DNA from: an uncultured Gammaproteobacteria bacterium
GTDB taxonomy: Bacteria; Patescibacteriota; Microgenomatia; UBA10105; UBA927
Assembly: GCA_964394685.1 (NCBI GenBank)
Contig: CAYMYO010000001.1
Location: forward strand, 14 to 64,013
DNA: 64,000 nt
Reading direction: 5' to 3'
This document shows positions 1 through 64,000 of the stretch, one piece after another. The first letter of the stretch is position 1, and every line of letters begins with the position of its first letter. The notes below the pieces were generated by a model. That model was not told the origin of the DNA and ran no database searches. It worked only from the letters and a program-made list of their open reading frames with translations. The position numbers and the translations under genes are program-made.

Positions 1-1093
1 TGAGGGTTTCGATTCCTTCCTTGGTTTTAGCAGAGATGAACACATGGGGAATGTCACCGGCTAACTCTGATATTTTTTGTCTATCCAGATGCGGTGCAGC
101 ATCAATTTTGTTAAACACCAATACTTCTTTATCCTGCGGAATTTTAAGCTGATCCAGAATATCGTTCACGACGCCGATTTTTTCCGTCATGAGCGGATCT
201 GATGCATCGATGATGTGAAGGACTATATCGGCGTGGACGGATTCCATGAGCGTGGATTTGAATGCTTCTATAAGTGCCGGCGGAAGATTGGCGATAAATC
301 CGATGGTGTCTGATATGAGCACTTTTTTCCCAAGACTCGGCATATAAATCTCACCGACGGTGCTGTCGAGCGTCGCAAACAACGCCTGTTCCACCAAATG
401 TTTTTTATGGGTGAGGACATTAAACAGCGATGTTTTTCCTGCATTGGTATATCCCACAATGGAGATCGTTTGCAGGCCGAGATTTTTTCTATGCTCCATC
501 TGACGTAAACGTGAATCAGCGGATTTGGCAAGCTCATCTTTGGCGCGTTTGATTTCGCGTTTCCAGTGCCGTTTCATAAGTTCCGTATTGGTTTCTCCGA
601 GCCCCCTTGTTCCGATACCGCCGCCCTGACGGGAAAGCACTATACCCATACCGTAAATCCTCGGCCCCATACTCTGCATCCGTGCAAGTTCTATCTGGAG
701 TTTGGCTTCCATCGTCCGTGCATGGTGGGAGAATATAGCAAGGATGAGATCGACTCGGTCCCAGATTTGGATATTCGGCCGTACGGTCCAAAACAATTTC
801 ATCAGTGTAAACTTCTGGCTGGGTTTGAGCTGTCCGTTGAAGATAATGATGTCTGTGGGATGCGTTTTCAGATAAACGCCGACTTCTTCCGCTTTTCCCG
901 GGCCAATATAAGTCGCATCAAATTCTTCACCTTTTTGATGGATAAGGTCCATGACTTGCGCATTCCCAAGTGTTTCAACGAGATGCCATAGTTCGGTGAT
1001 ATCCTCTTCCATGTCCGCACGGCTCATGCGCGGCCGGGAAAGGTAGACAAAGAGTATATTAAGCGGGTGGGAGAGAGTTTGCACTGCGTGCAT
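1..1093 (-). CDS. hflX: GTPase HflX. The C-terminus runs off the left edge of the window. Start taken at the upstream in-frame ATG at 1091-1093; an internal ATG at 1025-1027 is an alternative.
   Basis: The reverse-strand translation has no stop before the window edge. It reads MHAVQTLSHPLNILFVYL...GYTNAGKTSLFNVLT...DTIGFI...FNKID...PHVFISAKTKEGIETL: the HflX N-domain (ARTMEAKLQIELA, GGIGTRGLGET) followed by G1-G4 GTPase motifs. The N-terminal alignment to E. coli HflX (AVLVHIYF matching LNILFVYL) favours the longer start. Confidence 0.85.
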   Translation of the reverse strand, partial: MHAVQTLSHPLNILFVYLSRPRMSRADMEEDITELWHLVETLGNAQVMDLIHQKGEEFDATYIGPGKAEEVGVYLKTHPTDIIIFNGQLKPSQKFTLMKLFWTVRPNIQIWDRVDLILAIFSHHARTMEAKLQIELARMQSMGPRIYGMGIVLSRQGGGIGTRGLGETNTELMKRHWKREIKRAKDELAKSADSRLRQMEHRKNLGLQTISIVGYTNAGKTSLFNVLTHKKHLVEQALFATLDSTVGEIYMPSLGKKVLISDTIGFIANLPPALIEAFKSTLMESVHADIVLHIIDASDPLMTEKIGVVNDILDQLKIPQDKEVLVFNKIDAAPHLDRQKISELAGDIPHVFISAKTKEGIETL

Positions 1094-1192
1094 TATAACA
1101 AGATAAACATTTCGTTACATACTATTGCGCTATGTGTGTGGAGAGGATCAGTTCAGAATTTGATCAAGCGTTATCTATTTGTGGTATAGTAA

Positions 1193-1387
1193 ATGTATTC
1201 CATGGATAGAAAAACTCAATTTCTCAAAGTGTATGCAAATTTGCCATTAGGCGCCAGGGAAGAAATCGTGGCTGTTGTTGACGGTGAACCGTTGACATGG
1301 AAATCTGCAAAATTAGAGATAGAACAGGATACGCTGAAAGGAAAGCAGGTGTTAGAAACATTGACAAACCTTAAGATTTTACCATGA
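1193..1387 (+). CDS. Small hypothetical protein (64 aa), first gene of a coupled three-gene unit. It shows weak apparent paralogy to the next small ORF.
   Basis: Complete ORF. Its stop overlaps the next start (ATGA at 1384-1387). It shares the pattern EI..V.DG..L..K.AKLE..Q...GKQ..E with the following ORF. Confidence 0.45.
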   Translation: MYSMDRKTQFLKVYANLPLGAREEIVAVVDGEPLTWKSAKLEIEQDTLKGKQVLETLTNLKILP

Positions 1388-1632
1388 CTGATAAAACCCC
1401 AGATCAATTAAAATTAACAGAGGAAGAAAAGAATAAACTTAAGGAACTTGTTTTAGCGCGCCTTTCTGTTATGCCGCAAGAAATCTCCATATCCATTGGT
1501 GATAAGAATTTGGACAAGAAAGCACTTACAGAGCATGTTCAATCAGAAGATGAAATTGGTAAACAAATGATGGAAATGGATCTTGAATTTCTTCAGGACC
1601 TCGCGAGAGGTGCTATTTACGGACATGAATAA
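1384..1632 (+). CDS. Small hypothetical acidic protein (82 aa), second gene of the coupled unit.
   Basis: Complete ORF. Its start overlaps the upstream stop, and its own stop overlaps the downstream start (ATGAATAA at 1625-1632). Confidence 0.45.
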   Translation: MTDKTPDQLKLTEEEKNKLKELVLARLSVMPQEISISIGDKNLDKKALTEHVQSEDEIGKQMMEMDLEFLQDLARGAIYGHE

Positions 1633-2278
1633 TTCCCTTCTTGTTACAAGACCAAATCATGACTCAGCGACCAATTATCTCTATCATTGGACTGAACCGG
1701 TCATTGACGAGGCAAAACGAAAACATATCCCTGTATATGATTTGAAAGAAGACAAAGCAACGAAGAAAAACTTTTTGAGTTATTTGCAATCCAAACATCC
1801 GGGTTTTCTTTTTTTAAATGGCCATGGGGACGCTGAAACTGTTACAGGACAAAATTATGACGTTTTATTGGATAAAACCGTGAATAAAAATTTCGTTTCT
1901 GACACTATAATATACGCAAGAAGTTGTGATTCTGGAAAAATATTAGGAAATACACTGGTACAGCATGGAGTTTTGGCATTTATCGGATATACAAGGAAAT
2001 TTATTGTCGGAACGACGCGATTAAACATAACGAAGCCCCTTAAGGATCCATTAGCAAAATTATTTTTGGAGCCCTCCAATCTCATTCCGACGACGATACT
2101 CAAAGGTCATACTGCAGGTGAAGCAGACCGTCGATCGAAACAGGAGATGCTGAAAAATTTTCAGAAAATGATTTCTAGCGCTGGATCATTTGAAGAACGT
2201 TACGCTGCTCGATGGTTGTGGTCAAATATACGAAGTCAAGTAGTGATAGGTGATCAAAACTCATCCATAAATTCATAA
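1625..2278 (+). CDS. Minimal caspase-like (peptidase C14 / clan CD, orthocaspase-like) domain protein of about 217 aa.
   Basis: The in-frame ATG at 1625 overlaps the upstream stop. A hydrophobic strand precedes the His motif FLFLNGHGD and a second precedes the Cys motif TIIYARSCDSG, with 32 aa between them. This matches the metacaspase pattern FFHYSGHG ... ALFDSCHSG, including a PG before the His strand (KHPGFLFLNGHG). There is no signal peptide or TM segment. Confidence 0.55.
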   Translation: MNNSLLVTRPNHDSATNYLYHWTEPVIDEAKRKHIPVYDLKEDKATKKNFLSYLQSKHPGFLFLNGHGDAETVTGQNYDVLLDKTVNKNFVSDTIIYARSCDSGKILGNTLVQHGVLAFIGYTRKFIVGTTRLNITKPLKDPLAKLFLEPSNLIPTTILKGHTAGEADRRSKQEMLKNFQKMISSAGSFEERYAARWLWSNIRSQVVIGDQNSSINS

Positions 2279-2286
2279 TTACATTC

Positions 2287-3246
2287 ATGTTTAAGGGATT
2301 ACTCTTCAGGATTATTGTTTCGATAGTTGTTGTGGTGGGGGCCATTTTCCTTTTCTTCGGACCGGTGGGAACAAAAAAAGAAATGGAGCTGTTTGTGGTG
2401 CCACAGAACGCGGAAAATTTTGACGTGGCGGGGGAATTGAAAAAGCAGGGATTTGTCCGAAGCGAGTGGATTACAAGAATTATTCTTGAAGGTTCAACCA
2501 TCGAGCCGGGAGGATACCGGCTCAATAAATCAATGTGGTTGTGGCAGGTGACATTTACGATGAAAAGCAAACCGAGTCTTGTGTGGGTGACAATTGTTGG
2601 TTGTCAACGCAGGGAGCAGATTGCAGAAGTTTTGCAAAAAGCATTAGGATGGGACCAGACAAAACTTAATCAGTGGAACAACGCATATAAAAGCATGGAA
2701 TCGGATTATTTGGAAGGCGTATATTATCCCGACACGTATTTACTTCCCGTTGATGAAACAGGTGGTCAGGTAGCCAAACGGTTTATTGACCGCTTCAATG
2801 AAAAGTTTGCTCCGTATTCCCAAAAATTTCAGGACGCAAATATCCGGTGGGTAACAGCACTGAAAATTGCATCCTTAATTGAGCGGGAAGCGGGAGGGGC
2901 AAGTGACATGAAGCTTATTTCCGGCATTATCTGGAACAGGTTAAATATTAATATGCGCCTTCAGATTGATGCGACCATGCAATATACAAAAGGTCAGAAA
3001 TCTGATGAAAGTTGGTGGGGAGGAATAGATTTGACGGAAAAATTGAGCGACTCGCCGTACAACACATACCTCTATAAAGGCTTACCGCCTACACCTATTT
3101 GCAGCCCGGGAGTTATCTCCATTGAAGCAGTTTTATATCCGGAGGAAACAGACTGTCTGTATTATATTCATGACCGGAGCCGCCAGATCCACTGTGCAAA
3201 AACGTATGCGGAACATAAAAAGAATATTCAATTGTATTTACAATAG
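2287..3246 (+). CDS. mltG: Endolytic murein transglycosylase MltG (YceG family).
   Basis: N-terminal TM segment (FRIIVSIVVVVGAIFLFF). Motifs EGVYYPDTYLLP, IASLIEREAG, PYNTYLYKGLPPTPICSPG. Confidence 0.85.
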   Translation: MFKGLLFRIIVSIVVVVGAIFLFFGPVGTKKEMELFVVPQNAENFDVAGELKKQGFVRSEWITRIILEGSTIEPGGYRLNKSMWLWQVTFTMKSKPSLVWVTIVGCQRREQIAEVLQKALGWDQTKLNQWNNAYKSMESDYLEGVYYPDTYLLPVDETGGQVAKRFIDRFNEKFAPYSQKFQDANIRWVTALKIASLIEREAGGASDMKLISGIIWNRLNINMRLQIDATMQYTKGQKSDESWWGGIDLTEKLSDSPYNTYLYKGLPPTPICSPGVISIEAVLYPEETDCLYYIHDRSRQIHCAKTYAEHKKNIQLYLQ

Positions 3247-3296
3247 GGTGTGGTATATAATGGGGCGATAGAAAGCCACCTGTCCGGAAAGGTTAG

Positions 3297-3737
3297 GTGC
3301 GTGTGGACAAGGAACGATTACCCCACGGGAAAGCAGTGAACCGGCGAAGGATACTGGCTGAGACTCGGCAAAGAGCGGTGTTTAATGTGGACCAACGGAT
3401 TATCGAGAGAAGCCAAGCGGAGCGGCGTTTGATGGAAATTGATCAGATACTGTCTCCTGATGACCAGACCTTATCTATTATGAACGATCAGGAACGGGAG
3501 CAAACCCGGACCGGTTTGGAGATTGAACGCATTTGGCTGCAATTTAAGTTCAGTATGATCACCCCAGTGGAAAAACAGCGATTACTTGCAGGTAAATTTG
3601 ACGAATTGGAGAAGACCAAACCTGACTTGTACAACTGGTTAGTCGCTAGGAACGAAGACGAGTTGTCTATGGCGGAGCGGATTCGTGATAAGGTGATGCC
3701 ACCCATACGTGTTGCAGGATATTATACAAAGCGCTAG
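3297..3737 (+). CDS. Hypothetical Arg/Glu-rich protein with a GC-rich 5' portion. GTG start; alternative ATG start at 3432.
   Basis: Complete ORF from GTG 3297, with a stop at 3294-3296 just upstream. The N-terminal 45 codons are strongly GC- and Arg-rich, unlike the neighbours. No recognisable family. Confidence 0.35.
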   Translation: MRVDKERLPHGKAVNRRRILAETRQRAVFNVDQRIIERSQAERRLMEIDQILSPDDQTLSIMNDQEREQTRTGLEIERIWLQFKFSMITPVEKQRLLAGKFDELEKTKPDLYNWLVARNEDELSMAERIRDKVMPPIRVAGYYTKR

Positions 3738-3784
3738 TGAATTTCAAAGCGTCAGAACTTCTTCTGAAGGTGTAAAATATATTT

Positions 3785-4456
3785 ATGTACAAACTTTCTC
3801 CGTCCGACTTTGCGTACTTATATGAAGAGTGTAAGTTTTGTTATGTGTTGAAAATCAAACGGGGAGTTATTCGGCCGAGCATGCCCATGCCGGGGGTATT
3901 TTCTGCACTCAATACACGTCTTCAAGGAACGCTTATTGGAAAAGAACTCCGGCAGCTTTCACCAGAACTTCCTGCAGGCATTGTAGAAAGTCAGGAAGGG
4001 CATATAGAATCGCAAGTGATACCCGGAACAAAAGTATATATCAAAGGGAAGTATGATTTGTTAGTCAGGCAGCCGGATAATACGTATCTGATTGTTGATT
4101 TTAAAATCAGCCAGCCAAGTGAGGATAAGACAACCAAATTTCAAACACAACTGCAGGCATATCATTACGCGTTTGAACATCCGGCTCACGGGGAACCGAT
4201 TGTCATAACCAAAACGGGACTCATCATCATGTATCCGGACAAAACAACATTTGAAAACGGCCGGGCAATTCTTGATTTTCCACCGCAGTGGCTGGAAATT
4301 CCCATTGATGAACAAAAATTTTTACGGTTTATGGGAGAGGTGAGTTTGCTTTTGGAAGGACCGACACCCATGGAAAATCCACATTGTCCGTGGTGTCAGT
4401 ATCGGCATTTGGGAGAAAAACTCGCTCATCCGCAAACATTAGATATACCGTTTTAA
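3785..4456 (+). CDS. Cas4/RecB-like PD-(D/E)XK nuclease (DUF83-like) with a putative Fe-S cluster.
   Basis: N-terminal CKFCY and C-terminal CPWC cysteine pairs. Motif II/III YDLLVRQ...YLIVDFKIS (D...D-x-K). QLQAYHYA matches the QxxxY motif of RecB-family nucleases. No cas genes are nearby. Confidence 0.6.
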   Translation: MYKLSPSDFAYLYEECKFCYVLKIKRGVIRPSMPMPGVFSALNTRLQGTLIGKELRQLSPELPAGIVESQEGHIESQVIPGTKVYIKGKYDLLVRQPDNTYLIVDFKISQPSEDKTTKFQTQLQAYHYAFEHPAHGEPIVITKTGLIIMYPDKTTFENGRAILDFPPQWLEIPIDEQKFLRFMGEVSLLLEGPTPMENPHCPWCQYRHLGEKLAHPQTLDIPF

Positions 4457-4481
4457 TTAGTATTTCAAGTATTTTCTTCAC

Positions 4482-4512
4482 AAAAAAACCTCACTTACGC
4501 AAGGTTTTTTGT
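4482..4512. terminator. Bidirectional rho-independent terminator between convergent genes.
   Basis: The stem aaaaaacct (4483-4491) pairs with aggtttttt (4502-4510) around a 10-nt loop. A/T tracts on both sides mean it can serve the Cas4-like gene (+) and cspA (-). Confidence 0.55.
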
Positions 4513-4532
4513 CTTACTTTCTAAAAAGTAAA

Positions 4533-4733
4533 TTACGCTGCTAATTTTACATTCTTTGCAGCCGGTCCTTTTTCTCCATCAACGACGTCAAATTCAACTT
4601 TCGCTCCAACTTGAAGCGCGTCAAACATAACACCGACTAGATCTTTTGAATGAAAGAAAAGGTCTTTTGTTTCGCCGTCACGGGCGATAAAACCAAATCC
4701 TCTATCTGTTTTTACTTTAATTGTACCAGTCAT
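4533..4733 (-). CDS. cspA: Cold-shock protein (CspA family).
   Basis: MTGTIKVKTDRGFGFIARDGETKDLFFHSKDL: RNP1/RNP2 cold-shock domain, 66 aa. Confidence 0.9.
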   Translation of the reverse strand: MTGTIKVKTDRGFGFIARDGETKDLFFHSKDLVGVMFDALQVGAKVEFDVVDGEKGPAAKNVKLAA

Positions 4734-4784
4734 AGTAGTTTGTCTCCTTTCTGTTCACCATTATAACAGATTTTGCAGTATTAC

Positions 4785-4858
4785 GTGATTTCGAACGGTT
4801 ACTCAATGGTTACAAGGCTATTTTCAATCAAATTTTAGTTCGAAATCGTTGAGCGGAA
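4785..4858 (+). repeat. Copy 1 of an ~75-95-nt repeated element with a 10-bp terminal inverted repeat (GATTTCGAAC...GTTCGAAATC). It overlaps the promoter region of the LigT-like gene.
   Basis: GATTTCGAAC at 4787-4796 and GTTCGAAATC at 4838-4847 flank a conserved core GGTTAcaAGGCTATTTTcaaTCAAA, followed by GAGCGGAA. It is near-identical to the copy at 5434-5529. Confidence 0.6.
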
Positions 4859-4871
4859 CCAGAACCTAAGA

Positions 4872-4880
4872 TGATATAAT
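4872..4880 (+). promoter_or_regulatory. Extended -10 promoter element (TGaTATAAT) immediately upstream of the LigT-like ATG. It implies a leaderless or near-leaderless transcript.
   Basis: TGATATAAT ends 8 nt before ATG 4888. Confidence 0.4.
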
Positions 4881-4887
4881 TCTAGCT

Positions 4888-5412
4888 ATGCTTCAGAGTG
4901 TTATCCTTATCCCTATTCCTTCAGCGGATCCTGTTATTGGTGAATGGCGAAAAAAATATGATCACGTAGCACTCCATGGGATTCCGGCACATATTACACT
5001 TCTTTTTCCATTTAAAGAATCATCTCAAATTACTCAAGAAATAATAAAGAAACTCGAAGGTATATTTTTGAAGGTTAAACAATTTCCTTTTACCTTAGAT
5101 AGGATAAATACATTTCCGAACGTGATTTTTCTTGATCCGAATCCAAGAGATGAGTTTATTAAGTTAATCGAAGCAATTGTTCATATTTTCCCGGAAAATT
5201 CGCCCTATGAAGGAAAGTACTCGTCGATAAATCCTCATGCAACTATTGCACAGATAAGTGATATTGAAAAGACAGATTCATTGAAGAAACAAATAGAAGA
5301 AGATATTTCAATAAACTTTCCAATTCAATGTCTGGCAAAGGAAGCATGGTTAATGATTGAAGATGAGAAAGGTGAATGGCATATTCAATCAAAATTTCAA
5401 TTTCTTTCCTAG
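4888..5412 (+). CDS. 2H phosphoesterase superfamily protein (LigT / 2'-5' RNA ligase-like).
   Basis: Two H-x-T/S-x motifs (HITLLF and HATIAQ) with the spacing typical of LigT-like 2H enzymes. GC content is lower than the surrounding core genes. Confidence 0.55.
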   Translation: MLQSVILIPIPSADPVIGEWRKKYDHVALHGIPAHITLLFPFKESSQITQEIIKKLEGIFLKVKQFPFTLDRINTFPNVIFLDPNPRDEFIKLIEAIVHIFPENSPYEGKYSSINPHATIAQISDIEKTDSLKKQIEEDISINFPIQCLAKEAWLMIEDEKGEWHIQSKFQFLS

Positions 5413-5433
5413 TGTCTTGTACCCCCATACTGC

Positions 5434-5529
5434 ATGATTTCGAATGATTGCTCCAGGGTTATGAGGCTATTTTTAGTCAAATATTAGTTCGAAATCGTTG
5501 AATTTGAATTTTCAACTGTTTGAGCGGAA
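5434..5529 (+). repeat. Copy 2 of the repeated element (same orientation as copy 1). It carries a 19-nt insertion that forms an extra small hairpin.
   Basis: GATTTCGAAT at 5436-5445 and GTTCGAAATC at 5487-5496. The extra hairpin GTTGAA-tttgaatt-TTCAAC lies at 5497-5516, then GAGCGGAA at 5522-5529. The copy is preceded by TGTACCCCCA (5417-5426). Confidence 0.6.
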
Positions 5530-5552
5530 AAGTAACTATATTTGCTGTTTCC

Positions 5553-5580
5553 TTGACTTTAGGTAAAAAAATGATAATAT
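5553..5580 (+). promoter_or_regulatory. Sigma70-like promoter for the 5640 gene.
   Basis: -35 TTGACT at 5553-5558. Extended -10 TGaTAATAT at 5572-5580, with a 16-nt spacer to TAATAT. Confidence 0.45.
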
Positions 5581-5639
5581 CGCATTAGGACAATATAAAT
5601 ATGTTATAATGATACGTAAATGCGTATTTATTAATAATT

Positions 5640-6209
5640 ATGAGATTCAAAGAAAATTATTTAGCCGAAATAAATAGAAAAAAATCGCAAGCAGAAATTA
5701 ATGCTACAAATGCTCAACTAGAAGGAGAACGTCTTAAAACAATTCGCTCAGCAAATCGTGCCCGTTTTGAAGCTGAAGAAGCTCGTCAAAAAGCCAAATT
5801 TTTTGAATTTCTTCAATCCACACCAATACCTCAATTAATGCACGATGCAAAAGATGTTATTCCTGGTGTTGAACTTAATGAAAGTACTCGTGGAGGACTA
5901 AACCTTCAATCCTGGCAAGAAGGAGAATTAAAAATCGAAAGATTTTCTCAGCAATATGATTTCGAATGGACTGACTATGAAGTTAGTTTTAATAATGATC
6001 TTAGTATTTCTGTTCATGTTCAAGATGATGGTGCAGTCACATTTAGATTCGGAGGCCCAGCAGATTGCGATGATCGGTTCCAACAACGAAGAACAATAAA
6101 TTATCGGTCATGGTCACAAAATCCAAGTTTACTTGATAATACCCTATTACATGCAATACATCATCCTACAAAACATCATCAAGTTAATATTGTATCAAGC
6201 CCGTTTTAA
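5640..6209 (+). CDS. Hypothetical protein (189 aa), very AT-rich.
   Basis: Complete ORF downstream of a good promoter. No recognisable domain. The N-terminus looks coiled-coil (EINATNAQLEGERLKTIRSANRARFEAEEARQKAK). Confidence 0.45.
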   Translation: MRFKENYLAEINRKKSQAEINATNAQLEGERLKTIRSANRARFEAEEARQKAKFFEFLQSTPIPQLMHDAKDVIPGVELNESTRGGLNLQSWQEGELKIERFSQQYDFEWTDYEVSFNNDLSISVHVQDDGAVTFRFGGPADCDDRFQQRRTINYRSWSQNPSLLDNTLLHAIHHPTKHHQVNIVSSPF

Positions 6210-6237
6210 TATCTATTTACCTAACGTGTACCCCCAG

Positions 6238-6300
6238 CCGGATTCCCGTTCGACTCGAAGACTCGCTCAGAGCGCAGCGAACCGGATTATTTTGTGCCGC
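6238..6300 (+). terminator. GC-rich structured element with terminator-like architecture downstream of the 5640 gene.
   Basis: CCGG(attcccg)TTCG ... CGAACCGG is an interrupted inverted repeat with an internal CGCTC-a-GAGCG hairpin, followed by ATTATTTT. It is preceded by TGTACCCCCA (6229-6238), the same 10-mer found after the LigT-like gene. Confidence 0.4.
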
Positions 6301-6397
6301 GTAAGGGAGTCGGACCCTTGTTGATAGATTGAGAATCTACCGTACTAACCGTTATACGAACGCGGCAGAAGTTACAGCTAATTCTATCAATAACCTC

Positions 6398-6426
6398 TTG
6401 ACATCACAAGCGAAGTTCGATAGACT
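6398..6426 (+). promoter_or_regulatory. Sigma70-like promoter for greA.
   Basis: -35 TTGACA at 6398-6403, a 17-nt spacer, -10 TAGACT at 6421-6426. Confidence 0.5.
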
Positions 6427-6462
6427 TTGAAAACTTACTAGGGATTGAAAGCCCTATTTTTT

Positions 6463-6918
6463 ATGGATAGACCATTATTGACAAAGCAGGGACTTGCGGA
6501 ATTACAGGTTGAATATAAAGATCTGGTTGGTGTTAAACGGCCGGCGGCTGTTTCCAGGCTTTCTGATGCGCGCGAGCTTGGGGATTTAAGTGAAAACAGC
6601 GAGTATGCATCGGCAAAACAGGATCTTGCGTTTATTGACGGCAGAATTGCCGAACTTGAAGAAATCCTTCATGGTGCAAAAATCATTACCTCTCACCCGA
6701 AAGGGCTTGTTGATGTTGGATGTAAAGTGACGATTCATCTGAACGGAAAAAAAGACATTTTTCATGTCGTTGGTGAGTGGGAAGCGGATCCGTCAAACAA
6801 AAAAATTTCTCATTCATCTCCGCTTGGCAAAGCCCTCATGGGAAAAAAGGTAGGAGAAATAGTAGAAGTGGAAGCTCCTGCTGGCAAGGTCCTCTATAAA
6901 ATTATTGAGATAGAATAA
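6463..6918 (+). CDS. greA: Transcription elongation factor GreA.
   Basis: N-terminal coiled coil (LTKQGLAELQVEYKDL...RPAAVSRLSDARELGDLSENSEYASAK) and a C-terminal FKBP-like domain. ATG 6463 is preferred over the TTG at 6445. Confidence 0.85.
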   Translation: MDRPLLTKQGLAELQVEYKDLVGVKRPAAVSRLSDARELGDLSENSEYASAKQDLAFIDGRIAELEEILHGAKIITSHPKGLVDVGCKVTIHLNGKKDIFHVVGEWEADPSNKKISHSSPLGKALMGKKVGEIVEVEAPAGKVLYKIIEIE

Positions 6919-6946
6919 TTTCGGCAGTTTCTGATAAAATAAGAAT

Positions 6947-8401
6947 ATGCCGACACTCGACGAACTTCGCCAAGCAAGACTCACCAAACTCAAAAAACTT
7001 GTTGATAGTGGTACTCCCGCGTATCCGGCAGAAACCGGCTCCAGAGAAATGATTGCTGAAGCCAGAACACATGACAAAAAGATTGCAACAGTTGCCGGAC
7101 GCATCATGGCAATCCGGGGACACGGCAAAATTTTCTTTTTGGATTTAAAAGACAGTTCAGATCGGATTCAGATTGTTTGTAAAGTAGATGTGATGGAAGC
7201 AGCTTCATTTTCTCTTATGGAGTTTCTGGATATGGGAGACTTTATTTTGGTTTCTGGGGAAGTAGGAAAAACACAGGCAGGGGAGCTGTCTATTTTTGCA
7301 ACATCTTTCCATTTATTATCTAAATCTCTTCGGCCGCTTCCGAGCGTTTGGCACGGATTAACCGATGTTGAGGAACGGTATCGGCAGCGGTATGTAGATC
7401 TTATTATGAACAAAGAAGTCCGGGAAGTATTTGAAATACGGGCAAAAGTAATTTCGTATTTACGGAGGTTTCTTGATCAAGACGGGTTTATTGAAGTTGA
7501 AACACCGGTACTTCAACCAGTGTACGGCGGAGCATCGGCAAAACCGTTTGTCACGCACCACAATGCCCTAGATACGGACTTGTACCTGCGTATTGCAGTA
7601 GAACTATATTTAAAACGTCTCATTGTCGGAGGATTTGAAAAAGTGTATGAGATTGGCAAGGATTTTCGAAATGAGGGTATGAGCAGGCAGCACAATCCTG
7701 AATTTACCATGCTCGAGTTCTATTGGGCATATGCAACGTATGAAGATCTCATGACGTATTCAGAAAAAATGATCAGCGGACTCATTAAAGAGATTAAACA
7801 CACGATGAAAGTGACGTACCAGGGAACAAAACTGGATTTCACTCCACCATGGCCAAGAGTTTCCTATCGCGATGCAGTACTCGAATACACGGGTATTGAT
7901 ATTGCAATTGCTGACGATGAAAAGAAATTACTTATTGCAATTAAGAAACATAAATTTGTTATTGATGTGACGGGAGCCATTGGGTACGGAGTAATTCTTG
8001 ATACTTTGTACAAAGCAGCAGTGAGACCTAAGCTTATTGGACCATTGTTCTTAACAAAGCGGCCAACAGCATTTGTAACACTTGCCAAACGCCTTCCCGA
8101 AGACCCACGATTTACTGCATCATTTCAACTTCTTGTTATGGGAGAAGAATTATTAAATGCCTACAATGAGCTCAATGACCCGCAGGATCAGGCAGTCCGC
8201 TGGCGGGAATCAGAGGAACTAGGGAAACGCGGACAACAGGAACATGAATCCTATGACGCTGACTATATCAGGGCGCTCGAATATGGCATGCCGCCAACGG
8301 CAGGATGGGGTATGGGAATAGACAGACTTCTTACTATTTTAACGGATCAGAAATCCATCAAAGACGTTATTTTATTCCCAACTCTCCGGCCGGAAGTCTA
8401 A
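6947..8401 (+). CDS. lysS: Lysyl-tRNA synthetase, class II.
   Basis: N-terminal OB anticodon-binding domain followed by class II motifs (FRNEGMSRQHNPEFTMLEFYWAY; GMGIDRL). Confidence 0.95.
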   Translation: MPTLDELRQARLTKLKKLVDSGTPAYPAETGSREMIAEARTHDKKIATVAGRIMAIRGHGKIFFLDLKDSSDRIQIVCKVDVMEAASFSLMEFLDMGDFILVSGEVGKTQAGELSIFATSFHLLSKSLRPLPSVWHGLTDVEERYRQRYVDLIMNKEVREVFEIRAKVISYLRRFLDQDGFIEVETPVLQPVYGGASAKPFVTHHNALDTDLYLRIAVELYLKRLIVGGFEKVYEIGKDFRNEGMSRQHNPEFTMLEFYWAYATYEDLMTYSEKMISGLIKEIKHTMKVTYQGTKLDFTPPWPRVSYRDAVLEYTGIDIAIADDEKKLLIAIKKHKFVIDVTGAIGYGVILDTLYKAAVRPKLIGPLFLTKRPTAFVTLAKRLPEDPRFTASFQLLVMGEELLNAYNELNDPQDQAVRWRESEELGKRGQQEHESYDADYIRALEYGMPPTAGWGMGIDRLLTILTDQKSIKDVILFPTLRPEV

Positions 8402-8411
8402 TTTCATTGGT

Positions 8412-9272
8412 ATGGATATTAAAGAAATCACCGCGAAGTCTATTCTTACAAAAACGACACTCAAAAATGTTGATTTTGATTATACCGTTAACCCGTATAT
8501 TGGATGTGCGTTTGGTTGTGTGTATTGCTATGCGAGTTTCATGGGGCGGTTTGTCGGTAAGAAAAATGAGGATTGGGGAACATATGTGTTTGTCAAAATC
8601 AACGCTTCCGAATTGCTTGCAAAAGAAATAAAAAAACTTCCAAATAAAGGAAAAGGCAACGCAATTTGGTTTAGTTCTGTCACAGATCCATATCAGGGAC
8701 TCGAAGCAAAATATCAACTGACCAGAAAATGTTTAAAGGTGTTATTGGCATATGGATATGAAGGTGAAGTTCACATTCTCACAAAGTCAGACTTACTCCT
8801 TCGGGATATTGATCTATTCCACTACCTCCCTCGACATTCAGTAGGATTAACCATTACTTCAACTGACGATAAAGTATCCCGCTATTTTGAAAAATTTGCC
8901 CCACCCGTTAGTAAAAGGTTGCAAGCGTTAAAGCAATTGAAAGAAGCCGGTTTACACACATACGCGTTTGTGGGACCGATTCTTCCGCACGTTCTTATGA
9001 ATGAGCATGCAGTGGATCAACTCTTTTACCAGATAGCTGAAACCGGAACCACCTCAATCGTTGTCGAATACTTTAACGCTAGCCCGTATATTCTGAAACG
9101 GTTAGAAAAAGAATTACAAGGGATAAATACAAAAACAATTAATATGTTTCGTTTGTCAAAAAATAGAGAGTATCGGTTGGAATGGGATAAACGAATTAAA
9201 GCGTTGGTATCAAAATATAAGCTTTCATTAGTATACGGCGGAACATTGTATCATCCAGAAATGGAGAAATAA
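8412..9272 (+). CDS. Radical SAM protein, SplB-like (spore photoproduct lyase / DNA repair photolyase family, COG1533).
   Basis: NPYIGCAFGCVYCYA carries the CxxxCxxC radical SAM motif in the context typical of SplB-like proteins. Confidence 0.7.
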   Translation: MDIKEITAKSILTKTTLKNVDFDYTVNPYIGCAFGCVYCYASFMGRFVGKKNEDWGTYVFVKINASELLAKEIKKLPNKGKGNAIWFSSVTDPYQGLEAKYQLTRKCLKVLLAYGYEGEVHILTKSDLLLRDIDLFHYLPRHSVGLTITSTDDKVSRYFEKFAPPVSKRLQALKQLKEAGLHTYAFVGPILPHVLMNEHAVDQLFYQIAETGTTSIVVEYFNASPYILKRLEKELQGINTKTINMFRLSKNREYRLEWDKRIKALVSKYKLSLVYGGTLYHPEMEK

Positions 9273-9273
9273 T

Positions 9274-9894
9274 ATGAAAAAACTTCTTGTTGCTACAACA
9301 AATCCAGGTAAGCTTGCGGAACTTCAGGAATTTTTGTCTGATCTTCCTATTACACTTGTGAGTCTCAAAGATGTTGGGATTACGTCGCATGTTGAGGAAA
9401 CCGGAAAAACATTTAAAGACAATGCGCTCCTGAAAGCAACCCATTATGCAAAAGATTCAGGACTTCCAACGATTGCTGATGATGGAGGGCTTGAAATTGA
9501 CGCGTTAAACGGAGAACCTGGTGTGAATTCCCATCGATGGATTCATGGGGACAGAGAAGATGAAGACGAGGAGCTCATACAACATGCACTGATTCGATTA
9601 AAAGATACTCCCGAAGAAAAGCGTGGAGCACAACTTCATTTAGTCATAGCTTTTGCAACGCCTGACGGGAAAACGTACACTAGTGAAGGACGTATCCGAG
9701 GGATTATTCCATATAAGGCGTCTTCATACCGACGCAAAGGATTTCCATACCGGTCGCTTCTGTATCTTCCCGAGTTGAAAAAGTTTTACAACCATGATGA
9801 ATTGACCGAAGAAGAGAATAAAACATATAATCATAGGAAGAAGGCAATAGAGGACCTGAAGACCATTATTCGTGACACACTATTGTCATCCTGA
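9274..9894 (+). CDS. rdgB: Non-canonical purine NTP pyrophosphatase (RdgB/HAM1, dITP/XTP pyrophosphatase).
   Basis: VATTNPGKLAELQEF...IADDGGLEIDALNGEPGVNSHRW: Ham1 family signature. Confidence 0.85.
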   Translation: MKKLLVATTNPGKLAELQEFLSDLPITLVSLKDVGITSHVEETGKTFKDNALLKATHYAKDSGLPTIADDGGLEIDALNGEPGVNSHRWIHGDREDEDEELIQHALIRLKDTPEEKRGAQLHLVIAFATPDGKTYTSEGRIRGIIPYKASSYRRKGFPYRSLLYLPELKKFYNHDELTEEENKTYNHRKKAIEDLKTIIRDTLLSS

Positions 9895-9909
9895 ACTTGT
9901 TTCAGGATC
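9885..9909 (+). repeat. Conserved hairpin element H1 (GTCATCCTGAA-cttgt-TTCAGGATC). It overlaps the rdgB stop codon.
   Basis: 8-bp stem 9888-9895 / 9901-9908 with loop CTTGT. The rdgB TGA (9892-9894) lies in the 5' arm. It is near-identical to H5 at 16541-16565 apart from a compensatory T:A to C:G change. Confidence 0.65.
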
Positions 9910-9926
9910 TATCGGAAAAAGAAAAA

Positions 9927-9954
9927 TGGATGCTGAAATGAATTCAGCATGACA
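9927..9954 (-). repeat. Conserved hairpin element H2 (reverse orientation; its reverse complement is TGTCATGCTGAA-ttcat-TTCAGCATCC).
   Basis: 8-bp stem ATGCTGAA 9930-9937 / TTCAGCAT 9943-9950. It is the reverse complement of H3 at 11874-11901 apart from loop differences. Confidence 0.65.
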
Positions 9955-9970
9955 AAGAAAACAAAACGCT

Positions 9971-11215
9971 ATGTTAGATATTCATTTCATTAAAGAGAAT
10001 TTAGATCTCTGCAAACTCGCTGCTAAAAATAAAAACCGTGAAGTAGAGTGGGAGAAATTGTTATCTCTTGATGAGACGAGACGGAAGTTAATTACATCTG
10101 TTGAGGATTTACGGGCGCAGCGGAATGAAATCAGCAGAAAACCCGTTGAACAAGCCCGCGTTGAAGGAAAACAGATCAAAGAGTCGTTAAGGGGTCTGGA
10201 AGAAGAGCTTCGGCGGGTTGAAGAAGAACTACAGATACTTCTTTTGACTGTTCCTAATGTTCCGGATAAATCAGTGCCGGTGGGGAAAGACGCTTCAGGA
10301 AATGTAGAGATTCGGAAATGGGGAGATCTTCCCGTGTTTGATTATACACCGCGTGATCATATTGAATTAGCAAAGAAAAATGATTTAGTTGATTTTGAAC
10401 GGGGAGCAAAAGTCGGAGGATTTCGAACATATTTTACAAAAAATGAAGCAGTGCTTCTCGAAATGGGACTCCTTTTTTATGCAATGCAGAAACTGGTGGG
10501 AAAAGGATATACACCTCTTATGGCTCCATCGCTATTAAAAGAGTTCACGCTTTTTGGAATTGCACAATTTCCATGGGGAAGAGATGAAGTATATCATTTG
10601 GAGAAAGACGATGTATATCTTGCAGGTACTGCGGAACAACCAGTGACGGCATATTTATCTGATGAGATATTGATGGAAAAGGATTTACCAAAGAAGTTTG
10701 TTGCATTTTCTCCTTGTTTTCGAAGGGAATCAGGAAGTTACGGAAAGGATACAAAAGGGATTTATAGAGTGCACCAATTTAATAAAATTGAACAAGTAAT
10801 TATTTCAACTTCTGATTCGAGTAAATCTCTTACTCTTTTAGAGGAATTACTCGCTAACGCAGAGGAAATTCTTCAAGATTTAAAATTGCCGTATCGGGTG
10901 CTGTCGATGTGCACGGGAGATATGGGTGAACCGCAAGTGAAAAAATACGATATTGAAACCTGGATGCCTAGTAGAAATGCATATGGCGAAACAATGTCCG
11001 ATTCATTTATGGGAGATTTTCAAGCAAGAAGACTGAAAATTCGATACCGGGGGAAAGACGGAAAAATGGTATTTTGCCATACGCTCAATAATACAGCAAT
11101 TGCATTTCCACGAATTCTTATTCCAATATTTGAAAATTATCAGCAAAAAGATGGTTCAATCCGCGTGCCCAAAGTCCTCGTTCCCTTTGTCGGGAAGGAT
11201 GTGATCTCGCGGTGA
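9971..11215 (+). CDS. serS: Seryl-tRNA synthetase.
   Basis: N-terminal coiled-coil arm followed by class II core motifs (FRRESGSYGKDTKGIYRVHQFNKIE; TLNNTAIAFPRILI). Confidence 0.95.
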   Translation: MLDIHFIKENLDLCKLAAKNKNREVEWEKLLSLDETRRKLITSVEDLRAQRNEISRKPVEQARVEGKQIKESLRGLEEELRRVEEELQILLLTVPNVPDKSVPVGKDASGNVEIRKWGDLPVFDYTPRDHIELAKKNDLVDFERGAKVGGFRTYFTKNEAVLLEMGLLFYAMQKLVGKGYTPLMAPSLLKEFTLFGIAQFPWGRDEVYHLEKDDVYLAGTAEQPVTAYLSDEILMEKDLPKKFVAFSPCFRRESGSYGKDTKGIYRVHQFNKIEQVIISTSDSSKSLTLLEELLANAEEILQDLKLPYRVLSMCTGDMGEPQVKKYDIETWMPSRNAYGETMSDSFMGDFQARRLKIRYRGKDGKMVFCHTLNNTAIAFPRILIPIFENYQQKDGSIRVPKVLVPFVGKDVISR

Positions 11216-11859
11216 GTCGTGTTCTCTCATATTTAATTCCTCAGAAGCTCGCGGAGTTTTCAACGAAATATAACAGGTATATCCGGGTCAATGATGAATA
11301 TGGTGAAAAAAAGTTATTAGTGAACGGTTCACAGCAATCAGGGAAATACATTCGAAAGCTGTGGAAGGGCGCATGTAAAAAATTTGGTATTTTAGAAAAT
11401 AGAAATTGGAAAAAAATTTTGGTGTTGGGAGTTGGCGGCGGCACAGTGATTGAGCTATTGCATGGTCAGTTTCCAAATGTCCGTATCACCGGTGTTGATA
11501 TTGATTCAACGATCATTGATATCGCAAAGAAGTATTTTTTGTCTGGAGACATCGCGTATATTTATTTTAGTGTTGCTGATGCGAAGAAATTTATTCGGGA
11601 GAATAACTTGAAATATGACTGTATTATCATTGATATCTTTATCGGCAATGCTGTTCCTGATTTTGTTAAAACAAAAGCGTTTTTATCAGATTGCAAGCAA
11701 AAACTTTCAAAAAAAGGCGCTTTGTGCATCAATTATCTGCAAGATCGCGAATACAAAGAGAAGTCAGAGGAGTTTCATCAAGTGCTCCGGAGTCTTTTTC
11801 CAACCGTTCATGATTTTTGCATTGCAAATAACAGATTTTTCTTCGCATCCATAGTATAA
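11212..11859 (+). CDS. Spermidine synthase-like SAM-dependent methyltransferase-fold protein.
   Basis: GTG start overlapping the serS stop. ILVLGVGGGTV (GxGxG SAM-binding motif), ITGVDID and DCIIIDIF match the PABS/spermine synthase family topology. Confidence 0.5.
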   Translation: MSRVLSYLIPQKLAEFSTKYNRYIRVNDEYGEKKLLVNGSQQSGKYIRKLWKGACKKFGILENRNWKKILVLGVGGGTVIELLHGQFPNVRITGVDIDSTIIDIAKKYFLSGDIAYIYFSVADAKKFIRENNLKYDCIIIDIFIGNAVPDFVKTKAFLSDCKQKLSKKGALCINYLQDREYKEKSEEFHQVLRSLFPTVHDFCIANNRFFFASIV

Positions 11860-11873
11860 TTGGTGCATGCGTT

Positions 11874-11901
11874 TGTCATGCTGAATTTATTTCAGCATCC
11901 A
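11874..11901 (+). repeat. Conserved hairpin element H3 (TGTCATGCTGAA-tttat-TTCAGCATCC).
   Basis: 8-bp stem 11878-11885 / 11891-11898. Confidence 0.65.
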
Positions 11902-11917
11902 TCTGAAAACGGATGAG

Positions 11918-11942
11918 ATCCCGAAATAAATTCGGGATGACA
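11918..11942 (-). repeat. Conserved hairpin element H4 (reverse orientation; ATCCCGAA-ataaa-TTCGGGATGACA).
   Basis: 8-bp stem 11918-11925 / 11931-11938. Together with H3 it forms a larger imperfect palindrome across the secA 5' region. Confidence 0.65.
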
Positions 11943-11954
11943 AGAATATGTACT

Positions 11955-14672
11955 ATGTTTAAGTTCTTAGGCAAATTACTTGATAGCAACGAAAAGGAGA
12001 TTAAAAAGCTCCGGTTCATTGTTGAGAAGGTCAACAGTCTTGAGCCGGAAATTAAAAAATTAAAAGATAGTGAGTTTGCCTCAAAAACAGCAGAGCTGAA
12101 AACACGTCTTACAACCGGCGATACGCTCGATAATCTTCTTCCGATGGCCTTTGCCATCGTCCGGGAAGCAGCACTACGGACAATCGGAGAACGCCACTAT
12201 GATGTGCAGTTGATCGCATCGTATGCGCTTCACTTTGGAAAAGTAGCTGAACAGCGGACCGGAGAAGGAAAGACGTTATCAGCAATACCGGCATTGTATT
12301 TAAATGCACTATCTGGACGAGGTGCGCATTTGGTGACGGTAAACGATTATCTTGCCCGCAGGGACGCTGGATGGATGGGACCGGTATATCACTTCCTTGG
12401 TATGTCAGTATCAGCAATTATTTCCGAACAGTCGTTTATGTACGATCCGACAGTTGAGGATAAAGAAGCAGGGGATTGGAGACTGAAACACCTGCGTCCT
12501 GTAACCCGTAAAGAAGCGTACGGGGCGGATATTACGTATGGAATAAATAGTGAATTCGGATTTGATTATCTTCGGGATAATATGGTGTCAGATGCATCCC
12601 AACTGGTCCAACGGGGCTTTCACTACGCAGTTGTTGATGAGGTTGATTCGGTTCTTATTGACGAGGCGCGGACTCCGCATATTATTTCGGCTCCGGATAG
12701 TGAGGCGACACAACGCTATTATGAATACGCAAAGATTGTCGATAAGCTCACGCCGACAATGGATTATGTCATTGATGAAAAACTTCGTACTGCTCATTTG
12801 ACTGATCATGGAATAGTCAAAGTTGAAAAAGTGATGGGACTTGGAAATATTTACGAAGAAGATTTCGAAACAGTGCACCATCTAGAAGCAGCTTTGAAAG
12901 CCCGGACGTTATTTCTCAAGGATAAAGAATACATTGTGAAAGACGGACAAGTGGTGATTGTTGATGAATTTACCGGACGACTTTTGACAGGGCGACGGTT
13001 CAGTGAAGGCATCCATCAAGCAATTGAGGCAAAAGAGGGAGTGGTTATTCAACAGGAGAGTAAGACACTCGCAACCGTGTCACTTCAAAATTATTTTAGA
13101 ATGTATGAAAAATTATCCGGCATGACGGGGACAGCTGCTACAGAAGCAGAGGAGTTTCGAAAAATTTATAACCTTGATGTACTGGTTATTCCAACTCATA
13201 GACCAATGATTCGGAAAGATTTTCCTGATAGTGTATATAAAACAACCCGCGCTAAATATGTGGCAATAGCCAACGATATTATTGACTGTCACAAGCGTGG
13301 ACAGCCTGTTCTTGTTGGAACAACATCGATTGAAAAAAATGAAATCATTAGCGACTTACTGAAGCGAAAAGGAGTTGCTCATCAACTTCTTAATGCAAAA
13401 AACCACCTTCGGGAAGCTCTTATTATCGCTGAAGCAGGGAAACTAGGAGCTGTGACAGTCGCAACGAACATGGCTGGCCGGGGAGTTGACATTATTTTGG
13501 GTGGATCCAAACCGGAAGAAGTACTATTTGCAACGAAAAAAGAGTATGAAAAAGCACAAGAAGTATGGAAAGAAGATCATAAAAAGGTGATAGAAGCCGG
13601 TGGTCTTCATGTCATTGGATCTGAACGACATGAAAGCAGGCGTATTGATAACCAGCTTCGGGGTCGGGCTGGTCGTCAAGGCGATCCGGGATCTTCGAGG
13701 TTTTACGTGTCACTTGAAGATGACATTATGCGTCTTTTTGGCGGTGATCAAGTTGCAAAACTCATGACGATTTTCAAACTTCCGGAAGATGTACCTCTTG
13801 AGCATCCGATGGTGTCTCGTTCTATTGAACAAGCACAGACAAAAGTAGAAGGGTTTCATTTTGATTCACGCAAGCACTTGGTTGAATATGATGATGTGTT
13901 AAATAAACACCGCGAAATTATCTATCGACTTCGCAGGCGTGCGCTTCTTGAGGAAGCGCAAAAAGATTTAATACTGAAAGATCTTGAGAATGAAATAACA
14001 ACGCTTGTTAGTGTTGCGAAACAAGATGGAACATTGGATACGGAAAAAATTATTCAGGAATTTTCAACCATTATTCCGTTTGACAGCAATTCACAAGCAC
14101 AGTTAAAAGCACAACTAGCACAATTACCTGCTGATGCAGATGCAATAGACTTTTTACAAAGGTTAAGCCGCGATATGTACGAAAATCGTGAGAAACAAAT
14201 CAGCCCTGAGATTATGCGGCAGGTTGAACGTTGGGTGACGCTATCAGTTATTGATAATTTGTGGATGGATCATTTAGATGCCATTGATGATCTGCGGGAG
14301 GGAATTGGACTTCGTGGGTATGGACAACGCGATCCGCTGGTTGAATACAAAAACGAAGCGTACTCTATGTTTGAACGGCTCATGGCGACCATTAGCAGTG
14401 ATGTCGTGCACCGGATTTATAAAGTACAGGTGCAACTTCCTCCAGGAACGTCTCAGAATAAATCCGTGGAATTGCCAACTGAGACAAAATTGACTAAAGA
14501 AGCAAAGCGAGCCAGAACAAATGAAGAAGCGCAACAAAAACCAGCAGTAAATGCAAAAAAGGAATTAGGACGCAATGACCCATGCCCATGCGGAGCAATT
14601 AATCCAGAAACAGGAAAAATATATAAATATAAAAAATGCGGGATGATTAATGCGCCTTGGCATAAAAAATAA
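11955..14672 (+). CDS. secA: Preprotein translocase ATPase SecA.
   Basis: MFKFLGKLLDSNEKEIKKL aligns to the E. coli SecA N-terminus. Walker A QRTGEGKT; DEAD-like VDEVDS. The C-terminal metal-binding tail is CPCGAINPETGKIYKYKKC. ATG 11955 is preferred over the upstream in-frame ATGs that lie inside the hairpin elements. Confidence 0.95.
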   Translation: MFKFLGKLLDSNEKEIKKLRFIVEKVNSLEPEIKKLKDSEFASKTAELKTRLTTGDTLDNLLPMAFAIVREAALRTIGERHYDVQLIASYALHFGKVAEQRTGEGKTLSAIPALYLNALSGRGAHLVTVNDYLARRDAGWMGPVYHFLGMSVSAIISEQSFMYDPTVEDKEAGDWRLKHLRPVTRKEAYGADITYGINSEFGFDYLRDNMVSDASQLVQRGFHYAVVDEVDSVLIDEARTPHIISAPDSEATQRYYEYAKIVDKLTPTMDYVIDEKLRTAHLTDHGIVKVEKVMGLGNIYEEDFETVHHLEAALKARTLFLKDKEYIVKDGQVVIVDEFTGRLLTGRRFSEGIHQAIEAKEGVVIQQESKTLATVSLQNYFRMYEKLSGMTGTAATEAEEFRKIYNLDVLVIPTHRPMIRKDFPDSVYKTTRAKYVAIANDIIDCHKRGQPVLVGTTSIEKNEIISDLLKRKGVAHQLLNAKNHLREALIIAEAGKLGAVTVATNMAGRGVDIILGGSKPEEVLFATKKEYEKAQEVWKEDHKKVIEAGGLHVIGSERHESRRIDNQLRGRAGRQGDPGSSRFYVSLEDDIMRLFGGDQVAKLMTIFKLPEDVPLEHPMVSRSIEQAQTKVEGFHFDSRKHLVEYDDVLNKHREIIYRLRRRALLEEAQKDLILKDLENEITTLVSVAKQDGTLDTEKIIQEFSTIIPFDSNSQAQLKAQLAQLPADADAIDFLQRLSRDMYENREKQISPEIMRQVERWVTLSVIDNLWMDHLDAIDDLREGIGLRGYGQRDPLVEYKNEAYSMFERLMATISSDVVHRIYKVQVQLPPGTSQNKSVELPTETKLTKEAKRARTNEEAQQKPAVNAKKELGRNDPCPCGAINPETGKIYKYKKCGMINAPWHKK

Positions 14673-14828
14673 TTGCGTAGTCCGCCGAAGCGAACATTCG
14701 ACTGCGTGGATGTAGTCCTCGAGGCGAATTTGAGCGGAGGAGGAGTGCGGTTCCGGCAAGAAGTGGAAACGGTGTCATTACCCGAAGTTAGGTTAAAATT
14801 TTGAGGGTGGCGCGATTTTGGCGCGATT

Positions 14829-15608
14829 TTATCCTTCCAGTCTCGCAAAAGCTCCGGATTTTTTGGCTTGGCGGTAGGTATATTGGAAAATGAGGCATGC
14901 TAAAATAAACCAGATCCCATTGAGCATTGTAGCAATCCCTATGGCCTTCCAATCCAGTATTCCGGTTATTAGTTGTTTGCGTATCGATTCAAAAATATAG
15001 GTAGCCGGTAGCCCATATGAAATCCAACGAATTTGGACAGGTAATACTGATACGGGGTAAAATACTGCGGCAAATGGTTGAATGAGAAATACGAGTGCCC
15101 ATGATAAAGATTGCACCTGAGTGCTATAACGGAAAATTAAGCTAAGCGACAGTATGCCAACTGCCCAGGAAAAGATAAGTAGTTCAATGATATAAATTGC
15201 GTTCATCCAACCGATGGAAAGAAGAGAAAAATTATAGAGGAAATAGGCAATAACAGCAGACATGATAATGGCTAAGAGTGCTTTTATGGTTCCTGATATC
15301 ATTTGTCCAACAATAAACTCGGTCATGGATAACGGGGTGATAAATAAGCCACTGAAACTTCGTGCCCATATTTCCCATAGCGCTCCAACAGCAATAGCGT
15401 ATTCTCCGACCCAAATAGCGTTCCAGAAAATCATTCCGATTATCACATAGAGTCCTTGCGGGCTATCTGTTTGTTTAAATGAAAGAGCAATGAGCGCGTA
15501 TACCCAAATTTGAACAGCAGGATTCCAAAACACGTCTACCCATGTTTCCATGCTATGCCGGAAATGGTACCATGTGTGCAATAGCACTATTTTGAGCCTA
15601 TGTATTCG
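14829..15608 (-). CDS. ABC-2 type transporter permease.
   Basis: Six predicted TM helices. It overlaps the upstream ATPase gene by ~11 nt. Start taken at MRIHRL. Confidence 0.65.
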   Translation of the reverse strand, partial: RIHRLKIVLLHTWYHFRHSMETWVDVFWNPAVQIWVYALIALSFKQTDSPQGLYVIIGMIFWNAIWVGEYAIAVGALWEIWARSFSGLFITPLSMTEFIVGQMISGTIKALLAIIMSAVIAYFLYNFSLLSIGWMNAIYIIELLIFSWAVGILSLSLIFRYSTQVQSLSWALVFLIQPFAAVFYPVSVLPVQIRWISYGLPATYIFESIRKQLITGILDWKAIGIATMLNGIWFILACLIFQYTYRQAKKSGAFARLEG

Positions 15609-16545
15609 CATACGTTCCTTCGGAAATTGACAAAAATACGTCTTCAAGATCAGGTTTTTCTACATTAATATCCGTAATCCACACTTTGTGTTTCCTAAAA
15701 CCAAATAATACTTTTGGTATATCAGTTTCGGCAAGTGATATTTCAACGACATGTTCGCGCGGAAACGTGAATACAAGATTTTCATTGATAAGATATGTTC
15801 GTACAGGTGTTTGATCACCATCAAACGTTAGGATTAAATTAGAATTTCCGACACGTTTGGTAAGCTCAAGCGGTGTATCTTCAGCAACAATTTTTCCATG
15901 ACTGAGAAACATCACCCTGTCGCATAATTGTTCCACTTCTCCCATATTGTGACTGGTAAACAGAATGGATATGTGTTCTTTTTGTTGTAGGAGTTGAATA
16001 AGCTCAATTATTTTATTTGCAATATCCGGATCCAGGCTCGCTGTGGGCTCGTCCATAAGAAGTAATTTAGGGTTATTAAGAAGCGATTTAACTAAAACAA
16101 CGCGTGTTTTTTGTCCAGAAGATAAATGCCAAAATAGCTCATATTTCAATTCTTCGATTTCAAGCAGTGATAGCAGTTCGTTGATTCTTTTTTTTGCGTC
16201 CGGTACTGCATAAAGCCCTGCGTAAACAATAAGATTCTCAAAAACAGTCATGCGTGACTGAACATGAGTATACGCTGAAGCAAAATTAATTCTCGAAAGA
16301 ATATATTCGCGTTCTTTTGGAAATGGTTTAGAGAAATACGAAATCGTACCGGAAGTTGGTGTCATAAGATCCAAAAGCATCTGAATTGTGGTTGTTTTTC
16401 CAGCGCCATTTGGGCCTAGTAAGCCCACTATCTCTCCCTCTCCCACAGAAAAAGAAATGTGATCAACAGCAGTGATTGCGTTGAACTTCTTCGTTAACTC
16501 GTGAACTTCCAGAATCGGTGTATTCATAATTATTAATGTTGTCAT
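15598..16545 (-). CDS. ABC transporter ATP-binding protein (ABC-2 / drug-export type).
   Basis: Walker A GPNGAGKTT, ABC signature LSSGQKTRV, Walker B LLLMDEPTASLD, plus a C-terminal extension. Confidence 0.85.
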   Translation of the reverse strand: MTTLIIMNTPILEVHELTKKFNAITAVDHISFSVGEGEIVGLLGPNGAGKTTTIQMLLDLMTPTSGTISYFSKPFPKEREYILSRINFASAYTHVQSRMTVFENLIVYAGLYAVPDAKKRINELLSLLEIEELKYELFWHLSSGQKTRVVLVKSLLNNPKLLLMDEPTASLDPDIANKIIELIQLLQQKEHISILFTSHNMGEVEQLCDRVMFLSHGKIVAEDTPLELTKRVGNSNLILTFDGDQTPVRTYLINENLVFTFPREHVVEISLAETDIPKVLFGFRKHKVWITDINVEKPDLEDVFLSISEGTYANT

Positions 16546-16565
16546 CCCGAACTTGTTTCGGGATC
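16541..16565 (+). repeat. Conserved hairpin element H5 (GTCATCCCGAA-cttgt-TTCGGGATC). It overlaps the start codon of the divergent ABC ATPase gene.
   Basis: 8-bp stem 16544-16551 / 16557-16564. CAT at 16543-16545 is the minus-strand ATG. Confidence 0.65.
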
Positions 16566-16594
16566 CACGGTATTTATATTATAATAGCAATGCG

Positions 16595-17464
16595 ATGAAT
16601 ATAACACTCATCAGTGTGCTCGCTGGACTTGGAGGAATGCTCGGATGGGGGACATCTGATTTTTTTGCAAGCCAATCCACAGATCGTATTGGATATGTAA
16701 AAACATTTTTTTGGTCGCAGCTTATTGGATTAATTGTTATTATTTGTGTTGTTCCTTTTTCTGGAATAGTACTTCATTTTTCTTTTTCCGTGATTGGTTT
16801 ATTATTACTTTTATCATTTTTTTATACAGCTGGTTATTTATTATTTTATAAAGCATTTGAAATAGGAAATGTATCTGTTGTATCTTCAACAATCAATTTA
16901 TATGCGGTTTGTACGATGATTTTTTCTTTCATTTTCCTTGGTCAACGATTGACATTGATGCAAATAATTGCGGTTATTTTTATTTTTTTTGGAGTGACAT
17001 TGGTATCATTAAATTTTCAAGACATAGTTAAAGGAAAACTGTCAATATTATTAGGCGTTAAAGAAACGCTTTTATCCGCGTTAATTTTTGGAATATTTTG
17101 GACGGTAAGTAATGTTATCGCTAGTCAGATTGGATGGGTCGTTATCACTCTTGGAATCAAAATTGGCACAATTGTGTTGTTATTATTTTATTCATATTTT
17201 ATGAAAAATTCATTTAAATTAGAAAAAGTAAAGGTTAAAACAAAATACATACTTATTGGAGTAGGATTGTTGGATGTTATTGGAACAGCGAGCGTAAATT
17301 TTGGTTTATCTATAGGCGATGCGATTTTGATTACTCCAATCTCCACCGCCTTGTCAATTGTTACCATTTCATTAGCAGTGCTTTTTCTTAAAGAAAAGCT
17401 TAGTAGAATACAGGTAGTTGGAATAGTTACCACCCTTGCTGGTATTGTTATGACTGCTTTATAA
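16595..17464 (+). CDS. EamA/DMT-family transporter.
   Basis: About 10 TM helices. Duplicated EamA-like halves. ATG 16595 (MNITLISVLAGLGGMLGWG) is preferred over the upstream TTG. Confidence 0.65.
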   Translation: MNITLISVLAGLGGMLGWGTSDFFASQSTDRIGYVKTFFWSQLIGLIVIICVVPFSGIVLHFSFSVIGLLLLLSFFYTAGYLLFYKAFEIGNVSVVSSTINLYAVCTMIFSFIFLGQRLTLMQIIAVIFIFFGVTLVSLNFQDIVKGKLSILLGVKETLLSALIFGIFWTVSNVIASQIGWVVITLGIKIGTIVLLLFYSYFMKNSFKLEKVKVKTKYILIGVGLLDVIGTASVNFGLSIGDAILITPISTALSIVTISLAVLFLKEKLSRIQVVGIVTTLAGIVMTAL

Positions 17465-17465
17465 T

Positions 17466-18677
17466 TTACTCATACCTGATTGCGTCGATGGGGGAGAGAT
17501 CGGCGGCTTTTTTGGCAGGGAACACGCCGAAGATAATACCAACGCCGGATGATACTCCAAGCGCAATGACGACAGTCATCGCATCGATATAGACAGGGAA
17601 AAAATTGCGCAATACAAGTACAACCGCAAATGCAATCAGAAGTCCCAGTGCTCCACCTATTGCGGAAAGGAGTATGGATTCAGCCAGGAACTGATACAAA
17701 ATATCAGTTTTCAGTGCTCCCATTGCCCTTCTTATTCCAATTTCTCTGATGCGCTCAACAACAGATACGTACATGATATTCATAATTCCGATACCGCCAA
17801 CCAGTAAGGAGATAGCACCGATGGCAACGAATATGTAGTTTATTACGGAGAAGATAGAAAGAACGGAATTGATAATTTCAGTCTGTTCGACTACCGAAAA
17901 ATCTTCTTCGTTGTAACGTTCAGACATGATTTGTTTGACTTTTGGTATTACCAATGAGAAGGAATCCTGAGAGAATGTTTGGACATAGAAGGCAACAAAT
18001 TTTTTATCTGGATTGAATTGATAAGATGCGGTATAAGGAATATAGGCGAAAGCATCAAAATCTCTACCTACTATACCTCCAGCTCCGCCTTTAGGAGCTA
18101 AAACACCAATTATAGAAAAGTTTTGGTTTTCAATTTTGACATACTTACCCATGGCTTGATTTAAGTTATCAAAGAGTTTTTCTGCGAGTTTTGAGCCTAA
18201 AACAGCAACCTTAGCTCCTTTCCTTATATCAGTTTCGTTAAAGATGCGACCGACATTAGTTTCGAGATTTCTAACTGAGAAGATTTCCGGAGTAGTCGCA
18301 AAAACATCGGTTGTTTCTGTTACTCCAGAGTTGACCACATTGAGAGTTTTGACAAATATACCAACCACAGCTTTCACTTCAGGGATTTTCTTAAGATTTC
18401 TAAAGTCAATTTCGTCATAACGTTTTCCTCCAAATGCCCCAGGTCGGAACCCAAAACCACCACCTTGGGAGAATTTTCCTGGCATAACATACACAATGTT
18501 GCTTCCAAGTCGCTCGAATTGGTCTTGAATAAATATGCGAAGACCTTTGCCGAGAGCAAGCAACAGGACTACCGAGGTGACACCGATAAGAATGCCAAGA
18601 GATGTAAGAAATGTCCGGATTTTATTCCTGTTAAAATCTTCAAACGCAGATCTAATGATAAAAAGAAAATAATTCAT
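17466..18677 (-). CDS. ABC transporter permease, FtsX/MacB-like.
   Basis: N-terminal TM segment, a large periplasmic domain, and three C-terminal TMs (FtsX-like). It sits next to the ATPase and HlyD adaptor genes. Confidence 0.75.
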   Translation of the reverse strand: MNYFLFIIRSAFEDFNRNKIRTFLTSLGILIGVTSVVLLLALGKGLRIFIQDQFERLGSNIVYVMPGKFSQGGGFGFRPGAFGGKRYDEIDFRNLKKIPEVKAVVGIFVKTLNVVNSGVTETTDVFATTPEIFSVRNLETNVGRIFNETDIRKGAKVAVLGSKLAEKLFDNLNQAMGKYVKIENQNFSIIGVLAPKGGAGGIVGRDFDAFAYIPYTASYQFNPDKKFVAFYVQTFSQDSFSLVIPKVKQIMSERYNEEDFSVVEQTEIINSVLSIFSVINYIFVAIGAISLLVGGIGIMNIMYVSVVERIREIGIRRAMGALKTDILYQFLAESILLSAIGGALGLLIAFAVVLVLRNFFPVYIDAMTVVIALGVSSGVGIIFGVFPAKKAADLSPIDAIRYE

Positions 18678-18678
18678 G

Positions 18679-19350
18679 TTATTTTTGTTTGAATAATTTT
18701 CCATCCCGGATATATAGTTTTCTTCGTGTCCTATCTGCGACGTCCTGCTCGTGTGTGATGATGACAACCGTTACCTTGTCTTCGCGGTTCAGTTTTTCAA
18801 ATAAATCCATGATCGCGTTTCCGTTTTTAGAATCCAAATTGCCGGTTGGTTCATCAGCAAGAATCACCGCTGGCTGCATAATTAATGATCGGGCAATAGA
18901 CACCCGTTGCTGTTGACCGCCTGAGATTTTATTCGGAAATGATTTTTCTTTTCCGGATAATCCGAATTTTTTTATTAACTCCATTGCGCGGTCTTTTGGA
19001 TGAAATGAAAGGGCACGGCGCGCGTAAATTGTTGGAAGAAGAATATTTTCCAAAAGGGTAAGTTTATTAATGAGGTTAAATTGCTGAAACACAAATCCGA
19101 TAAATTCATTCCGCGCGTTGGATAATTCGTTGTCAGAATACTTAGATATATCGCGACCATTGATGGAAACAGTACCTTTAGTTGGGTTATCCAGTAACCC
19201 CATGATATGCATGAGAGTTGATTTTCCGGATCCGGAAGGACCAAGAATTGCGGTATATTCTCCCTTTGTGATTTCCAAACTGACATCGTCGAGTGCCTTG
19301 AATTCTTCTCCGGAGATGTCGTACTGTTTTGTAACATGAGAAAGTTTAAT
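18679..19350 (-). CDS. ABC transporter ATP-binding protein (MacB/LolD-type).
   Basis: Walker A GPSGSGKST, signature ISGGQQQRVSIAR, Walker B ILADEPTGNLD. Confidence 0.85.
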   Translation of the reverse strand: MKLSHVTKQYDISGEEFKALDDVSLEITKGEYTAILGPSGSGKSTLMHIMGLLDNPTKGTVSINGRDISKYSDNELSNARNEFIGFVFQQFNLINKLTLLENILLPTIYARRALSFHPKDRAMELIKKFGLSGKEKSFPNKISGGQQQRVSIARSLIMQPAVILADEPTGNLDSKNGNAIMDLFEKLNREDKVTVVIITHEQDVADRTRRKLYIRDGKLFKQK

Positions 19351-20398
19351 CATAGAGGATATCACCCTCAGCAAGACCGCCAGTAATTTCCGTCATGTCA
19401 TCGGATTCAATGCCGATTTGTACATATTGCTTCTCTTTTCCTTTAATCGTTTTTCTCATGACATAGTTTTTTCCGTTCTCGCTTTTTAAAAACCGGATGG
19501 GAATAGCAAGTACGTCAGGTTTTTCGGCAGTTGTGAATGTTGCATCAGCGGTCATGCCAATCCGATATTTTGCTATCGTATCAAGTGGAAAGCGGACATC
19601 AACTTCATAGACCGTGCTTGTTTCACCTGTCTTCGGAGTGAAAGCTACTGATTGAACGAATCCTTGAATATGGGTGTCAGGAAATGCATCAAATACAATA
19701 TCCGCCGACTGGCTGGAAGTTATTGTGGATACCTCTGTTTGATCAGGTAAAACAGAAAGATAGATGGAATCCGGATTTACTATTTCAAATTCCGCTTGCG
19801 TTGGTGTGACATTTACCCCAGCAATTGGAGACCCTACTTTTGTGACAACACCGGCAATTGGTGATATAAGCGTTGCGTATTTAAGAGCAATATTTTTCAG
19901 TTCTACGTCTAAAACCGCGCTGTTTAGATCAAATTGTGCCTTTTGAAGAGCTCTATCGGCATCATTCCTTTGATCCCACGTCAATCCCCAATATCTTTGG
20001 CTCGGTTCCCGGTATTCATCTTTGGTTTGATCAAAATCCCTGCGTTCGTTTTCATAGGTATTTAAATATTTTTGAAGATTTTTTTGAAGTTCAGCCTGAT
20101 CAAGTCCGGCGATAGCCTGATATTTAGTTACAACATCACCTTCTTTTACCCCGACCAACGCAAGGAGCCCTGAACTTTGAAACCGAAGGGTAATTTTTTC
20201 CTTGGCATCCAGTTTACCCGTCACCGTAAGGGTTTGTTTAATAGTTTCTCTTTTGACTGTGTGTGTAACCTCTTTTACGGCCTTTTTTGTTTGTTGTCCA
20301 AATTTATTCCATCCGACCAAAAGTACAACAACAAAAAGTGCAATGATCCAGGTAATTTTTCGTTTGTTGACAAAAGATAATAATTTCTGTACAACCAT
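19346..20398 (-). CDS. Efflux periplasmic adaptor subunit (HlyD/MacA family).
   Basis: N-terminal TM anchor, a coiled-coil hairpin region, then beta-barrel/lipoyl-like segments (LISPIAGVVTKV). Confidence 0.75.
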   Translation of the reverse strand: MVVQKLLSFVNKRKITWIIALFVVVLLVGWNKFGQQTKKAVKEVTHTVKRETIKQTLTVTGKLDAKEKITLRFQSSGLLALVGVKEGDVVTKYQAIAGLDQAELQKNLQKYLNTYENERRDFDQTKDEYREPSQRYWGLTWDQRNDADRALQKAQFDLNSAVLDVELKNIALKYATLISPIAGVVTKVGSPIAGVNVTPTQAEFEIVNPDSIYLSVLPDQTEVSTITSSQSADIVFDAFPDTHIQGFVQSVAFTPKTGETSTVYEVDVRFPLDTIAKYRIGMTADATFTTAEKPDVLAIPIRFLKSENGKNYVMRKTIKGKEKQYVQIGIESDDMTEITGGLAEGDILYD

Positions 20399-20404
20399 AC
20401 TACT

Positions 20405-21424
20405 ATGAAAAAATTAAAACTTAAGTTTCTTAAACACAAAAATCTGTTTTCGTTTTTTGTTCCAGTAGTTATTATAGCACTCCTCATCGGTGTCATTATT
20501 GTTAAGCGAAATAGAGATTATATGGTGACATTGAAAACAAAAACCATACCGGAAATAATAGCGAAGGTAACAGGGGATCCGACGATTAAAGTAAAAGAGG
20601 TCGCGAAATTGAAAAAAGTTAGCGGCATATACCAATTTGAACTCAATCTTGATATTGGCGGTACAGCAAGAACGTTTACGTCATACATGACGAAAGACGC
20701 AAAAATATTTTTTACCACAGGAAGTGTTGTGAGTGAACTTGGGAAAGCACCCGCAGCGGCTGGAGCACAACAAGAGCAACCGAAAGTGACATGTGCGGAT
20801 GTAAAAAAAGCAGATGTGCCGAAAGTGTCCGGATTTATCGTTGCGGATTGTCCGTTTGGCCTTCAGATGCAGCGATTAATGAATAAGGCTATTTTGGAAC
20901 AACCAGCGCTAAAGACTGTTTTTGATATCAAATATATCGGTTCAATTGTTGATGGAAAAATTACCGCTATGCATGGAGATAAGGAAGCACAAGAGAATCT
21001 GCGCCAGATTTGTATTCGGGAAGAACAGAAAAATTTCTATTGGTTGTATGTTTCTTGTTATATGAAAGAAGGTAAATTTTCAGAATGTCTTGCATCATCC
21101 GGAGTAAATACCGCTAATGTGAACGCGTGTATGACTGACAGCAAGCGTGGAAATGTATATGCACAAAAAGACTTTGATTTAGCAAATAAATTTAATATTG
21201 GCAGCTCACCAACATTACTTGTAAATGATTCCCAAATCGTGTCAGAATTTGATTTTGGAGGAAGAACTGCGGATGCGTTAAAACAAGTTGCATGTTGCGG
21301 ATCTAAAACACAGGGAAGTTTCTGTTCAAAGGCGTTGTCTACGGATCAAGTGGCTGCAGCATTTTCTGTGACTGAAGCAGCCGCAGCAGGGGGAGCAGCC
21401 GCAGCAAACTGCGGAGCAAATTAA
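20405..21424 (+). CDS. Membrane-anchored thioredoxin-fold (DsbA-like) protein with an Ala/Gly-rich C-terminal tail.
   Basis: N-terminal TM segment. FIVADCPFGLQMQ resembles a DsbA-type active-site region with a single Cys. The C-terminal low-complexity tail is AAAAGGAAAANCGAN. Confidence 0.4.
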   Translation: MKKLKLKFLKHKNLFSFFVPVVIIALLIGVIIVKRNRDYMVTLKTKTIPEIIAKVTGDPTIKVKEVAKLKKVSGIYQFELNLDIGGTARTFTSYMTKDAKIFFTTGSVVSELGKAPAAAGAQQEQPKVTCADVKKADVPKVSGFIVADCPFGLQMQRLMNKAILEQPALKTVFDIKYIGSIVDGKITAMHGDKEAQENLRQICIREEQKNFYWLYVSCYMKEGKFSECLASSGVNTANVNACMTDSKRGNVYAQKDFDLANKFNIGSSPTLLVNDSQIVSEFDFGGRTADALKQVACCGSKTQGSFCSKALSTDQVAAAFSVTEAAAAGGAAAANCGAN

Positions 21425-21435
21425 CGAGAAGATTT

Positions 21436-21478
21436 GAGGTGTTTAACAGCTGCTTCGGTGACCATGCGGCCGCGGGGA
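21436..21478 (-). other. Relic duplicate of the ruvB 3' end (about 43 bp, roughly 39 of 42 positions identical to 22840-22881). It would encode ...PRGRMVTEAAVKHLKSSR*.
   Basis: The direct nucleotide repeat GTTTAACAGCTGC.TCGGTGACCATGCGGCCGCGGGGA occurs both here and inside the true ruvB C-terminus. Confidence 0.7.
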
Positions 21479-21525
21479 ATAAATAAACTTAGAGCATTTT
21501 GATTACTTAATGTTATAATTTCTTC

Positions 21526-22713
21526 ATGGCAGAAGCTCAGCCCGTTTTAAATTTGAGGGAAATACCATTTTTTCCATTATCACCCAGTGATGAATTACAG
21601 CGTATTTGTGAATTAGGTAGACAAGTAGATTGTTCTGTTATACCAATTCCAGGTGCAGGATATGTTGTTCATAAAAATGATTCACCGTATATTGCTGAAG
21701 CACCCCTCGTTTTACTTGATTTTGATGATACAGGCGCACAAACAACATCTGATAAAGTTCATTGTTGGGAGGAAATACAGGCATTAGGAATTCCTCAAGA
21801 AGTGGTTAAAGAGTGCGATAAAATTTCTCGTGTATATCTTGGAGATGAAGAACCAATGTATGAACCTGAACTAGAGATGCGTTTACTTTCTCGAGCAAAA
21901 CAATTGGTAGATTCTCATAAGAGTATCGATAAAATACTTGCATCTGTACAAAAACTTCGCGCAGAATTAGTTGCAACAAGAAATTTTGATCAACAACAGG
22001 TAGAAACCGCAATTCGAAATATATATGATCGGACTAGATACACGTCAACGTTATATCCTGATACCATCGAGTCATTACGAAGACTTCATGGAAACGATGA
22101 GATTCCAACAAACGTAGCTATACTTACCTATGGAGACCCAGTATTTCAATTTACAAAGACATCCCAACTTCTTCGTGAAGGTGTTGTTTCGACAGTTTTT
22201 CTAACAACGACTAGAAAAGGAAGATTTTTTCAGGAAGCTTTACATGAAAATCCCTTTCAGCATTTTCCTTTAGTTTATCGATACACAGAAACTCCTCGTG
22301 GGATTGGGGTTGATTTTAAGAATTGGCAGGTTATGGTTGTGCTTTTTGATGATGATCCTAAACAAGTTACGAGTTTTAACAGTGTAGCAGAGCATGAAGG
22401 AATAACGGGATTAGGAGTCGTGCGTGTCAGAAGAGCTGGTGTTAAACGGGCAGAGAAGGATACGCCAATGGGAGCTTTGGTTACAGAAATTCAACCATCT
22501 GATACTTACCTTGATGCAAATTTATTTGAACAGGCAACGAAAGAATTAGAAATACGGGTATTAGAAAACTTTCTAGTCTCAGCGATAAAACAGTCTGGAG
22601 TTGATGTACTTACAGATAAAGATGTTGCAAGGATTTTTGAAATAGTTACTTTAGATAGAGAGATGACTTCAGACACATTACGAGTGTATCTTCTTGAAAG
22701 AACTAAGACATAA
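21526..22713 (+). CDS. Hypothetical protein with an N-terminal HAD-like DxD motif (cargo of the putative insertion).
   Basis: LVLLDFDDTGAQTT resembles HAD motif I (hhhDxDxT). The rest of the protein is unrecognised. Confidence 0.35.
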   Translation: MAEAQPVLNLREIPFFPLSPSDELQRICELGRQVDCSVIPIPGAGYVVHKNDSPYIAEAPLVLLDFDDTGAQTTSDKVHCWEEIQALGIPQEVVKECDKISRVYLGDEEPMYEPELEMRLLSRAKQLVDSHKSIDKILASVQKLRAELVATRNFDQQQVETAIRNIYDRTRYTSTLYPDTIESLRRLHGNDEIPTNVAILTYGDPVFQFTKTSQLLREGVVSTVFLTTTRKGRFFQEALHENPFQHFPLVYRYTETPRGIGVDFKNWQVMVVLFDDDPKQVTSFNSVAEHEGITGLGVVRVRRAGVKRAEKDTPMGALVTEIQPSDTYLDANLFEQATKELEIRVLENFLVSAIKQSGVDVLTDKDVARIFEIVTLDREMTSDTLRVYLLERTKT

Positions 22714-22747
22714 CGTTTTGTAATAGATTCGAAAGTGGTATTTTCCG

Positions 22748-22761
22748 TATGCACGTGCATA
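22748..22761. promoter_or_regulatory. 14-bp perfect palindrome TATGCACGTGCATA.
   Basis: Read directly from the sequence; it contains a CACGTG core. It lies in the 92-bp gap between the cargo gene and ruvB. Confidence 0.3.
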
Positions 22762-22805
22762 GCAAAAAGGAAACATTTTATTCCAACGGGATTGCTTCGC
22801 TCATT

Positions 22806-23831
22806 TTATTCGCTCGCAATGACATGCTCTTTTGAAGCAAGATGTTTAACAGCTGCGTCGGTGACCATGCGGCCGCGGGGAGTGCGTTTGAGAAATCCAA
22901 GCTGCATGAGGTACGGTTCGAGTATTTCTTCAACAGTACCAACATCTTCTGATATGGTCGCAGCTAATGTTTCAATTCCTATTGGTCCGCCATTATGTTT
23001 TTCAATAATGGTTGTAAGAAGTCGTCTATCAGAAGCATCAAGACCCTCTTTATCAATTCCAAGAAGAACAAGTGATTGCTCAAGAATAGATGCTGTTATC
23101 TCCGGAAGCCCTGCGACTTGCGCAACGTCTCTACTTCGTTTTAGTAGTCGTAGAGCTATACGCGGAGTGCCCCTACTTCGTTTAGCCAGTTCCAATTTTG
23201 CTTTTGCATCAATTGCGATATGAAGTTTTTTTGCCGCTTGGGTTATGATGTGTTCTAAATCAGCTGGTTGGTAAAAAGATAGCCGTTCAATAACCCCAAA
23301 CCGGTCCCGCATTGGAGATGAGAGAAGTCCCGCACGTGTCGTCGCTCCGACAATGGTAAATGGAGGAAGATCAAGCCTGAGTGTTCGCGCTGATGGTCCT
23401 TTTCCGATGATGATATCAAGAGCAAAATCCTCCATTGCCGGATAGAGTGTTTCCTCAACGAGTTTATTAAGCCTATGAATTTCATCAATAAATAAAATGT
23501 CATGAGGTTTGAGATTGGTGAGTATTGCAGCAAGATCTCCTGCCCGTTCTATCGCAGGACCAGATGTGATTCTGATGTTTACTTTCATTTCTTTTGCAAT
23601 CAGGTGTGCGAGCGTTGTTTTGCCTAAGCCCGGCGGTCCATACAAAAGAATGTGTTCCAATGCTTCCTTGCGTTTTTTGGCAGCAGTTATTGCGACGTGA
23701 AGACTTTTTTTTACTGCTAACTGACCGTAGAATTCATCCCAAGAAGACGCACGTAATGAAGTGATTATACGTTCTTCTTCAGGAGGCGTTGTATCAAAGA
23801 GAATATCTTCTTTCTTTTTGATTTGTTTCAT
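22806..23831 (-). CDS. ruvB: Holliday junction branch migration helicase RuvB.
   Basis: AAA+ Walker [10 protein letters not shown], Walker [11 protein letters not shown], RuvB C-terminal winged helix. Confidence 0.95.
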
Positions 23832-23832
23832 A

Positions 23833-24405
23833 TCATTTTCCTAATAGCTTTAAGGCTTCACGAAGTTTTTGTTCCAGTGTGACTGTTTTTGCAGGTATTT
23901 TTTTGATAATTGTAATAACTTCGTTTCTCACAAATCCCATGGAACAAAGCGCATCTATGAGTTCTTTGGTTTCACCTTCAAACGCGTCATCTAAATTTAA
24001 ATCCTGTAAACTACCCAGTTTACTTTTGAGTTCAATGATAATTTTTTGTGCATTTTTTTTCCCAAGTCGGGGAATAGTCGTAAAAAATTCAACATCGCTA
24101 TGGGTAACTGCACGTTCAACTGCGTTTACTCCACGATCAAGAATGGGCAGAGCCGTTTTAGGACCAATACCGGAAACAGTAATGAGAAGTTCAAATAAGG
24201 TTAACTCTTCTTTGCTTGCAAATCCATAGAGATCAAATGCATCTTCCCGGATATGACTATGAATATACAAGAGTACTTTTTTGTTTACTTCGAGTGTTTT
24301 AGCAAATTGGTTGGTTATATATACGTTGTATCCTACGTCACCTACAAAAAATAACGCTGGGTTTTTATGAAATAAAAATGGTATGGCTTTCAGCGCGCCT
24401 ATCAT
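23833..24405 (-). CDS. ruvA: Holliday junction DNA-binding protein RuvA.
   Basis: MIGALKAI...[11 protein letters not shown], HhH motifs [13 protein letters not shown]-terminal domain III. Confidence 0.9.
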
Positions 24406-24890
24406 AAAAGTTTTTGTTTCATACGATACGAAAACGCATGGGTCAAGGCTATTGCGAGCGCGTCAGCTACATCATCAGGCTTTGGTGTTTTGGTTAGATG
24501 CAGCTGCCGGGTTACCATATATTGTACCTGCTTTTTGTCTGCTTTTCCATCGCCTGTTATACACCGTTTTACCTCAAGAGGACTATAGGAAAACGTTTTG
24601 ATTTTTTTTAGTGAACACGTAAGAAGAAGTACTCCGCGTGCTTGTCCAACGGACATAGCTGTCGTTGCGTTGGTTGCAAAAAACAATGTTTCTATGGCAA
24701 CATCATCTGGTTTGTATTTGGATAGAAGTATCGATACAGCTTCATGGATATCAACAAGTCGCTGGTCATCAGGTTTTTCTTTTTTTGTTTCAATGATGCC
24801 GTAGGCAATAGGTTTGGGTCCCGTGGGTGTTTCGGAAATGACACCCCAGCCAACACGTGCAGTTCCCGGATCAAGCCCCATAATAATCAT
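24402..24890 (-). CDS. ruvC: Holliday junction resolvase RuvC.
   Basis: [17 protein letters not shown]... is the RuvC catalytic N-terminus. It overlaps ruvA by 4 nt. Confidence 0.9.
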
Positions 24891-24949
24891 GGTACAGTTA
24901 TAGCACATTCTCTTTTGTTTTTCTTGCCAAAACCGTATACTTACATTCG

Positions 24950-25294
24950 ATGCCTTTCATTCTTAAATTTATCATCACGCTTGCCTCAACTCTTGCTGTT
25001 GTAGTAGGTACGAGTCTTGTCTGGCCAAAAATAATGAATCGTCCGATTCCAGATGCGCTTGAACAAGTGCAGAAAGCGGTATTGGGGACTGAAATCGGAC
25101 AACAAGCAAATGATAAATTGGAATCTCTGCATATTTCATCATCTCCTGGTGAGATAGTGAATACTGCTTTTGGACAAGTGCAGGAGAAAGCACAAGAGGT
25201 AGTGACGAGGGAAATTATTATCCAAGTAGTGAAAAAAATTGAAACACTTGCTCCTGACCAGCAACAAGCTATTAAAGAACAAATTTGCAAATAA
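24950..25294 (+). CDS. Small membrane-anchored hypothetical protein.
   Basis: N-terminal TM segment ([18 protein letters not shown]) and a Gln-rich tail. Confidence 0.35.
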
Positions 25295-25295
25295 T

Positions 25296-26306
25296 ATGAA
25301 TGAAGAATTAAAACTTCGGGCGACAGAACTTATCGAAAAACTTAAGCTTGATGAGAAGCGGAAACTTCATCGTGAGCTCGAGGCCGCGAGCATGAAGGAA
25401 GATTTTTGGAAAGAGACAAAAGTTGCTGCGAAAACAATGAAGCGAATCGCAGAACTTGCAAAGGAAATTGAAGAAGGGGAAATGGTTCAGTTGCTGTTGG
25501 AAACTGGGGAAGAAGCAGAACTTGCAAAAGAGGTGAATCGGTTGGAATTTGCGACGTATTTATCCGGTTCGTATGATCGGGGAGATGCAATACTGTCTCT
25601 TCATGCAGGTCAAGGGGGAACTGAGGCTATGGACTGGACATCGATGTTAAACCGTATGTATCTTCGGTTTTGCGAGCGGAAAGGCTGGGAGACAAATGAA
25701 GTAGATTTTACCCCCGGCGATGAAGCTGGAATTAAAAGCGTCACAATTGAAGTGGCTGGAGCATATGCATATGGTTTTTTACGCGCAGAAACCGGTGTGC
25801 ATCGGTTAGTGCGGCAGTCTCCATTTAATGCAGATAATCTGCGTCAAACATCATTTGCCATGGTGGATGTGATGCCTGTGATTGAAGAATCGCAAATAAC
25901 AGCAATTCGCGAAGAAGATCTTATTTGGGATTTTTACAGGGCAGGCGGAAAAGGCGGTCAAAACGTCAATAAGGTTTCAACAGCAGTGAGACTAACGCAT
26001 ATTCCATCAGGAATAATTGTTACGTGTCAAAGTGAGCGGTATCAGGGACAAAACAGGGAATACGCGATGAAAATACTTCGGGCAAAATTGTGGACAAAAG
26101 AAGAAGAAAATCGTCAAAAAGAACAAGCGAAATACAAAGGGGTATACAAAACACCCGGGTGGGGGAATCAAATCAGGTCATATGTACTTCATCCCTATCA
26201 TATGGTAAAAGATCTGCGTACAGAGCATGAAACATCCAATACAGACAGGGTCTTGGATGGTGATATTGAAGATTTTATTATGGCGTACTTGAAAAAAAAT
26301 GTATAA
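25296..26306 (+). CDS. prfB: Peptide chain release factor 2, encoded contiguously with no programmed frameshift.
   Basis: SPF tripeptide (VRQSPFNAD) and GGQ motif (GGKGGQNVNKVSTAVRLTHIPSGI). The N-terminus aligns to RF2 without interruption. Confidence 0.9.
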   Translation: MNEELKLRATELIEKLKLDEKRKLHRELEAASMKEDFWKETKVAAKTMKRIAELAKEIEEGEMVQLLLETGEEAELAKEVNRLEFATYLSGSYDRGDAILSLHAGQGGTEAMDWTSMLNRMYLRFCERKGWETNEVDFTPGDEAGIKSVTIEVAGAYAYGFLRAETGVHRLVRQSPFNADNLRQTSFAMVDVMPVIEESQITAIREEDLIWDFYRAGGKGGQNVNKVSTAVRLTHIPSGIIVTCQSERYQGQNREYAMKILRAKLWTKEEENRQKEQAKYKGVYKTPGWGNQIRSYVLHPYHMVKDLRTEHETSNTDRVLDGDIEDFIMAYLKKNV

Positions 26307-26326
26307 GTCGTGATAATGGAGGAACT

Positions 26327-26800
26327 ATGGAAAAAATTGACCCGCTAACCAAAATAAAAAACAGTAAAGATTTCCCTATAACTCCCGAGGAAGAGGGAGT
26401 GACGAAACAAATGAAACTGATTATTGGCGCTGTATTTGTTCTCATGATTGGGTTTGGAATTTTGACCGGGTATATTATATCCGGAAAAAAACCCTCAACT
26501 ACACCATCGTCAACTGCTTCAGCTGGTCCAACAGCAAGCGGAAAAAATGTGTTTGGAAGTGCTGACAGTAAAACATTTACTGATAGTGCAACGGGGGTAG
26601 TTGAAAAAGACGGTGTTAGTGGTGAAGGAACGCATAAACTTATTCGGGATGGCGGACCATCTCAAACAGCATGTTTAGTTTCATCAGTTCTTGATCTTGA
26701 TCAATTTGCAGGAAAGAAAGTAAAAGTGACAAGTAAAACTATGGATGCGAAAAAATGTCCATGGTTTATGGATGTTGGACGTATTGAGATCTTACAGTAA
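26327..26800 (+). CDS. Hypothetical membrane-anchored protein upstream of ftsE.
   Basis: One TM helix (LIIGAVFVLMIGFGILTGYII), a Ser/Thr-rich linker, and a small extracytoplasmic domain. Confidence 0.4.
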   Translation: MEKIDPLTKIKNSKDFPITPEEEGVTKQMKLIIGAVFVLMIGFGILTGYIISGKKPSTTPSSTASAGPTASGKNVFGSADSKTFTDSATGVVEKDGVSGEGTHKLIRDGGPSQTACLVSSVLDLDQFAGKKVKVTSKTMDAKKCPWFMDVGRIEILQ

Positions 26801-26805
26801 TCGAA

Positions 26806-27516
26806 ATGATTCGATTTGACCACGTATCAAAGGATTTTGGGGGGAGTAAACCCGCTCTTTCTGACATATCCGTTGAAATACCAGACGGAGACTTTGTTTT
26901 TCTTATTGGTCCAACAGGAGCCGGTAAAAGTACACTGCTTAAGCTTATTATCCGTGATATAGTGCCTACAGTTGGCACAATTACTGTTGATAATTGGGAT
27001 ATTACCACCATTCCTCAATCGCAGATTCATTTACTTCGTCGTCATGTGCGTATGGCATTTCAGGATTTTAAGCTACTCATGGATCGAACTATTTTTGAAA
27101 ATATAGCAGTTGGTATGGAAGTATTAGGTAAACCCCAGGAAGAAATTGAAAAAGGGGTTCATGATGTATTGGAGCTCGTTGAATTATCCGATAAAGCCGA
27201 TGTGTTTCCGGCACAACTCTCTGCAGGAGAACTGCAGCGTATTGGGATAGCCCGGGCCATCGTAGGAGGTCCAAAGATACTTCTTGCCGATGAACCGACA
27301 GGAAATCTTGATCCTGAGACAAGCGATGAAATAATTGATATCCTTAAAGAAGTAAATAAAATGGGAACAACAGTGATTGTGGTTACCCATAACGCAACGT
27401 TGGTTGATAAAAATAGGAAACGGACAATTACGCTCAAAGCTGGAAGGTTAGAACACGATGAAATAAAGGGAAAGTATCATTTAACCAAAAGGAGTCATCA
27501 TGAAGAAAAACACTAA
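26806..27516 (+). CDS. ftsE: Cell division ATP-binding protein FtsE.
   Basis: Walker A GPTGAGKST, signature LSAGELQRIGIARA, Walker B LLADEPTGNLD. Immediately followed by ftsX. Confidence 0.9.
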   Translation: MIRFDHVSKDFGGSKPALSDISVEIPDGDFVFLIGPTGAGKSTLLKLIIRDIVPTVGTITVDNWDITTIPQSQIHLLRRHVRMAFQDFKLLMDRTIFENIAVGMEVLGKPQEEIEKGVHDVLELVELSDKADVFPAQLSAGELQRIGIARAIVGGPKILLADEPTGNLDPETSDEIIDILKEVNKMGTTVIVVTHNATLVDKNRKRTITLKAGRLEHDEIKGKYHLTKRSHHEEKH

Positions 27517-28399
27517 TTCCATTTGGGCTCATATGCGAAGGAGCCCCTATCAGACACTTGCAGCAATACTCACCATGTTTTTGACATTTCTTCTAGGAGG
27601 AGTATTTGCACTCACGACTGGAACATCACTTTCGATACTTCGGTATTTTGAAGGCAAACCGCAACTCACTGTCTTTTTTATGGAAAAAGCTGGAAAACCT
27701 GAAGCGGACGCTTTGAAAATAATATTGGAAGCAACAGGAAAAGTTGCGTCGACAAAATTTGTGTCAAAAGATGATGCGCTTGCCATTTATAAAGAACAAA
27801 ATAAGAACGATCCTTTGCTTCTTGAGATGGTGACGGCTGATATTCTTCCGGCGTCTCTTGAGGTGACCGCTATTGATCCAAGATTCCTATCAGAGCTTGA
27901 ACCAATCATTAAAAAAGCTGATGGAGTTGAGGAAGTTATTTTCCAAAAAGATGTTGTCGACGCGCTTCTCTCATGGACAAATGCAATTCGGATTATCGGA
28001 GGAACGCTTGCAGGACTTCTCGCAATTGATTCACTTCTTATTATTATGACCGTGATTGGACTTAAAATTGCGATGAAAAAAGAGGAGATAGAAATACTGA
28101 AACTCATAGGGGCAACACAGTGGTATATTCGAAAACCATTTATTATTGAAGGAGGAATTTACGGAATTGTTGGTGCGTTTTTCGCGTGGCTGATAATTAC
28201 CGTCCTTCTTTTTGTTTTTCGACCTGCGCTCCTGTCATTTTTAGGTGCAATCCCTGTTATTCATACACTTTTGGTTAATCCAGTAGCCTCTACAGCGCTT
28301 ATTGCGCTAGCCGGATTATTTGTTGTTTTTTGTATAACCGGATTTCTTCTTGGCGCAATCGGGAGCTTAATAACACTCGCGCGGTATATTAAATTTTAA
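27500..28399 (+). CDS. ftsX: Cell division permease FtsX.
   Basis: N-terminal TM segment, a periplasmic domain, three C-terminal TMs. It overlaps ftsE by 17 nt. Confidence 0.85.
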   Translation: MKKNTNSIWAHMRRSPYQTLAAILTMFLTFLLGGVFALTTGTSLSILRYFEGKPQLTVFFMEKAGKPEADALKIILEATGKVASTKFVSKDDALAIYKEQNKNDPLLLEMVTADILPASLEVTAIDPRFLSELEPIIKKADGVEEVIFQKDVVDALLSWTNAIRIIGGTLAGLLAIDSLLIIMTVIGLKIAMKKEEIEILKLIGATQWYIRKPFIIEGGIYGIVGAFFAWLIITVLLFVFRPALLSFLGAIPVIHTLLVNPVASTALIALAGLFVVFCITGFLLGAIGSLITLARYIKF

Positions 28400-28414
28400 C
28401 AAAGTATTTCTTTC

Positions 28415-29530
28415 ATGAAGATACTATTTGTCATCATCATGGGTGTGTTCTTGGTTCTCGTTCCGGCTTCTCGGATATATAGTCAAGATATCGAAACGTT
28501 ACGAGCAAAGATTGTTGAACTGCAAGGACAAGAAAATTCTCTTTCCAAAGAAATTAGTATTATCAATTCAAACATTGAGTTATCTACGTTAAAAATACAG
28601 ACAATTCGATCAGCAATAGGAAAGTTATCAATCGAAATTGATGAACTTGCCGGTGAAATTGAACGGCTAGAAGGATTATTAACCAAGCGATTGGAATTAG
28701 TCATATATAGAATACCTGAATCGTATAAACGAAGTGTGGCACCGAATTTTGGAATTGTATTTTTAAGCAGTAACATTTCAGATTTTATCTCTCGAGTTAA
28801 ATATGTGAGTCGCGTTCAACAAGAGGATGCACAACTTTTGTTTCAGCTCAAATCCACGCAAAATAATTATTCCGAACGGAAAGTGCTCCGTGAGAAAAAA
28901 CGTGCGCAACAAGAAGCGTTAAAAAAACAGTTAGAACAAGAAAGTGCCGCATTGGATAGGCAAAAAAAAGAAAAGGAAAACTTTTTATCGCAAACAAAAA
29001 ATAGCGAAGCGGTGTATCAACAGTTATTAGCTCAGGCGCTAGCTGAGCGGCAAGCTATTGAAGCAGCGCTGGTAAATTCAGTAAAAGTCGGGCCGATAAA
29101 GAAAGGGGATCCGATTGCCTTGGTCGGAAATACCGGGTATCCGGGATGTTCAACTGGGGCGCATTTACACTTTGAAATTCGAAAAGGTGGAACGTGGGTC
29201 AATGCAGAAGATTTTCTGAAAGCACGAGATGTTATTGATCAACAAAATGGGGGCAATCGTACTATTGGAACCGGTTCTTGGGATTGGCCGCTTGACGGGT
29301 CAATAATAGTTACCCAAAGGTACGGACAAACTCCATGGTCATGGTGGTATAAATATAGCGGCGGTATTCATACGGGTGTAGATATGGTAAGCAGTTCTAC
29401 AACAGTGATTCGTGCTCCGCAAGATGGGACAATGTACTCATCAAGTCAGTCATGCGGAGGAAGTATTATTAAAATAAAATATATAGAACATAATGATGGA
29501 ATAATAAGTTTTTATTTGCATGTACAGTAA
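28415..29530 (+). CDS. M23 family metallopeptidase, EnvC-like (coiled coil plus LytM domain).
   Basis: N-terminal signal/TM segment, long coiled coils, and a LytM motif GNTGYPGCSTGAHLHFEI. The ftsEX context supports the call. Confidence 0.8.
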   Translation: MKILFVIIMGVFLVLVPASRIYSQDIETLRAKIVELQGQENSLSKEISIINSNIELSTLKIQTIRSAIGKLSIEIDELAGEIERLEGLLTKRLELVIYRIPESYKRSVAPNFGIVFLSSNISDFISRVKYVSRVQQEDAQLLFQLKSTQNNYSERKVLREKKRAQQEALKKQLEQESAALDRQKKEKENFLSQTKNSEAVYQQLLAQALAERQAIEAALVNSVKVGPIKKGDPIALVGNTGYPGCSTGAHLHFEIRKGGTWVNAEDFLKARDVIDQQNGGNRTIGTGSWDWPLDGSIIVTQRYGQTPWSWWYKYSGGIHTGVDMVSSSTTVIRAPQDGTMYSSSQSCGGSIIKIKYIEHNDGIISFYLHVQ

Positions 29531-29545
29531 TGTACATGATTATCT

Positions 29546-30304
29546 ATGTCTGCCCGAGTACCAACCATTGTTGGAATAACGGTTTTACTTTTTTGTCTTC
29601 CTGGTTCAGTTTTTTCAGCAAGAGGCGTAGCAATCACGAGCGATAAGACATCTCTTTTTGGTGATGAAGAATGTCATATCACCGCGTCAACATCCGGATT
29701 TACTGATGGAGAAACCATTTATATAAAGGGCGCATTTTATCAGGAAAGTCCAACGAAAAATTATTTTGGTTATACAAAAAGTGGAGGTGAATGGATAAAA
29801 AATAGCGCGACAAATATAAGTCAAAGATCAATAAAAATAGGGGAATGGGATGGAACGATGATTGTGAAAAGTGATTTTAGTGACAGCGGATATAAAGGAG
29901 AAGGGGAATACGTTTTCAAAGTTGGATTTTATTATGGAAGTTATTCTTCTGTGAATTGGTCATCAAATTCAGTAATTATTTTATTAAATGAACCGGATCC
30001 GACTCCTACGAATACTCCGGTTCCTACAAATACGCCGACAAATACACCTGTGCCGACAGCGACCAGTACTCCTATTCCCACAAAAACTCCGACTCCTACA
30101 TTTACTCCAACTCTGAAGGCTACTCCTACAATTGAGATATTTCCAACAATAATTCCTAGTCTTGCGGCGGAAATATTAGGCGTTCAAGATAATAAAACAC
30201 CAAATAACAAGCCGTATGTTATCGCGCTTCTGTTTATTTCTATCGGTTGTGCGCTCCTTGCGGCTGTGTTTGTCATAAAATATCGTCTATACTTAAAGAA
30301 ATGA
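29546..30304 (+). CDS. Cell-surface protein with a Pro/Thr-rich linker and a C-terminal TM anchor.
   Basis: Signal peptide, a globular domain, the linker [40 protein letters not shown], and a C-terminal hydrophobic anchor. Confidence 0.5.
29995..30125 (+). repeat. Imperfect tandem nucleotide repeats that encode the PT-rich linker.
   Basis: ACTCCnACnAATAC-like units repeat several times. Confidence 0.5.
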
Positions 30305-30708
30305 AATATATTCGATTTTGGCTACCGGCCGTGTTGTGGATGGCGGTGATATTTGCATTTTCATCACGTCAAAAAGTTACGTTTACCGATTCGCATGTTA
30401 TCAGCTTTGTATTTTTTAAAACATTACATCTTGTTGAATACTTTGTGTTATATGTAGTGACCTATCGGGCAGTACGAAATACAAGTAAGAATAAATACAG
30501 GGCGTGGATTATCGCATTTATCATAACAAGCGTATATGCAATTATTGATGAAATCCATCAGCGGTACGTTCCAACTCGAGAAGGGAAGCTGCGTGATGTT
30601 ATAATTGACATGTTTGCAGGAGGACTTGCATGGGTAACACTCAAACAATTACTACCAACAATGCCAAAGAAACTCAAGAGGTGGGCGAGAGACTGGCATC
30701 TGATGTAA
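30301..30708 (+). CDS. VanZ-family membrane protein.
   Basis: Four TM helices and the VanZ motif region IIDEIHQRYVPTREGKLRDVIIDMFAG. Confidence 0.55.
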   Translation: MKYIRFWLPAVLWMAVIFAFSSRQKVTFTDSHVISFVFFKTLHLVEYFVLYVVTYRAVRNTSKNKYRAWIIAFIITSVYAIIDEIHQRYVPTREGKLRDVIIDMFAGGLAWVTLKQLLPTMPKKLKRWARDWHLM

Positions 30709-31070
30709 TAAAAAAATCGCTTCCTCGAATTTGTTGTTTATATGGGGAACTTGGAGCAGGGAAGACGGTATTTGCCCAAGGGTTTGCAAAAGGATTAGGA
30801 CTCCCCTCCCGTTTGGTCTCCCCTACGTTTATTATTATGAAACGGTATAGTATTCCAGGAAAAACAGATTTCTTTTACCATATAGATCTGTATCGATTAC
30901 AAGAAGAGGCACAGATTGCTAAGTTAGGTTTAGAAGAAATTTTTCAAGATCCATTTGCAATTACAGTTATTGAATGGGCAGATAGATTAGGTGTTCATTT
31001 ACCCAAATTGCGAGTTGATATTCATTTTAAGATAACAAACGACGGAGAAAGGGTAATCACGTATGCATGA
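30630..31070 (+). CDS. tsaE: tRNA threonylcarbamoyladenosine biosynthesis protein TsaE.
   Basis: GELGAGKTVFAQGFAKGLGL...SPTF. It overlaps the VanZ gene by 79 nt. Confidence 0.75.
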   Translation: MGNTQTITTNNAKETQEVGERLASDVIKKSLPRICCLYGELGAGKTVFAQGFAKGLGLPSRLVSPTFIIMKRYSIPGKTDFFYHIDLYRLQEEAQIAKLGLEEIFQDPFAITVIEWADRLGVHLPKLRVDIHFKITNDGERVITYA

Positions 31071-31635
31071 TTTATTAGTTCAAGCTATAGATATTCTCAA
31101 TAACGGTGGAGTGATTATTTTTCCAACGGATACTGCGTTTGGGGTCGGTTGCAGGATAGACAATAGCAAAGCTATTGATAGAGTATTTCGTATACGAAAC
31201 CGCCCCAGGATACAGCCATTACCTATATTAGTGTCAAGTCAAGAGCAATCACTCGCCTATTTCATTCACCCATCCGATATTGTGCGACATCTTATGCAAA
31301 CCTATTGGCCGGGAGCGCTCACCATTGTTGATTATTGTAAAAAAAATATGGTGCTCTCCCCCATCCGTGGTGGCGGAGAAACCGTTGGATTGAGATGGCC
31401 CAATCATCCGGTTCCGCAAATGCTTATTGATGGTGCAGGGGTGCCTATTGTCGGACCGTCAGCAAATATTCATGGCCATCCTACTCCATTTACCTTTGCT
31501 TCTTTAGATCCGGTATTTTTACAATTAGTTGATTTTGTCATTCCGGGTGAATGTAAAGGTCAATTATCATCAACTGTTGTGGATTGTACGGTCAATCCGT
31601 ACAAAATTATCCGTCAAGGAGCGGTTGTGTTATGA
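31063..31635 (+). CDS. tsaC: L-threonylcarbamoyladenylate synthase (YrdC/Sua5 family).
   Basis: IIFPTDTAFGVGC, LPILVSS, PGALTIV, VGPSANIHG: the YrdC fold. Confidence 0.85.
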   Translation: MHDLLVQAIDILNNGGVIIFPTDTAFGVGCRIDNSKAIDRVFRIRNRPRIQPLPILVSSQEQSLAYFIHPSDIVRHLMQTYWPGALTIVDYCKKNMVLSPIRGGGETVGLRWPNHPVPQMLIDGAGVPIVGPSANIHGHPTPFTFASLDPVFLQLVDFVIPGECKGQLSSTVVDCTVNPYKIIRQGAVVL

Positions 31636-31961
31636 AACTTATTATTGATACGCGAAGCAACGAAGAAACAATCATAGCCTTTGTTGTGGATGGAAAAAGG
31701 ATGGAAGAATCACTCCAAACAAATCACGCACACTCACAGGCGGTGTTACCTCTCATCGAAAAACTGCTTGCGAAAAAACACCTGTCTCTGAATGATATTA
31801 CGCAAATAGAAGTTTCTGTTGACACAGGCTCCTACACCGGCCGTCGCGTCGGTGCAGCTATCGCGCAAACGCTCAGCCAGCTTCTTCACGTTCCTGTTAA
31901 CGGACAGGAAGCATCTGTTCCGATAGATATTGCCTATGAAAAAGACAAGTGGAGTAAGTGA
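31632..31961 (+). CDS. tsaB: TsaB, N-terminal (YeaZ-like) domain only.
   Basis: MKLIIDTRSNEET... and VDTGSYTGRRVGAAIAQTLSQLL (counterpart of GPGSFTGVRIG). ATGA overlap with the tsaC stop. Confidence 0.7.
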   Translation: MKLIIDTRSNEETIIAFVVDGKRMEESLQTNHAHSQAVLPLIEKLLAKKHLSLNDITQIEVSVDTGSYTGRRVGAAIAQTLSQLLHVPVNGQEASVPIDIAYEKDKWSK

Positions 31962-31984
31962 TTTTGTGTGTTACAATAAGGGAT

Positions 31985-32119
31985 ATGAAAAGAATGACTT
32001 CGTATCTGCTCAGACAATACAAAAAAATGTCCGGGGATAAGAAGATCCGGATTGCGATGAAATTGTCAAAACTCGTCCGTGATGTAAGGAGATGCGGTAT
32101 GCAAGTCACCGGAGCCTAA
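31985..32119 (+). CDS. Small ORF (44 aa) upstream of the NTase gene. It may be a gene fragment or a small partner protein.
   Basis: ATG 31985 to TAA 32117-32119: MKRMTSYLLRQYKKMSGDKKIRIAMKLSKLVRDVRRCGMQVTGA. Too short to appear in the supplied ORF track. Confidence 0.2.
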   Translation: MKRMTSYLLRQYKKMSGDKKIRIAMKLSKLVRDVRRCGMQVTGA

Positions 32120-32124
32120 TTGAT

Positions 32125-32703
32125 ATGGAAGCTGAGGAATCACTTCTCATTACACTTGCAGAATTCTTTCATGCCCATGCTATTCCGTATATGATTACCG
32201 GCGCATGGAGCGTTATTTTCTATGGAAGACCCAGGGCGTCTCATGATATTGATTTTGTCGTTGATCTATTTCCGAAAGATGTCCAGAGGACGGTTCAGGC
32301 TCTCGCGTCACTTCCCAGTGAGTTTACAGTATATCCGGAGTCAGTCAGGGAAGGAATTGAACAAAGAAATATTTTTCAGATTTATCATAAACCGACGATA
32401 ATGAAAATCGACGTGTGGCTTTTGACAAATGATCCGTTCGACCAAGTGAGATTTAAACGGAAAAAATACGTGAACATCATTGGGAAAAATGTGTCTATTG
32501 CGTCAGCCGAAGACACCATTCTTCAAAAGCTTAGGTGGTACAAAGAAGCAAAAATTGAAAAACACATTATTGATGCCGCATTTGTGTATCAGATTCAAGG
32601 GAAACGACTGGACAAAAGATATATTACGGCGTGGGCGAAAAAACTTGGTATCACAAGATACATCAATAAATTGGGATCAATAAATCTTGAGCAATACCTC
32701 TGA
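32125..32703 (+). CDS. Minimal nucleotidyltransferase-fold (Pol beta superfamily) protein.
   Basis: ITGAWSVIFYGRPRASHDIDFVVD matches the hG[GS]...DhDh NTase signature. ATG 32125 has GGAG 8 nt upstream; ATG 32092 is the alternative start. Confidence 0.5.
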   Translation: MEAEESLLITLAEFFHAHAIPYMITGAWSVIFYGRPRASHDIDFVVDLFPKDVQRTVQALASLPSEFTVYPESVREGIEQRNIFQIYHKPTIMKIDVWLLTNDPFDQVRFKRKKYVNIIGKNVSIASAEDTILQKLRWYKEAKIEKHIIDAAFVYQIQGKRLDKRYITAWAKKLGITRYINKLGSINLEQYL

Positions 32704-32749
32704 TAATTTCATCGTCTACTCCTATAGAGCTGGTTTTTTGTCACCGGTA

Positions 32750-32791
32750 CAGATAGATATTCCCTACGGGAAAGATAAGTGGAGATAAAAG
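32750..32791 (+). other. Relic duplicate of the tsaB 3' end (about 33 of 42 positions identical to 31920-31961).
   Basis: CAGATAGATATTCCCTACGGGAAAGATAAGTGGAGATAAAAG here versus CCGATAGATATTGCCTATGAAAAAGACAAGTGGAGTAAGTGA at the true tsaB end. Confidence 0.6.
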
Positions 32792-33066
32792 CTGTAACTA
32801 TACCCTATAGTTTGACATAGATGGTATTATATGCTAGCATACTCCCACTAAATAAAACAGATTTAGGCTTATTTGCAGCCTAATTTTTGTTCATTTAGAC
32901 ACTTTTATTCTTGCACGTTTACAAGTTGCGGTTATATACACGCTTTATATTTGGTGAGCAGTGTTAAAGAGATCTCTATAGGTCTTTTTGACGCTGCTTA
33001 CCAGTGGTTTGGTTGGTAAGACAGATAATCCAAATTTTCTAATCTACGATCAAAGGAGTGTGTAAA

Positions 33067-33543
33067 ATGGCGAAGAAATTACTCGGTGGGGCAAAGGCTC
33101 TTAATAATCCCTGGAAGGGATATAAAGAGTCTCGAACGTGGGGGAAATGGTTTGTCATTCAGTGGCCGGATGTTCATCCGGATAGCCACTGCGAGGAGGG
33201 TCAGTATACTCCACATGACGAAAAACCAATGTGCATGAGATGTGGTTGGATCCCTCCTGAGGCTATTTGTTGCGGACATTGCATCGAGCTTCTGCGTAAC
33301 AAAGCGGAGCTCCACTTTCTCGCGAGCGAAGTGACCTGCAGTTCGTTCTCCAGTCTTCTGCTCACTGGGTACCAGGCTTATGTTGATCATCATCGTAAGC
33401 AACTTGTAGGACCTCCATTCTTTGAGGAAGTTAAAGAGTGGTGGAATGGGCTTCCAAGTGAGAAGAAGGATCGTTATATCAAGAAATACGACAAACCAGA
33501 TCTTTCTTCATTGCTCCGCTTGCTTGCGCAATTGATTGATTAA
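33067..33543 (+). CDS. Cys-rich hypothetical protein with anomalously high GC (~48%).
   Basis: AGGAG 8 nt upstream of ATG 33067. Ten Cys, including CMRCGW and CCGHC clusters. GC is about 10 points above the neighbouring genes. Confidence 0.4.
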   Translation: MAKKLLGGAKALNNPWKGYKESRTWGKWFVIQWPDVHPDSHCEEGQYTPHDEKPMCMRCGWIPPEAICCGHCIELLRNKAELHFLASEVTCSSFSSLLLTGYQAYVDHHRKQLVGPPFFEEVKEWWNGLPSEKKDRYIKKYDKPDLSSLLRLLAQLID

Positions 33544-33574
33544 CAATCCGTCTAACCGCAATACTAACGTGCAA

Positions 33575-33645
33575 ATACACCCTCCGACCGATTTTTGGTC
33601 ATTCCGAAAGGAAAAATTGAGAGGGTGTTTTTGTTGAAAGGGTAA
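33575..33645 (+). terminator. Rho-independent terminator with a long composite loop.
   Basis: ACACCCTC...GAGGGTGT followed by TTTTGTT. Confidence 0.45.
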
Positions 33646-33694
33646 TTTTGAACTTTAAGTGGTAATTTTTAATGCGAGTGGGTATGATAATTAT

Positions 33695-34552
33695 ATGCAG
33701 TATTTTTTGAGGCATTTTTTCTTACCGCACCATACAAATAATCACCGGGCGAAAGCGCTTCATATCGATTCTCTTTTGTGCTACGTTCTTTTATTTGCTG
33801 TATTTAACTTCGGAATTCGGATTATTCATCGTGAATTCCCGTCTGTTTTGGGCTACGCAACGGATATTCGTGTGGATGCGCTCCTGGCCTCAGCGAATGC
33901 CCAGCGCGTGAATTTGGGCCTTAACTCGCTGAAGCTGAATGCCGCGCTTTCTCAAGCAGCTTATGAAAAGGCAAAGGACATGTTTGCCAATGATTATTGG
34001 GCGCATAATAGTCCGCAAGGGAAAACTCCCTGGTCATTTATTGTTAATTCCGGGTATAGATATACGATAGCCGGAGAAAATCTTGCGAAAAATTTTGAAA
34101 CAAGCGGCGGCGTGGTATCAGCCTGGATAGCGTCACCAACTCATAGAGACAATATCGTGAAGCCTGGGTATCAGGATATTGGTTTTGCTGTCGTTAACGG
34201 CGTATTAAACGGTGAAGAAACGACGCTTGTTGTTCAAATGTTTGGTGCAGGAGGATCGCCGTTAGCAGAGAAACCACCTGTTAAAACAGTAATTCCCGAA
34301 GTTGCGTCTGCGGTAGTAGGATCAAATGTTTTTTCACAATCAACATTCAAGCCTATTTTTAATATTCCAACCATTACCCGTGATATCGCATTCATGTTTA
34401 TTGGTCTTATTGTGGGTGTGTTGATACTTGACGGTATTGTGGTGTCAAGAAAGAAAATTGTCCGCGTCGCGGGTCATAATATTGCTCACATTCTCTTTTT
34501 CCTAACGTTTTTTGTTGCTCTTACGATGGTGCAAAGAGGAGCTCTATTATGA
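33695..34552 (+). CDS. CAP/SCP/PR-1-like (YkwD-type) domain protein, membrane-anchored.
   Basis: N-terminal TM segment; CAP motifs HNSPQGK, GENLAKN, HRDNIVKPGYQDIG; C-terminal TMs. Confidence 0.55.
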   Translation: MQYFLRHFFLPHHTNNHRAKALHIDSLLCYVLLFAVFNFGIRIIHREFPSVLGYATDIRVDALLASANAQRVNLGLNSLKLNAALSQAAYEKAKDMFANDYWAHNSPQGKTPWSFIVNSGYRYTIAGENLAKNFETSGGVVSAWIASPTHRDNIVKPGYQDIGFAVVNGVLNGEETTLVVQMFGAGGSPLAEKPPVKTVIPEVASAVVGSNVFSQSTFKPIFNIPTITRDIAFMFIGLIVGVLILDGIVVSRKKIVRVAGHNIAHILFFLTFFVALTMVQRGALL

Positions 34553-34797
34553 AGTTAACATACGTCAATTTTATCGTTCTTGCAGTTATTCTGGCCTCAG
34601 GTATATTTACCTTTTGGGGAGCGCAAAATGATAAGACAATACAGCTATTTGTTGGAGTTGCAACAGCTGTCGCCTATGTACTTTGGGGAATGATTTACCA
34701 TGCGCTTGAAGGAGATTTACATGTGAAAGTTGTGATAGAATACAGTCTCGTTGGTGCGATAGCAATTATATTGCTTCTTACCATACTGTGGACATAA
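34549..34797 (+). CDS. Small two-TM membrane protein.
   Basis: 82 aa with two hydrophobic helices. Its start overlaps the upstream stop. Confidence 0.35.
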   Translation: MKLTYVNFIVLAVILASGIFTFWGAQNDKTIQLFVGVATAVAYVLWGMIYHALEGDLHVKVVIEYSLVGAIAIILLLTILWT

Positions 34798-34823
34798 AGT
34801 ACTTTTTTGAAAGGAGTTGTACT

Positions 34824-35567
34824 ATGCAGGGATTAATTATAGCTGGAGGACTCGCGACACGTCTCCAACCGCTAACATTGGTTACCAATAAACATCTTCT
34901 GCCTGTTTATAATAAGCCGATGATTTATTACCCTATTGAGGCAATGAAACAAGCGGGTATTAAAGAGGTATTGTTGACCTCAGGAGGAGAAGCTATATCT
35001 CAATTTGCTAATTTATTAAAATCCGGTGAAGACTTCGGCATGCGGTTGTATTATGGCGTACAGAAAAATCCAAAAGGAGGAATTGCAGATGCAATCGCCG
35101 TAGCTGAGGAGTTTACGCGTGATGAACCGCTGCTTCTTATTCTTGGAGATAATATTTTTCATTTTAATCTGAAAGCTTCAGTTGAACGGTTTCTTCAAGT
35201 GCAAAAGAAAGGTGCAAAGGTATTTGGTGTTAGACTTAAAAATTTAGCCAAGCAGTATGGGGTTATTGAAATGGATAAATCAGGAAAAGTTCTTTCCATT
35301 GAGGAAAAGCCGGAACATCCAAAATCTGATATTGCTCAAATTGGAATTTATATGTATGACAAACGGGTATTTGATTTTATTCGAAAGCTCAAACCGTCTT
35401 CGCGGGGTGAACTTGAAGTGACAGATCTTAATAATATGTATTTACGGGATGGAACACTCACCTGTGAAGTGATTGATTGGTGGGTAGATGCTGGAACTTC
35501 ATTTGATGAACTACTGAGAGCAAATATTCAGGTAGCAGAGCATGTTAAGAAAGGATCTTCGATATGA
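34824..35567 (+). CDS. rmlA: Glucose-1-phosphate thymidylyltransferase.
   Basis: MQGLIIAGGLATRLQPLT...LILGDNIF; AGGAG RBS; ATG 34824. Confidence 0.9.
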   Translation: MQGLIIAGGLATRLQPLTLVTNKHLLPVYNKPMIYYPIEAMKQAGIKEVLLTSGGEAISQFANLLKSGEDFGMRLYYGVQKNPKGGIADAIAVAEEFTRDEPLLLILGDNIFHFNLKASVERFLQVQKKGAKVFGVRLKNLAKQYGVIEMDKSGKVLSIEEKPEHPKSDIAQIGIYMYDKRVFDFIRKLKPSSRGELEVTDLNNMYLRDGTLTCEVIDWWVDAGTSFDELLRANIQVAEHVKKGSSI

Positions 35568-36037
35568 TCGACGGAGTCATGACGAAGACATTAACAAGAC
35601 ATCCTGATGAACGGGGGTATTTTGAGGAAATAATCCGTGTGACGGATGACTTTTTTAAAGAAGGATTCGGACAGTTGTCCCATTCATATATGGTTGCGGG
35701 CGTTGTGAAAGCATGGCATCTTCATACAACACAAATTGATTGGTGGTTTTGTGTGACAGGGAAAATAAAAGCAGCTCTTTATGATAAACGACCAGATTCT
35801 TCCACCTACAAAGAAACGAATGAATTTATTTTGGGAGATGCTCCGGATAGCATCGTTCTTAAAATTCCAGCTGGTATCGCGCACGGAATGAAAGTGCTTG
35901 AAGAACCGTGTCATTTTGTTTACGCAACGAGCAAAATTTATAATCCTGAGGAAGAAGGAAGAATTAGCTATGATGATACAGATATTGGATACGATTGGGT
36001 GCAAGGAATCCCAATCACAAATACAAAAATTACTTAA
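35564..36037 (+). CDS. rmlC: dTDP-4-dehydrorhamnose 3,5-epimerase (cupin).
   Basis: ERGYFEE..., HSYMVAGVVKAWHLH: the RmlC cupin motifs. Confidence 0.85.
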   Translation: MIDGVMTKTLTRHPDERGYFEEIIRVTDDFFKEGFGQLSHSYMVAGVVKAWHLHTTQIDWWFCVTGKIKAALYDKRPDSSTYKETNEFILGDAPDSIVLKIPAGIAHGMKVLEEPCHFVYATSKIYNPEEEGRISYDDTDIGYDWVQGIPITNTKIT

Positions 36038-36040
36038 TCT

Positions 36041-37024
36041 ATGAAATTGCTTGTGACAGGCGGAGCTGGGTTTATTGGATCTAACTTTATTTTATATTGG
36101 CTTGGAAGCCACAAAGAAGATCAGATAGTAAATTTAGATAAGCTTACGTACGCTGGAAATCTTGAGAATCTCACAACTGTTGAGCATGATAAGCGCTATA
36201 CATTCATCCATGGTGACATTTGCAACCACGACGATGTAACCAAATCAATGCAAGGAGTGGATGTGATCGTTCATTTTGCGGCAGAAAGTCACGTCGACCG
36301 TTCAATATGTGAGGCTGCTCCATTTGTCTCAACAAACGTCGTTGGCACACACGTGTTACTTGAAGAAGCGATGAAACAAAAAGTAAAACGGTTCCATCAT
36401 GTGTCAACAGATGAAGTATTTGGATCATTGGAATTAGGATCAGAGCAAAAATTTAATGAGCATTCTGCCTATGATCCGCATAGTCCATATTCAGCAACAA
36501 AATCAGCCTCGGATCATTTAGTTCGTGCGTACTATCATACCTATGGACTTCCTATAACCATCACAAATTGTTCCAATAATTATGGTCCGTTTCAATTCCC
36601 GGAAAAATTTATTCCCCTTACAATAACGAATCTTATAGAAGGGAAGAAAATACCGTTATATGGTGATGGGTTAAATGTTCGGGATTGGCTATATGTAGAA
36701 GATCATTGTCGGGCCATTGATGCGGTTCTTCAAAAAGGCAGTATTGGGGAAACATATTGTATCGGCGGAGTTACAGAGGATATTAATAATCGAACAGTCA
36801 TTGATAAAATCCTGGCCTTTTTTGATACATCCGAATCAGAAATTGAGTATGTGAAAGATCGCCTTGGACACGACCGCAGATATGCTATTGACTGGTCAAA
36901 AATTCGTATTGAACTTGGTTGGAGTCCTGCGTATGATTTTGATGCAGGCTTAGAAAAAACAATTCTTTGGTATAAAGAACACGAATCATGGTGGAAAAAA
37001 TTAAAAACAAGGGGGAAACAATAA
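36041..37024 (+). CDS. rmlB: dTDP-glucose 4,6-dehydratase.
   Basis: MKLLVTGGAGFIGSNF, YSATKSASDHLVRAY (YxxxK). Confidence 0.95.
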   Translation: MKLLVTGGAGFIGSNFILYWLGSHKEDQIVNLDKLTYAGNLENLTTVEHDKRYTFIHGDICNHDDVTKSMQGVDVIVHFAAESHVDRSICEAAPFVSTNVVGTHVLLEEAMKQKVKRFHHVSTDEVFGSLELGSEQKFNEHSAYDPHSPYSATKSASDHLVRAYYHTYGLPITITNCSNNYGPFQFPEKFIPLTITNLIEGKKIPLYGDGLNVRDWLYVEDHCRAIDAVLQKGSIGETYCIGGVTEDINNRTVIDKILAFFDTSESEIEYVKDRLGHDRRYAIDWSKIRIELGWSPAYDFDAGLEKTILWYKEHESWWKKLKTRGKQ

Positions 37025-37911
37025 TGAATATCATTGGTACCGGCTTATCAGGATTGGTTGGATCGCGTGTTGTGGCCCTACTTTCAAATCACACATGTGA
37101 AGATTTGAGCTTAGAATCAGGAGTTGATATTACAAAATTTGATGAGGTAGAAAAAAGACTTACTGCCTCCACTGCTCCCTGGGTGCTTCATTTTGCGGCA
37201 TTTACTGATGTACAGGCAGCTGAAAAGGAAAAAGACAAAGGGAATGAGAGTATTTCATGGAAAGTGAACGTAGAAGCAACGAAAAACATTGCTTCACTAT
37301 GCCGGAGGCTCGGTAAACACATGCTGTATCTTTCAACAGATTATGTATTTGACGGTATTGCAGATTCATATAATGAAGAAGCGGTTGGTAATCCACAGGG
37401 GTGGTATGCGAAAACGAAATATGAGGGGGAGAAGATCGTAAAAGATTTGAAAGATTGTGGATTAGTAGTAAGGATTGCTAATCCTTACAGGGCAAATTCC
37501 AGTTGCCTGCCTGCCGGCAGGCAGGGCAAAAAGGATTTTATGCATAAGATCTTAGAAAGACTGCAACAAGGGCTTCCTATTGCAGCTCCCACCAATCAAA
37601 AAATGACAGCTACGTATATTGATGATTTAGCACATGGAATCGAGAAATTGATATCGATAAATGCCACAGGGGTATATAACATTCCCGGAGCTGATAGTTT
37701 TTCTCCATACGAAGGAGCCACGATGATTGCAGAAGTGTTTGGAATAGACCAAAAAAATATCTCACAAACAACATTTGAGGAATATTTTGCAAATCGTGCT
37801 CCGATTCCGCAATATGGAGTACTGACGCATGATAAAATTGAATCTCTCGGGATAAAGGTTCATACATTCCGTGAGGGATTAATTGAAATTAAACGGATGG
37901 AGGAGAAATAA
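37024..37911 (+). CDS. rmlD: dTDP-4-dehydrorhamnose reductase.
   Basis: MNIIGTGLSGLVGS...YAKTKYEGE; TAATG overlap with rmlB. Confidence 0.8.
   Translation: MNIIGTGLSGLVGSRVVALLSNHTCEDLSLESGVDITKFDEVEKRLTASTAPWVLHFAAFTDVQAAEKEKDKGNESISWKVNVEATKNIASLCRRLGKHMLYLSTDYVFDGIADSYNEEAVGNPQGWYAKTKYEGEKIVKDLKDCGLVVRIANPYRANSSCLPAGRQGKKDFMHKILERLQQGLPIAAPTNQKMTATYIDDLAHGIEKLISINATGVYNIPGADSFSPYEGATMIAEVFGIDQKNISQTTFEEYFANRAPIPQYGVLTHDKIESLGIKVHTFREGLIEIKRMEEK
37506..37525. repeat. 20-bp perfect GC-rich palindrome CCTGCCTGCCGGCAGGCAGG inside the rmlD coding sequence.
   Basis: Read directly from the sequence. It encodes LPAGRQ and sits in an AT-rich gene. Confidence 0.8.
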
Positions 37912-37912
37912 T

Positions 37913-39211
37913 ATGACTATTTCTTTTATTGGACATGGATATGTGGGACTTGTCACTGCTGCGGTTTTTGCGGATTTAGGCAATACCGTTTGGGTAGTGG
38001 GAAGAACAAAGGAAAAAATTGAAACGTTAAAAAAAGGAATCGCAACGTTTTATGAACCGGGACTATCGGAACTTGTCAAACGGAATGTTGACGCAGGGAG
38101 ACTGTTGTTTACCCTTGAGTATCATGAAGCAGTAGGGCCTTCAGAAATTATTTTTATTGCTGTTGGAACTCCGCCAAAGGAAAATGGAGAAGCCGATTTA
38201 ACAGAAGTGTTTAATGCGGCACGGGAAATAGGAAAAAATCTTTCGGGATATAAAGTAGTTTCGGTTAAAAGTACGGTTCCGCCTGGAACAAACAAAAAAG
38301 TAGCAGCAATAGTGGATGAGGTAAAACCAACGGGTTCATCATTTGCTATTGCTTCAGTACCGGAATTTTTGCGTCAAGGACAGGCAATTGCTGATACGAT
38401 GCACCCGCAACGGGTAGTCATTGGAACAACGTCTGATAGAGCGCAAAAGTTACTCGTGGATCTCCATAAGCCAATTAACACGAAAATAGTCTTATGTAAT
38501 GTCGAAACAGCTGAACTTATTAAATACGCTGCTAATTCGATGTTGTCAGTGAAAATTTCTTTCGCCAATGCGATGGCCATCTTGTCTGAAAAAGTTGGAG
38601 CTGATGTAGAAAAAGTACTTGATGGTGTTGGGCTGGACCAGCGAATTGGAAGAAGTTTTTTATATCCTGGAGTTGGATATGGGGGAAGTTGTTTCCCAAA
38701 AGATGTGAAAGCATTAATTACAATAGGAAAAGAGTATGGATATGATTTTACGCTTCTAAAAGCAACAGATGCGATCAATGATGAAGCCAGGTTGCATTTT
38801 ATAGAGAAAATTCAAAATCATTTTCATGGAAAGTTACAAGGAAAAACAATTGCTGTTTTGGGTCTTTCATTTAAACCAGATACCGATGACATGCGGTTTG
38901 CGCCATCAGTCACCATCATAGAAGTCCTGACAATGGGCGGAGCAAAGGTAGTTGTATATGATCCGGTTGCAATAGAAAACGCAAAAAAGGTATTACCCAA
39001 GAATGTTATATTTGCAGCTTCTTCATATGATGCGGTAAAGGACGCTGATGCGGTCGCGGTTCTTACGGAGTGGAATGAGTTTCGGCAGTTGGATATGGTG
39101 AAAATCGCTAAGGGGTTAAAAGAACGGGTATTATTTGACGGACGGAATATCTATGATCCTCAAACCATGAAGGATTTGGGGTATACCTACTATGGAGTAG
39201 GTCGGATGTGA
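37913..39211 (+). CDS. ugd: UDP-glucose / nucleotide-sugar 6-dehydrogenase.
   Basis: MTISFIGHGYVGLV, GGSCFPKDV (catalytic Cys), GLSFKPDTDD. Confidence 0.85.
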   Translation: MTISFIGHGYVGLVTAAVFADLGNTVWVVGRTKEKIETLKKGIATFYEPGLSELVKRNVDAGRLLFTLEYHEAVGPSEIIFIAVGTPPKENGEADLTEVFNAAREIGKNLSGYKVVSVKSTVPPGTNKKVAAIVDEVKPTGSSFAIASVPEFLRQGQAIADTMHPQRVVIGTTSDRAQKLLVDLHKPINTKIVLCNVETAELIKYAANSMLSVKISFANAMAILSEKVGADVEKVLDGVGLDQRIGRSFLYPGVGYGGSCFPKDVKALITIGKEYGYDFTLLKATDAINDEARLHFIEKIQNHFHGKLQGKTIAVLGLSFKPDTDDMRFAPSVTIIEVLTMGGAKVVVYDPVAIENAKKVLPKNVIFAASSYDAVKDADAVAVLTEWNEFRQLDMVKIAKGLKERVLFDGRNIYDPQTMKDLGYTYYGVGRM

Positions 39212-39227
39212 TGTATAATATATACAT

Positions 39228-40187
39228 ATGATTATAAAAAAGGCACTTATAACAGGTATTGCAGGATTTGTCGGAAGTCATTTGGCGGAACTCCTCTTAT
39301 CAAAGGGATTTGAAGTATATGGGTTATCAAGGCCCAGGTCAAGAATGGATCATATTGAAGCAATTAAAGATAAACTTCATCTTGAAGATGCTGATATATT
39401 AGATTCCCATAGTTTATACGGAACAATATCCCGCATCAAACCGGATTATATATTTCACCTTGCTGCTCAGTCATTTGTTCCCACTTCTTGGGTGTCTCCA
39501 TCTGTAACTTTAGAAGTCAATATTATTGGGTCTGCGAATTTATTCGAAGCAGCCCGTCAGGCAAAGATTGATTGTACAATCCAAATTGCGTGTTCATCAG
39601 AAGAATATGGGTTAGTGCATCCGGATGAGACTCCTATTAAAGAAACAAATCCTCTTCGTCCGCAAAGTCCATACGGAGTATCAAAAGTAGCAATGGACTA
39701 TCTTGGATATCAGTATTTTTGTTCCTATGGTATGAAAATTATCCGAACCCGTGGCTTTAATCACACAGGACCCAGACGTGGAGAAACGTTCGTAACATCA
39801 AATTTTGCAAAGCAAATTGCGATGATTGAAAAAGGAAAACAAGAACCCGTTATGAAAGTAGGCAATGTAGAGGCAATCCGCGATTGGACAGATGTTCGGG
39901 ATATGGTAAAAGGATATTTGCTTTCGGTTGAAAGATGCGATGCAGGAGATGTATATAATATCTGTACTGGAAAAGGGGTAAAAGTACAAGACATGTTACA
40001 TATACTTCTTGGTATGAGTAAGGCTAAAGTTGAAATTATTCAAGATCCAAGCCGCATGCGTCCGTCCGAAGTTCCAGTTCTTGTTGGAGATAACTCCAAA
40101 TTTGTTGCAAAAACAGGTTGGAAGCCGGAAATACCATTTGAAAAAACAATGGAAGACCTTCTTAATTATTGGAGAGAACGGGTATAA
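39228..40187 (+). CDS. NAD-dependent sugar-nucleotide dehydratase/epimerase of the SDR family, most similar to GDP-mannose 4,6-dehydratase.
   Basis: ALITGIAGFVGSHL, YGVSKVAMDYLGYQY (YxxxK), FNHTGPRRGETF. Confidence 0.7.
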   Translation: MIIKKALITGIAGFVGSHLAELLLSKGFEVYGLSRPRSRMDHIEAIKDKLHLEDADILDSHSLYGTISRIKPDYIFHLAAQSFVPTSWVSPSVTLEVNIIGSANLFEAARQAKIDCTIQIACSSEEYGLVHPDETPIKETNPLRPQSPYGVSKVAMDYLGYQYFCSYGMKIIRTRGFNHTGPRRGETFVTSNFAKQIAMIEKGKQEPVMKVGNVEAIRDWTDVRDMVKGYLLSVERCDAGDVYNICTGKGVKVQDMLHILLGMSKAKVEIIQDPSRMRPSEVPVLVGDNSKFVAKTGWKPEIPFEKTMEDLLNYWRERV

Positions 40188-40192
40188 ACGGT

Positions 40193-41314
40193 ATGAATCT
40201 GGTTATTATCCTTCCCACGTATAATGAGCGGGAAAATATCGAAACTTTACTTGATGCTCTTCATAAAGAAGCGAAGGATATTTCACACCACACATTTCTC
40301 TATCTAATTGTTGATGACTTTTCCCCTGATGGTACAGGGAATATTATACGAACCTACCAAAAAAAACATAAAGATACATATCTTTTAGAAGAAAAAAAGG
40401 AAGGACTTGGCAAAGCGCTTCTTCGAGGAATGACGTACGCGGTAGACAAATTGCATGCGGATTTTATTCTCCAAATGGACTGTGATTTATCGCATGACCC
40501 TGCGAGAGTTCCTGCATTTATTAAAGAAGTTGATAAGGGTGCAGATTTTGTGGTCGGAAGCCGATATATCAAAGGTGGATCAATTCCATCCAATTGGGGA
40601 ATTCATCGAAAAATATTTAGCGTTGCTGGTAATGCCATTGTTCGGTTTGGACTTGGATATAGCCATGTTCATGATTGGACAGGTGGATTTCGGGCTTATG
40701 CAGTGAAATATTATTACGAATTAAAAGATCAGATGGAAGCGTATGGAGGGTATGTATTTCAAATAGCGTTTTTACATAAAGCAATTTCCCATGGAGCCCA
40801 TGTCGTTGAAGTTCCCATTCATTTTACGGATCGTAAATTCGGTCATTCAAAAATTGCACCGGCTGAATATATCAAAAACGTTTTGCTGTATGTGGGAACT
40901 GCACGGTTACAGGCCATTGTGCGTGGCCCCTTTGGGAAGTTTCTGATTGTCGGTGGATTTGGATTTGTTATTAACGCTGGATTGCTTGTTATTCTTCGTG
41001 AATGGATGGGGTTGTCGCCAACAATTGCCAACCTTATCGGAGCAGCTGCAGCTATATTTTCTAATTTTAATTTGAACAATGTATGGACGTTTAAAAAAAA
41101 GAAAATTATTTCTTTTGGTACGTATTTGGCAAAATTAGCTCAATTTTATGGAACCTCACTATTTGGAGTTATTGTTATACAAACAGGAACGATCGCTCTT
41201 GGAGTGAGACTGTTCGGAGATAGTCAATATTTTATCTATTTCTTGGTTGGAACCGCATCTCTTCTTATTTGGAATTACACCATGTATTCAAAAATTATCT
41301 GGAAAAAAAAGTGA
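40193..41314 (+). CDS. Polyprenol-phosphate glycosyltransferase (GT2, DPM1/ArnC-like) fused to a GtrA-like membrane domain.
   Basis: LVIILPTYNERENI, VDDFSPDGT, DCDLSHDP; the C-terminal four TM helices are GtrA-like. Confidence 0.75.
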   Translation: MNLVIILPTYNERENIETLLDALHKEAKDISHHTFLYLIVDDFSPDGTGNIIRTYQKKHKDTYLLEEKKEGLGKALLRGMTYAVDKLHADFILQMDCDLSHDPARVPAFIKEVDKGADFVVGSRYIKGGSIPSNWGIHRKIFSVAGNAIVRFGLGYSHVHDWTGGFRAYAVKYYYELKDQMEAYGGYVFQIAFLHKAISHGAHVVEVPIHFTDRKFGHSKIAPAEYIKNVLLYVGTARLQAIVRGPFGKFLIVGGFGFVINAGLLVILREWMGLSPTIANLIGAAAAIFSNFNLNNVWTFKKKKIISFGTYLAKLAQFYGTSLFGVIVIQTGTIALGVRLFGDSQYFIYFLVGTASLLIWNYTMYSKIIWKKK

Positions 41315-41322
41315 TTTGTCAT

Positions 41323-42849
41323 ATGAAACACTTTCTACGATTATTCGTACCATACGTACCTATTCTAGTGATTCTCATTCTTGCAGCATATCTACGTCTC
41401 TATAGAATTGCCGATTATATGACGTTTTTAGGGGACGAAGGACGGGACGTACTCATTGTAAAACGGATGATTGTCGACCAAAAGTTTACTCTCCTTGGTC
41501 CGACAGCGTCAGTTGGCGGATTTTTCATGGGTCCTATTTATTACTATTTTATGCTTCCGTTTCTCTGGGCATGGAATTTAAACCCCGTAGGACCCGCGAT
41601 CATGGTGGCATTATTTGGAATAGCAACAGTGTTTCTGGTTTATTATGTCGGTAAGCAATGGTTTTCAAAACCCGTTGCCTTGATTGCTTCGCTTTTATAC
41701 GCCATTTCTCCAATTGTTATTGCATATTCCCGTTCATCCTGGAATCCCAATATCGTTCCGTTTTTTGCATTACTGTCAATGTATTTACTAGGAAAAGCAA
41801 TTTTAAAAACACAGTATAACCTTTTATTTTGGGTTGGGTTATGCGCAGGCATTGGAGTACAGTTGCATTACATTTATTTGTTTCTCATTCTCACGCAAGG
41901 AGCACTCCTTGGGATTCATTACCGAAAATTGAATTTTATTCATATTCTTTATCTCATTTTAGGATTTTGTCTGGGATTTTCACCATTTCTCGCGTTTGAA
42001 CTTCGTCATGGATTTACCAACTCGCGTGCCATTTTGGAGTTTGTATTTGCTGGAAAAGATACCGGTTTTCAGTGGCATCAATTCATCGGAAATATTCAAG
42101 ATGTGTCCACGAGATTATTCGGTCGATTTATCATTCGGATTCCAGAGGCAGGCGCTCTGGGGAATTTACCATCAGGAGTTCGTGATCCATGGCGGACCTC
42201 CCAATCACTTCTAACTATTGGAGGAATGATCGCACTTGTTATTTTATGGATTCGTGCAAGAAGAACGATTATACCTTCTCTTTTCGCTGGTTGGTTATTT
42301 ATCCCCTTATTATTTTTTGGAATTTACAAAAAAAATATATATGACTATTATTTTGGAATTTTTTTTCCGATTCCATTTTATCTTACGGCTCTTTGTATTA
42401 TTGACATTGCAAAAATTAAATATATAGGAAAAGTTCTTGCAGTTGGTATCTTTGCTTACCTCGTTGTTTTCAACTGGCAGGGACGACCGTTTCGCTATGA
42501 GTCAAATAGACAACTTGCGCAGGTAGAGATGATTTCAAAAGCTATTGTTGAAAAAACAGATAATAAACCGTTTAATTTCGCGCTTATTACGACCGGTAAT
42601 TCTGATCATGCGTACAGATACTTTTTTGAAATATGGAAAAAGTCGCCGCTTATTATTGAAAATAGCGTTGTGGATCCAGATAGAAAGACTGTAGCGAGTC
42701 AACTGTTAATTGTTTGCGAAGATATTTTTTGTCAGCCGCTTGGTAACTCTCTTTGGGAAGTAGCGGGATTTGGAAGAGCGGAGATTGCTGGTGTTTGGGA
42801 CGTCAGTGTTGTTAAAATATACAAGCTAGTTCATTATAAAGGACAATAG
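41323..42849 (+). CDS. Predicted polytopic GT-C-type membrane glycosyltransferase (family assignment uncertain).
   Basis: About 11 TM helices, an acidic first extracytoplasmic loop, and a C-terminal soluble domain. Confidence 0.6.
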   Translation: MKHFLRLFVPYVPILVILILAAYLRLYRIADYMTFLGDEGRDVLIVKRMIVDQKFTLLGPTASVGGFFMGPIYYYFMLPFLWAWNLNPVGPAIMVALFGIATVFLVYYVGKQWFSKPVALIASLLYAISPIVIAYSRSSWNPNIVPFFALLSMYLLGKAILKTQYNLLFWVGLCAGIGVQLHYIYLFLILTQGALLGIHYRKLNFIHILYLILGFCLGFSPFLAFELRHGFTNSRAILEFVFAGKDTGFQWHQFIGNIQDVSTRLFGRFIIRIPEAGALGNLPSGVRDPWRTSQSLLTIGGMIALVILWIRARRTIIPSLFAGWLFIPLLFFGIYKKNIYDYYFGIFFPIPFYLTALCIIDIAKIKYIGKVLAVGIFAYLVVFNWQGRPFRYESNRQLAQVEMISKAIVEKTDNKPFNFALITTGNSDHAYRYFFEIWKKSPLIIENSVVDPDRKTVASQLLIVCEDIFCQPLGNSLWEVAGFGRAEIAGVWDVSVVKIYKLVHYKGQ

Positions 42850-42853
42850 GCGC

Positions 42854-43609
42854 ATGAAACCAATATATTTGAGTGTCATTATTCCGGCATACAACGAAGA
42901 AACAAATATCAGGTTGGGAGCTATTGATAAGGTGGCTAGGTACTTAGAAGATCAACCATATTCTTGGGAAGTGATTGTTGTAAACGATGGGTCAAGCGAT
43001 AGAACTGCAGCACTTATCTCAGAATTCAGTAAAAAGAATTTTCGGTTTCGGCTTATTGATAATCCACATCAGGGAAAAGCTGGTACGGTTATGACCGGAG
43101 TTGCGGAAGCAAAAGGAGAGATTGTTCTTTTTAGCGATCTTGATCAAGCAACTCCTATTAAAGAAATAGAAAAATTATTACCATGGTTTGCCCAAGGATA
43201 TGATGTTGTCATCGGATCAAGGAAAGGACAGCGGGAGGGTGCTCCATTTTCAAGACGCCTTATGGCACGCGGATTTATGCTTCTTCGCACCATCATCTTA
43301 GGTCTGAAAGGGATATCTGATACTCAGTGCGGGTTTAAAGCATTTACCCAAAAAGCTTCGAAGATTATTTTTCATCGCCTAGCATTATATGGTCATCATA
43401 AAACAGTAACAGGCGCGATGGTGACTGCTGGATTTGATGTAGAACTTCTTTTTTTGGCGAAATCGTTTGGATATAAAATAAAAGAAGTACCTGTCGAATG
43501 GCATTATGTTGAAACTCGGCGAGTCAGCCCCATCAAAGATTCTTGGGAAGGATTAATGGATATCATTCGAATTCGTATGAATGCATGGAGAGATTTGTAT
43601 AAACAATAA
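42854..43609 (+). CDS. GT2 glycosyltransferase (polyprenol-phosphate sugar synthase-like).
   Basis: LSVIIPAYNEE, VVNDGSSDRT, FSDLDQATP, QCGFKAF. Confidence 0.8.
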   Translation: MKPIYLSVIIPAYNEETNIRLGAIDKVARYLEDQPYSWEVIVVNDGSSDRTAALISEFSKKNFRFRLIDNPHQGKAGTVMTGVAEAKGEIVLFSDLDQATPIKEIEKLLPWFAQGYDVVIGSRKGQREGAPFSRRLMARGFMLLRTIILGLKGISDTQCGFKAFTQKASKIIFHRLALYGHHKTVTGAMVTAGFDVELLFLAKSFGYKIKEVPVEWHYVETRRVSPIKDSWEGLMDIIRIRMNAWRDLYKQ

Positions 43610-43616
43610 AAATTTT

Positions 43617-44759
43617 ATGGGTGTTGTTATCCTATATGGCGTCCTTGCTATTACTCTTCTGTTGTATTCATTCACGCAAGTTGATTTAGGAATGACGTTA
43701 ACACAAGCCAGTATTTGGCAGGGTATTCAGAAACAATTTCAATATATTGGATTTTTTAATCGACCATTATCAACAGTACTGTTTATTTCACTTCTCAGTG
43801 CGTATTTTTTGGCGTACGTTGGAGTTTTGTGGGGGATACAGAAAAAGAAAATTTCTTCAAAAACTATGTGGGTGGCGATTCTCGTTACAGCCGGAATTTT
43901 GGTTTTTTCTTACCCCGCTTTTTCCTATGATTTATTCAATCATATGTTTACCGCCAAAACCGTTCTCGTATATCACAAAAATCCTTATCTTGTTACACCG
44001 CTTCAATTTGCAGGTGTTGATCCTTGGCTATCGTTTATGCACTGGACACACGTAACGAGTATTTATAGCCCGTTATGGATTATTATGACGTTATTTCCGT
44101 ATGTGTTTGGATTTGGATATTTTCTTCTCCTTCTATGGAATTTTAAAATACTCATCGTTTCCTTTTATCTTCTCGCTGTATGGTCCATTGGAAAGATATT
44201 AGAAAAAGATGGGAAAATTGCACAATTAACCGGTATTGCGGTATTTGCACTTAATCCGCTCGTTATTATTGAGAGCATGGTAAGTGCACATAATGACATT
44301 GTTATGATGGGGTTAGCACTTTTTGCAATTGTAATCTATGGAAACAAAAATAAAGTAACATCTTTTTTTCTTCTTGCCTCATCAATAGCAATAAAATTAA
44401 TGACGATATTTCTCATCCCCGCGTATCTTGTTTGGTGGAATCGAACGATTGCTCTTGTGGCTATGGTGATTGGACTAGTTCTCGTATTGACAGAGCGGGA
44501 AATAATGGCATGGTATCTTTTATGGATTTTACCTTTTATTGCACTGTTTCCAACAAAATGGAATCTAATTATCCTAACGAGCGGCTTATCGTTGGGAATA
44601 CAGCTGCGATATGCACCATTTTTGTACTATGGGAACTGGAATAGTCCGGTTCCTCAGATTAAAATATGGGTAACGGCTATTCCAATTGCAATAACCATCA
44701 TTGTTGCTATCGTAAGATTTACGCTTTCGAAACGAAATATCCGTTATTTTTTTGACTAG
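43617..44759 (+). CDS. Polytopic membrane protein; probable membrane glycosyltransferase or polymerase.
   Basis: About 11 TM helices and no soluble domains. Confidence 0.45.
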   Translation: MGVVILYGVLAITLLLYSFTQVDLGMTLTQASIWQGIQKQFQYIGFFNRPLSTVLFISLLSAYFLAYVGVLWGIQKKKISSKTMWVAILVTAGILVFSYPAFSYDLFNHMFTAKTVLVYHKNPYLVTPLQFAGVDPWLSFMHWTHVTSIYSPLWIIMTLFPYVFGFGYFLLLLWNFKILIVSFYLLAVWSIGKILEKDGKIAQLTGIAVFALNPLVIIESMVSAHNDIVMMGLALFAIVIYGNKNKVTSFFLLASSIAIKLMTIFLIPAYLVWWNRTIALVAMVIGLVLVLTEREIMAWYLLWILPFIALFPTKWNLIILTSGLSLGIQLRYAPFLYYGNWNSPVPQIKIWVTAIPIAITIIVAIVRFTLSKRNIRYFFD

Positions 44760-44769
44760 ATATTTAACT

Positions 44770-47028
44770 GTGATAAAAAGAATTTTTCTATTCGTTTTTT
44801 TATTCACAATCTTTTTCTCCTTTTTTTCTGGAGATTTGAAAGCTCAAGGGAATTCCACACAACCCGCAATTACAATAATTAACCTTATTCGCGGAAATGG
44901 ACTTGGACACGAAACAGACGATTTACTTACGAGTCTCAAAGCCCAATGGCAGGTTACAAAGGAGGCGGATGTTCGTGCAACGTGGTTATTCCAATATGGG
45001 GCACTTGAGAATGCTGGTATGACTGAATTTGTTAAAAGCGAGATGAAAGATCAGGAATTCGGATTGTTGTTCGAAATTGACAGAAATTATGCCGAGAAGG
45101 CTCATGTCCAGTTTCGGGGAAAAGAAGCATGGTATTTTTCTGACGGATTATTATTGAGCTCTTATGATCGGAACGAAAGACGAAAAATGATAGATGCTGC
45201 GTTTTCTAAATTTAGGAAAATTTTTGGCTATTATCCCAAAACAGTCGGTGCATGGTGGATCGGCGGAGATTCACTTTTCTATATGCAGAAAAAGTATGGG
45301 ATTACTGCGGCGCTTCGGGCGGCGGATCAATTTAATTTAGATTTTTATTCGATTTGGGGAACTCCGTGGAATATCCCATACCTTTCTTCTAAAGTTAATG
45401 AGGGAATACCGGCAGCTTCATATGAAGAAAGTGCAAAGGTTGTGATTTTGCAATGGGCAATACGGGACCCATTGAAGGGGTATGCAGATGCGACATATAG
45501 TTTGCAGGATTATTCGATGAAAGGATATTCAGCAGAGTATGTTGATTATCTCGCTTCAATTTTTTTGCTGAAACCCTTTGGAAATATTGTCATGGGACTC
45601 GAGAATGGCGGAACGCTTGAGATGTTTCAACAATCATATAAGGGAATGTTAAATAAAGCCAAGGAGATTCAAGCATCCGGAAAAGCAAATATAGTGCTGG
45701 CACGGGACTATGCTCAGAATTTTCTCGCGCAAAAAAAAGTATTTGCAGGAAGAACATATTTTCTTTCTACAGATTACGATTCTAATAATCAATCATTCTG
45801 GTATACGTCAGAAAATTATAGGGTAGCAGTGCATAAAATTAACGATGCGGTATATTTAGTTGATTTACGAAATTATGTTACAAAAACAGAAGAAGATTTT
45901 AACATCCTTCCGAATAGTCAGGGTCATTTACGAATAAACGGGCCGGAAATAATTGATTCAATGAGATTTCCCGATAATAGAATGTTAATCAAAATCACGA
46001 AAGAACCACTTTCTATCAAAGAAAAAGATAAAGAAGTGGCACTGTATGCGGGAAATGATGAAATTGCTTATTTTACTTCAACGGGATGTACGTTGTATCT
46101 GGAAAACAATAATGAGAAACATTTTTATTTTAATCAGGAAAAATTAAGAATACTTCCTATACAAATTATAATCTCTCTTTACATTCTATATTTTATTGTT
46201 CTTTATGTTTACAAAAAAAATATTCGTAACTTATTTAAAGAGTATGTATTGTTACTTTTTCCGCTTTTTCTTGCGTTTTCGTTATTAGTAAATAGTTCAA
46301 CCTTTCTTTTTGATAAAAAAGAGACACCATTGCTTCATTTGCTTTTTTCCTTAGACTTTTTGCCTGTTTTAGTTACTGTGTATTTAAGTAAAATCCTTCC
46401 GTTTATTATTCTTTTTGTTCTTCATTATCTATGCAGGAAGAAGTTTTTCTGGGGGTATTACTTAGTATTACTGTTGTTGTATATCCATGTGCCGTATTTT
46501 CCTCTTGATAAAACAACGTATATGTTTGTAGCAACATTTTTTATTGTTATTGCTATTGCGTTATTTGCTATTGCCTATTTTATATTCTTAAAGAATAAAT
46601 CGAAGAACATCGGTATGTTATGTATTATTACTCCCTTCATGACGCTCTTATATATTGCTGTAGCAGTTATTTTTTCAAGAAGCAGGTTGGCACTAACGAC
46701 ATACGAAATAAACGCACTGCAATTTATCAAAAATCAAAATAAAAGCGTATTGCATGTCGAACAGCTGAATTATTCCATAAAGCCAATATACAAAGCGGTT
46801 AAACCTCTCTTATATAAAAATTATCTTCTCGGACAAATGATAACCGATAAAAAATGGGAAATGGTTATTAGACCTGAAAACAATATTCTTAACATATCCA
46901 ATTATGACAATAAAATTATTGTTATCCCCAGATACATAGGTTCTGACATATCCGAGTATGAAATTAAGTTGTTAAACCTGAAAAAGATATTTGATAACGC
47001 TCAAATAGCACTATTTGAAAAAATATAA
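44770..47028 (+). CDS. Large exported/membrane protein: N-terminal extracytoplasmic domain plus a C-terminal multi-TM region.
   Basis: A GTG start gives a signal peptide (IKRIFLFVFLFTIFFSFFSG), a soluble domain of about 430 aa, then at least 8 TM helices. Confidence 0.4.
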   Translation: MIKRIFLFVFLFTIFFSFFSGDLKAQGNSTQPAITIINLIRGNGLGHETDDLLTSLKAQWQVTKEADVRATWLFQYGALENAGMTEFVKSEMKDQEFGLLFEIDRNYAEKAHVQFRGKEAWYFSDGLLLSSYDRNERRKMIDAAFSKFRKIFGYYPKTVGAWWIGGDSLFYMQKKYGITAALRAADQFNLDFYSIWGTPWNIPYLSSKVNEGIPAASYEESAKVVILQWAIRDPLKGYADATYSLQDYSMKGYSAEYVDYLASIFLLKPFGNIVMGLENGGTLEMFQQSYKGMLNKAKEIQASGKANIVLARDYAQNFLAQKKVFAGRTYFLSTDYDSNNQSFWYTSENYRVAVHKINDAVYLVDLRNYVTKTEEDFNILPNSQGHLRINGPEIIDSMRFPDNRMLIKITKEPLSIKEKDKEVALYAGNDEIAYFTSTGCTLYLENNNEKHFYFNQEKLRILPIQIIISLYILYFIVLYVYKKNIRNLFKEYVLLLFPLFLAFSLLVNSSTFLFDKKETPLLHLLFSLDFLPVLVTVYLSKILPFIILFVLHYLCRKKFFWGYYLVLLLLYIHVPYFPLDKTTYMFVATFFIVIAIALFAIAYFIFLKNKSKNIGMLCIITPFMTLLYIAVAVIFSRSRLALTTYEINALQFIKNQNKSVLHVEQLNYSIKPIYKAVKPLLYKNYLLGQMITDKKWEMVIRPENNILNISNYDNKIIVIPRYIGSDISEYEIKLLNLKKIFDNAQIALFEKI

Positions 47029-47031
47029 AGA

Positions 47032-48597
47032 TTAATTTTCTGGAAGCGTATATTCAAATTCTTTTGCTTTCTTCCACTGATCATTTGATATTGTTGGTAT
47101 GAGTGATGTCTTCAGATAAAGACAAGATGGTTTTCCATACACAGAAAGTTGAGTGTAAAGATGAATAAAATCAATAGGAATGGATGGTTGATATGGTGCA
47201 GATGGCGTACAGAAATCATAATAGAAATCCGGAGGGTTATATAGAAACATCTGTAATCTGGCTCTAAAATATTTGCTGTCTTTTTCAGCTGGATAATAAA
47301 ATGAATAGGGGTAAGCAGATGATCGTTTTGCCTGCCAATAGAGTAATTCTTCGTTTCCATCAACAAACATGGTTTGATTGGGTTGAGACAGCGCTTTTAT
47401 AACTTCCCCTATTCCGATGTAGTGTCCGTAATTGGTGATAAATTCAGTGTGACTATCAATTTTTTGATATATAAAAGAATAGGGAGAAAAACAGCTGTAA
47501 AATACAAGTGGAATTGTGACGGCGAAAAATATATAGGTTTTGCGCATACCGGAAGTTACATCATAAAAAATATATAGTGTAGAAAAAGTAAATAATCCAT
47601 ACCAAACAAGCATATGAAACGCTTCATAATATAGTAATCCTGGACTTGTCGGTCGAAGATTTGCCAAGATTAAACTAATAGATAAGATGAGGGGAAGAAG
47701 AATTTTTTTTGTTCGAACTATTTTTATGATGGACAGGATATAAAGTACACTTAAAATGATTAATAGTACACGAAAATCGTTCCATAAACCAGAAATCAAA
47801 ATATATAGAGGGTAAAAAGCTGATTTGGCTAGTTCCCCCAGTAAAACATTTTGCGTTGAAAATTGAGGAATCAATGCGCGATAAGTATTAATAAGAATAA
47901 CGTTAGATATATAATCTTGTATGGGAAATAGAAAAAATAATGATGCGGTAAGCGTGAAAAAAAGTAGCATTGAGATAACGCCTATGGTTGAAGATACTTT
48001 TTTACGTAAGATTATATAAAGCAAAAATAACGCTAAGGGGATATACGGTTCACGCATAAATACAACAAACCAAGCGCACAGTGTCGCAAAAATGAATTCA
48101 ATAGGATAAACACGTCGTTTTTGCACAGTGAGAGTCATAAGACCCAGAAGATATATAAGTGGATAAACAATAAAAGCTTCTGCTAGAAATCTATCTCCAA
48201 ACACATAAAATTTAGTGAATTCAAATATGAGCATATTGACAAGACCCACAATCCCAAATCGCCAGCAAAGCAGAACTTGAAAAGCCAAACTATAAAGAAT
48301 AAGGGTTTGCCTATGGGCAAGAAGTAATCCATATATATTGATTGGATTAGTATAATGTTGAACGAAAAAACTAACATACGCCATAAGAGGTTGATGATTA
48401 AAATAAATTTCTGAAAATAGCGTCTTTCCTTGCCCCAAAAAATAACCACCTGCAAAATTAAAGCAATCATCAAAACAACCGAAGGCGCTTATTTTTGGAA
48501 TATATATTTTATAGAGGATGAAATATAGCGGTATAAGTAAAAAAATAAGGCCAACAAGTTTTAGAAAAGTACCGAATCTTCGTGTTTTTAACAGCAT
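47032..48597 (-). CDS. Polytopic membrane protein (GT-C-like candidate), convergent with and abutting the previous gene.
   Basis: Start chosen at MLLKTRRFGTFLKLVGLIFLL; about 12 TM helices and a C-terminal soluble domain. Confidence 0.45.
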   Translation of the reverse strand: MLLKTRRFGTFLKLVGLIFLLIPLYFILYKIYIPKISAFGCFDDCFNFAGGYFLGQGKTLFSEIYFNHQPLMAYVSFFVQHYTNPINIYGLLLAHRQTLILYSLAFQVLLCWRFGIVGLVNMLIFEFTKFYVFGDRFLAEAFIVYPLIYLLGLMTLTVQKRRVYPIEFIFATLCAWFVVFMREPYIPLALFLLYIILRKKVSSTIGVISMLLFFTLTASLFFLFPIQDYISNVILINTYRALIPQFSTQNVLLGELAKSAFYPLYILISGLWNDFRVLLIILSVLYILSIIKIVRTKKILLPLILSISLILANLRPTSPGLLYYEAFHMLVWYGLFTFSTLYIFYDVTSGMRKTYIFFAVTIPLVFYSCFSPYSFIYQKIDSHTEFITNYGHYIGIGEVIKALSQPNQTMFVDGNEELLYWQAKRSSAYPYSFYYPAEKDSKYFRARLQMFLYNPPDFYYDFCTPSAPYQPSIPIDFIHLYTQLSVYGKPSCLYLKTSLIPTISNDQWKKAKEFEYTLPEN

Positions 48598-48687
48598 AGA
48601 GTCTCTATGTATTATATGATATTTATTTAAATGATGATCTGGCCCGATAAATCTCCACATTTGTTTCAGGTGTAGTATTTCGATATA

Positions 48688-50193
48688 ATGAGGGTCATGA
48701 CAGGTAGAATCTGGAAAAGTCCTATAGTATGGTTTTTCCTTCTCGCGGGTATCTATTTCGCTACGAGGATCGTACAACTGACTAACCTCCCTATATTTAC
48801 TGATGAGGCTATTTATATCCGGTGGTCACAAATAGGGAGCGCTGATGCAGCATGGAGGTTTATATCGCTTACTGATGGCAAGCAACCATTTTTTACCTGG
48901 CTTGTTATGGCGAGCGTGAGGCTATTTCAAGATCCATTATTTGCCGGCCGAATGGTGTCTGTTATTGGAGGATTTATTAGCCTTATTGGACTTGTCCTGT
49001 TAAGCCGGGAACTATTCAAAAATGTTTCTATTGGACTTTTTGCCGCAGCTTTGTATGTCATCTCTCCATTTACCTTGATGTATGACAGGCTCGCGTTATA
49101 TGACACATGGGTTGCTACGTTTTCTATCTGGAATTTATATTTAGCCGTCCTTCTTGTCAAAAGATTGCGTCTAGATATCGCCCTTATTTTTGGAATGATG
49201 CTTGGAGTAGGAATGCTCAATAAGACATCAGCATTTTTAAGTCTCTATATGCTTCCAGTTACACTACTATTATTTGATTGGAAGAGGCCACAACTCATAA
49301 AACGATTTATTTTATGGTTGGGATATGGTTTAGTAGCGGCGATTCTGTCCCAGATTATTTACAGTGTTTTGCGGTTATCCCCATTTTTCTATATCATTTC
49401 TCAAAAAGATGTGTTATTTGTCTATCCATTGAAAGAGTGGCTGATTCATCCCTTCAACTTTTTTCAAGGTAATATTCATGGGTTATTTGATTGGTTAAAG
49501 GGGTATATGACATGGCCGCTACTTGCAACAGCATGGGCGGCAATCCTTATTCCCAAAAAATACATGCGCGAGAAATTACTCCTCATTGGTTGGTGGTTAG
49601 CACCATTTATTGCTCTTTCTCTGTTCGGAAGAATTTTATATCCGCGATTTATTTTATTTATGACCATGCCGCTTCTCATTCTCTCTGCGTACACCATTGT
49701 GTGGCTATTGACATTTATTCGAAAGTCTTCGATATTTTTCCTTCTCATTCTTTGCATTTGCGGAAGTAGTATCTATATCTCAACAAGAATACTTATTGAT
49801 ATTAAATCAGCACCGATTTTAAAAGCCGATCGCGGACAACTTGTTGATGATTGGCCGTCCGGATGGGGAACAAATGAAGTCGTAGCGTTTTTGAAAAACC
49901 AACAACAGCCCATTGCTGTGTATACAGAAGGAACATTTGGATTATTTCCGTATGCTCTTGAAATATTTTTACAAAACCATCCGACCATTGAAATTCATGG
50001 ACTTTGGCCGATTCCGGATACTATTCCAAAAGAAATGCTTGAAAGCGCCTCAACCAAACCTACATATTTTGTTTCGAACTTCACCCAAAAAGAATTTTTG
50101 TGGCCTCTGGTGCTTCTTGGAACGTATCAGAAAGGAAATAATCCAAAATCAGCAATGCGGTTATATCAAGTGGTTCCGAAGGTTGAGAAGTAG
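48688..50193 (+). CDS. GT-C family membrane glycosyltransferase (ArnT/PMT-like).
   Basis: The N-terminal loop IFTDEAIYIRW carries the DE motif typical of GT39/GT83; multi-TM with a C-terminal soluble domain. Confidence 0.65.
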   Translation: MRVMTGRIWKSPIVWFFLLAGIYFATRIVQLTNLPIFTDEAIYIRWSQIGSADAAWRFISLTDGKQPFFTWLVMASVRLFQDPLFAGRMVSVIGGFISLIGLVLLSRELFKNVSIGLFAAALYVISPFTLMYDRLALYDTWVATFSIWNLYLAVLLVKRLRLDIALIFGMMLGVGMLNKTSAFLSLYMLPVTLLLFDWKRPQLIKRFILWLGYGLVAAILSQIIYSVLRLSPFFYIISQKDVLFVYPLKEWLIHPFNFFQGNIHGLFDWLKGYMTWPLLATAWAAILIPKKYMREKLLLIGWWLAPFIALSLFGRILYPRFILFMTMPLLILSAYTIVWLLTFIRKSSIFFLLILCICGSSIYISTRILIDIKSAPILKADRGQLVDDWPSGWGTNEVVAFLKNQQQPIAVYTEGTFGLFPYALEIFLQNHPTIEIHGLWPIPDTIPKEMLESASTKPTYFVSNFTQKEFLWPLVLLGTYQKGNNPKSAMRLYQVVPKVEK

Positions 50194-50198
50194 CTTCT

Positions 50199-51698
50199 AT
50201 GAAACGAATACAATTCCACCATATCATATGGATATTTTTTATTATTGGTCTGGCAATTGTTGTTCTCTATCCACTCCTAAAGCCGGGATTTATCGTTACA
50301 GATGATGGAGATTGGATGATTATTCGATTTTCAGCGTTTTATCAAAGCCTTCGGGAGGGGCAATTTCCTGTACGTTTTTTAGGACGCTTAAATGATAGTT
50401 ATGGATATCCGGTGGCAAATTTTCTCTATCCGGGATTTATGTATATAGGAAGTTTTATTAAAGCAGTTGGTTTTTCTTTTCAAACGTCAATTGAAATCAT
50501 CATTGGTTCATCTATTTTACTTGGTTCTATAGCGATGTATGTCTGGCTCAATTCGTTTTTTACTCCACTTGCGAGTTTTGTCGGATCGATATCATTCTTA
50601 TTTTCTCCGTATCTTCTTTACGACGCATATAAACGAGGATCAGTTGGAGAACTACTAGCAATAGCATTAGTTGTTAGTATTTGTGCTGCTATTGAAAAAA
50701 AGGCTCGTGTATTGATTCCTCCGTTAACTCTGCTTCTTGCAATAAGTCACAATACGCTTGCATTGTTTTTCATACCATTTCTATTTGTCTATATCCTTGT
50801 CAAGAAACAATACCGATTGCTGTATCCTTTTGGTATTGGATTAGGGATGTCAGTATTTTTCTGGGGACCGGCCTTATTTGAACAATCACTCATTGCATTT
50901 AATCGGATAACCGTATCAGATCCTCAACATTATTTTGCAATGAGTCAAACAATTCTTATCCAAAGTTCACTTTTTATTATTGCCGCTATCATAAGTCTTT
51001 TTGGAAAGAAACTTATCTATAAAAAGGAACGATTATTGTTTTTTACAATCATTATTATTGTCTGCGTGTTTACCACTGGTATCAGCTCCTACATATGGAA
51101 TATCCCTTTGTTTGCAAAAGTAATTCAATTTCCCTATCGGTGGTTTTCTCTTGTTCTTATTATTGGGCCGTGGTTTGTCGCGTATATGACCGACAGGAAA
51201 GGGATAGCGCGAATACTCGCGATGATCGGAATTGCATATTTTATGTATGTTGCGTTTCCTTATATAAAAACAGAAAGTGTTGTTCGTCCTGACGGATTTT
51301 ATTCTACTAATGAGGGAACGACGACTGTCGCAAACGAATATATGCCGAAATGGGTAACAAAGGAATTTGAAACAAGACCTGCTAAAAAAATAGATTTCTA
51401 TAGTGGTTCAGGAACACTTTATCAAAAAAAGGTAAACAGCCAAGTTATTGATGTAGTTATTGATGCAAAAGAACCGAGTATTCTTCAAATAAACACTCTG
51501 TATTACCCCGGATGGGGAGGAATGCTTGATAACAAGAAACTTGATATATCAATTGATAATCCATATGGGGTAATGAGAATAGATATTCCTTCGGGAACGC
51601 ATCATCTTTATATGGCGTTTCGTGAAACACCAGTTCGTTTTGTTTTCGACATGATAAGTTTTATATTTTTTATAATTTTTATATTCGTTATTTTATGA
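50199..51698 (+). CDS. 6-pyruvoyl-tetrahydropterin synthase-related-domain membrane protein (GT-C-like).
   Basis: VTDDGDWMIIRFSAFYQSLREGQFPVRF...GYPVANFLYPG; multi-TM with a C-terminal beta-rich domain. Confidence 0.55.
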   Translation: MKRIQFHHIIWIFFIIGLAIVVLYPLLKPGFIVTDDGDWMIIRFSAFYQSLREGQFPVRFLGRLNDSYGYPVANFLYPGFMYIGSFIKAVGFSFQTSIEIIIGSSILLGSIAMYVWLNSFFTPLASFVGSISFLFSPYLLYDAYKRGSVGELLAIALVVSICAAIEKKARVLIPPLTLLLAISHNTLALFFIPFLFVYILVKKQYRLLYPFGIGLGMSVFFWGPALFEQSLIAFNRITVSDPQHYFAMSQTILIQSSLFIIAAIISLFGKKLIYKKERLLFFTIIIIVCVFTTGISSYIWNIPLFAKVIQFPYRWFSLVLIIGPWFVAYMTDRKGIARILAMIGIAYFMYVAFPYIKTESVVRPDGFYSTNEGTTTVANEYMPKWVTKEFETRPAKKIDFYSGSGTLYQKKVNSQVIDVVIDAKEPSILQINTLYYPGWGGMLDNKKLDISIDNPYGVMRIDIPSGTHHLYMAFRETPVRFVFDMISFIFFIIFIFVIL

Positions 51699-53323
51699 AA
51701 AAAATATTCGGACTTATTATCGTTTGTCTCTTGTCCTTCTGGTCTGTCAAAAGTCTTATGGGGCGAGGATACTTTCCGATGCATGATGATACGCAAATCG
51801 CACGCGTTGTTGTCATGGGAAATGCCTTGAGGAACGGACAATTTCCCGTCAGGTGGGTTTCTGATTTAGGATATGGCTATGGATACCCATTATATAATTT
51901 TTATGGGCCACTTCCATATTACTTTGGAGGCTCTTTATACGCGCTAGGGATAGATAGTGTGATTGCTACGAAATGGATGTTTGGAATTGGATCTGTACTC
52001 GCTGCTGTCTCGATGTATTTCTTTTTATATCCAATAATGGGCTTGTTAAGTTCAATTACCGGCTCGATGATTTTTTTATATGCACCCTATCACGCAGTGC
52101 AAATATATATTCGTGGATCAGTTGGAGAGTATTGGGCAATGGCATTTGTTCCGCTTATACTACTTGGCGTTTATAAAAAGAGGCCAATTATTGGCGCTTT
52201 GGGACTTGCCGGGACAATTCTTTCTCATACGATACTTGGGTTTATCTCAACCGCTATGTTGGGTTTTTCGATTGTTATTTTTTTGATAAGAAGGCGTGAT
52301 GGGAACATTTTGAAATTACTATCCTTAGGTCTTGGTATTTCAGCATTTTTTTGGCTTCCGGCACTTATGGAAATGCAATACACAAGTGTCTCTCATATGA
52401 TTGCCTCATCATCAACATCATTTACAAATCATTTTATCTGTTTATCTCAACTTTGGAATGCACCTTGGGGATATGGAGGATCAGCTCTTGGGTGCGTTGA
52501 TGGAATGTCTTTCAAAATAGGGAAATTTCATAGTATTGTTTTTGTATTGTCGTTATGTATTCTATTTTTCAATAGATTAGTTATGAGACTGAAAAAAATT
52601 AATACCATTGTCATGGTGGTAGCCTTATATATCGTAGTGATTATATTTTTGATGCTTCCGTATTCCTCCTTTATTTGGAATAATTTTGCTTTCACGCGCT
52701 TTATTCAATACCCATGGAGGCTGTTGTCATTTGTAATGCTAGGTATAGGAATACTCAGTGCGTATATTGTCGCATCATGGAGAGCTCCAATTGTTAGATT
52801 TCTGCTTGCAGCGATTATTGTTATAAGCGCAATTGCGATAAACGCAAAATTGTTTATTCCACAATATCAGTATCTCAGAGATTCGTATCAATTCGAAACA
52901 AAAGAAGAGCTGCGGTACCGGATATCTAAAATATCTGATGAATATTTACCAAAAGACCTGCCACGTCCAATGTACAGTACCGATCTTGTTCATGATGTGA
53001 TTTCACAAAACCCGACGTTTACTGTTAAAGAGATACAAAAATCAGAAACATCTATGATGTATGAAATCAAAAGCACGATTACTCAGACTATCCAATTAAA
53101 ACTTGCGTATTTTCCAGGTTGGATATTTAAAGTTAACGGAAATGAAATCACACCCACAATTGCCAGCGGTTTACCCTCCGTGATAGTATCTGAAGGGCAA
53201 TCAATTATTGAGATGAGATTTAGAAATACACCCATTCGAACGCTAGCAAATGCTATAACTGTTATAACGATTATAACAATTATAATTTTTATACTAATTT
53301 ATGGGAAAAAAACCAACGCTTAA
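51695..53323 (+). CDS. Paralog of the preceding PTPS-related membrane protein.
   Basis: MHDDTQIARVVVMGNALRNGQFPVRWVSDLGYGYGYPLYNFYGPL parallels the same motif in the upstream gene. Confidence 0.55.
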   Translation: MKKIFGLIIVCLLSFWSVKSLMGRGYFPMHDDTQIARVVVMGNALRNGQFPVRWVSDLGYGYGYPLYNFYGPLPYYFGGSLYALGIDSVIATKWMFGIGSVLAAVSMYFFLYPIMGLLSSITGSMIFLYAPYHAVQIYIRGSVGEYWAMAFVPLILLGVYKKRPIIGALGLAGTILSHTILGFISTAMLGFSIVIFLIRRRDGNILKLLSLGLGISAFFWLPALMEMQYTSVSHMIASSSTSFTNHFICLSQLWNAPWGYGGSALGCVDGMSFKIGKFHSIVFVLSLCILFFNRLVMRLKKINTIVMVVALYIVVIIFLMLPYSSFIWNNFAFTRFIQYPWRLLSFVMLGIGILSAYIVASWRAPIVRFLLAAIIVISAIAINAKLFIPQYQYLRDSYQFETKEELRYRISKISDEYLPKDLPRPMYSTDLVHDVISQNPTFTVKEIQKSETSMMYEIKSTITQTIQLKLAYFPGWIFKVNGNEITPTIASGLPSVIVSEGQSIIEMRFRNTPIRTLANAITVITIITIIIFILIYGKKTNA

Positions 53324-54044
53324 TATTGTTATTCCTGTTTATAACGAAGAGGACGAACTTGAAAGTCATACAGAGACCCTTATCGGGTTTCTAAAATCGT
53401 ATTTAACTGATTTTGACTGGAGTATCACAATTGCCGATAATGCTTCTGTTGATAAGACGCTTGCTATTGCCCGCAGGCTAGCAAAAAAGTATCCGGCAGT
53501 GCGTGCGTTTCATTTGGATAAAAAAGGCAGGGGTCGGGCTGTGAAAGAAGCATGGATGAAAATTGAAGCGGACGTTCACTGTTACATGGATGTTGATTTG
53601 TCTACTGATCTTAAACATATCCCGCCGCTTGTCCGGTCGATTCTTCGGGGATATGATATCGCAATAGGAACTCGGAATGCCGAGTCTTCGAAGGTATATG
53701 GAAGAGGATGGCTACGGACACTAACTTCTAAAACATATATCGCTCTTATCCGATTGTTATTTTTCATCCGTTTTACCGACGCGCAGTGCGGGTTTAAGGC
53801 AATCACGGGTCAAGCAGCGAAAAGCTTACTTCCGTATATAGAGGATAACGAATGGTTTTTTGATTCAGAACTTCTCATTGTTGCCGAAAAGCTCGGATAT
53901 AGAATATATGAAGAAGCAGTGACGTGGATAGATAATCCGGGTTCAACAGTTCGGGTAGTTAAAACAGCTCAAGGAGACTTAGATGGATTATGGAGATTAT
54001 TCAAAATTCGACCATGGAAGACACTTGCTAAACGATATGGATGA
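53301..54044 (+). CDS. GT2 glycosyltransferase.
   Basis: LNIVIPVYNEED, ADNASVDKT, DVDLSTD, QCGFKA. Confidence 0.8.
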   Translation: MGKKPTLNIVIPVYNEEDELESHTETLIGFLKSYLTDFDWSITIADNASVDKTLAIARRLAKKYPAVRAFHLDKKGRGRAVKEAWMKIEADVHCYMDVDLSTDLKHIPPLVRSILRGYDIAIGTRNAESSKVYGRGWLRTLTSKTYIALIRLLFFIRFTDAQCGFKAITGQAAKSLLPYIEDNEWFFDSELLIVAEKLGYRIYEEAVTWIDNPGSTVRVVKTAQGDLDGLWRLFKIRPWKTLAKRYG

Positions 54045-55482
54045 AACAAATATAGAATCTATTAAGAAAAAATCTGTTACCGGTATTTTAGCACTCACTT
54101 CAAGGACATTTCTTTTGCAACTCATCGCTTTTGGAGCGACATTTTTGCTGACTATCTATTTGACTCCATCAGTATTTGGTATATTTTTTGTTGTATCAGC
54201 TGTTATTTCATTCTTATCTTATTTTTCAGATATTGGGCTTGCAGCGGCCCTCATTCAAAAAAAGGAAGAGATTACAGATGATGATTTAACGACGACATTT
54301 ACCATACAACAACTTTTGGTGTTACCCATTGTGCTTGTTGCGTATTTTTTATCTTCACGAATCGGATTATTTTATGGGCTAGATAGTGATGGAGTAGTAT
54401 TATTTCAAGCGCTCGTTATTTCTTTTTTCTTTTCATCACTTAAAACAATCCCCTCAGTGCTTCTTGAACGGTCATTAAAATTTCATATCCTCGTTATTCC
54501 TCAAATAGCAGAAACATTAGGGTTTTACATTGTTGCCGTGGTCCTTGCCTCCCGAGGATTAGGGGTTGCAAGTTTTACGTATGCGGTGTTAACACGGGCA
54601 ATTGTTGGACTTGTCCTCATGTATATCGTTTCTCCGTGGAAAATAAAAATAGGGATTGAGAAAACTGTGGCAAAGCGGTTACTCAAGTTTGGTATACCAT
54701 TTCAACTCAATTCTTTTTTGGCACTTCTCAAAGATGATTTGATGACTGTATTTTTAGGTAAAATTCTTCCATTTGCCGAGGTCGGGTATATTGGGTGGGC
54801 GAAGAAATGGGCAGAAGTGCCACTTCGTTTAATCATGGATGGTGTCATTCGGGTAACATTTCCGGCATTTGCACGGCTGCAGCATTCAAAGGAGATTTTA
54901 GGACGTGCAATTGAAAAGACGCTATTTGGTCTCGCTATCACCATTCTTCCGATATCAGTGGGACTTTTGTTTTTTATTGACCCCCTCGTCAAACTTATAC
55001 CTAAATATGGTAAATGGGAACCTGCTCTATTTTCCTTTTCGTTGTTTGTTCTTGCCTCCATATTAGCTGCATTTTCAACGCCGCTCACAAACGCCTTAAA
55101 TGCAGTTGGAAAGATAAAAATCACTCTTTTGCTTATGGTTTCATGGACTATTGCTACCTGGGTTCTTACCGTAACTCTTGTTCATTACATTGGATTTAAT
55201 GGAGTTGCCGTTGCGCTTTTTATTCTTACGTCGTCTCTGCCAATTGTTGTGGCACTGACTAAAAAGGTTGCGGTTTTTTCTTTTGTATCCATGGTAAAAT
55301 GGCCATTTGTCGCAGCGTGCACCCAATCTTTGTGGTATTACTTATTTCGAGGAAGCGCTCCCTATACACTAATACATCAGGTTATCATTGCTTCCTCCGG
55401 TGTTATACTATATATGGCTGTGCTTTGGTTGTTTGAAAGGAAACGAATCATGGAAATGGTTCATTTCATTCGACTAAAATAA
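54037..55482 (+). CDS. Polysaccharide flippase (Wzx/MOP superfamily).
   Basis: About 12-14 TM helices with a MATE/Wzx-like N-terminal region (SVTGILALTSRTFLLQLIAFGATFLLTIYLTP). Confidence 0.7.
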   Translation: MDETNIESIKKKSVTGILALTSRTFLLQLIAFGATFLLTIYLTPSVFGIFFVVSAVISFLSYFSDIGLAAALIQKKEEITDDDLTTTFTIQQLLVLPIVLVAYFLSSRIGLFYGLDSDGVVLFQALVISFFFSSLKTIPSVLLERSLKFHILVIPQIAETLGFYIVAVVLASRGLGVASFTYAVLTRAIVGLVLMYIVSPWKIKIGIEKTVAKRLLKFGIPFQLNSFLALLKDDLMTVFLGKILPFAEVGYIGWAKKWAEVPLRLIMDGVIRVTFPAFARLQHSKEILGRAIEKTLFGLAITILPISVGLLFFIDPLVKLIPKYGKWEPALFSFSLFVLASILAAFSTPLTNALNAVGKIKITLLLMVSWTIATWVLTVTLVHYIGFNGVAVALFILTSSLPIVVALTKKVAVFSFVSMVKWPFVAACTQSLWYYLFRGSAPYTLIHQVIIASSGVILYMAVLWLFERKRIMEMVHFIRLK

Positions 55483-55483
55483 T

Positions 55484-56395
55484 ATGAAACCGACCCTATC
55501 TATTGTTATCTCTGCGTATAATGAAGAAAGATCAATTGAGCGATGTTTGAAGTCAGTCAGCCAACTGGCGGATGAAATAATAGTTGTTGATAACGAGTCA
55601 CAGGATAAGACAGTGGAAGTGGCTAAGAAGTATACAAAAAAAGTTTTTAGTGCCCCCAATCAACTGATGCTCAATATCAATAAAAATTTTGGTTTTTCAA
55701 AGGCAAGTGGAGATTGGATATTGAATCTTGATGATGACGAGGAAGTAACTCCAGTTCTTGCTAAAGAAATACTATCACTCATTCGTTCTAATCCATCTAA
55801 AAATGGCTTTTGGTTAAAACGGAAAAATTTTTCCTTTGGTAAATGGATACAACATGGGCTTTGGTGGCCGGATAAACAAATCAGATTATTTCGAAGGGGA
55901 CGTGGACAATTCCCCTGTGTTCATATCCATGAATATGTCAAAGTGGATGGAGAGGTTGGAGAGCTTACTGAACCATATGTTCACTATAATTATGAAACAG
56001 TACATCAGTATCTAACAAAAATTGACCGTGCTTCAACGAGTGAAGCTATTACATTGTCAGAGTTAAATTATCAACTCATGTGGCATGACGCAATCCGTTT
56101 TCCGGTATCTGATTTTATAAAAATTTATTTTGCGCAAGGAGGATATAAAGACGGTCTCCATGGATTAGTTCTTTCTTTGTTTCAAGCATTTTACTCTTTT
56201 TGTACGTTTGCTAAGTATTGGGAAATGAAAAAATTTGAACAGCGCGACATATCATTGAAAGAGGTGTCATCAGAACTGAATAACAGAAAAGAAGAAATAC
56301 GATATTGGATACTGACAAGTAAGCTGACTAAGTCATCACCCATAATGAAGGTATTTCTCAGGATGAAACGTAAACTCATTTCGATTCATGCATGA
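55484..56395 (+). CDS. GT2 glycosyltransferase.
   Basis: LSIVISAYNEE, VVDNESQDKT, LDDDEEV. Confidence 0.8.
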   Translation: MKPTLSIVISAYNEERSIERCLKSVSQLADEIIVVDNESQDKTVEVAKKYTKKVFSAPNQLMLNINKNFGFSKASGDWILNLDDDEEVTPVLAKEILSLIRSNPSKNGFWLKRKNFSFGKWIQHGLWWPDKQIRLFRRGRGQFPCVHIHEYVKVDGEVGELTEPYVHYNYETVHQYLTKIDRASTSEAITLSELNYQLMWHDAIRFPVSDFIKIYFAQGGYKDGLHGLVLSLFQAFYSFCTFAKYWEMKKFEQRDISLKEVSSELNNRKEEIRYWILTSKLTKSSPIMKVFLRMKRKLISIHA

Positions 56396-57321
56396 AAATC
56401 AAACAATACAACATTACCGCTGTTATAGTCAATTGGAATGGTAAAGATGACACCGTGAGATGTTTGGAATCGCTTCAAAAAATTAATTTATTAGGGAACA
56501 CGCTTTCAATAATTGTTGTAGATAATGGATCGACGAATGACTCTGTTAGCGTTATCAAGAAGTTTTTTCCGAAAATCTCCGTGATTGTTACAGGAAAGAA
56601 TTTAGGTTTTACCGGCGGAAATAACGTAGGGATCCAAGAAGCGATGAAGAGAAAAGCTGATCTCATTTGGCTCTTGAATAATGATACGTTGGTAGACCGA
56701 CAGGTGTTATCTTTTGCAACTGTATTTGACGACCAACACATAGGTGCGTGCGGCAGCAAGATCTATTTTGCTCCCGGTCATGAGTTTCATCATGATAGAT
56801 ATAAGGACAGTGAACGCGGAAGGGTCTTCTGGTATGCCGGAGGTCTTATTGATTGGAATAACCTATATGCATCCCATAGAGGCGTTGATGAAGTAGATCA
56901 CGGACAATATGACAAAAAAGAAGAAACACCATTTATCACCGGATGTTCGTTCGTGGTGAGACGGGAAGTTATAGAACAGGTTGGGATGCTTGATGACCGC
57001 TATTACTTGTATCTTGAAGATCTGGATTGGAATATTCGGATGCAAAAAGCCGGTTTTAAGACGCTCTATGTTCCAGCATCAATTGTGTGGCACGTGAATG
57101 CGGGTTCATCGGGAAGACCCGGCAATCCTGTTCATGAATACTATTTTACCCGGAACCGATTGCTTTTGGGAATGCGATACGCATCAATTCGAATTAAGTT
57201 TGCTCTTATTCGTGAAGGCTGTCGTTTTTTCATAGGGCAATCAGCTATTCGAAGAAAAGCAGTATTAGATTGGTTGTTTGGTAGATTTGGTAAACAATAT
57301 GAGCCAAAAAAAATCAATTAG
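56392..57321 (+). CDS. GT2 glycosyltransferase (rhamnosyltransferase-like).
   Basis: ITAVIVNWNG, VVDNGSTNDS, GFTGGNNVG, YLEDLDW. Confidence 0.8.
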   Translation: MKIKQYNITAVIVNWNGKDDTVRCLESLQKINLLGNTLSIIVVDNGSTNDSVSVIKKFFPKISVIVTGKNLGFTGGNNVGIQEAMKRKADLIWLLNNDTLVDRQVLSFATVFDDQHIGACGSKIYFAPGHEFHHDRYKDSERGRVFWYAGGLIDWNNLYASHRGVDEVDHGQYDKKEETPFITGCSFVVRREVIEQVGMLDDRYYLYLEDLDWNIRMQKAGFKTLYVPASIVWHVNAGSSGRPGNPVHEYYFTRNRLLLGMRYASIRIKFALIREGCRFFIGQSAIRRKAVLDWLFGRFGKQYEPKKIN

Positions 57322-58048
57322 CGCCATAATAATTGCGAAAAACGAAGAAGCCCGGATAGCGGAGTGTATAAAGAGTGTCGGCTGGGTCGATGAAGTCATT
57401 GTTGTTGACAACGGTTCAATGGATGCAACAGCGGAAGTTGTAAAGAAACTGAAAGTGGATCTCATTATAGATACGATGCAGGATTTTGCTTCCATCAGGG
57501 ATAAAGGAGCATCGGTTGCACACGGAACGTGGCTTCTGTATGTTGATGCTGATGAGACGGTGACGGAACAACTGAAAAAAGAAATTTTGAGAATTAGTAC
57601 ATCACCGTCTTCCGATGCGGCATATTTTATTTCCAGGAAAAATTATTATCTGGGTCATGAGTGGCCGACAAAAGACAAAATGATACGGCTTATCAAAAAA
57701 GACGCGCTTATTTCCTGGGTAGGGAAGCTGCATGAACACCCCGAAATACGGGGAAACATCGGAGATCTGAAAGAACCGTTACTCCATGACACTCATAGAA
57801 CGCTTTCTGAAATGGTTACTAAAACAAATGAGTGGTCTGAAGTTGAGGCGGATTTACGGTTATGTGCAAATCACCCTCACATGGTAACATGGAGATTTTT
57901 TCGAGTTATGGGATCTGCATTTTGGAAATCCTATATTAGTGAAGGTGGTTGGAAAGCGGGAATTGTTGGATGGATAGAAAGTATCTATCAGGCATTTAGT
58001 ATGTTTATTACCTATGCAAAGCTATGGGAAAAACAACAAAAAACATAA
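57299..58048 (+). CDS. GT2 glycosyltransferase; paralog of the gene at 55484-56395.
   Basis: ISAIIIAKNEE, VVDNGSMDAT, YVDADETV; the C-terminal region parallels the 55484 gene. Confidence 0.75.
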   Translation: MSQKKSISAIIIAKNEEARIAECIKSVGWVDEVIVVDNGSMDATAEVVKKLKVDLIIDTMQDFASIRDKGASVAHGTWLLYVDADETVTEQLKKEILRISTSPSSDAAYFISRKNYYLGHEWPTKDKMIRLIKKDALISWVGKLHEHPEIRGNIGDLKEPLLHDTHRTLSEMVTKTNEWSEVEADLRLCANHPHMVTWRFFRVMGSAFWKSYISEGGWKAGIVGWIESIYQAFSMFITYAKLWEKQQKT

Positions 58049-60342
58049 TTCAATGGGTCACACGTTTGTGGCCGGTTATCGTTCTTGTCTGTTTTGTCGG
58101 AATATTTTCATTACCGTATATAACAAAAGGGCTCATTCCTTTTCCCTCTAAATACCTCGTCACCTTTTTTGCTCCGTGGAATGCGTCTTACGGGATGCCT
58201 GTAAAAAATAACGCCATGCCGGATGTTATAACTCAGATCTATCCATGGAAGGCGCGTACGATCGATTCATGGAAACAAGGTCAATTTCCGCTTTGGAATC
58301 CATACGCATTTGCGGGTACTGCTCACGCAGCAAACTATCAGACAGCGGTGTTTAATCCAATAAACCTATTATTTTTTGTTCTGCCTTTTATTGACGCGTG
58401 GAGCTTTATGATTCTTCTCCAACCACTTCTTGCAGCCCTGGGAACATATCTATTTCTTCGCGCTCTTGACAGGTCGCAAGTCGCATCACTCATTGGATCT
58501 ATCGGATTTATGTTTTGCGGTTTTATTACCACATGGATGGCATACGGAACACTGGGGTATGCGGCACTCGCGTTGCCATGGATTTTATGGTCAATTGCAA
58601 TAAATTTTAGGAAACATTCCGTCTTAGGGAGAATAACACTTCCCATATTTGTTGCGATTTCTTTCCTCTCCGGGCATTTTCAAATTAGCTTGTATGTGGG
58701 TATTGCAGCAATACTATTTATTTGTTTTGAAGGATGGCAAAAAAGAAATTGGAAAGAAGTCATTTACTCATTGTTAGGTGTCGTTATCGGAATTGGATTT
58801 GCGGCGCCGCAATTGCTTCTTACGTATCATGCATATAGTGCATCAACACGTACAGATAGTTTTATTCGTTCAGAAGTTATCCCATGGAGCTATCTTATTA
58901 CACTCTTTTCGCCTGATTTCTTCGGAAATCCGGTAACAAGAAACGATTGGTTTGGTCATTACGCAGAATGGGGATCGTATGTAGGTATTGTACCTCTTAT
59001 ACTTTCGATTACCGCTTTGTTTGTATCTTTGAAGGGGTACAAAAAATATTTTCTTTTTCTTATCGGTATAACGATACTATTGGCATTTCCAACTCCTATA
59101 TCTGATATTCTTTTTCGATTGAGAGTTCCAATTCTTTCAACAAGTGCCGCTTCGCGGATTATTTTTCTTCTCAGTTTTGGGATTATCGGATTAGCGTCTT
59201 TTGGCATTGATGAGCTTATTGTTGTGTGGAAGGAAAAGAATAAAAAATTCTTACTGCCGCTTGTTATTGGATGTGCCATTTTCCTTTTCGTTTTTTGGAT
59301 GATGGTGCTCGGTGTTAAGCCGTTTCCTATTGACAAGCTCATTATCGCAAAGCGAAATATTATATTGCCGACGGCGTTAACTTTCATAACTCTCATTATT
59401 GTGATAACTGGATTTATCAGGAAATACAAACTACAGACAATTCTTCTCGCATTTCTATTAGGCATTGGTATGTTTGACATGTATCGTTATGCAACTAAAT
59501 GGATGCCGTTTGAAGAGAAAAAATATCTGTATCCCGAGTCAACTTCAATAGCATATGTAAGAAAAAACATCGATTTTAACCGTGTATTTGGAAATATCGG
59601 TGGAGAAGTAGGGAATATGTATCAACTTCCGCTCATTGAAGGATATGATGCGATGTACCAAGCGAGATACGGGGAATTTATTGGTGCTTCATCCAATGGA
59701 ATTGTCGCTCCTGCAGGAAGATCGGTAGTATCGTTTGATAAATATGGGAGATTTAACAGTGATGTGCTCCAGTTATTAGCTGTTCGGTATATCTATCAAA
59801 GAAAGAGTGATGGAAGAAATGTGTGGGCATTTCCCGTTTGGCAGTATCCAGACGGCGATATGGTGAAACGATTTGAAGATGAACATTATGAAGTATATGA
59901 ATATACTCGTGCATACCCTCGCGCGTTTTTAACTTCATCTTATGAAGTACGACGCGATCCGCAGGAAATAATTGATACACTTTTTAGAAATGACTTTGAT
60001 AGAAGAAATACACTTGTTCTTGAAGAAGAACCAAGTATTAAACCGATGCAAGGAGAAGGTGTTGCAAAAATTGCAAAGTATGAAGCAAATAGCGTAGTGA
60101 TTCAAACAAATAGCACAGTGCCGAAATTATTATTCTTATCCGATGTATATGATGACGGATGGGAAGCAACGATTGACGGAAAGAAGACAAAAATATACCT
60201 GGCAGATTATGATTTTCGAGCCGTTAGTGTCCCAGCTGGTATGCATACGATAGAATATAGATACCATCCGATAGAATTTCGCATTGGTCTGTTGGTTGCT
60301 TTTATAAGCGTTATTGTATTGGGCATTACACTACTATTATGA
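58024..60342 (+). CDS. YfhO-family membrane protein (GT-C-like glycosyltransferase).
   Basis: WNPYAFAGTA, LFSPDFFGNP; about 13 TM helices plus a C-terminal beta domain ending in a TM helix. Confidence 0.6.
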   Translation: MGKTTKNIIQWVTRLWPVIVLVCFVGIFSLPYITKGLIPFPSKYLVTFFAPWNASYGMPVKNNAMPDVITQIYPWKARTIDSWKQGQFPLWNPYAFAGTAHAANYQTAVFNPINLLFFVLPFIDAWSFMILLQPLLAALGTYLFLRALDRSQVASLIGSIGFMFCGFITTWMAYGTLGYAALALPWILWSIAINFRKHSVLGRITLPIFVAISFLSGHFQISLYVGIAAILFICFEGWQKRNWKEVIYSLLGVVIGIGFAAPQLLLTYHAYSASTRTDSFIRSEVIPWSYLITLFSPDFFGNPVTRNDWFGHYAEWGSYVGIVPLILSITALFVSLKGYKKYFLFLIGITILLAFPTPISDILFRLRVPILSTSAASRIIFLLSFGIIGLASFGIDELIVVWKEKNKKFLLPLVIGCAIFLFVFWMMVLGVKPFPIDKLIIAKRNIILPTALTFITLIIVITGFIRKYKLQTILLAFLLGIGMFDMYRYATKWMPFEEKKYLYPESTSIAYVRKNIDFNRVFGNIGGEVGNMYQLPLIEGYDAMYQARYGEFIGASSNGIVAPAGRSVVSFDKYGRFNSDVLQLLAVRYIYQRKSDGRNVWAFPVWQYPDGDMVKRFEDEHYEVYEYTRAYPRAFLTSSYEVRRDPQEIIDTLFRNDFDRRNTLVLEEEPSIKPMQGEGVAKIAKYEANSVVIQTNSTVPKLLFLSDVYDDGWEATIDGKKTKIYLADYDFRAVSVPAGMHTIEYRYHPIEFRIGLLVAFISVIVLGITLLL

Positions 60343-61373
60343 AAATCGGATTATATAACCCCTATTTTGATTCATTTGGCGGAGGAGAGCGATATATGCT
60401 CACCCTAGGGGAACATTGGTCAAAAACTCATGACGTATCAATTTTTTGGGATGACAATACTATTATTGATACGTCCCAAAAAAGGTTCAAATTAGATTTA
60501 TCCAGGATAACAGTTGTACCGAATATATTTAAAAACGGATCTCTCATTAAAAAAATGTTGGTATCTGCTACGTATGATTGTATTGTGTTTTTAAGTGACG
60601 GAAGTGTTCCAATGTCCTTAGCTAAGCATAATATACTTCATTTTCAAGTTCCTTTTTCAAACGTCTCCATAAACAGCTGGAAAAAAAGTAGATATCAGCG
60701 GGTTGTGTGTAACTCAAAGTTTACCCAAAGACATTTGGATGCAACGATAGGAATTCCGACAACGGTTATTTATCCTCCTGTAGCAAATGAGGAATTTCAA
60801 GTTGCTATGAAAGAGAATGTCATAGTTTCAGTCGGACGGTTTAACGGTCATTACAACGTCAAGAAGCAGGATGTATTGATAGAAGTATTTATAGATATGG
60901 TAAAAGAACGAAAGTTAGCCGGGTGGAAATTGGTTTTAACTGGAGGCATGCTTCCGACCGATAAGGAATATGTAGAGAAATTGAAAAAGTTGAGTAAAAA
61001 CTATCCCATTGAAATTATTTCCAACGCGTCATTTGAAAAAATCCAATCCTTGTACGGGCTAGCTCGTCTGTATTGGCATGGAGCGGGATTTGAAGAAATG
61101 AAACCGGAACATATGGAGCATTTTGGCATATCAACCGTTGAAGCAATGTCTTCCGGATGCGCCCCAATCGTGTTTGCAGGTGGCGGACAGACGGAAATAG
61201 TGACGGATGGTGTAAACGGATATACATGGAAAACAAAAAAAGAACTTATGCATAAAACAATGATGGCAATCAAAAATGAAAGCATTATGAGCAGTAAAAT
61301 TACACAAAGATCGAAAGATTTTTCCAAAAACATTTTTAATCAGGCGTTCGACGATTTACTCAAATTGTTATGA
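60339..61373 (+). CDS. GT4 (GT-B fold) glycosyltransferase.
   Basis: EHFGISTVEAMSSGCAPIVF is the E-x7-E motif. Confidence 0.8.
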   Translation: MKIGLYNPYFDSFGGGERYMLTLGEHWSKTHDVSIFWDDNTIIDTSQKRFKLDLSRITVVPNIFKNGSLIKKMLVSATYDCIVFLSDGSVPMSLAKHNILHFQVPFSNVSINSWKKSRYQRVVCNSKFTQRHLDATIGIPTTVIYPPVANEEFQVAMKENVIVSVGRFNGHYNVKKQDVLIEVFIDMVKERKLAGWKLVLTGGMLPTDKEYVEKLKKLSKNYPIEIISNASFEKIQSLYGLARLYWHGAGFEEMKPEHMEHFGISTVEAMSSGCAPIVFAGGGQTEIVTDGVNGYTWKTKKELMHKTMMAIKNESIMSSKITQRSKDFSKNIFNQAFDDLLKLL

Positions 61374-63574
61374 GGAAATACCTGTATGACTTTCTTGGAA
61401 TTGCAGTAATTGCTTGCATCGTCTTAGTATTTTTTTATAAAACGATTATTTACGGATTATTACCTGTCCCATCAGATACGCTCATTGGTTTATATCATCC
61501 ATATCGTGATGCATATCTCAATGAATTTACCAGAGGCGTACCATTTAAAAATTTTCTTATTACCGATCCAGTGAGGCAACAAATTCCATGGAGGAAACAA
61601 GTAATTGAATATTGGAAAAAAGGTACACTTCCTTCCTGGGATGCATGGAGTTTTTCTGGAACGACACTTGTTGGTAATATTCAAGCCGGATCATTTTACC
61701 CATTAAATATTTTATTTTTCTTATTTTCTTTTCCAGTTGCATGGTCGCTTCTTATTATTAGTCAACCACTTCTTGCCGGAATATTTTTGTATGTATTCTT
61801 ACGAAATAAAAAACTTGATATCATTCCGTCACTTATTGGAAGCATTGCATTCGCCTTTGGAGGCTATTCCATGTCCTGGCTTACATGGGGAACTATTGTC
61901 TCGACATTCCTTTGGACTCCGCTCATGTTTTTTGCGGTTGACAAAATTCACTTAGAGAAAAAAAGCTGGAAATGGAAAATAGTATTATTGTTTGCTCTGA
62001 CATTCTCATTTTTTGCCGGTCATTTGCAGTTTTTTATATACGGTGTTGTGTTTGTGATCTGGTATGCGTTCTGGGAATATTGGAAACCTCGTATATGTAA
62101 AATTACATGGTGGCATGGAATAATACCCGTTCTTTTTTTTCTTATCATAGGAGTGCAATGGATTCCTTTACTCCGATTTTTACCGATGACATCAAGAGTA
62201 GCAGGAGCTGCGTACCTACATGAGGGGTTTTTTGTTCCAATTGTGCATCTCATTCAATTTATTTCACCTGATTATTTCGGTAACCCAGCGACACTTAATT
62301 ACTGGGGTGTATGGAATTATGGAGAAATGACAGGATATGTAGGAGTCATCGTATTAACATTGGCTCTTCTTGGAATTGGAAAGAAGACTCTTATTTGGGT
62401 TATTCCAATTATTATTTCGTTGATTTTTGCAGTGGACTCGCCGATTAGTAGATTACCTTTTGTTCTTCATATACCGGGCATTTCTCTATTTCAGCCAACA
62501 CGTCTCATTATTGTTGTGGGTTTGTGTTTATCAATTCTTGCAGCATACGGAGCATCAAAGATATTTTTATTGTCAAAAAAGCAGAGAATTTTGACATTGG
62601 CAGTTATTGGTTGTTTGTTTGTTGTAGCATGGTTATTTGGAGAAAATCCCGTGACCCGCCGAAACTTAGTACTTCCGACCGTTTTGTATACGGTTTCTGT
62701 GATTGCTGTTGTCATATCGCTGTTTGCAGGAAAATGGAAATGGCTTCAAACAGTTCTTTTGTTATTGTTTTTTACAGTGAATATTTTTGATTTACTCCGC
62801 TTCGGATGGAAATTTACGTCATTTACGAGTTCGTCATATTTTTTTCCAGAGACAACAACCATTTCATTTCTAAAACAACAACCACAACCATTCCGCGTTA
62901 TGGTTTTAGATGACCGCGCATTACCGCCAAATGTTTTGACGTATTATGGAATTGAATCTGTCAGCGGATATGATCCCATTCATAGTTCGCGGTACGAAGA
63001 ATTTATTGCAGCCATGGAACGGGGAGAACCGAATATCACACCACCATTTGGATTTGAACGAATTATAACGCCAAAAAATTACTCATCTCCGCTATTTAAT
63101 CTATTAGGAGTCAAATATGTGATCACAATGAAGCAAATAAACAGTCCAAAGTTGAAGTTGATGCTTCAAGAAGGAGAAACCATTGTATACAAGAATAGTG
63201 ATTTTTCTCCACGAGCCTATTTGGCTGATACCATTTTCGTTAAAAAAATCAAACAGGACATAATTAATGGGTTGTATGATAAAAATTTTATTCCAGGTAA
63301 AACAGCAATTATTGAAAAAGAATTGCCTATAATCAGCGCACCTATTTTTATTTCTGAAGGAGTGTCGATTACTTCATATGCTCCAAATAAGATGACGTTG
63401 GATGTTACAGTTTTGAATAATCGATTACTCGTAATTGGAAATATGTTTAATCCGGGTTGGAAGGTGATGATTGATGGAAAAAAGACCGAAGTATATAAAA
63501 CCAACTATTTATTCTTCGGTGTTACTGTTCCCTCCGGAATGCATAAGATTGATATAATGTATACATCTTTATGA
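61370..63574 (+). CDS. YfhO-family membrane protein; paralog of the gene at 58024-60342.
   Basis: WDAWSFSGTT, FISPDYFGNP; the same architecture. Confidence 0.6.
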   Translation: MRKYLYDFLGIAVIACIVLVFFYKTIIYGLLPVPSDTLIGLYHPYRDAYLNEFTRGVPFKNFLITDPVRQQIPWRKQVIEYWKKGTLPSWDAWSFSGTTLVGNIQAGSFYPLNILFFLFSFPVAWSLLIISQPLLAGIFLYVFLRNKKLDIIPSLIGSIAFAFGGYSMSWLTWGTIVSTFLWTPLMFFAVDKIHLEKKSWKWKIVLLFALTFSFFAGHLQFFIYGVVFVIWYAFWEYWKPRICKITWWHGIIPVLFFLIIGVQWIPLLRFLPMTSRVAGAAYLHEGFFVPIVHLIQFISPDYFGNPATLNYWGVWNYGEMTGYVGVIVLTLALLGIGKKTLIWVIPIIISLIFAVDSPISRLPFVLHIPGISLFQPTRLIIVVGLCLSILAAYGASKIFLLSKKQRILTLAVIGCLFVVAWLFGENPVTRRNLVLPTVLYTVSVIAVVISLFAGKWKWLQTVLLLLFFTVNIFDLLRFGWKFTSFTSSSYFFPETTTISFLKQQPQPFRVMVLDDRALPPNVLTYYGIESVSGYDPIHSSRYEEFIAAMERGEPNITPPFGFERIITPKNYSSPLFNLLGVKYVITMKQINSPKLKLMLQEGETIVYKNSDFSPRAYLADTIFVKKIKQDIINGLYDKNFIPGKTAIIEKELPIISAPIFISEGVSITSYAPNKMTLDVTVLNNRLLVIGNMFNPGWKVMIDGKKTEVYKTNYLFFGVTVPSGMHKIDIMYTSL

Positions 63575-64000
63575 AAATACCTACGGTTTCTATAGTTATT
63601 CCTAATTGGAATGGTGTGTATCTCATGGAGAAGCATCTCCAGCATGTTATGGATCGAACTCCTGGGGCAGAGATTATCATTGCAGATGATGTATCCTCAG
63701 ATGGATCAGTTGATTATCTCAAAAAGAATTTCCCGCATGTTATTGTGGTGTCAAGCAAGAAAAGACAAGGATTTGCCGGGAACGTCAATGCAGGAGTGGC
63801 GCGATCAACCGGTGAGATTGTGATTCTATTAAATACTGATGTAGAACCTGAAAAAGGATTCTTGCAACCGCTCTTGTCTCATTTTGATGACCCTGGCGTA
63901 TTTGCTGTTGGATGTTTAGAAAAAAGTTGGGAAAATGGCAAAGCTGTGCTTCGAGGACGTGGTATTGCTTCGTGGGAAAAAGGTTTTTATGTTCATAAGC
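63571..64000 (+). CDS. GT2 glycosyltransferase, 3'-truncated by the window edge.
   Basis: ATGA overlap with the upstream stop; VSIVIPNWNG, IADDVSSDGS, LLNTDVEPE. Confidence 0.7.
   Translation, partial: MKIPTVSIVIPNWNGVYLMEKHLQHVMDRTPGAEIIIADDVSSDGSVDYLKKNFPHVIVVSSKKRQGFAGNVNAGVARSTGEIVILLNTDVEPEKGFLQPLLSHFDDPGVFAVGCLEKSWENGKAVLRGRGIASWEKGFYVHK

Follow-up and report, generated by a model that had tools for sequence, protein, structure and literature searches.

Probable serial cassette insertion at the tsaB 3' end in a Patescibacteria genome, with a putative MenT-like module and a separate Cys-rich unit

Introduction

Integrative elements, and CIMEs that lack an integrase, are known to accumulate in tandem at gene 3' ends, as ICESt1 and ICESt3 do at fda and IMEs at tRNA-Lys (PMC5704250). 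In Neisseria, minimal mobile elements fill the spacer between conserved genes with whole-gene cassettes that differ per strain; strains swap them through double crossovers in the flanking DNA, and no duplicated gene ends are left behind. Integron cassette arrays, including CALIN clusters, consist of promoter-poor cassettes of ~1 kb, often toxin-antitoxin genes, with short repeats between them, and the newest cassette is expected beside the anchor. Insertion-duplication (Campbell-type) of non-replicating circular or permuted DNA is a laboratory tool in transformable Streptococcus and Bacillus, and we know of no report that it builds cassette arrays in nature. Its product is a homologous segment, the insert and the homologous segment again, with both copies being chimeras of the donor and recipient alleles. 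With respect to cargo, the closest described system is MenA1-MenT1 (Rv0078B-Rv0078A) of Mycobacterium tuberculosis, a member of the MenT / AbiEii (DUF1814) tRNA nucleotidyltransferase toxin family in which a small antitoxin gene (MenA1, 68 aa) precedes the toxin gene (PMC10435456).

Here we describe the spacer between tsaB and a CAP-domain gene in a genome of the Patescibacteria (candidate phyla radiation); "the window" refers to the whole 64,000-nucleotide stretch of DNA analysed, and loci are designated by L numbers. Names of homologues are of the Microgenomates type. This spacer is probably a cassette accretion site in the lineage. As in ICE and CIME accretion, insertion takes place in a gene 3' end and older units are shifted downstream, and as with CIMEs, two arrays (L092 and L012) have members that lack a recombinase of their own and tandem copies that share the same repeat. 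Unlike those elements, the units here are only 0.7-1.2 kb long, with one or two genes each, and have neither integrase nor conjugation genes in their vicinity; the same cargo occurs with unrelated repeats at different genes and with variable borders, and the units of L092 carry a piece of the right-hand neighbour (the CAP 5' end). The resemblance to Neisseria minimal mobile elements lies in the differing whole-gene contents of a spacer between two conserved genes, tsaB and CAP, and in hosts that are thought to be naturally transformable; unlike in Neisseria, a displaced 3' end remains after every event, and arrays accumulate. Cassette size, frequent toxin-antitoxin content, intervening short repeats and the expected position of the newest cassette recall integrons, but the repeats here are sequence-conserved coding DNA for the tsaB C-terminus, whereas attC hairpins are defined by structure; neither intI nor attI was present among the profiled ORFs and called genes, and the cassettes carry their own promoters. 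The arrangement of two homologous segments around an insert, each a mixture of alleles, is that of Campbell-type insertion-duplication.

The genomes of the candidate phyla radiation are tiny, and few mobile elements or defence systems can be recognised in them, although these bacteria exchange genes extensively. The tsaB locus would be one concrete route of exchange: a conserved gene receives very small cassettes at its 3' end and survives because each of them brings a spare end, and the cassettes stack into arrays; the displaced ends remain readable and so record earlier events.

Organization of the tsaB-CAP interval

The anchor gene, tsaB, is the last gene of a tsaE-tsaC(Sua5)-tsaB operon. 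The features of the interval, all on the forward strand, are as follows.

31632..31961, +, tsaB in a short 109-aa form (Pfam TsaD, 1.5e-11; 33 homologues of 104-123 aa; synteny with L089 and L093-L100)
31912..31961, +, tsaB 3' end in use, ending in ASVPIDIAYEKDKWSK and a stop; upstream copy of the repeat (repeat statistics; C-terminal type unlike that of the displaced copy and similar to P0136/P0147-type ends)
31962..32741, +, cassette 1, an insert of 780 bp (missing at the same site in L090/L091, L089 and L093-L100)
31985..32119, +, 44-aa basic helical protein, putative antitoxin with a MenA1-like role (kept directly upstream of the nucleotidyltransferase gene in 44 distinct loci)
32125..32703, +, 192-aa minimal nucleotidyltransferase, putative MenT-like toxin (415 homologues; invariant residues; fold match to MenT1)
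32742..32791, +, displaced earlier tsaB 3' end, SPVQIDIPYGKDKWR and a stop at 32786-32788 (in frame; identity to L090/L091 and L092)
32792..32904, +, former tsaB-downstream segment, moved along with the displaced end (87% identity to L092 1477-1607, downstream of tsaB)
32905..33640, +, unit 2, a Cys-rich orphan gene unit (homology with L088 covers 32905-33633 only)
33656..34552, +, CAP-domain gene with its promoter, the conserved right border of the variable interval (Pfam CAP, 6.3e-17)

The interval holds two independent units. An initial sequence-only reading had placed a 44-aa ORF and a nucleotidyltransferase (NTase) ORF between two copies of the tsaB end, and both are present, the latter with 192 codons plus a stop. 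Cassette 1 has no terminal inverted repeats and no recombinase gene, and its GC content (0.397) is close to the genome average (0.391). The tsaB 3' end at 31912..31961 probably arrived together with it. A promoter and terminator scan of the segment 32792..32904 located a promoter-like site at 32812-32840 and a bidirectional terminator hairpin at 32863-32883. The promoter-like site (TTGACA-17-TAGCAT) overlaps the palindrome ATGCTAGCAT; the TTGACA and the palindrome earlier noticed in this non-coding stretch are both present. No Rfam family was detected between 31500 and 34000.

The repeat at the tsaB 3' end

The tsaB end at 31920-31961 had been proposed to recur at 32750-32791 with about 33 of 42 positions identical. 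The repeat exists, at a lower identity over those positions (30/42 by our count). Its best ungapped block pairs 31912-31954 with 32742-32784 at 34 of 43 identical positions (79%). Among 500 Markov-shuffled versions of the 3 kb downstream, the best match averaged 22.0 (sd 1.1) with a maximum of 27, so the duplication stands well clear of shuffled controls (z ~11), and the runner-up match to the block in the whole 64-kb window, both strands included, was 25/43. The downstream copy is in frame and reads SPVQIDIPYGKDKWR followed by a stop, compared with SVPIDIAYEKDKWSK and a stop in the gene itself.

All data used here are metagenome assemblies, and a repeat as short as this one (43-50 nt, 79% identity) could be read as a chance similarity or an assembly artefact. 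Against such a reading stand the shuffle statistics and the lack of a comparable match elsewhere in the window, the frame and stop kept in the downstream copy, and the resemblance of that copy to real tsaB ends of other genomes. The order tsaB, module, second copy and leader was moreover recovered in two independent assemblies from different sequencing runs (L001 and L002), and the junctions of the related array L092 have only 4-5 nt of microhomology, which is too little for a k-mer assembly artefact. We consider chance or artefact effectively refuted, with a negligible probability left to it.

Identical runs between the two window copies are only ~10 nt long. These runs and the 79% identity are insufficient for a RecA crossover inside the visible repeat, which implies either that a homologous crossover took place further upstream or that the copies have diverged since.

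Comparison with related loci

An empty tsaB-CAP junction was sought in relatives and found in L090/L091, where the tsaB stop is followed by 124 nt and then by the CAP ATG; the corresponding spacer in the window is 1733 nt. In L089 and L093-L100, which have the same synteny, the spacer holds a small minus-strand ORF only, except in L099, where an rve transposase (IS) lies beside the small ORF. In L092, four copies of the tsaB 3' end are spaced ~1 kb apart with different small genes between them, and the tsaB 3' copy that follows a CAP 5' fragment is joined to it without a gap. Since relatives have an empty junction or other contents, the arrangement of gene 3' end, cargo and second 3' end in the window is a real insertion. 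A search for a CAP 5' fragment to the left of the displaced tsaB end in the window gave no significant match (758/1000 shuffles score as well).

The same architecture is found at ruvB in the window, as the sequence-only reading had remarked, and a duplicated gene 3' end was seen at tsaB and ruvB in the window, in L061 and in L092. The left border of the tsaB repeat varies, lying ~24, 50 or 72-83 nt before the stop, which argues against a single fixed crossover site.

Displaced ends as former gene ends

In L092, all four copies encode VNTMKSPAQIDIPYGKDKWS followed by a stop; seven variable codons are silent and one boundary codon is non-silent, against a random silent expectation of 0.20 (P ~8e-5). 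All four differences in L061 are silent (4/4, TAA/TGA included), and the displaced copy of ruvB retains its own tail and stop. Aligned with the functional tsaB end of L090/L091, the displaced copy in the window is 89.6% identical across 48 nt and 97% across 36 nt, and it is 90-95% identical to the four L092 copies. Together with its flanks it is 87-97% identical to L090/L092, compared with 73-77% for core genes. The C-termini of TsaB form mosaic allele types, and the two copies in the window are of different types.

The modest identity of the window copies had been taken to indicate an older event. This interpretation fails, as the displaced copy has 90-97% identity with tsaB ends that are functional in related lineages, the window copies belong to different C-terminal allele types, and displaced copies elsewhere differ almost exclusively at silent positions. 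Displaced ends that are nearly silent-only in their differences and close to the ends of other lineages point to serial replacement of the 3' end and not to a decaying duplication. By their sequences, the two window ends are formerly functional tsaB ends from different sources; which of them would be native to the genome is suggested by allele similarity only.

A transposition-like process would account for the repeats in another way: staggered cuts ~30-75 nt apart at the tsaB end, followed by gap repair, would duplicate the target, and the downstream copy would then decay. In its favour, the target-derived repeats differ in sequence across loci and vary in length from 16 to 74 nt, and some IS families (the IS1634 group) produce long variable duplications. 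We nevertheless judge this process improbable. Displaced and attached copies differ almost only at silent positions with stops kept, a pattern already seen in three insertions, and the displaced window copy is 90-97% identical to functional tsaB ends from other lineages, whereas the attached copy belongs to another allele type. The cassette has no transposase, cassette termini are not conserved and lack inverted repeats, and the CAP 5' fragments in L092 units are unexpected from simple target duplication. Serial replacement of the 3' end therefore remains the reading that we prefer.

The nucleotidyltransferase module

The NTase belongs to a widespread family of more than 400 sequences (415 homologues) that are labelled "hypothetical" in most records. 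Residues G26, S29, D41, D43, D96, K135 and D150, candidates for the MenT / AbiEii catalytic motifs (hG[GS], DxD, a third carboxylate, and a C-terminal Lys and Asp), are invariant across 32 sequences and sit on the expected strands and helices of the AF2 model (pLDDT 92.3); S39 is likewise invariant. In a Foldseek search with this model, ranks 1-5 were all MenT1 (8an4, 8an5 and 8rr5; E 5.6e-7 to 1.2e-5, TM 0.56-0.69), the best chains (8an4/8an5) reaching E 6e-7 to 7e-6 and TM 0.67-0.69. The fold is thus closest to that of a toxin of a toxin-antitoxin system, in agreement with the type of NTase earlier proposed. The Pfam AbiEii profile (DUF1814, PF08843) scored 21.8 bits (E 2e-4), below its 22.5 cut-off. 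Some NTase homologues carry a precomputed PF08843 match. None of the three proteins (the 44-aa protein, the NTase and the Cys-rich protein) had a match in NCBIfam, PADLOC or PHROGs. In Pfam the NTase alone gave borderline matches, so that the small ORF matched nothing in any profile library searched. A profile search of solved structures with the NTase found TM1012 and LnuA weakly and did not find MenT1; matches to the ULK1 kinase in the same search, at E 0.013, were dismissed as spurious.

The small ORF ends 5 nt upstream of the NTase gene and is conserved directly before it in 44 distinct loci, which bears out the suggestion that it is a partner; its consensus across loci is MKKxxxFLLKKYxKMSGDKKIRLGMxLSxMVRxVRKAGxxATGA. 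As in MenA1-MenT1, a very short helical protein without a DNA-binding domain (44 aa here) is encoded immediately upstream of the NTase, and the NTase is minimal at ~190 aa, with a predicted bilobed minimal NTase fold. The conserved S39, D41, K135 and D150 have, by numbering alone, positions similar to those of the mutated T39, D41, K137 and D152 of MenT1. Unlike these similarities of layout and fold, sequence similarity to MenT1 is not detectable (12-14% identity in the structural alignment), and the 44-aa protein shows no similarity to any family. The hosts differ as well, M. tuberculosis for MenA1-MenT1 and Patescibacteria for the module described here.

By analogy, the two-gene module most likely works like the MenA1-MenT1 toxin-antitoxin pair. 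The NTase would then add nucleotides to tRNA 3' ends and the 44-aa protein would block it, and such toxin-antitoxin activity would make the cassette addictive and self-stabilising. A different assignment, which we find doubtful but still deserving of weight, is that the NTase transfers nucleotides to small molecules, like the enzymes of aminoglycoside or lincosamide resistance, or has a housekeeping role connected with tRNA-Asn; the small ORF would then be a leader peptide or regulator. The Pfam profile Aminoglyc_resit (PF10706) matches at 21.5 bits, just above its 21-bit cut-off, although over residues 9-105 only. LnuA, ANT(2'')-Ia and TM1012 are also good structural matches (TM 0.5-0.6), two of them being those recovered weakly by the solved-structure profile search, and neither PADLOC nor NCBIfam returned a toxin. 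MenT1 is nonetheless the best structural match, with ANT(2'')-Ia (TM 0.57-0.59) ranked under it; the tightly conserved 44-aa gene 5 nt upstream has the layout of an antitoxin-toxin operon; and the module moves as a unit into unrelated contexts and shares an array with a RelB/RelE-like pair, as read from ORF translations. If the toxin-antitoxin assignment is correct, a widespread unannotated family would be added to the MenT-type systems, in organisms thought to be poor in them.

Distribution and mobility of the module

The module is mobile: ~45 distinct metagenomic copies were found, with unrelated neighbours. Nine of these loci lie directly after tRNA-Asn. Flanking repeats were clearly significant in 3/34 testable NTase loci (the window, L061 and L064) and marginal in L012 and L055. 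The repeats of L061 (46 nt) and L064 (31 nt) derive from the 3' end or stop region of the neighbouring gene; that of L055 is a 16-nt tRNA 3'-end repeat whose score falls under the 99th percentile of the null. In L012, the module is one cassette of a second array, with four copies of a 45-nt repeat. The same module is therefore flanked by unrelated repeat sequences at different genes, and the target-derived repeats vary across loci in sequence as well as length. The recurrent cassette capture postulated by the sequence-only reading is consistent with this distribution, the architecture recurring at ruvB, L061 and L064 and marginally at L055.

No conserved cassette ends were found among the 45 loci. 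Viral contigs contained no NTase relatives, no tsaB 3'-end sequence and no circular form, and phage genomes gave no match. Only distant NTase homologues (26-32% identity) were found on cyanobacterial and Herpetosiphon plasmids, and one on a Nostoc plasmid adjoins an integrase. Two kinds of candidate relic were rejected. In L004, L011 and L015, what precedes the module and resembles a tRNA is an intact tRNA-Asn gene interrupted by a group I intron, and a protein-level relic of a PBP end after the module in L006, suggestive by eye, failed a cross-locus null.

A model of integration

Overall, we favour, with reasonable confidence, serial cassette insertion at the tsaB end, involving a MenT-like module and a separate Cys-rich unit. 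We infer the following direction of exchange and recombination chemistry. Unit 1 would enter by recombination within the last ~50 nt of tsaB, and the incoming DNA would supply, from its own copy, the tsaB 3' end that the gene now uses (31912-31961). The previous tsaB end and the downstream terminator region would be pushed beyond the cargo (32742-32904). The outcome would be a Campbell-type insertion-duplication, possibly through a single crossover with a circular or permuted donor, and repeated rounds would yield arrays such as L092. The driver may be the host's homologous recombination, acting on DNA that the cell has taken up, or a recombinase acting in trans. Patescibacteria have competence and homologous-recombination genes (PMC12455944), which makes homologous recombination plausible. 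No recombinase was found in the cassettes or in 21 profiled window ORFs (of ~61).

If integration is site-specific, through a tyrosine or serine integrase acting in trans, the cassettes could instead be integrase-less, CIME-like satellites with an att site that mimics the 3' ends of tsaB, tRNA-Asn and other genes, and tandem accretion at the regenerated site would build arrays. The architecture matches that of elements that integrate in the 3' ends of tRNA or protein genes and accumulate in tandem (PMC5704250). Nine copies of the module adjoin tRNA-Asn, and L055 has the 16-nt tRNA 3'-end repeat; selection on an att site that completes its target gene would also give silent-only differences; and the homologue on the Nostoc plasmid lies beside an integrase. 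However, no integrase was found in the cassettes, the arrays L092 and L012 or the examined window ORFs, and the repeat borders are not fixed. One integrase with one att site would not suffice for a module that has unrelated repeats at different genes, and CAP 5' fragments in L092 units are not expected from a precise att x att exchange. An integrase in trans thus seems unlikely to us, and we prefer the Campbell-type insertion described above. Integron attC sites, Xer/dif modules and cDNA-mediated insertion were also considered and rejected: the repeats are coding and are not dif-like palindromes, and the units include promoters.

As a tentative generalization, to which we give less credence than to serial insertion at tsaB, Patescibacteria may have an undescribed, recombinase-poor cassette platform. 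The last 20-80 nt of conserved genes (tsaB, ruvB, tRNA-Asn and transporter genes), or terminators, would serve as reusable docking sites for cassettes of 0.7-1.2 kb, typically a toxin-antitoxin pair or an orphan gene, each bringing a functional replacement end. Arrays would grow in an integron-like manner although attC sites and an integron integrase are lacking; natural transformation with insertion-duplication may be the route. The most successful cassette would be the MenT-like module, docked at the tRNA-Asn CCA end. If host recombination after DNA uptake is indeed responsible, the locus would be a natural counterpart of laboratory insertion-duplication, and it would provide a ready-made safe docking site for genetic tools in bacteria that are hard to manipulate.

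The Cys-rich unit

Unit 2 consists of its own promoter, a structured 5' leader (~32935-33066), the coding sequence of a Cys-rich 158-aa protein (33067-33543) and a terminator-like hairpin with a T-run (33577-33635). The leader folds at -53.3 kcal/mol (z -7.5). No flanking repeats were found around the unit. A search of 5.8 billion proteins returned one homologue only of the Cys-rich protein, and its predicted structure, made from a two-sequence alignment, has a pLDDT of 47. Against L088 the unit is 81% identical overall over 32905-33633, the leader being more conserved than the coding sequence (as read from the alignment), and the flanks are unrelated. From these sequence comparisons, the Cys-rich gene is a separate, independent orphan unit.

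A horizontal origin had been proposed for this gene from its GC content. The occurrence of the orphan in a different context elsewhere supports such an origin; the GC excess itself is real but modest and is weak evidence alone. With a GC content of 0.472 the gene ranks third among 61 ORFs, whose genes average 0.396 (sd 0.033; z 2.3). The terminator segment of unit 2 is shared with L092 (2065-2224, 90%), where it accompanies a different ORF. The neighbouring genes tsaB (GC 0.448) and CAP (0.430) are likewise above the average in GC content.

The tsaB-CAP interval of the window

Between tsaB and a gene for a CAP-domain protein, the window carries a cassette of two genes, a 44-aa ORF (putative antitoxin) and a minimal nucleotidyltransferase (NTase; putative toxin). 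The cassette lies between the tsaB 3' end that now completes the gene (the attached end) and a second copy beyond the cargo (the displaced end).

Features of the tsaB-CAP interval
30630-31070, +, tsaE
31063-31635, +, Sua5/tsaC
31632-31961, +, tsaB, short form, 109 aa
31985-32119, +, 44-aa ORF, starting 23 nt past the tsaB stop
32125-32703, +, NTase, 5 nt past the small ORF
32742-32791, +, displaced tsaB end, 38 nt past the NTase stop
32792-32904, +, 113-nt segment with promoter-like site and bidirectional terminator hairpin
32905-33640, +, Cys-rich gene unit
33695-34552, +, CAP-domain gene

On the 3' side of CAP follow an 82-aa ORF, rmlA and rmlC, in the same order as in relatives. Within the 113-nt segment, positions 32812-32883 hold a strong promoter-like TTGACA-17-TAGCAT with TG (10/12) and, at most 25 nt further on, the bidirectional terminator hairpin. 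This stretch is 87% conserved 3' of tsaB in the comparison locus L092 and could be a tiny transcript or the remnant of a regulatory region.

The terminal part of tsaB recurs 830 nt downstream, and the best ungapped block (31912-31954 against 32742-32784) matches at 34 of 43 positions. Shuffling of the downstream 3 kb gave best scores with a mean of 22.0 (sd 1.1) and a maximum of 27 in 500 shuffles, and the next best match to the repeat in the whole window, both strands included, was 25. The duplication proposed in the sequence-only reading is thus well above its shuffled controls, whereas the proposed count of about 33 of 42 is not reproduced, as 31920-31961 and 32750-32791 agree at 30 of 42 positions. 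The displaced copy is in frame with its own stop and reads SPVQIDIPYGKDKWR, against SVPIDIAYEKDKWSK and a stop at the attached end. Two short assemblies of separate runs (L001, L002) independently reproduce the arrangement of tsaB, module and second copy.

TsaB is only 104-123 aa in this lineage, a length kept across about 30 relatives in the alignment of TsaB homologues (A3; window 31632-31961) and about half the usual one. In the P0133-type homologues, an extended tail (..WTSLLSCTVT and stop) is encoded by palindromic, terminator-like sequence.

Variation of the tsaB-CAP spacer among relatives

All sequences compared are metagenome assemblies, and related genomes are represented by fragments. 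An empty tsaB-CAP junction, as expected if the cassette is an insertion, was found in L090 and L091, where the tsaB stop is followed by 124 nt with a hairpin and then the CAP start; the spacer of the window is 1733 nt. In L089 and eight contigs of the P0133 lineage the spacer holds only a 77-84-aa minus-strand ORF, to which L099 adds an rve transposase. Helical minus-strand ORFs of this kind (77-90 aa; ..LEKHA(K/R)L(M/I)PLAD), which converge on the tsaB stop in L003, L089, L092 (twice) and L093-L100, are the commonest residents of the spacer and are absent from the window; no Pfam match is recorded for those called as genes.

The most telling locus is L092, with four copies of the tsaB 3' end whose stops lie at 1355, 2470, 3437 and 4495. 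Between them are units of about 1 kb with a 103-aa Gly-rich ORF, a NYN-domain gene and a 201-aa ORF. In two units the last element is a piece of the CAP 5' end, and one of these pieces runs straight into the following tsaB 3' copy, with just 4-5 nt of microhomology at the join. Self-comparison of all loci revealed a second array (L012:2800-5800), with four copies of a 45-nt terminator-like repeat (GGAGCACTAGAACGCCATTTGCAAGAGGTCCTCTTTTT). By our reading of ORF translations rather than profile results, these copies separate a RelB/RelE-like pair, the small-ORF/NTase module and a secreted, beta-helix-like protein of 350 aa, and the array lies between an NTase-like gene (274 aa) and a Fic-domain gene convergent with it.

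This locus combines features of several known systems. It has the strain-variable spacer of Neisseria minimal mobile elements without their flank-only exchange, the gene-end repeats and tandem accretion of CIME/IME islands without their integrase, and the cassette-array look of integrons without attC sites. In the Patescibacteria literature searched, we found no description of such a gene-end cassette locus.

Displaced copies as former working gene ends

TsaB homologues sort into C-terminal allele types, with mosaic breakpoints beyond the conserved GRRVGAAIA block. The displaced copy of the window is of the "SPAQIDIPYGKDKWS" type (13/15 residues); its identity to the functional tsaB ends of L090 and L091 is 89.6% over 48 nt and 97% over 36 nt, and to the L092 copies 90-95%. 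The lower identity of the window pair had been read as the mark of an older event. This is not borne out, and the sequence comparison indicates that it reflects two alleles rather than age; their assignment as native and incoming end is presumptive. Segments beside the displaced copy and CAP (32800-32931 and 33556-33716) are 87-90% identical to L092. Because identity in this region reaches 87-97%, against just 73-77% between core genes of the window and of the L090, L091 and L092 genomes, at least part of the tsaB region must have moved between lineages.

All four L092 copies encode VNTMKSPAQIDIPYGKDKWS and a stop. Seven variable codons are silent and the sole non-silent one is the boundary codon, a pattern with P of ~8e-5 if silent changes are expected at random in 20%. 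A similar pattern is seen in L061, where the module is flanked by copies of a permease gene end: over 48 nt, displaced and attached ends show 4 differences, every one of them silent, among them TAA for TGA. The ruvB cassette of the window (copies at 21421-21478 and 22806-22881, minus strand) was proposed to share this architecture, and does: its displaced end reads PRGRMVTEAAVKHLKSSR (..VKHLKSSR and stop), an open frame with its own stop and a tail unlike the present ruvB end. Its 395-aa cargo (21526-22713) has no family match in four libraries. Silent changes, retained stops and high identity to functional ends together argue that displaced copies are former working gene ends. A target duplication of the transposition type is unlikely, as the copies diverge by silent changes only and element termini are absent.

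A 74-nt direct repeat (82% identity; 4779-4852 and 5428-5501) also surrounds a 2H-phosphoesterase/LigT-like gene (4888-5412; Pfam 1.8e-20), which lies 5' of a minus-strand cold-shock-like gene. Both copies finish the same frame (..AIF(N/S)QILVRNR and stop), with an internal stop in the second, and each contains a 10-bp inverted repeat (GATTTCGAAC..GTTCGAAATC). The interval 4779-5501 may be a third gene-end cassette of the window.

The small-ORF/NTase module

We collected 415 NTase homologues (E <1e-3), nearly all of 192-194 aa; the few named ones belong to Gottesman-, Shapiro- and Daviesbacteria and "Patescibacteria group". Across 32 aligned sequences, 41 columns are invariant, among them G26, S39, H40, D41, D43, D96, K135 and D150. 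The suggestion that the small upstream ORF is a partner of the NTase is well supported: it lies directly 5' of the NTase in 44 distinct loci (consensus MKKxxxFLLKKYxKMSGDKKIRLGMxLSxMVRxVRKAGxxATGA), and this conservation marks it as a real gene and a fixed partner.

Pfam profiles scored at the margin for the NTase (AbiEii 21.8 bits, cut-off 22.5; Aminoglyc_resit 21.5 bits, cut-off 21), and NCBIfam, PADLOC and PHROGs profile searches gave zero matches for either protein. The closest fold to the AlphaFold model of the NTase (pLDDT 92.3) is M. tuberculosis MenT1 (E 6e-7 to 7e-6, best TM 0.67-0.69), followed by LnuA, TM1012 and ANT(2'')-Ia. MenT1 adds nucleotides to tRNA 3' ends and is neutralised by the product of the gene immediately upstream, MenA1, which is a helical protein of 68 aa lacking a DNA-binding domain (PMC10435456). 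The gene layout and NTase fold of the module fit that system, although membership is not demonstrable by sequence. The module would work most like MenAT1, as a putative toxin-antitoxin pair. A distant NTase homologue (32% identity), annotated as longer (291 aa), sits immediately 5' of a site-specific integrase gene on a Nostoc plasmid (L101; NZ_CP040298.1, 211095-213041).

Module mobility and docking on tRNA-Asn

Among 80 metagenomic loci fetched, about 45 distinct copies of the module were present, and their flanking ORFs almost never share clusters. Settings differ: L006 has the module between ftsI and murE in the dcw cluster, L004 and L061 beside ABC-transporter genes. These contexts indicate that the module is mobile, and the NTase is cargo, as first proposed, rather than syntenic core.

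In nine loci the module is directly 3' of tRNA-Asn(GTT), which lies at the module start in L004, L028, L036, L038, L046 and L055, 2-3 nt off in L011 and L015, and 26 nt off in L014. In most of the nine, the 44-aa ORF starts with an ATG that shares bases with the encoded CCA end of the tRNA (..GGAGCCATG). A module whose putative toxin would modify tRNA 3' ends is thus itself physically docked on such an end, and module and tRNA are probably co-transcribed. The tRNA gene has a group I intron in three of the nine (L004:5527-5814, L011:54-284, L015:202-435; Rfam RF00028, 65-86 bits). These intron-split genes were missed by ARAGORN, and L028 has the same upstream sequence pattern. In L008, a 42-nt repeat (4620-4661 and 4913-4954; 95% identity) surrounds an 84-aa ORF between the module and tRNA-Asn; members of this ORF family also occur 5' of tRNA-Asn in L028 and L046.

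Flanking repeats were sought by comparing 250 nt upstream with 500 nt downstream of each module, mismatched loci serving as the null (mean 9.6, 99th percentile 14). Clear repeats were found in just three of 34 testable loci: L061 (41), with a repeat of local sequence from the 3' end of a convergent gene for an FtsX-type permease; L064 (23.5), with one from the stop-codon region of a kinase-like gene; and the window (20.5). L012 (15.5, just above the 99th percentile) and L055 (13.5, just below; the 3' end of tRNA-Asn) are marginal. Cassette termini compared between module loci revealed none conserved. L015 and L042, which otherwise differ, have a common motif in tandem (..GGAGGTGTGAAGCTATTACACCTGGAAGGTGTGAAACC..) 3' of the NTase stop.

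Origin of the cassettes

If one crossover joined the chromosome to a circular or permuted DNA bearing the 3' end of a gene, the product would be, in order, gene, new end, cargo and old end; repeated crossovers would build arrays in which the unit closest to the gene is the newest. The crossover could be driven by host homologous recombination after DNA uptake, and Patescibacteria possess competence and recombination genes (PMC12455944). Alternatively, a site-specific recombinase may be supplied in trans, as for integrase-less CIMEs that accrete at gene 3' ends (PMC5704250); the preference of the module for tRNA-Asn speaks for this possibility. Neither the cassettes nor the 21 profiled window ORFs yielded a recombinase gene, and the viral contigs and phage genomes searched contained no carrier of the module or tsaB end. 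We favour host recombination, inferring the recombination chemistry, because repeat borders vary, repeats at different genes are unrelated in sequence, and L092 units contain CAP fragments. Counting against it, the window repeat is too diverged for an internal crossover (79%, identical runs of ~10 nt).

The Cys-rich unit and other GC-rich ORFs

The Cys-rich protein has one homologue among 5.8 billion proteins (71% identity; locus L088). Homology between the two loci is confined to 32905-33633, comprising promoter, leader, CDS and terminator, with unrelated flanks. Judged by eye from the alignment, conservation is higher in the leader than in the CDS. The leader (32935-33075) forms a near-perfect hairpin of ~24 bp in which the ribosome-binding site is also paired (-53.3 kcal/mol, z -7.5, no shuffle as stable); an Rfam search of it returned no family. 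As a different ORF precedes the same terminator and CAP-promoter segment in L092, the Cys-rich unit is exchangeable. The GC excess ascribed to this gene is real (GC 0.472, z 2.3; GC3 0.481, z 2.1; third highest GC of 61 ORFs) but modest, tsaB and CAP also being GC-rich. Structure prediction gave a pLDDT of 47. The protein may bind metal through a conserved Cys/His cluster (H41, C42, C56, C59, C68, C69, C72).

The highest GC in the window belongs to ORFs 566-991 (0.488, GC3 0.57) and 3297-3737 (0.483, GC3 0.53), neither of which matched a Pfam family. Their region, in which a PD-(D/E)XK nuclease gene (3785-4456) is also found and which ends at tRNA-Glu (6294-6366, minus strand), may be another acquired segment.

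What the first reader, a model, noticed from the sequence alone, without database searches (positions are those of the whole stretch)
34824..64000. At least 29-kb surface-glycosylation locus with paralog expansion of GT-C-type membrane glycosyltransferases
After rmlA, rmlC, rmlB, rmlD, ugd and a gmd-like gene comes a run of about 20 same-strand genes: seven GT2 enzymes (one fused to GtrA), one GT4, a Wzx flippase, ArnT-like and other predicted GT-C-type membrane glycosyltransferases, two PTPS-related-domain membrane proteins, two YfhO-like proteins, and large uncharacterised polytopic proteins. One of these, at 47032-48597, is the only reverse-strand gene and abuts the convergent gene to its left with only a 3-nt spacer. 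Paralog pairs are 55484/57299, 50199/51695 and 58024/61370. This is not a classic Wzy-dependent O-antigen cluster: no Wzy, Wzz or initiating PGT was recognised. It looks instead like polyprenol-phosphate-sugar donors (the DPM1-like GT2 enzymes) feeding several extracytoplasmic GT-C transferases. That combination would suit protein (for example S-layer or pilin) glycosylation, or glycosylation of teichoic-acid-like polymers, in a CPR-type envelope.
Basis: partly seen in the sequence, partly recalled or inferred. Interest (0 to 1): 0.55.

Follow-up and report, generated by a model that had tools for sequence, protein, structure and literature searches.

The report
Conserved CPR surface-glycan locus rich in GT-C enzymes
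This is a real, tightly packed surface-sugar locus of an uncultured ultrasmall (CPR, Microgenomates) bacterium. It lacks the usual starter and polymerase enzymes, probably builds its glycan on lipid-monophosphate carriers using at least eight membrane GT-C transferases, and has a core that is conserved in dozens of related genomes.

Summary
Window 34.5-64 kb holds rmlACBD, ugd, an Rmd/GMD-family reductase, seven GT2s (one fused to GtrA), one GT4, one Wzx and a run of polytopic proteins.

New findings:
1. Only three GT2s are polyprenol-phosphate-sugar synthase-like. The other four, and the GT4, are soluble elongating types.
2. The reverse-strand gene has a predicted ArnT-like GT-C fold and belongs to a family with no Pfam model. 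That makes eight GT-C-type genes.
3. The 758-aa "polytopic" protein is not a GT-C. It is a membrane-anchored extracytoplasmic glycoside-hydrolase/deacetylase-fold protein.
4. These two genes form a precise 3.9-kb, low-GC insertion. It is absent from all twelve related metagenome contigs (48-86% identical flanking proteins) that span the junction.
5. The block GT-C, DPM1-like GT2, Wzx, GT2, GT2, GT2, YfhO, GT4, YfhO, GT2 keeps its order across up to 76 of 80 Microgenomates loci. The paralogs are therefore ancient, not a recent expansion.
6. No PGT, Wzy, Wzz or LCP was found in the window or in the neighbourhoods of 80 relatives.

[quoted passage not shown] Its core may assemble an oligosaccharide on polyprenol monophosphate, as in the Lactococcus PSP pathway. 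The acceptor is unknown.

The parts
34549..34797 (+). 82-aa small membrane protein with about three predicted hydrophobic segments; probable first gene of the locus; function unknown
   Evidence: ORF, sequence. Lies between the CAP-domain gene and rmlA in relatives at 37-99% identity. No Pfam family.
34788..37911 (+). rmlA, rmlC, rmlB, rmlD (dTDP-L-rhamnose synthesis)
   Evidence: Pfam NTP_transferase 1.3e-53, dTDP_sugar_isom 1e-25, GDP_Man_Dehyd/Epimerase 1.6e-80, RmlD_sub_bind 1.4e-47.
37883..39211 (+). ugd (UDP-glucose 6-dehydrogenase family)
   Evidence: All three UDPG_MGDP_dh domains, E 1.8e-57 / 2.1e-36 / 2.1e-32.
39228..40187 (+). GMD/RMD-family SDR, closest to GDP-6-deoxy-D-lyxo-4-hexulose reductase (Rmd)
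   Evidence: PDB 2pk3 E 4.5e-95. NCBIfam gmd 195.8 bits, below the 415-bit cut-off.
40169..41314 (+). GT2 (polyprenol-P-sugar synthase-like) fused to a GtrA flippase domain
   Evidence: Pfam Glycos_transf_2 1.1e-23 plus GtrA_DPMS_TM 2.2e-17. NCBIfam best hits PgfS, Dol-P hexose transferase, ArnC and AglJ, all below cut-off.
41269..42849 (+). PMT_2 / ArnT-like GT-C, 10 predicted TM; forms a three-component system with the gene before it
   Evidence: PMT_2 37.3 bits against cut-off 26.1. TM count. The pair and the sugar-nucleotide genes stay linked in relatives down to 40-53% identity (L101-L105).
42854..43609 (+). 251-aa TM-less GT2, polyprenol-P-sugar synthase-like
   Evidence: NCBIfam PgfS 3.9e-22, ArnC 1.7e-16, Dol-P hexose transferase 1.1e-15, all below cut-off. 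27% identical to 53301.
43581..44759 (+). 11-TM GT87/MptA-like GT-C (weak assignment)
   Evidence: Pfam GT87 E 0.0015, below cut-off. NCBIfam alpha-(1->6)-mannopyranosyltransferase A E 2.4e-10, far below cut-off.
44760..48651 (.). 3.9-kb insertion carrying the next two genes; absent from the closest relatives
   Evidence: In the twelve related metagenome loci that span this junction (L087-L089, L091-L094, L096-L098, L106-L107; flanking proteins 48-86% identical) the GT87-like gene is followed directly by the PMT_2 gene. tblastn finds no trace of either inserted gene in L087-L112. Breakpoints come from the DNA alignments. Gene GC is 0.338 and 0.331 against a window mean of 0.395. No flanking repeats.
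44770..47028 (+). Membrane-anchored extracytoplasmic glycoside-hydrolase/deacetylase-fold protein: N-terminal TM helix, (beta/alpha)7-barrel-like domain, beta-sandwich, 5-6 TM helices and a C-terminal alpha/beta domain
   Evidence: AF2 pLDDT 92. Foldseek top hit 3lm3 E 1.2e-12, followed by CE4 deacetylases, GH38 and GH57. The 58-sequence alignment has no invariant His but many invariant Asp, Glu, Trp and Tyr. K/R residues before TM1 imply an outside-facing domain. 146 homologs found, none with a Pfam family except DUF3863 on two distant ones; the few that carry taxon names are mostly CPR.
47032..48597 (-). Predicted ArnT-like GT-C-fold glycosyltransferase of a family without a Pfam model; the only reverse-strand gene
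   Evidence: AF2 pLDDT 91.6. Foldseek top hits are ArnT 5f15 (prob 1.00, TM 0.46), ALG3, Pmt4, GPI-MT-I and Pmt1/2. Invariant G40-C-F-D-D-C45 just after the first long helix. hhalign against PMT_2-like proteins gives 66% probability, E 5.7e-5. The family has 482 clusters at 50% identity with E<=1e-10.
48598..48687 (.). 90-nt AT-rich divergent intergenic region; probable restart promoter for the downstream genes
   Evidence: Sequence. Promoter-like TTAACA-16-TATTAT on the + strand at 48588-48615. Such matches are not enriched over shuffles, so this evidence is weak.
48688..50193 (+). PMT_2 / ArnT-like GT-C
   Evidence: PMT_2 E 4.4e-15, 56.7 bits.
50199..53323 (+). Two PTPS_related-family GT-C paralogs (50199-51698 and 51695-53323)
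   Evidence: PF10131 29.8 bits against cut-off 26.4 for the second gene. Paralogy E 1e-36. Family profile against the YfhO profile: hhalign 99.5%, E 1.2e-22. Asp31, just after TM1, is conserved in 61 sequences.
53301..54044 (+). GT2a: 247-aa TM-less DPMS/GtrB/ArnC-like polyprenol-P-sugar synthase; first gene of the GT2a-to-GT2c run of the conserved core
   Evidence: The only PDB sequence hits are polyprenol-P GT2s: DPMS 5mlz E 4.4e-16, GtrB 5ekp, ArnC. No TM. Conserved D97-x-D99. Lies immediately upstream of Wzx in 47 of 52 testable loci.
53983..55482 (+). Wzx / MOP-family flippase (true start probably 54037, giving 481 aa as in relatives)
   Evidence: Polysacc_synt_3 4.8e-47. NCBIfam MOP flippase 2.1e-27 and O-glycosylation flippase 3.9e-25, below cut-offs. 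Present in 58 of 80 loci.
55484..58048 (+). Three soluble GT2s: GT2b1 (55484-56395), GT2c1 (56392-57321; rhamnosyl-/galactofuranosyl-transferase-like) and GT2b2 (57278-58048)
   Evidence: Pfam. PDB hits cover only the nucleotide-binding half or are GlfT-like. NCBIfam rhamnosyltransferase subfamily E 2.7e-16, below cut-off. The order GT2b-GT2c-GT2b is kept in 48 of 80 loci.
58024..60342 (+). YfhO-family GT-C (YfhO1)
   Evidence: PF09586 91.6 bits against cut-off 28.5. 12 predicted TM.
60339..61373 (+). GT4 (GT-B) glycosyltransferase
   Evidence: Glycos_transf_1 1.2e-20. Present in 78 of 81 loci; GT4-YfhO adjacency in 76 of 80.
61370..63574 (+). YfhO-family GT-C (YfhO2)
   Evidence: PF09586 110.6 bits. 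Asp66 in the first extracytoplasmic loop is conserved in 154 homologs.
63571..64000 (+). GT2c2, cut by the end of the window (about 300 aa in relatives)
   Evidence: Glycos_transf_2 9.4e-22. The 299-aa ortholog in L006 is 82% identical.

Best explanation
The region is a chromosomal envelope-glycan locus of a Microgenomates (CPR) bacterium. It works through polyprenol-monophosphate-linked sugars and extracytoplasmic GT-C transferases, not through a PGT/Wzy pathway.

Proposed steps:
1. rmlACBD, ugd and the Rmd-like reductase supply dTDP-L-rhamnose, UDP-glucuronate and a GDP-6-deoxyhexose.
2. Three DPM1/GtrB/ArnC-like GT2s (40169, 42854, 53301) load sugars onto polyprenol phosphate at the inner face of the membrane.
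3. The fused GtrA domain and the Wzx flip these lipids to the outer face.
4. Eight GT-C-type enzymes then transfer the sugars outside the cell: two PMT_2, one GT87-like, two PTPS_related, two YfhO and the unannotated ArnT-fold protein.

For the conserved core (PTPS_related GT-C, GT2a, Wzx, GT2b, GT2c, GT2b, YfhO, GT4, YfhO, GT2c) the most economical reading copies the Lactococcus PSP pathway. GT2a primes polyprenol-P. The four soluble GT2s and the GT4 extend it to an oligosaccharide. Wzx flips it. The YfhO and PTPS_related enzymes polymerise it and/or attach it to its acceptor.

The ectoenzyme at 44770-47028 would trim or remodel the product. It arrived together with an extra GT-C as a 3.9-kb accessory insertion.

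Shown: gene families, predicted folds, conserved catalytic-type residues, synteny, the insertion, and the local absence of PGT and Wzy.

Inferred: the lipid chemistry, the order of the reactions, the sugar identities and the acceptor.
For: - Family assignments.
- GT2a matches only polyprenol-P glycosyltransferases in the PDB and has no TM. WpsA and GacI are likewise GT2s that use C55-P as acceptor, and WpsA has no predicted TM (PMC10821137).
- GT2a lies directly upstream of Wzx in 47 of 52 testable loci. The full ordered core is present in 37 of 80 loci and GT4-YfhO in 76 of 80.
- The core has five soluble GTs but no ABC exporter and only one flippase.
- No PGT, Wzy_C, Wzz or LCP in the window, nor among representatives of the unassigned membrane-associated neighbour families of 80 related loci.
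- The GT-C character of the membrane proteins rests on Pfam PMT_2, YfhO and PTPS_related above their cut-offs; PTPS_related against YfhO hhalign 99.5%; conserved Asp in the first loop; and an ArnT-like predicted fold for the reverse gene.
- Precedents: a C55-P-linked repeat unit flipped by a Wzx-type flippase and handled by GT-C enzymes (PMC10821137); Wzx-type GacK flipping GlcNAc-P-C55; YfhO and PMT_2 GT-Cs in three-component systems (PMC8035078).
Against: - No biochemical data exist for any of these proteins.
- All NCBIfam matches are far below the curated cut-offs, so no enzyme is an equivalog of a characterised one.
- No WpsB/GacJ-like activator was recognised next to GT2a.
- A PGT could be encoded elsewhere in the genome. 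Only 64 kb of it was readable, and the source contig could not be fetched.
- Some relatives carry a roughly 990-aa protein containing Wzy_C in a different glycan locus (L083, L084).
- GT2a, Wzx and the PTPS_related GT-C could equally be a stand-alone GacI/K/L-type single-sugar decoration unit.
Confidence: 0.55

Rival explanations
1. This is a conventional Wzx/Wzy-type pathway whose initiating PGT (and LCP ligase) are encoded elsewhere. The soluble GT2s and the GT4 would build an Und-PP-linked repeat unit, Wzx would flip it, and one of the divergent polytopic proteins would act as the Wzy polymerase. The DPM1-like GT2s and GT-Cs would only add side-chain sugars.
For: - A Wzx plus five soluble GTs is the normal content of such loci.
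- Wzy enzymes are very diverse and are often missed by HMMs.
- Relatives carry a Wzy_C-containing protein in another glycan locus.
- Only 64 kb of the genome could be inspected.
Against: - No PGT, Wzy_C, Wzz or LCP in the window or within +/-10 kb of the core in 80 relatives.
- Both previously unassigned membrane proteins resolve to other folds.
- The DPM1-like GT2a is glued to Wzx in 47 of 52 loci. That fits a monophosphate-primed route better.
Confidence: 0.2
2. The locus is mainly a protein-glycosylation machine, like Pgf/PgtC2 in streptococci or the Dol-P-based Agl pathway of Haloferax. The YfhO, PMT_2 and PTPS_related enzymes would O-glycosylate (or N-glycosylate) Ser/Thr/Pro-rich regions of surface proteins, pili or an S-layer. 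This rival concerns the acceptor and overlaps mechanistically with the best explanation.
For: - YfhO-family enzymes glycosylate Ser/Thr-rich disordered regions of membrane proteins (PMC12041528).
- NCBIfam best hits of the DPM1-like GT2s include PgfS and AglJ. The YfhO1 C-terminus matches PgfM2 (E 5e-7), and Wzx matches an 'O-glycosylation flippase' model (E 3.9e-25). All are below cut-off.
- A secreted, C-terminally anchored protein with a 45-aa Pro/Thr-rich stalk lies 5 kb upstream (29546-30304).
Against: - No STT3/PglB/PglL-type oligosaccharyltransferase family was detected.
- No acceptor protein is encoded inside the locus.
- Arrays of up to nine different polytopic GT-C-like genes per 22 kb fit stepwise polymer building better than protein decoration.
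- rml-rich loci are typical of cell-wall polysaccharides (PMC9574508, abstract seen).
Confidence: 0.25
3. The genes are several independent three-component single-sugar decoration systems that happen to sit together. The soluble GT2s and the GT4 would make an unrelated cytoplasmic product, for example a glycolipid anchor.
For: - Module 40169/41269 (GT2-GtrA plus PMT_2) is self-contained. It stays linked to the sugar-nucleotide genes in distant relatives that lack the rest of the locus (L103-L105).
- B. subtilis carries several separate GT-A/GT-C pairs (PMC8035078).
Against: - The strict order of ten core genes, with 4-nt overlaps between many of them, across dozens of genomes argues for one pathway.
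- There are more GT-Cs (8) than lipid-sugar synthases (3).
Confidence: 0.15

Closest known systems
Lactococcus lactis/cremoris PSP (wps) 'dual-chain' pathway (PMC10821137)
   Same: - A TM-less DPMS-like GT2 that uses polyprenol-P as acceptor.
[quoted passage not shown]
- rml genes in the same locus.
- No dedicated PGT or classical Wzy for this chain.
   Different: - No WpsB/GacJ-type activator was recognised.
- The GT-Cs here belong to the YfhO and PTPS_related families, and there are many more of them.
- No rhamnan ABC-exporter branch is present in the window.
- The organism is a CPR bacterium.
- All sequence matches are remote, and the chemistry is untested.
Three/four-component transmembrane glycosylation systems (GtrA/B/C; CsbB-GtcA-YfhO; GacI/J/K/L) (PMC8035078)
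   Same: - A GT2 makes a C55-P-sugar, a GtrA- or Wzx-type flippase flips it, and a PMT_2- or YfhO-type GT-C transfers it outside.
- The pair 40169/41269 is a textbook example, with the flippase fused to the GT2.
   Different: Here at least three such synthases and eight GT-Cs are concentrated in one locus and are interleaved with five soluble GTs.
Mycobacterial/corynebacterial LM/LAM and arabinogalactan assembly by serial GT-C enzymes (MptA/B, Emb, Aft; papers listed)
   Same: - Many different GT-C enzymes fed by polyprenol-P-sugars extend a polymer outside the membrane.
- One window gene is weakly MptA/GT87-like.
   Different: - Those genes are scattered in actinobacterial genomes and act on PI- or decaprenyl-PP-anchored primers.
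- No close homology was found here.
Streptococcal Pgf / GtrB-PgtC2 protein O-glycosylation (PMC12041528)
   Same: A GT-A synthase plus YfhO-type GT-Cs acting outside the cell. PgfS and PgfM2 are the best NCBIfam names for some of the window proteins.
   Different: Scores are far below the equivalog cut-offs (48.5-78.8 bits against 500; 28 bits against 1500). No adhesin substrates are encoded in the locus, and the gene set here is much larger.
Wzx/Wzy-dependent O-antigen or capsule locus
   Same: rml genes, a Wzx and several soluble GTs on one strand.
   Different: PGT, Wzy and Wzz were tested and not found. The GT-C load is atypical for such loci.
Arn (lipid A L-Ara4N) pathway
   Same: The gene run ugd, SDR, ArnC-like GT2, small flippase (GtrA domain here), ArnT-like GT-C at 37883-42849.
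   Different: No ArnA formyltransferase, ArnB aminotransferase or ArnD deformylase. The SDR is Rmd-like. No lipid A is expected in this organism (general knowledge of CPR bacteria, not tested here).

Membership tests
Wzx/Wzy-dependent O-antigen/capsule pathway | Wzx (MOP) flippase | tested here: met
   Polysacc_synt_3 E 4.8e-47; NCBIfam MOP flippase E 2.1e-27.
Wzx/Wzy-dependent O-antigen/capsule pathway | Wzy polymerase (Wzy_C / O-antigen polymerase families) | tested here: not met
   No hit at E<=0.01 in any window protein. The two unassigned proteins have GH/deacetylase and ArnT-like predicted folds. None among neighbour families of 80 loci. Caveat: Wzy enzymes are diverse.
Wzx/Wzy-dependent O-antigen/capsule pathway | Initiating phosphoglycosyl transferase (PF00953 or PF02397) | tested here: not met
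   Absent from the proteins of the window's 65 called ORFs that were scanned and from the neighbour families. The rest of the genome could not be read.
Wzx/Wzy-dependent O-antigen/capsule pathway | Wzz/PCP chain-length regulator | tested here: not met
   No Wzz family hit.
Three-component GtrA/GtrB/GT-C glycosylation system | GT2 of the polyprenol-P-sugar synthase type | tested here: met
   40169, 42854 and 53301 have best matches to DPMS, GtrB, ArnC, AglJ and PgfS. This is homology only; activity was not tested.
Three-component GtrA/GtrB/GT-C glycosylation system | GtrA-family flippase | tested here: met
   PF04138 63.8 bits against cut-off 26.1, fused to GT2 40169.
Three-component GtrA/GtrB/GT-C glycosylation system | Adjacent GT-C membrane transferase | tested here: met
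   PMT_2 37.3 bits against cut-off 26.1 at 41269.
Lactococcal PSP-type C55-P oligosaccharide pathway | TM-less DPMS-like initiator GT2 next to a Wzx-type flippase | tested here: met
   No TM; DPMS E 4.4e-16; adjacency in 47 of 52 loci.
Lactococcal PSP-type C55-P oligosaccharide pathway | Small membrane activator (WpsB/GacJ) | tested here: inconclusive
   None lies next to GT2a. The conserved 82-aa small membrane protein at 34549-34797 has no Pfam match.
Lactococcal PSP-type C55-P oligosaccharide pathway | Repeat unit built on a monophosphate-linked lipid and handled by GT-C enzymes | not testable with these tools
   Needs LC-MS of lipid intermediates, as in PMC10821137.
YfhO family (PF09586) | Pfam score above gathering threshold and polytopic topology | tested here: met
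   91.6 and 110.6 bits against cut-off 28.5; 12 and 10 predicted TM.
GT-C fold (reverse gene 47032-48597) | GT-C architecture, with acidic residues in the first extracytoplasmic loop | tested here: met
CE4 polysaccharide deacetylase (protein 44770-47028) | Asp-His-His metal-binding triad | tested here: not met
   The fold is similar, but there is no invariant or nearly invariant His in the 58 homologs. A metal-dependent CE4 is therefore unlikely; the residues look hydrolase-like.
dTDP-L-rhamnose pathway | RmlA, RmlB, RmlC and RmlD all present | tested here: met
Arn pathway | ArnA, ArnB and ArnD in addition to Ugd, ArnC and ArnT | tested here: not met
   No aminotransferase, formyltransferase or deformylase family in the window. 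ArnC model 51.7-60.1 bits against a 529-bit cut-off.

The most novel reading that the evidence does not exclude
Microgenomates as a lineage share a PGT-independent and Wzy-independent assembly line. In it an oligosaccharide is built on polyprenol monophosphate, flipped by Wzx, and then polymerised, attached and further elaborated outside the cell by a battery of six to nine or more GT-C enzymes (YfhO, PTPS_related, PMT_2 and at least one unannotated GT-C family). The product would be the major envelope polymer of these ultrasmall bacteria. This would be a CPR counterpart of lactococcal PSP or mycobacterial LAM/AG, with accessory GT-C and glycan-hydrolase cassettes swapped between genomes to vary the surface.
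Probability: 0.3. Interest if true: 0.65.

Novelty: new variant of a known kind. Interest (0 to 1): 0.5.

Why it matters
Almost nothing is known experimentally about the cell envelope of CPR/Patescibacteria outside the Saccharibacteria, although their surface must mediate attachment to hosts.

This locus gives a concrete gene set, conserved across the sampled Microgenomates relatives. It has a ten-gene core followed by variable GT-C arrays, and it may make a major surface glycan.

It would extend the recently recognised polyprenol-monophosphate route (C55-P in Lactococcus) for oligosaccharide assembly beyond lactic acid bacteria. It also adds two families that have no Pfam model of their own: an ArnT-fold GT-C with about 480 clusters at 50% identity, and a membrane-anchored GH/deacetylase-fold ectoenzyme.

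The 3.9-kb indel between near-identical loci is a natural experiment in surface variation. Such variation could relate to phage or host recognition.

Tried and rejected
- **Source contig.** Fetching it to look past 64 kb failed. Exact-protein look-ups found only a 4.4-kb Logan contig, or nothing. Relatives were used instead (L006, L025, L087-L097).
- **CE4 deacetylase reading of the 758-aa protein.** I considered an ArnD/LgmB-like role and rejected it because no conserved His exists.
- **Upstream ABC-2 transporter (14829-16545).** I considered it as a Wzm/Wzt-type glycan exporter. It is DrrA/NodI-like and lies 18 kb away, so I did not adopt it.
- **Mobile-element signatures around the insertion.** There are no terminal direct or inverted repeats above background.
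- **Promoter and terminator scans.** They are not enriched over shuffles. Only a weak promoter-like site supports a restart in the 90-nt gap.
- **82-aa membrane protein as a GacJ/WpsB (DUF2304) homolog.** No support.
- **Literature.** Searches for a description of this cassette in CPR found nothing. The library is limited to open-access papers.
- **PDB sequence searches of the two unknown proteins.** They gave no hits.

Full report
**1. Checking the observation**

- Sugar-nucleotide genes: rmlA, rmlC, rmlB, rmlD, ugd and an SDR occupy 34788-40187.
- Seven GT2s follow: 40169 (fused to a GtrA domain), 42854, 53301, 55484, 56392, 57278 and the truncated 63574.
- There is one GT4 (60339) and one Wzx (53983/54037-55482).
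- Membrane proteins: two PMT_2 proteins (41269, 48688), a weak GT87/MptA-like protein (43581), a PTPS_related protein (51695) with its paralog (50199), and two YfhO proteins (58024, 61370).
- The three paralog pairs are real but old: 37%, 27% and 31% identity.
- The reverse gene is 47032-48597, and the 3-nt spacer is exact.

The rest of the window (1-34.5 kb) is housekeeping: HflX-like GTPase, YceG, LysRS/AsnRS-type and SerRS synthetases, SecA, RuvB, RF, FtsEX, an M23 peptidase, Sua5 and TsaE. It contains no PGT, LCP, Wzz, Wzy or Wzm/Wzt.

**2. Sorting the GT2s**

Three GT2s match polyprenol-phosphate glycosyltransferases.
- GT2a (53301) hits only DPMS (5mlz, E 4.4e-16), GtrB and ArnC in the PDB.
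- The best NCBIfam names for 40169, 42854 and 53301 are PgfS, Dol-P hexose transferase, ArnC and AglJ. All are well below the equivalog cut-offs.
- 42854 and 53301 have no TM segment. WpsA, which makes GlcNAc-P-C55, also has none (PMC10821137).

The other four GT2s match soluble enzymes. The matches cover only the N-terminal halves of GmaR, SunS and TarS, or are GlfT- and rhamnosyltransferase-like.

The SDR at 39228 is closest to Rmd (2pk3, E 4.5e-95). No separate GMD lies in the window.

**3. The two unassigned proteins**

Both families have many homologs, no Pfam model of their own, and source names that say only 'hypothetical protein'. The few homologs that carry a taxon label are mostly Levybacteria, Parcubacteria or Patescibacteria. 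AF2 models built on 58-sequence alignments are confident (pLDDT 92.0 and 91.6).

Protein 44770-47028:
- It has an N-in signal-anchor helix.
- This is followed by an extracytoplasmic (beta/alpha)7-barrel-like domain. The domain resembles 3lm3, a 'putative glycoside hydrolase/deacetylase' (E 1.2e-12), and then CE4, GH38 and GH57 enzymes.
- A beta-sandwich, 5-6 TM helices and a C-terminal alpha/beta domain complete the protein.
- The family has no conserved His but many invariant Asp, Glu, Trp and Tyr residues. I read it as a glycan hydrolase or remodelling ectoenzyme, not a metal-dependent deacetylase and not a GT-C.

The reverse gene (47032-48597):
- Its best structural match is ArnT (prob 1.00, TM 0.46). 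The next meaningful matches are ALG3, Pmt4, GPI-MT-I and Pmt1/2.
- It carries an invariant GCFDDC motif right after the first long helix. That is the position where GT-C enzymes carry their catalytic acidic residues (own knowledge; compare PMC12041528 on the loop DXD motif).
- A profile comparison with the local PMT_2-like family is marginal (66% probability, E 5.7e-5).
- A profile search of 1.84 billion representative proteins finds a compact family: 482 clusters at E<=1e-10 and 560 at E<=1e-3.

The PTPS_related and YfhO families are clearly homologous (hhalign 99.5%, E 1.2e-22). Each keeps an Asp in the first extracytoplasmic loop. The window therefore encodes eight GT-C-type proteins.

**4. 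Comparison with relatives**

A genome-collection scan with YfhO2 returned 80 loci. Every record title that names a specific taxon is CPR: Gottesman-, Levy- and Roizmanbacteria, Microgenomates, Patescibacteria, a few Saccharimonadales/Saccharibacteria and one Parcubacteria. Two titles say only 'bacterium'. Many TPA records are titled 'uncultured Gammaproteobacteria', which is evidently a placeholder.

Clustering their ORFs with the window proteins shows a conserved ordered core: PTPS_related GT-C, GT2a, Wzx, GT2b, GT2c, GT2b, (YfhO), GT4, YfhO, GT2c.
- GT4-YfhO is adjacent in 76 of 80 loci.
- GT2a lies directly upstream of Wzx in 47 of the 52 loci where this can be tested.
- The full ordered core is present in 37 loci. 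Contig ends limit the remainder.

Downstream of the core lie variable arrays of polytopic proteins. These include a PMT_2-like family in up to five tandem copies, further YfhO and PTPS_related genes, DUF2079, and families without Pfam models. The 41 loci longer than 21 kb carry a median of 8 such genes (range 6-9).

In a relative whose end-of-window proteins are 76-82% identical, the matching contig continues for at least 10 kb beyond the point where the window ends. That stretch holds four or five more such genes (L006).

I scanned representatives of every unassigned membrane-associated neighbour family. None belongs to a PGT, Wzy_C, Wzz or LCP family.

**5. The insertion**

A metagenome scan with PMT_2 41269 found 26 loci. 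The closer ones have proteins 50-96% identical to the window's. They are collinear with the window from Sua5 and the CAP-domain gene, through the rml genes, ugd and rmd, to the core. The exception is that the GT87-like gene is followed directly by PMT_2b.

tblastn finds no trace of the two extra genes in any of these loci.

DNA alignments place the breakpoints immediately after the GT87-like stop codon (44757-44759) and at 48652, 36 nt upstream of the PMT_2b start. The inserted segment is therefore 44760-48651.
- It carries the GH-like ectoenzyme, the reverse GT-C, and most of the 90-nt divergent spacer.
- Its genes have the lowest GC in the locus (0.338 and 0.331 against a mean of 0.395).
- No flanking repeats were found.

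This explains the orientation anomaly and the 3-nt convergent spacer. It also implies that the genes from 48688 onward need their own promoter. A weak candidate lies at 48588-48615.

Elsewhere the two families travel with glycan genes.
- In L082-L084 they lie on the same strand, three or four genes apart. A small GT2 and SDRs lie between them, and in L083 and L084 a roughly 990-aa protein containing Wzy_C lies further downstream.
- The ectoenzyme sits directly after Wzx inside the core in L060, L073 and L074.
- The closest homolog of the reverse gene sits in a YfhO/PMT array (L113).

**6. Mechanism**

The safest statement is that this is a multi-component transmembrane glycosylation locus of the kind reviewed in PMC8035078. 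GT2s make polyprenol-P-sugars, GtrA- or Wzx-type flippases move them across the membrane, and GT-C enzymes transfer them outside the cell. I hold this with high confidence.

For the core, I favour the Lactococcus PSP logic, which has been shown experimentally for its first steps (PMC10821137). A DPMS-like GT2 primes C55-P, soluble GTs extend the repeat unit, a Wzx-type flippase exports it, and GT-C enzymes polymerise and attach it. This accounts for four observations:
- five soluble GTs with a single flippase and no ABC exporter;
- the tight GT2a-Wzx linkage;
- more GT-Cs than lipid-sugar synthases;
- the consistent local absence of PGT and Wzy.

I hold this part with moderate confidence. A PGT elsewhere in the genome cannot be excluded, no activator protein was found, and nothing has been tested biochemically.

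The acceptor is open: a wall polymer, a lipoglycan or proteins. A secreted, membrane-anchored protein with a Pro/Thr-rich stalk lies just upstream (29546-30304) and is a candidate O-glycosylation substrate. This is only a lead.

**7. Novelty**

The component families and the general mechanism are known. What appears to be undescribed in the literature I could search is:
- the conserved cassette across the sampled Microgenomates;
- its extreme density of GT-C genes;
- the two families without a Pfam model of their own;
- the accessory indel.

I class the finding as a new variant of a known kind, of moderate interest.

Noticed in passing
window 29546-30304 (+): A 252-aa protein with a signal peptide, a roughly 45-aa Pro/Thr-rich repeat stalk ([38 protein letters not shown]) and a C-terminal TM anchor followed by a basic tail. 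It has no Pfam family. It is conserved at the same position in relatives (52-71% identity). It is a plausible O-glycosylation substrate lying 5 kb upstream of the locus.
   Followed up: partly
window 34549-34797 (+): An 82-aa small membrane protein with about three predicted hydrophobic segments, immediately upstream of and overlapping rmlA. In close relatives it is more conserved than its neighbours (up to 99% identity), and it keeps its position down to 37% identity. It has no Pfam family. It could be an activator or flippase subunit for the TM-less GT2s.
   Followed up: partly
L012-type record titles (e.g. L002-L008): Many TPA MAG records ('binchicken', 'SRPxxxx_co') are titled 'uncultured Gammaproteobacteria bacterium'. 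Yet they carry the same Microgenomates cassette as records named Gottesman- or Levybacteria. The titles look like placeholders or mislabels.
   Followed up: no
L083 10001-13951; P0010-P0012, P0018: In some genomes the GH/deacetylase-fold ectoenzyme is fused to an N-terminal extension of about 600 aa, giving 1279-1319 aa in total. The extension has no Pfam family and no similarity to any window protein.
   Followed up: partly
L083 21374-23951; L084 20452-22271: Relatives that carry the ectoenzyme and reverse-GT-C families in a different glycan locus also encode a protein of about 990 aa with a Wzy_C (O-antigen ligase/polymerase) domain. No such protein is present in the window.
   Followed up: no
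window 31584-31961 (+): A 125-aa ORF matches only positions 25-84 of the 264-position TsaD model. It lies next to Sua5 and TsaE and is conserved in relatives at 37-73% identity. It may be a truncated TsaB/TsaD-like protein.
   Followed up: no
window 32092-32703 (+): A 203-aa nucleotidyltransferase with weak AbiEii / aminoglycoside-NTase matches (E about 3e-4). It is not seen at this position in the syntenic relatives (L087-L096), so it may be a small accessory insertion just upstream of the glycan locus.
   Followed up: no
L101, L103-L105: In more distant relatives, ugd is followed by three different Rmd/RmlB-like SDRs before the GT2-GtrA and PMT_2 pair. The rest of the window's locus is absent there. 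This suggests that sugar-nucleotide genes, GT2-GtrA and PMT_2 form an older, separable module.
   Followed up: partly
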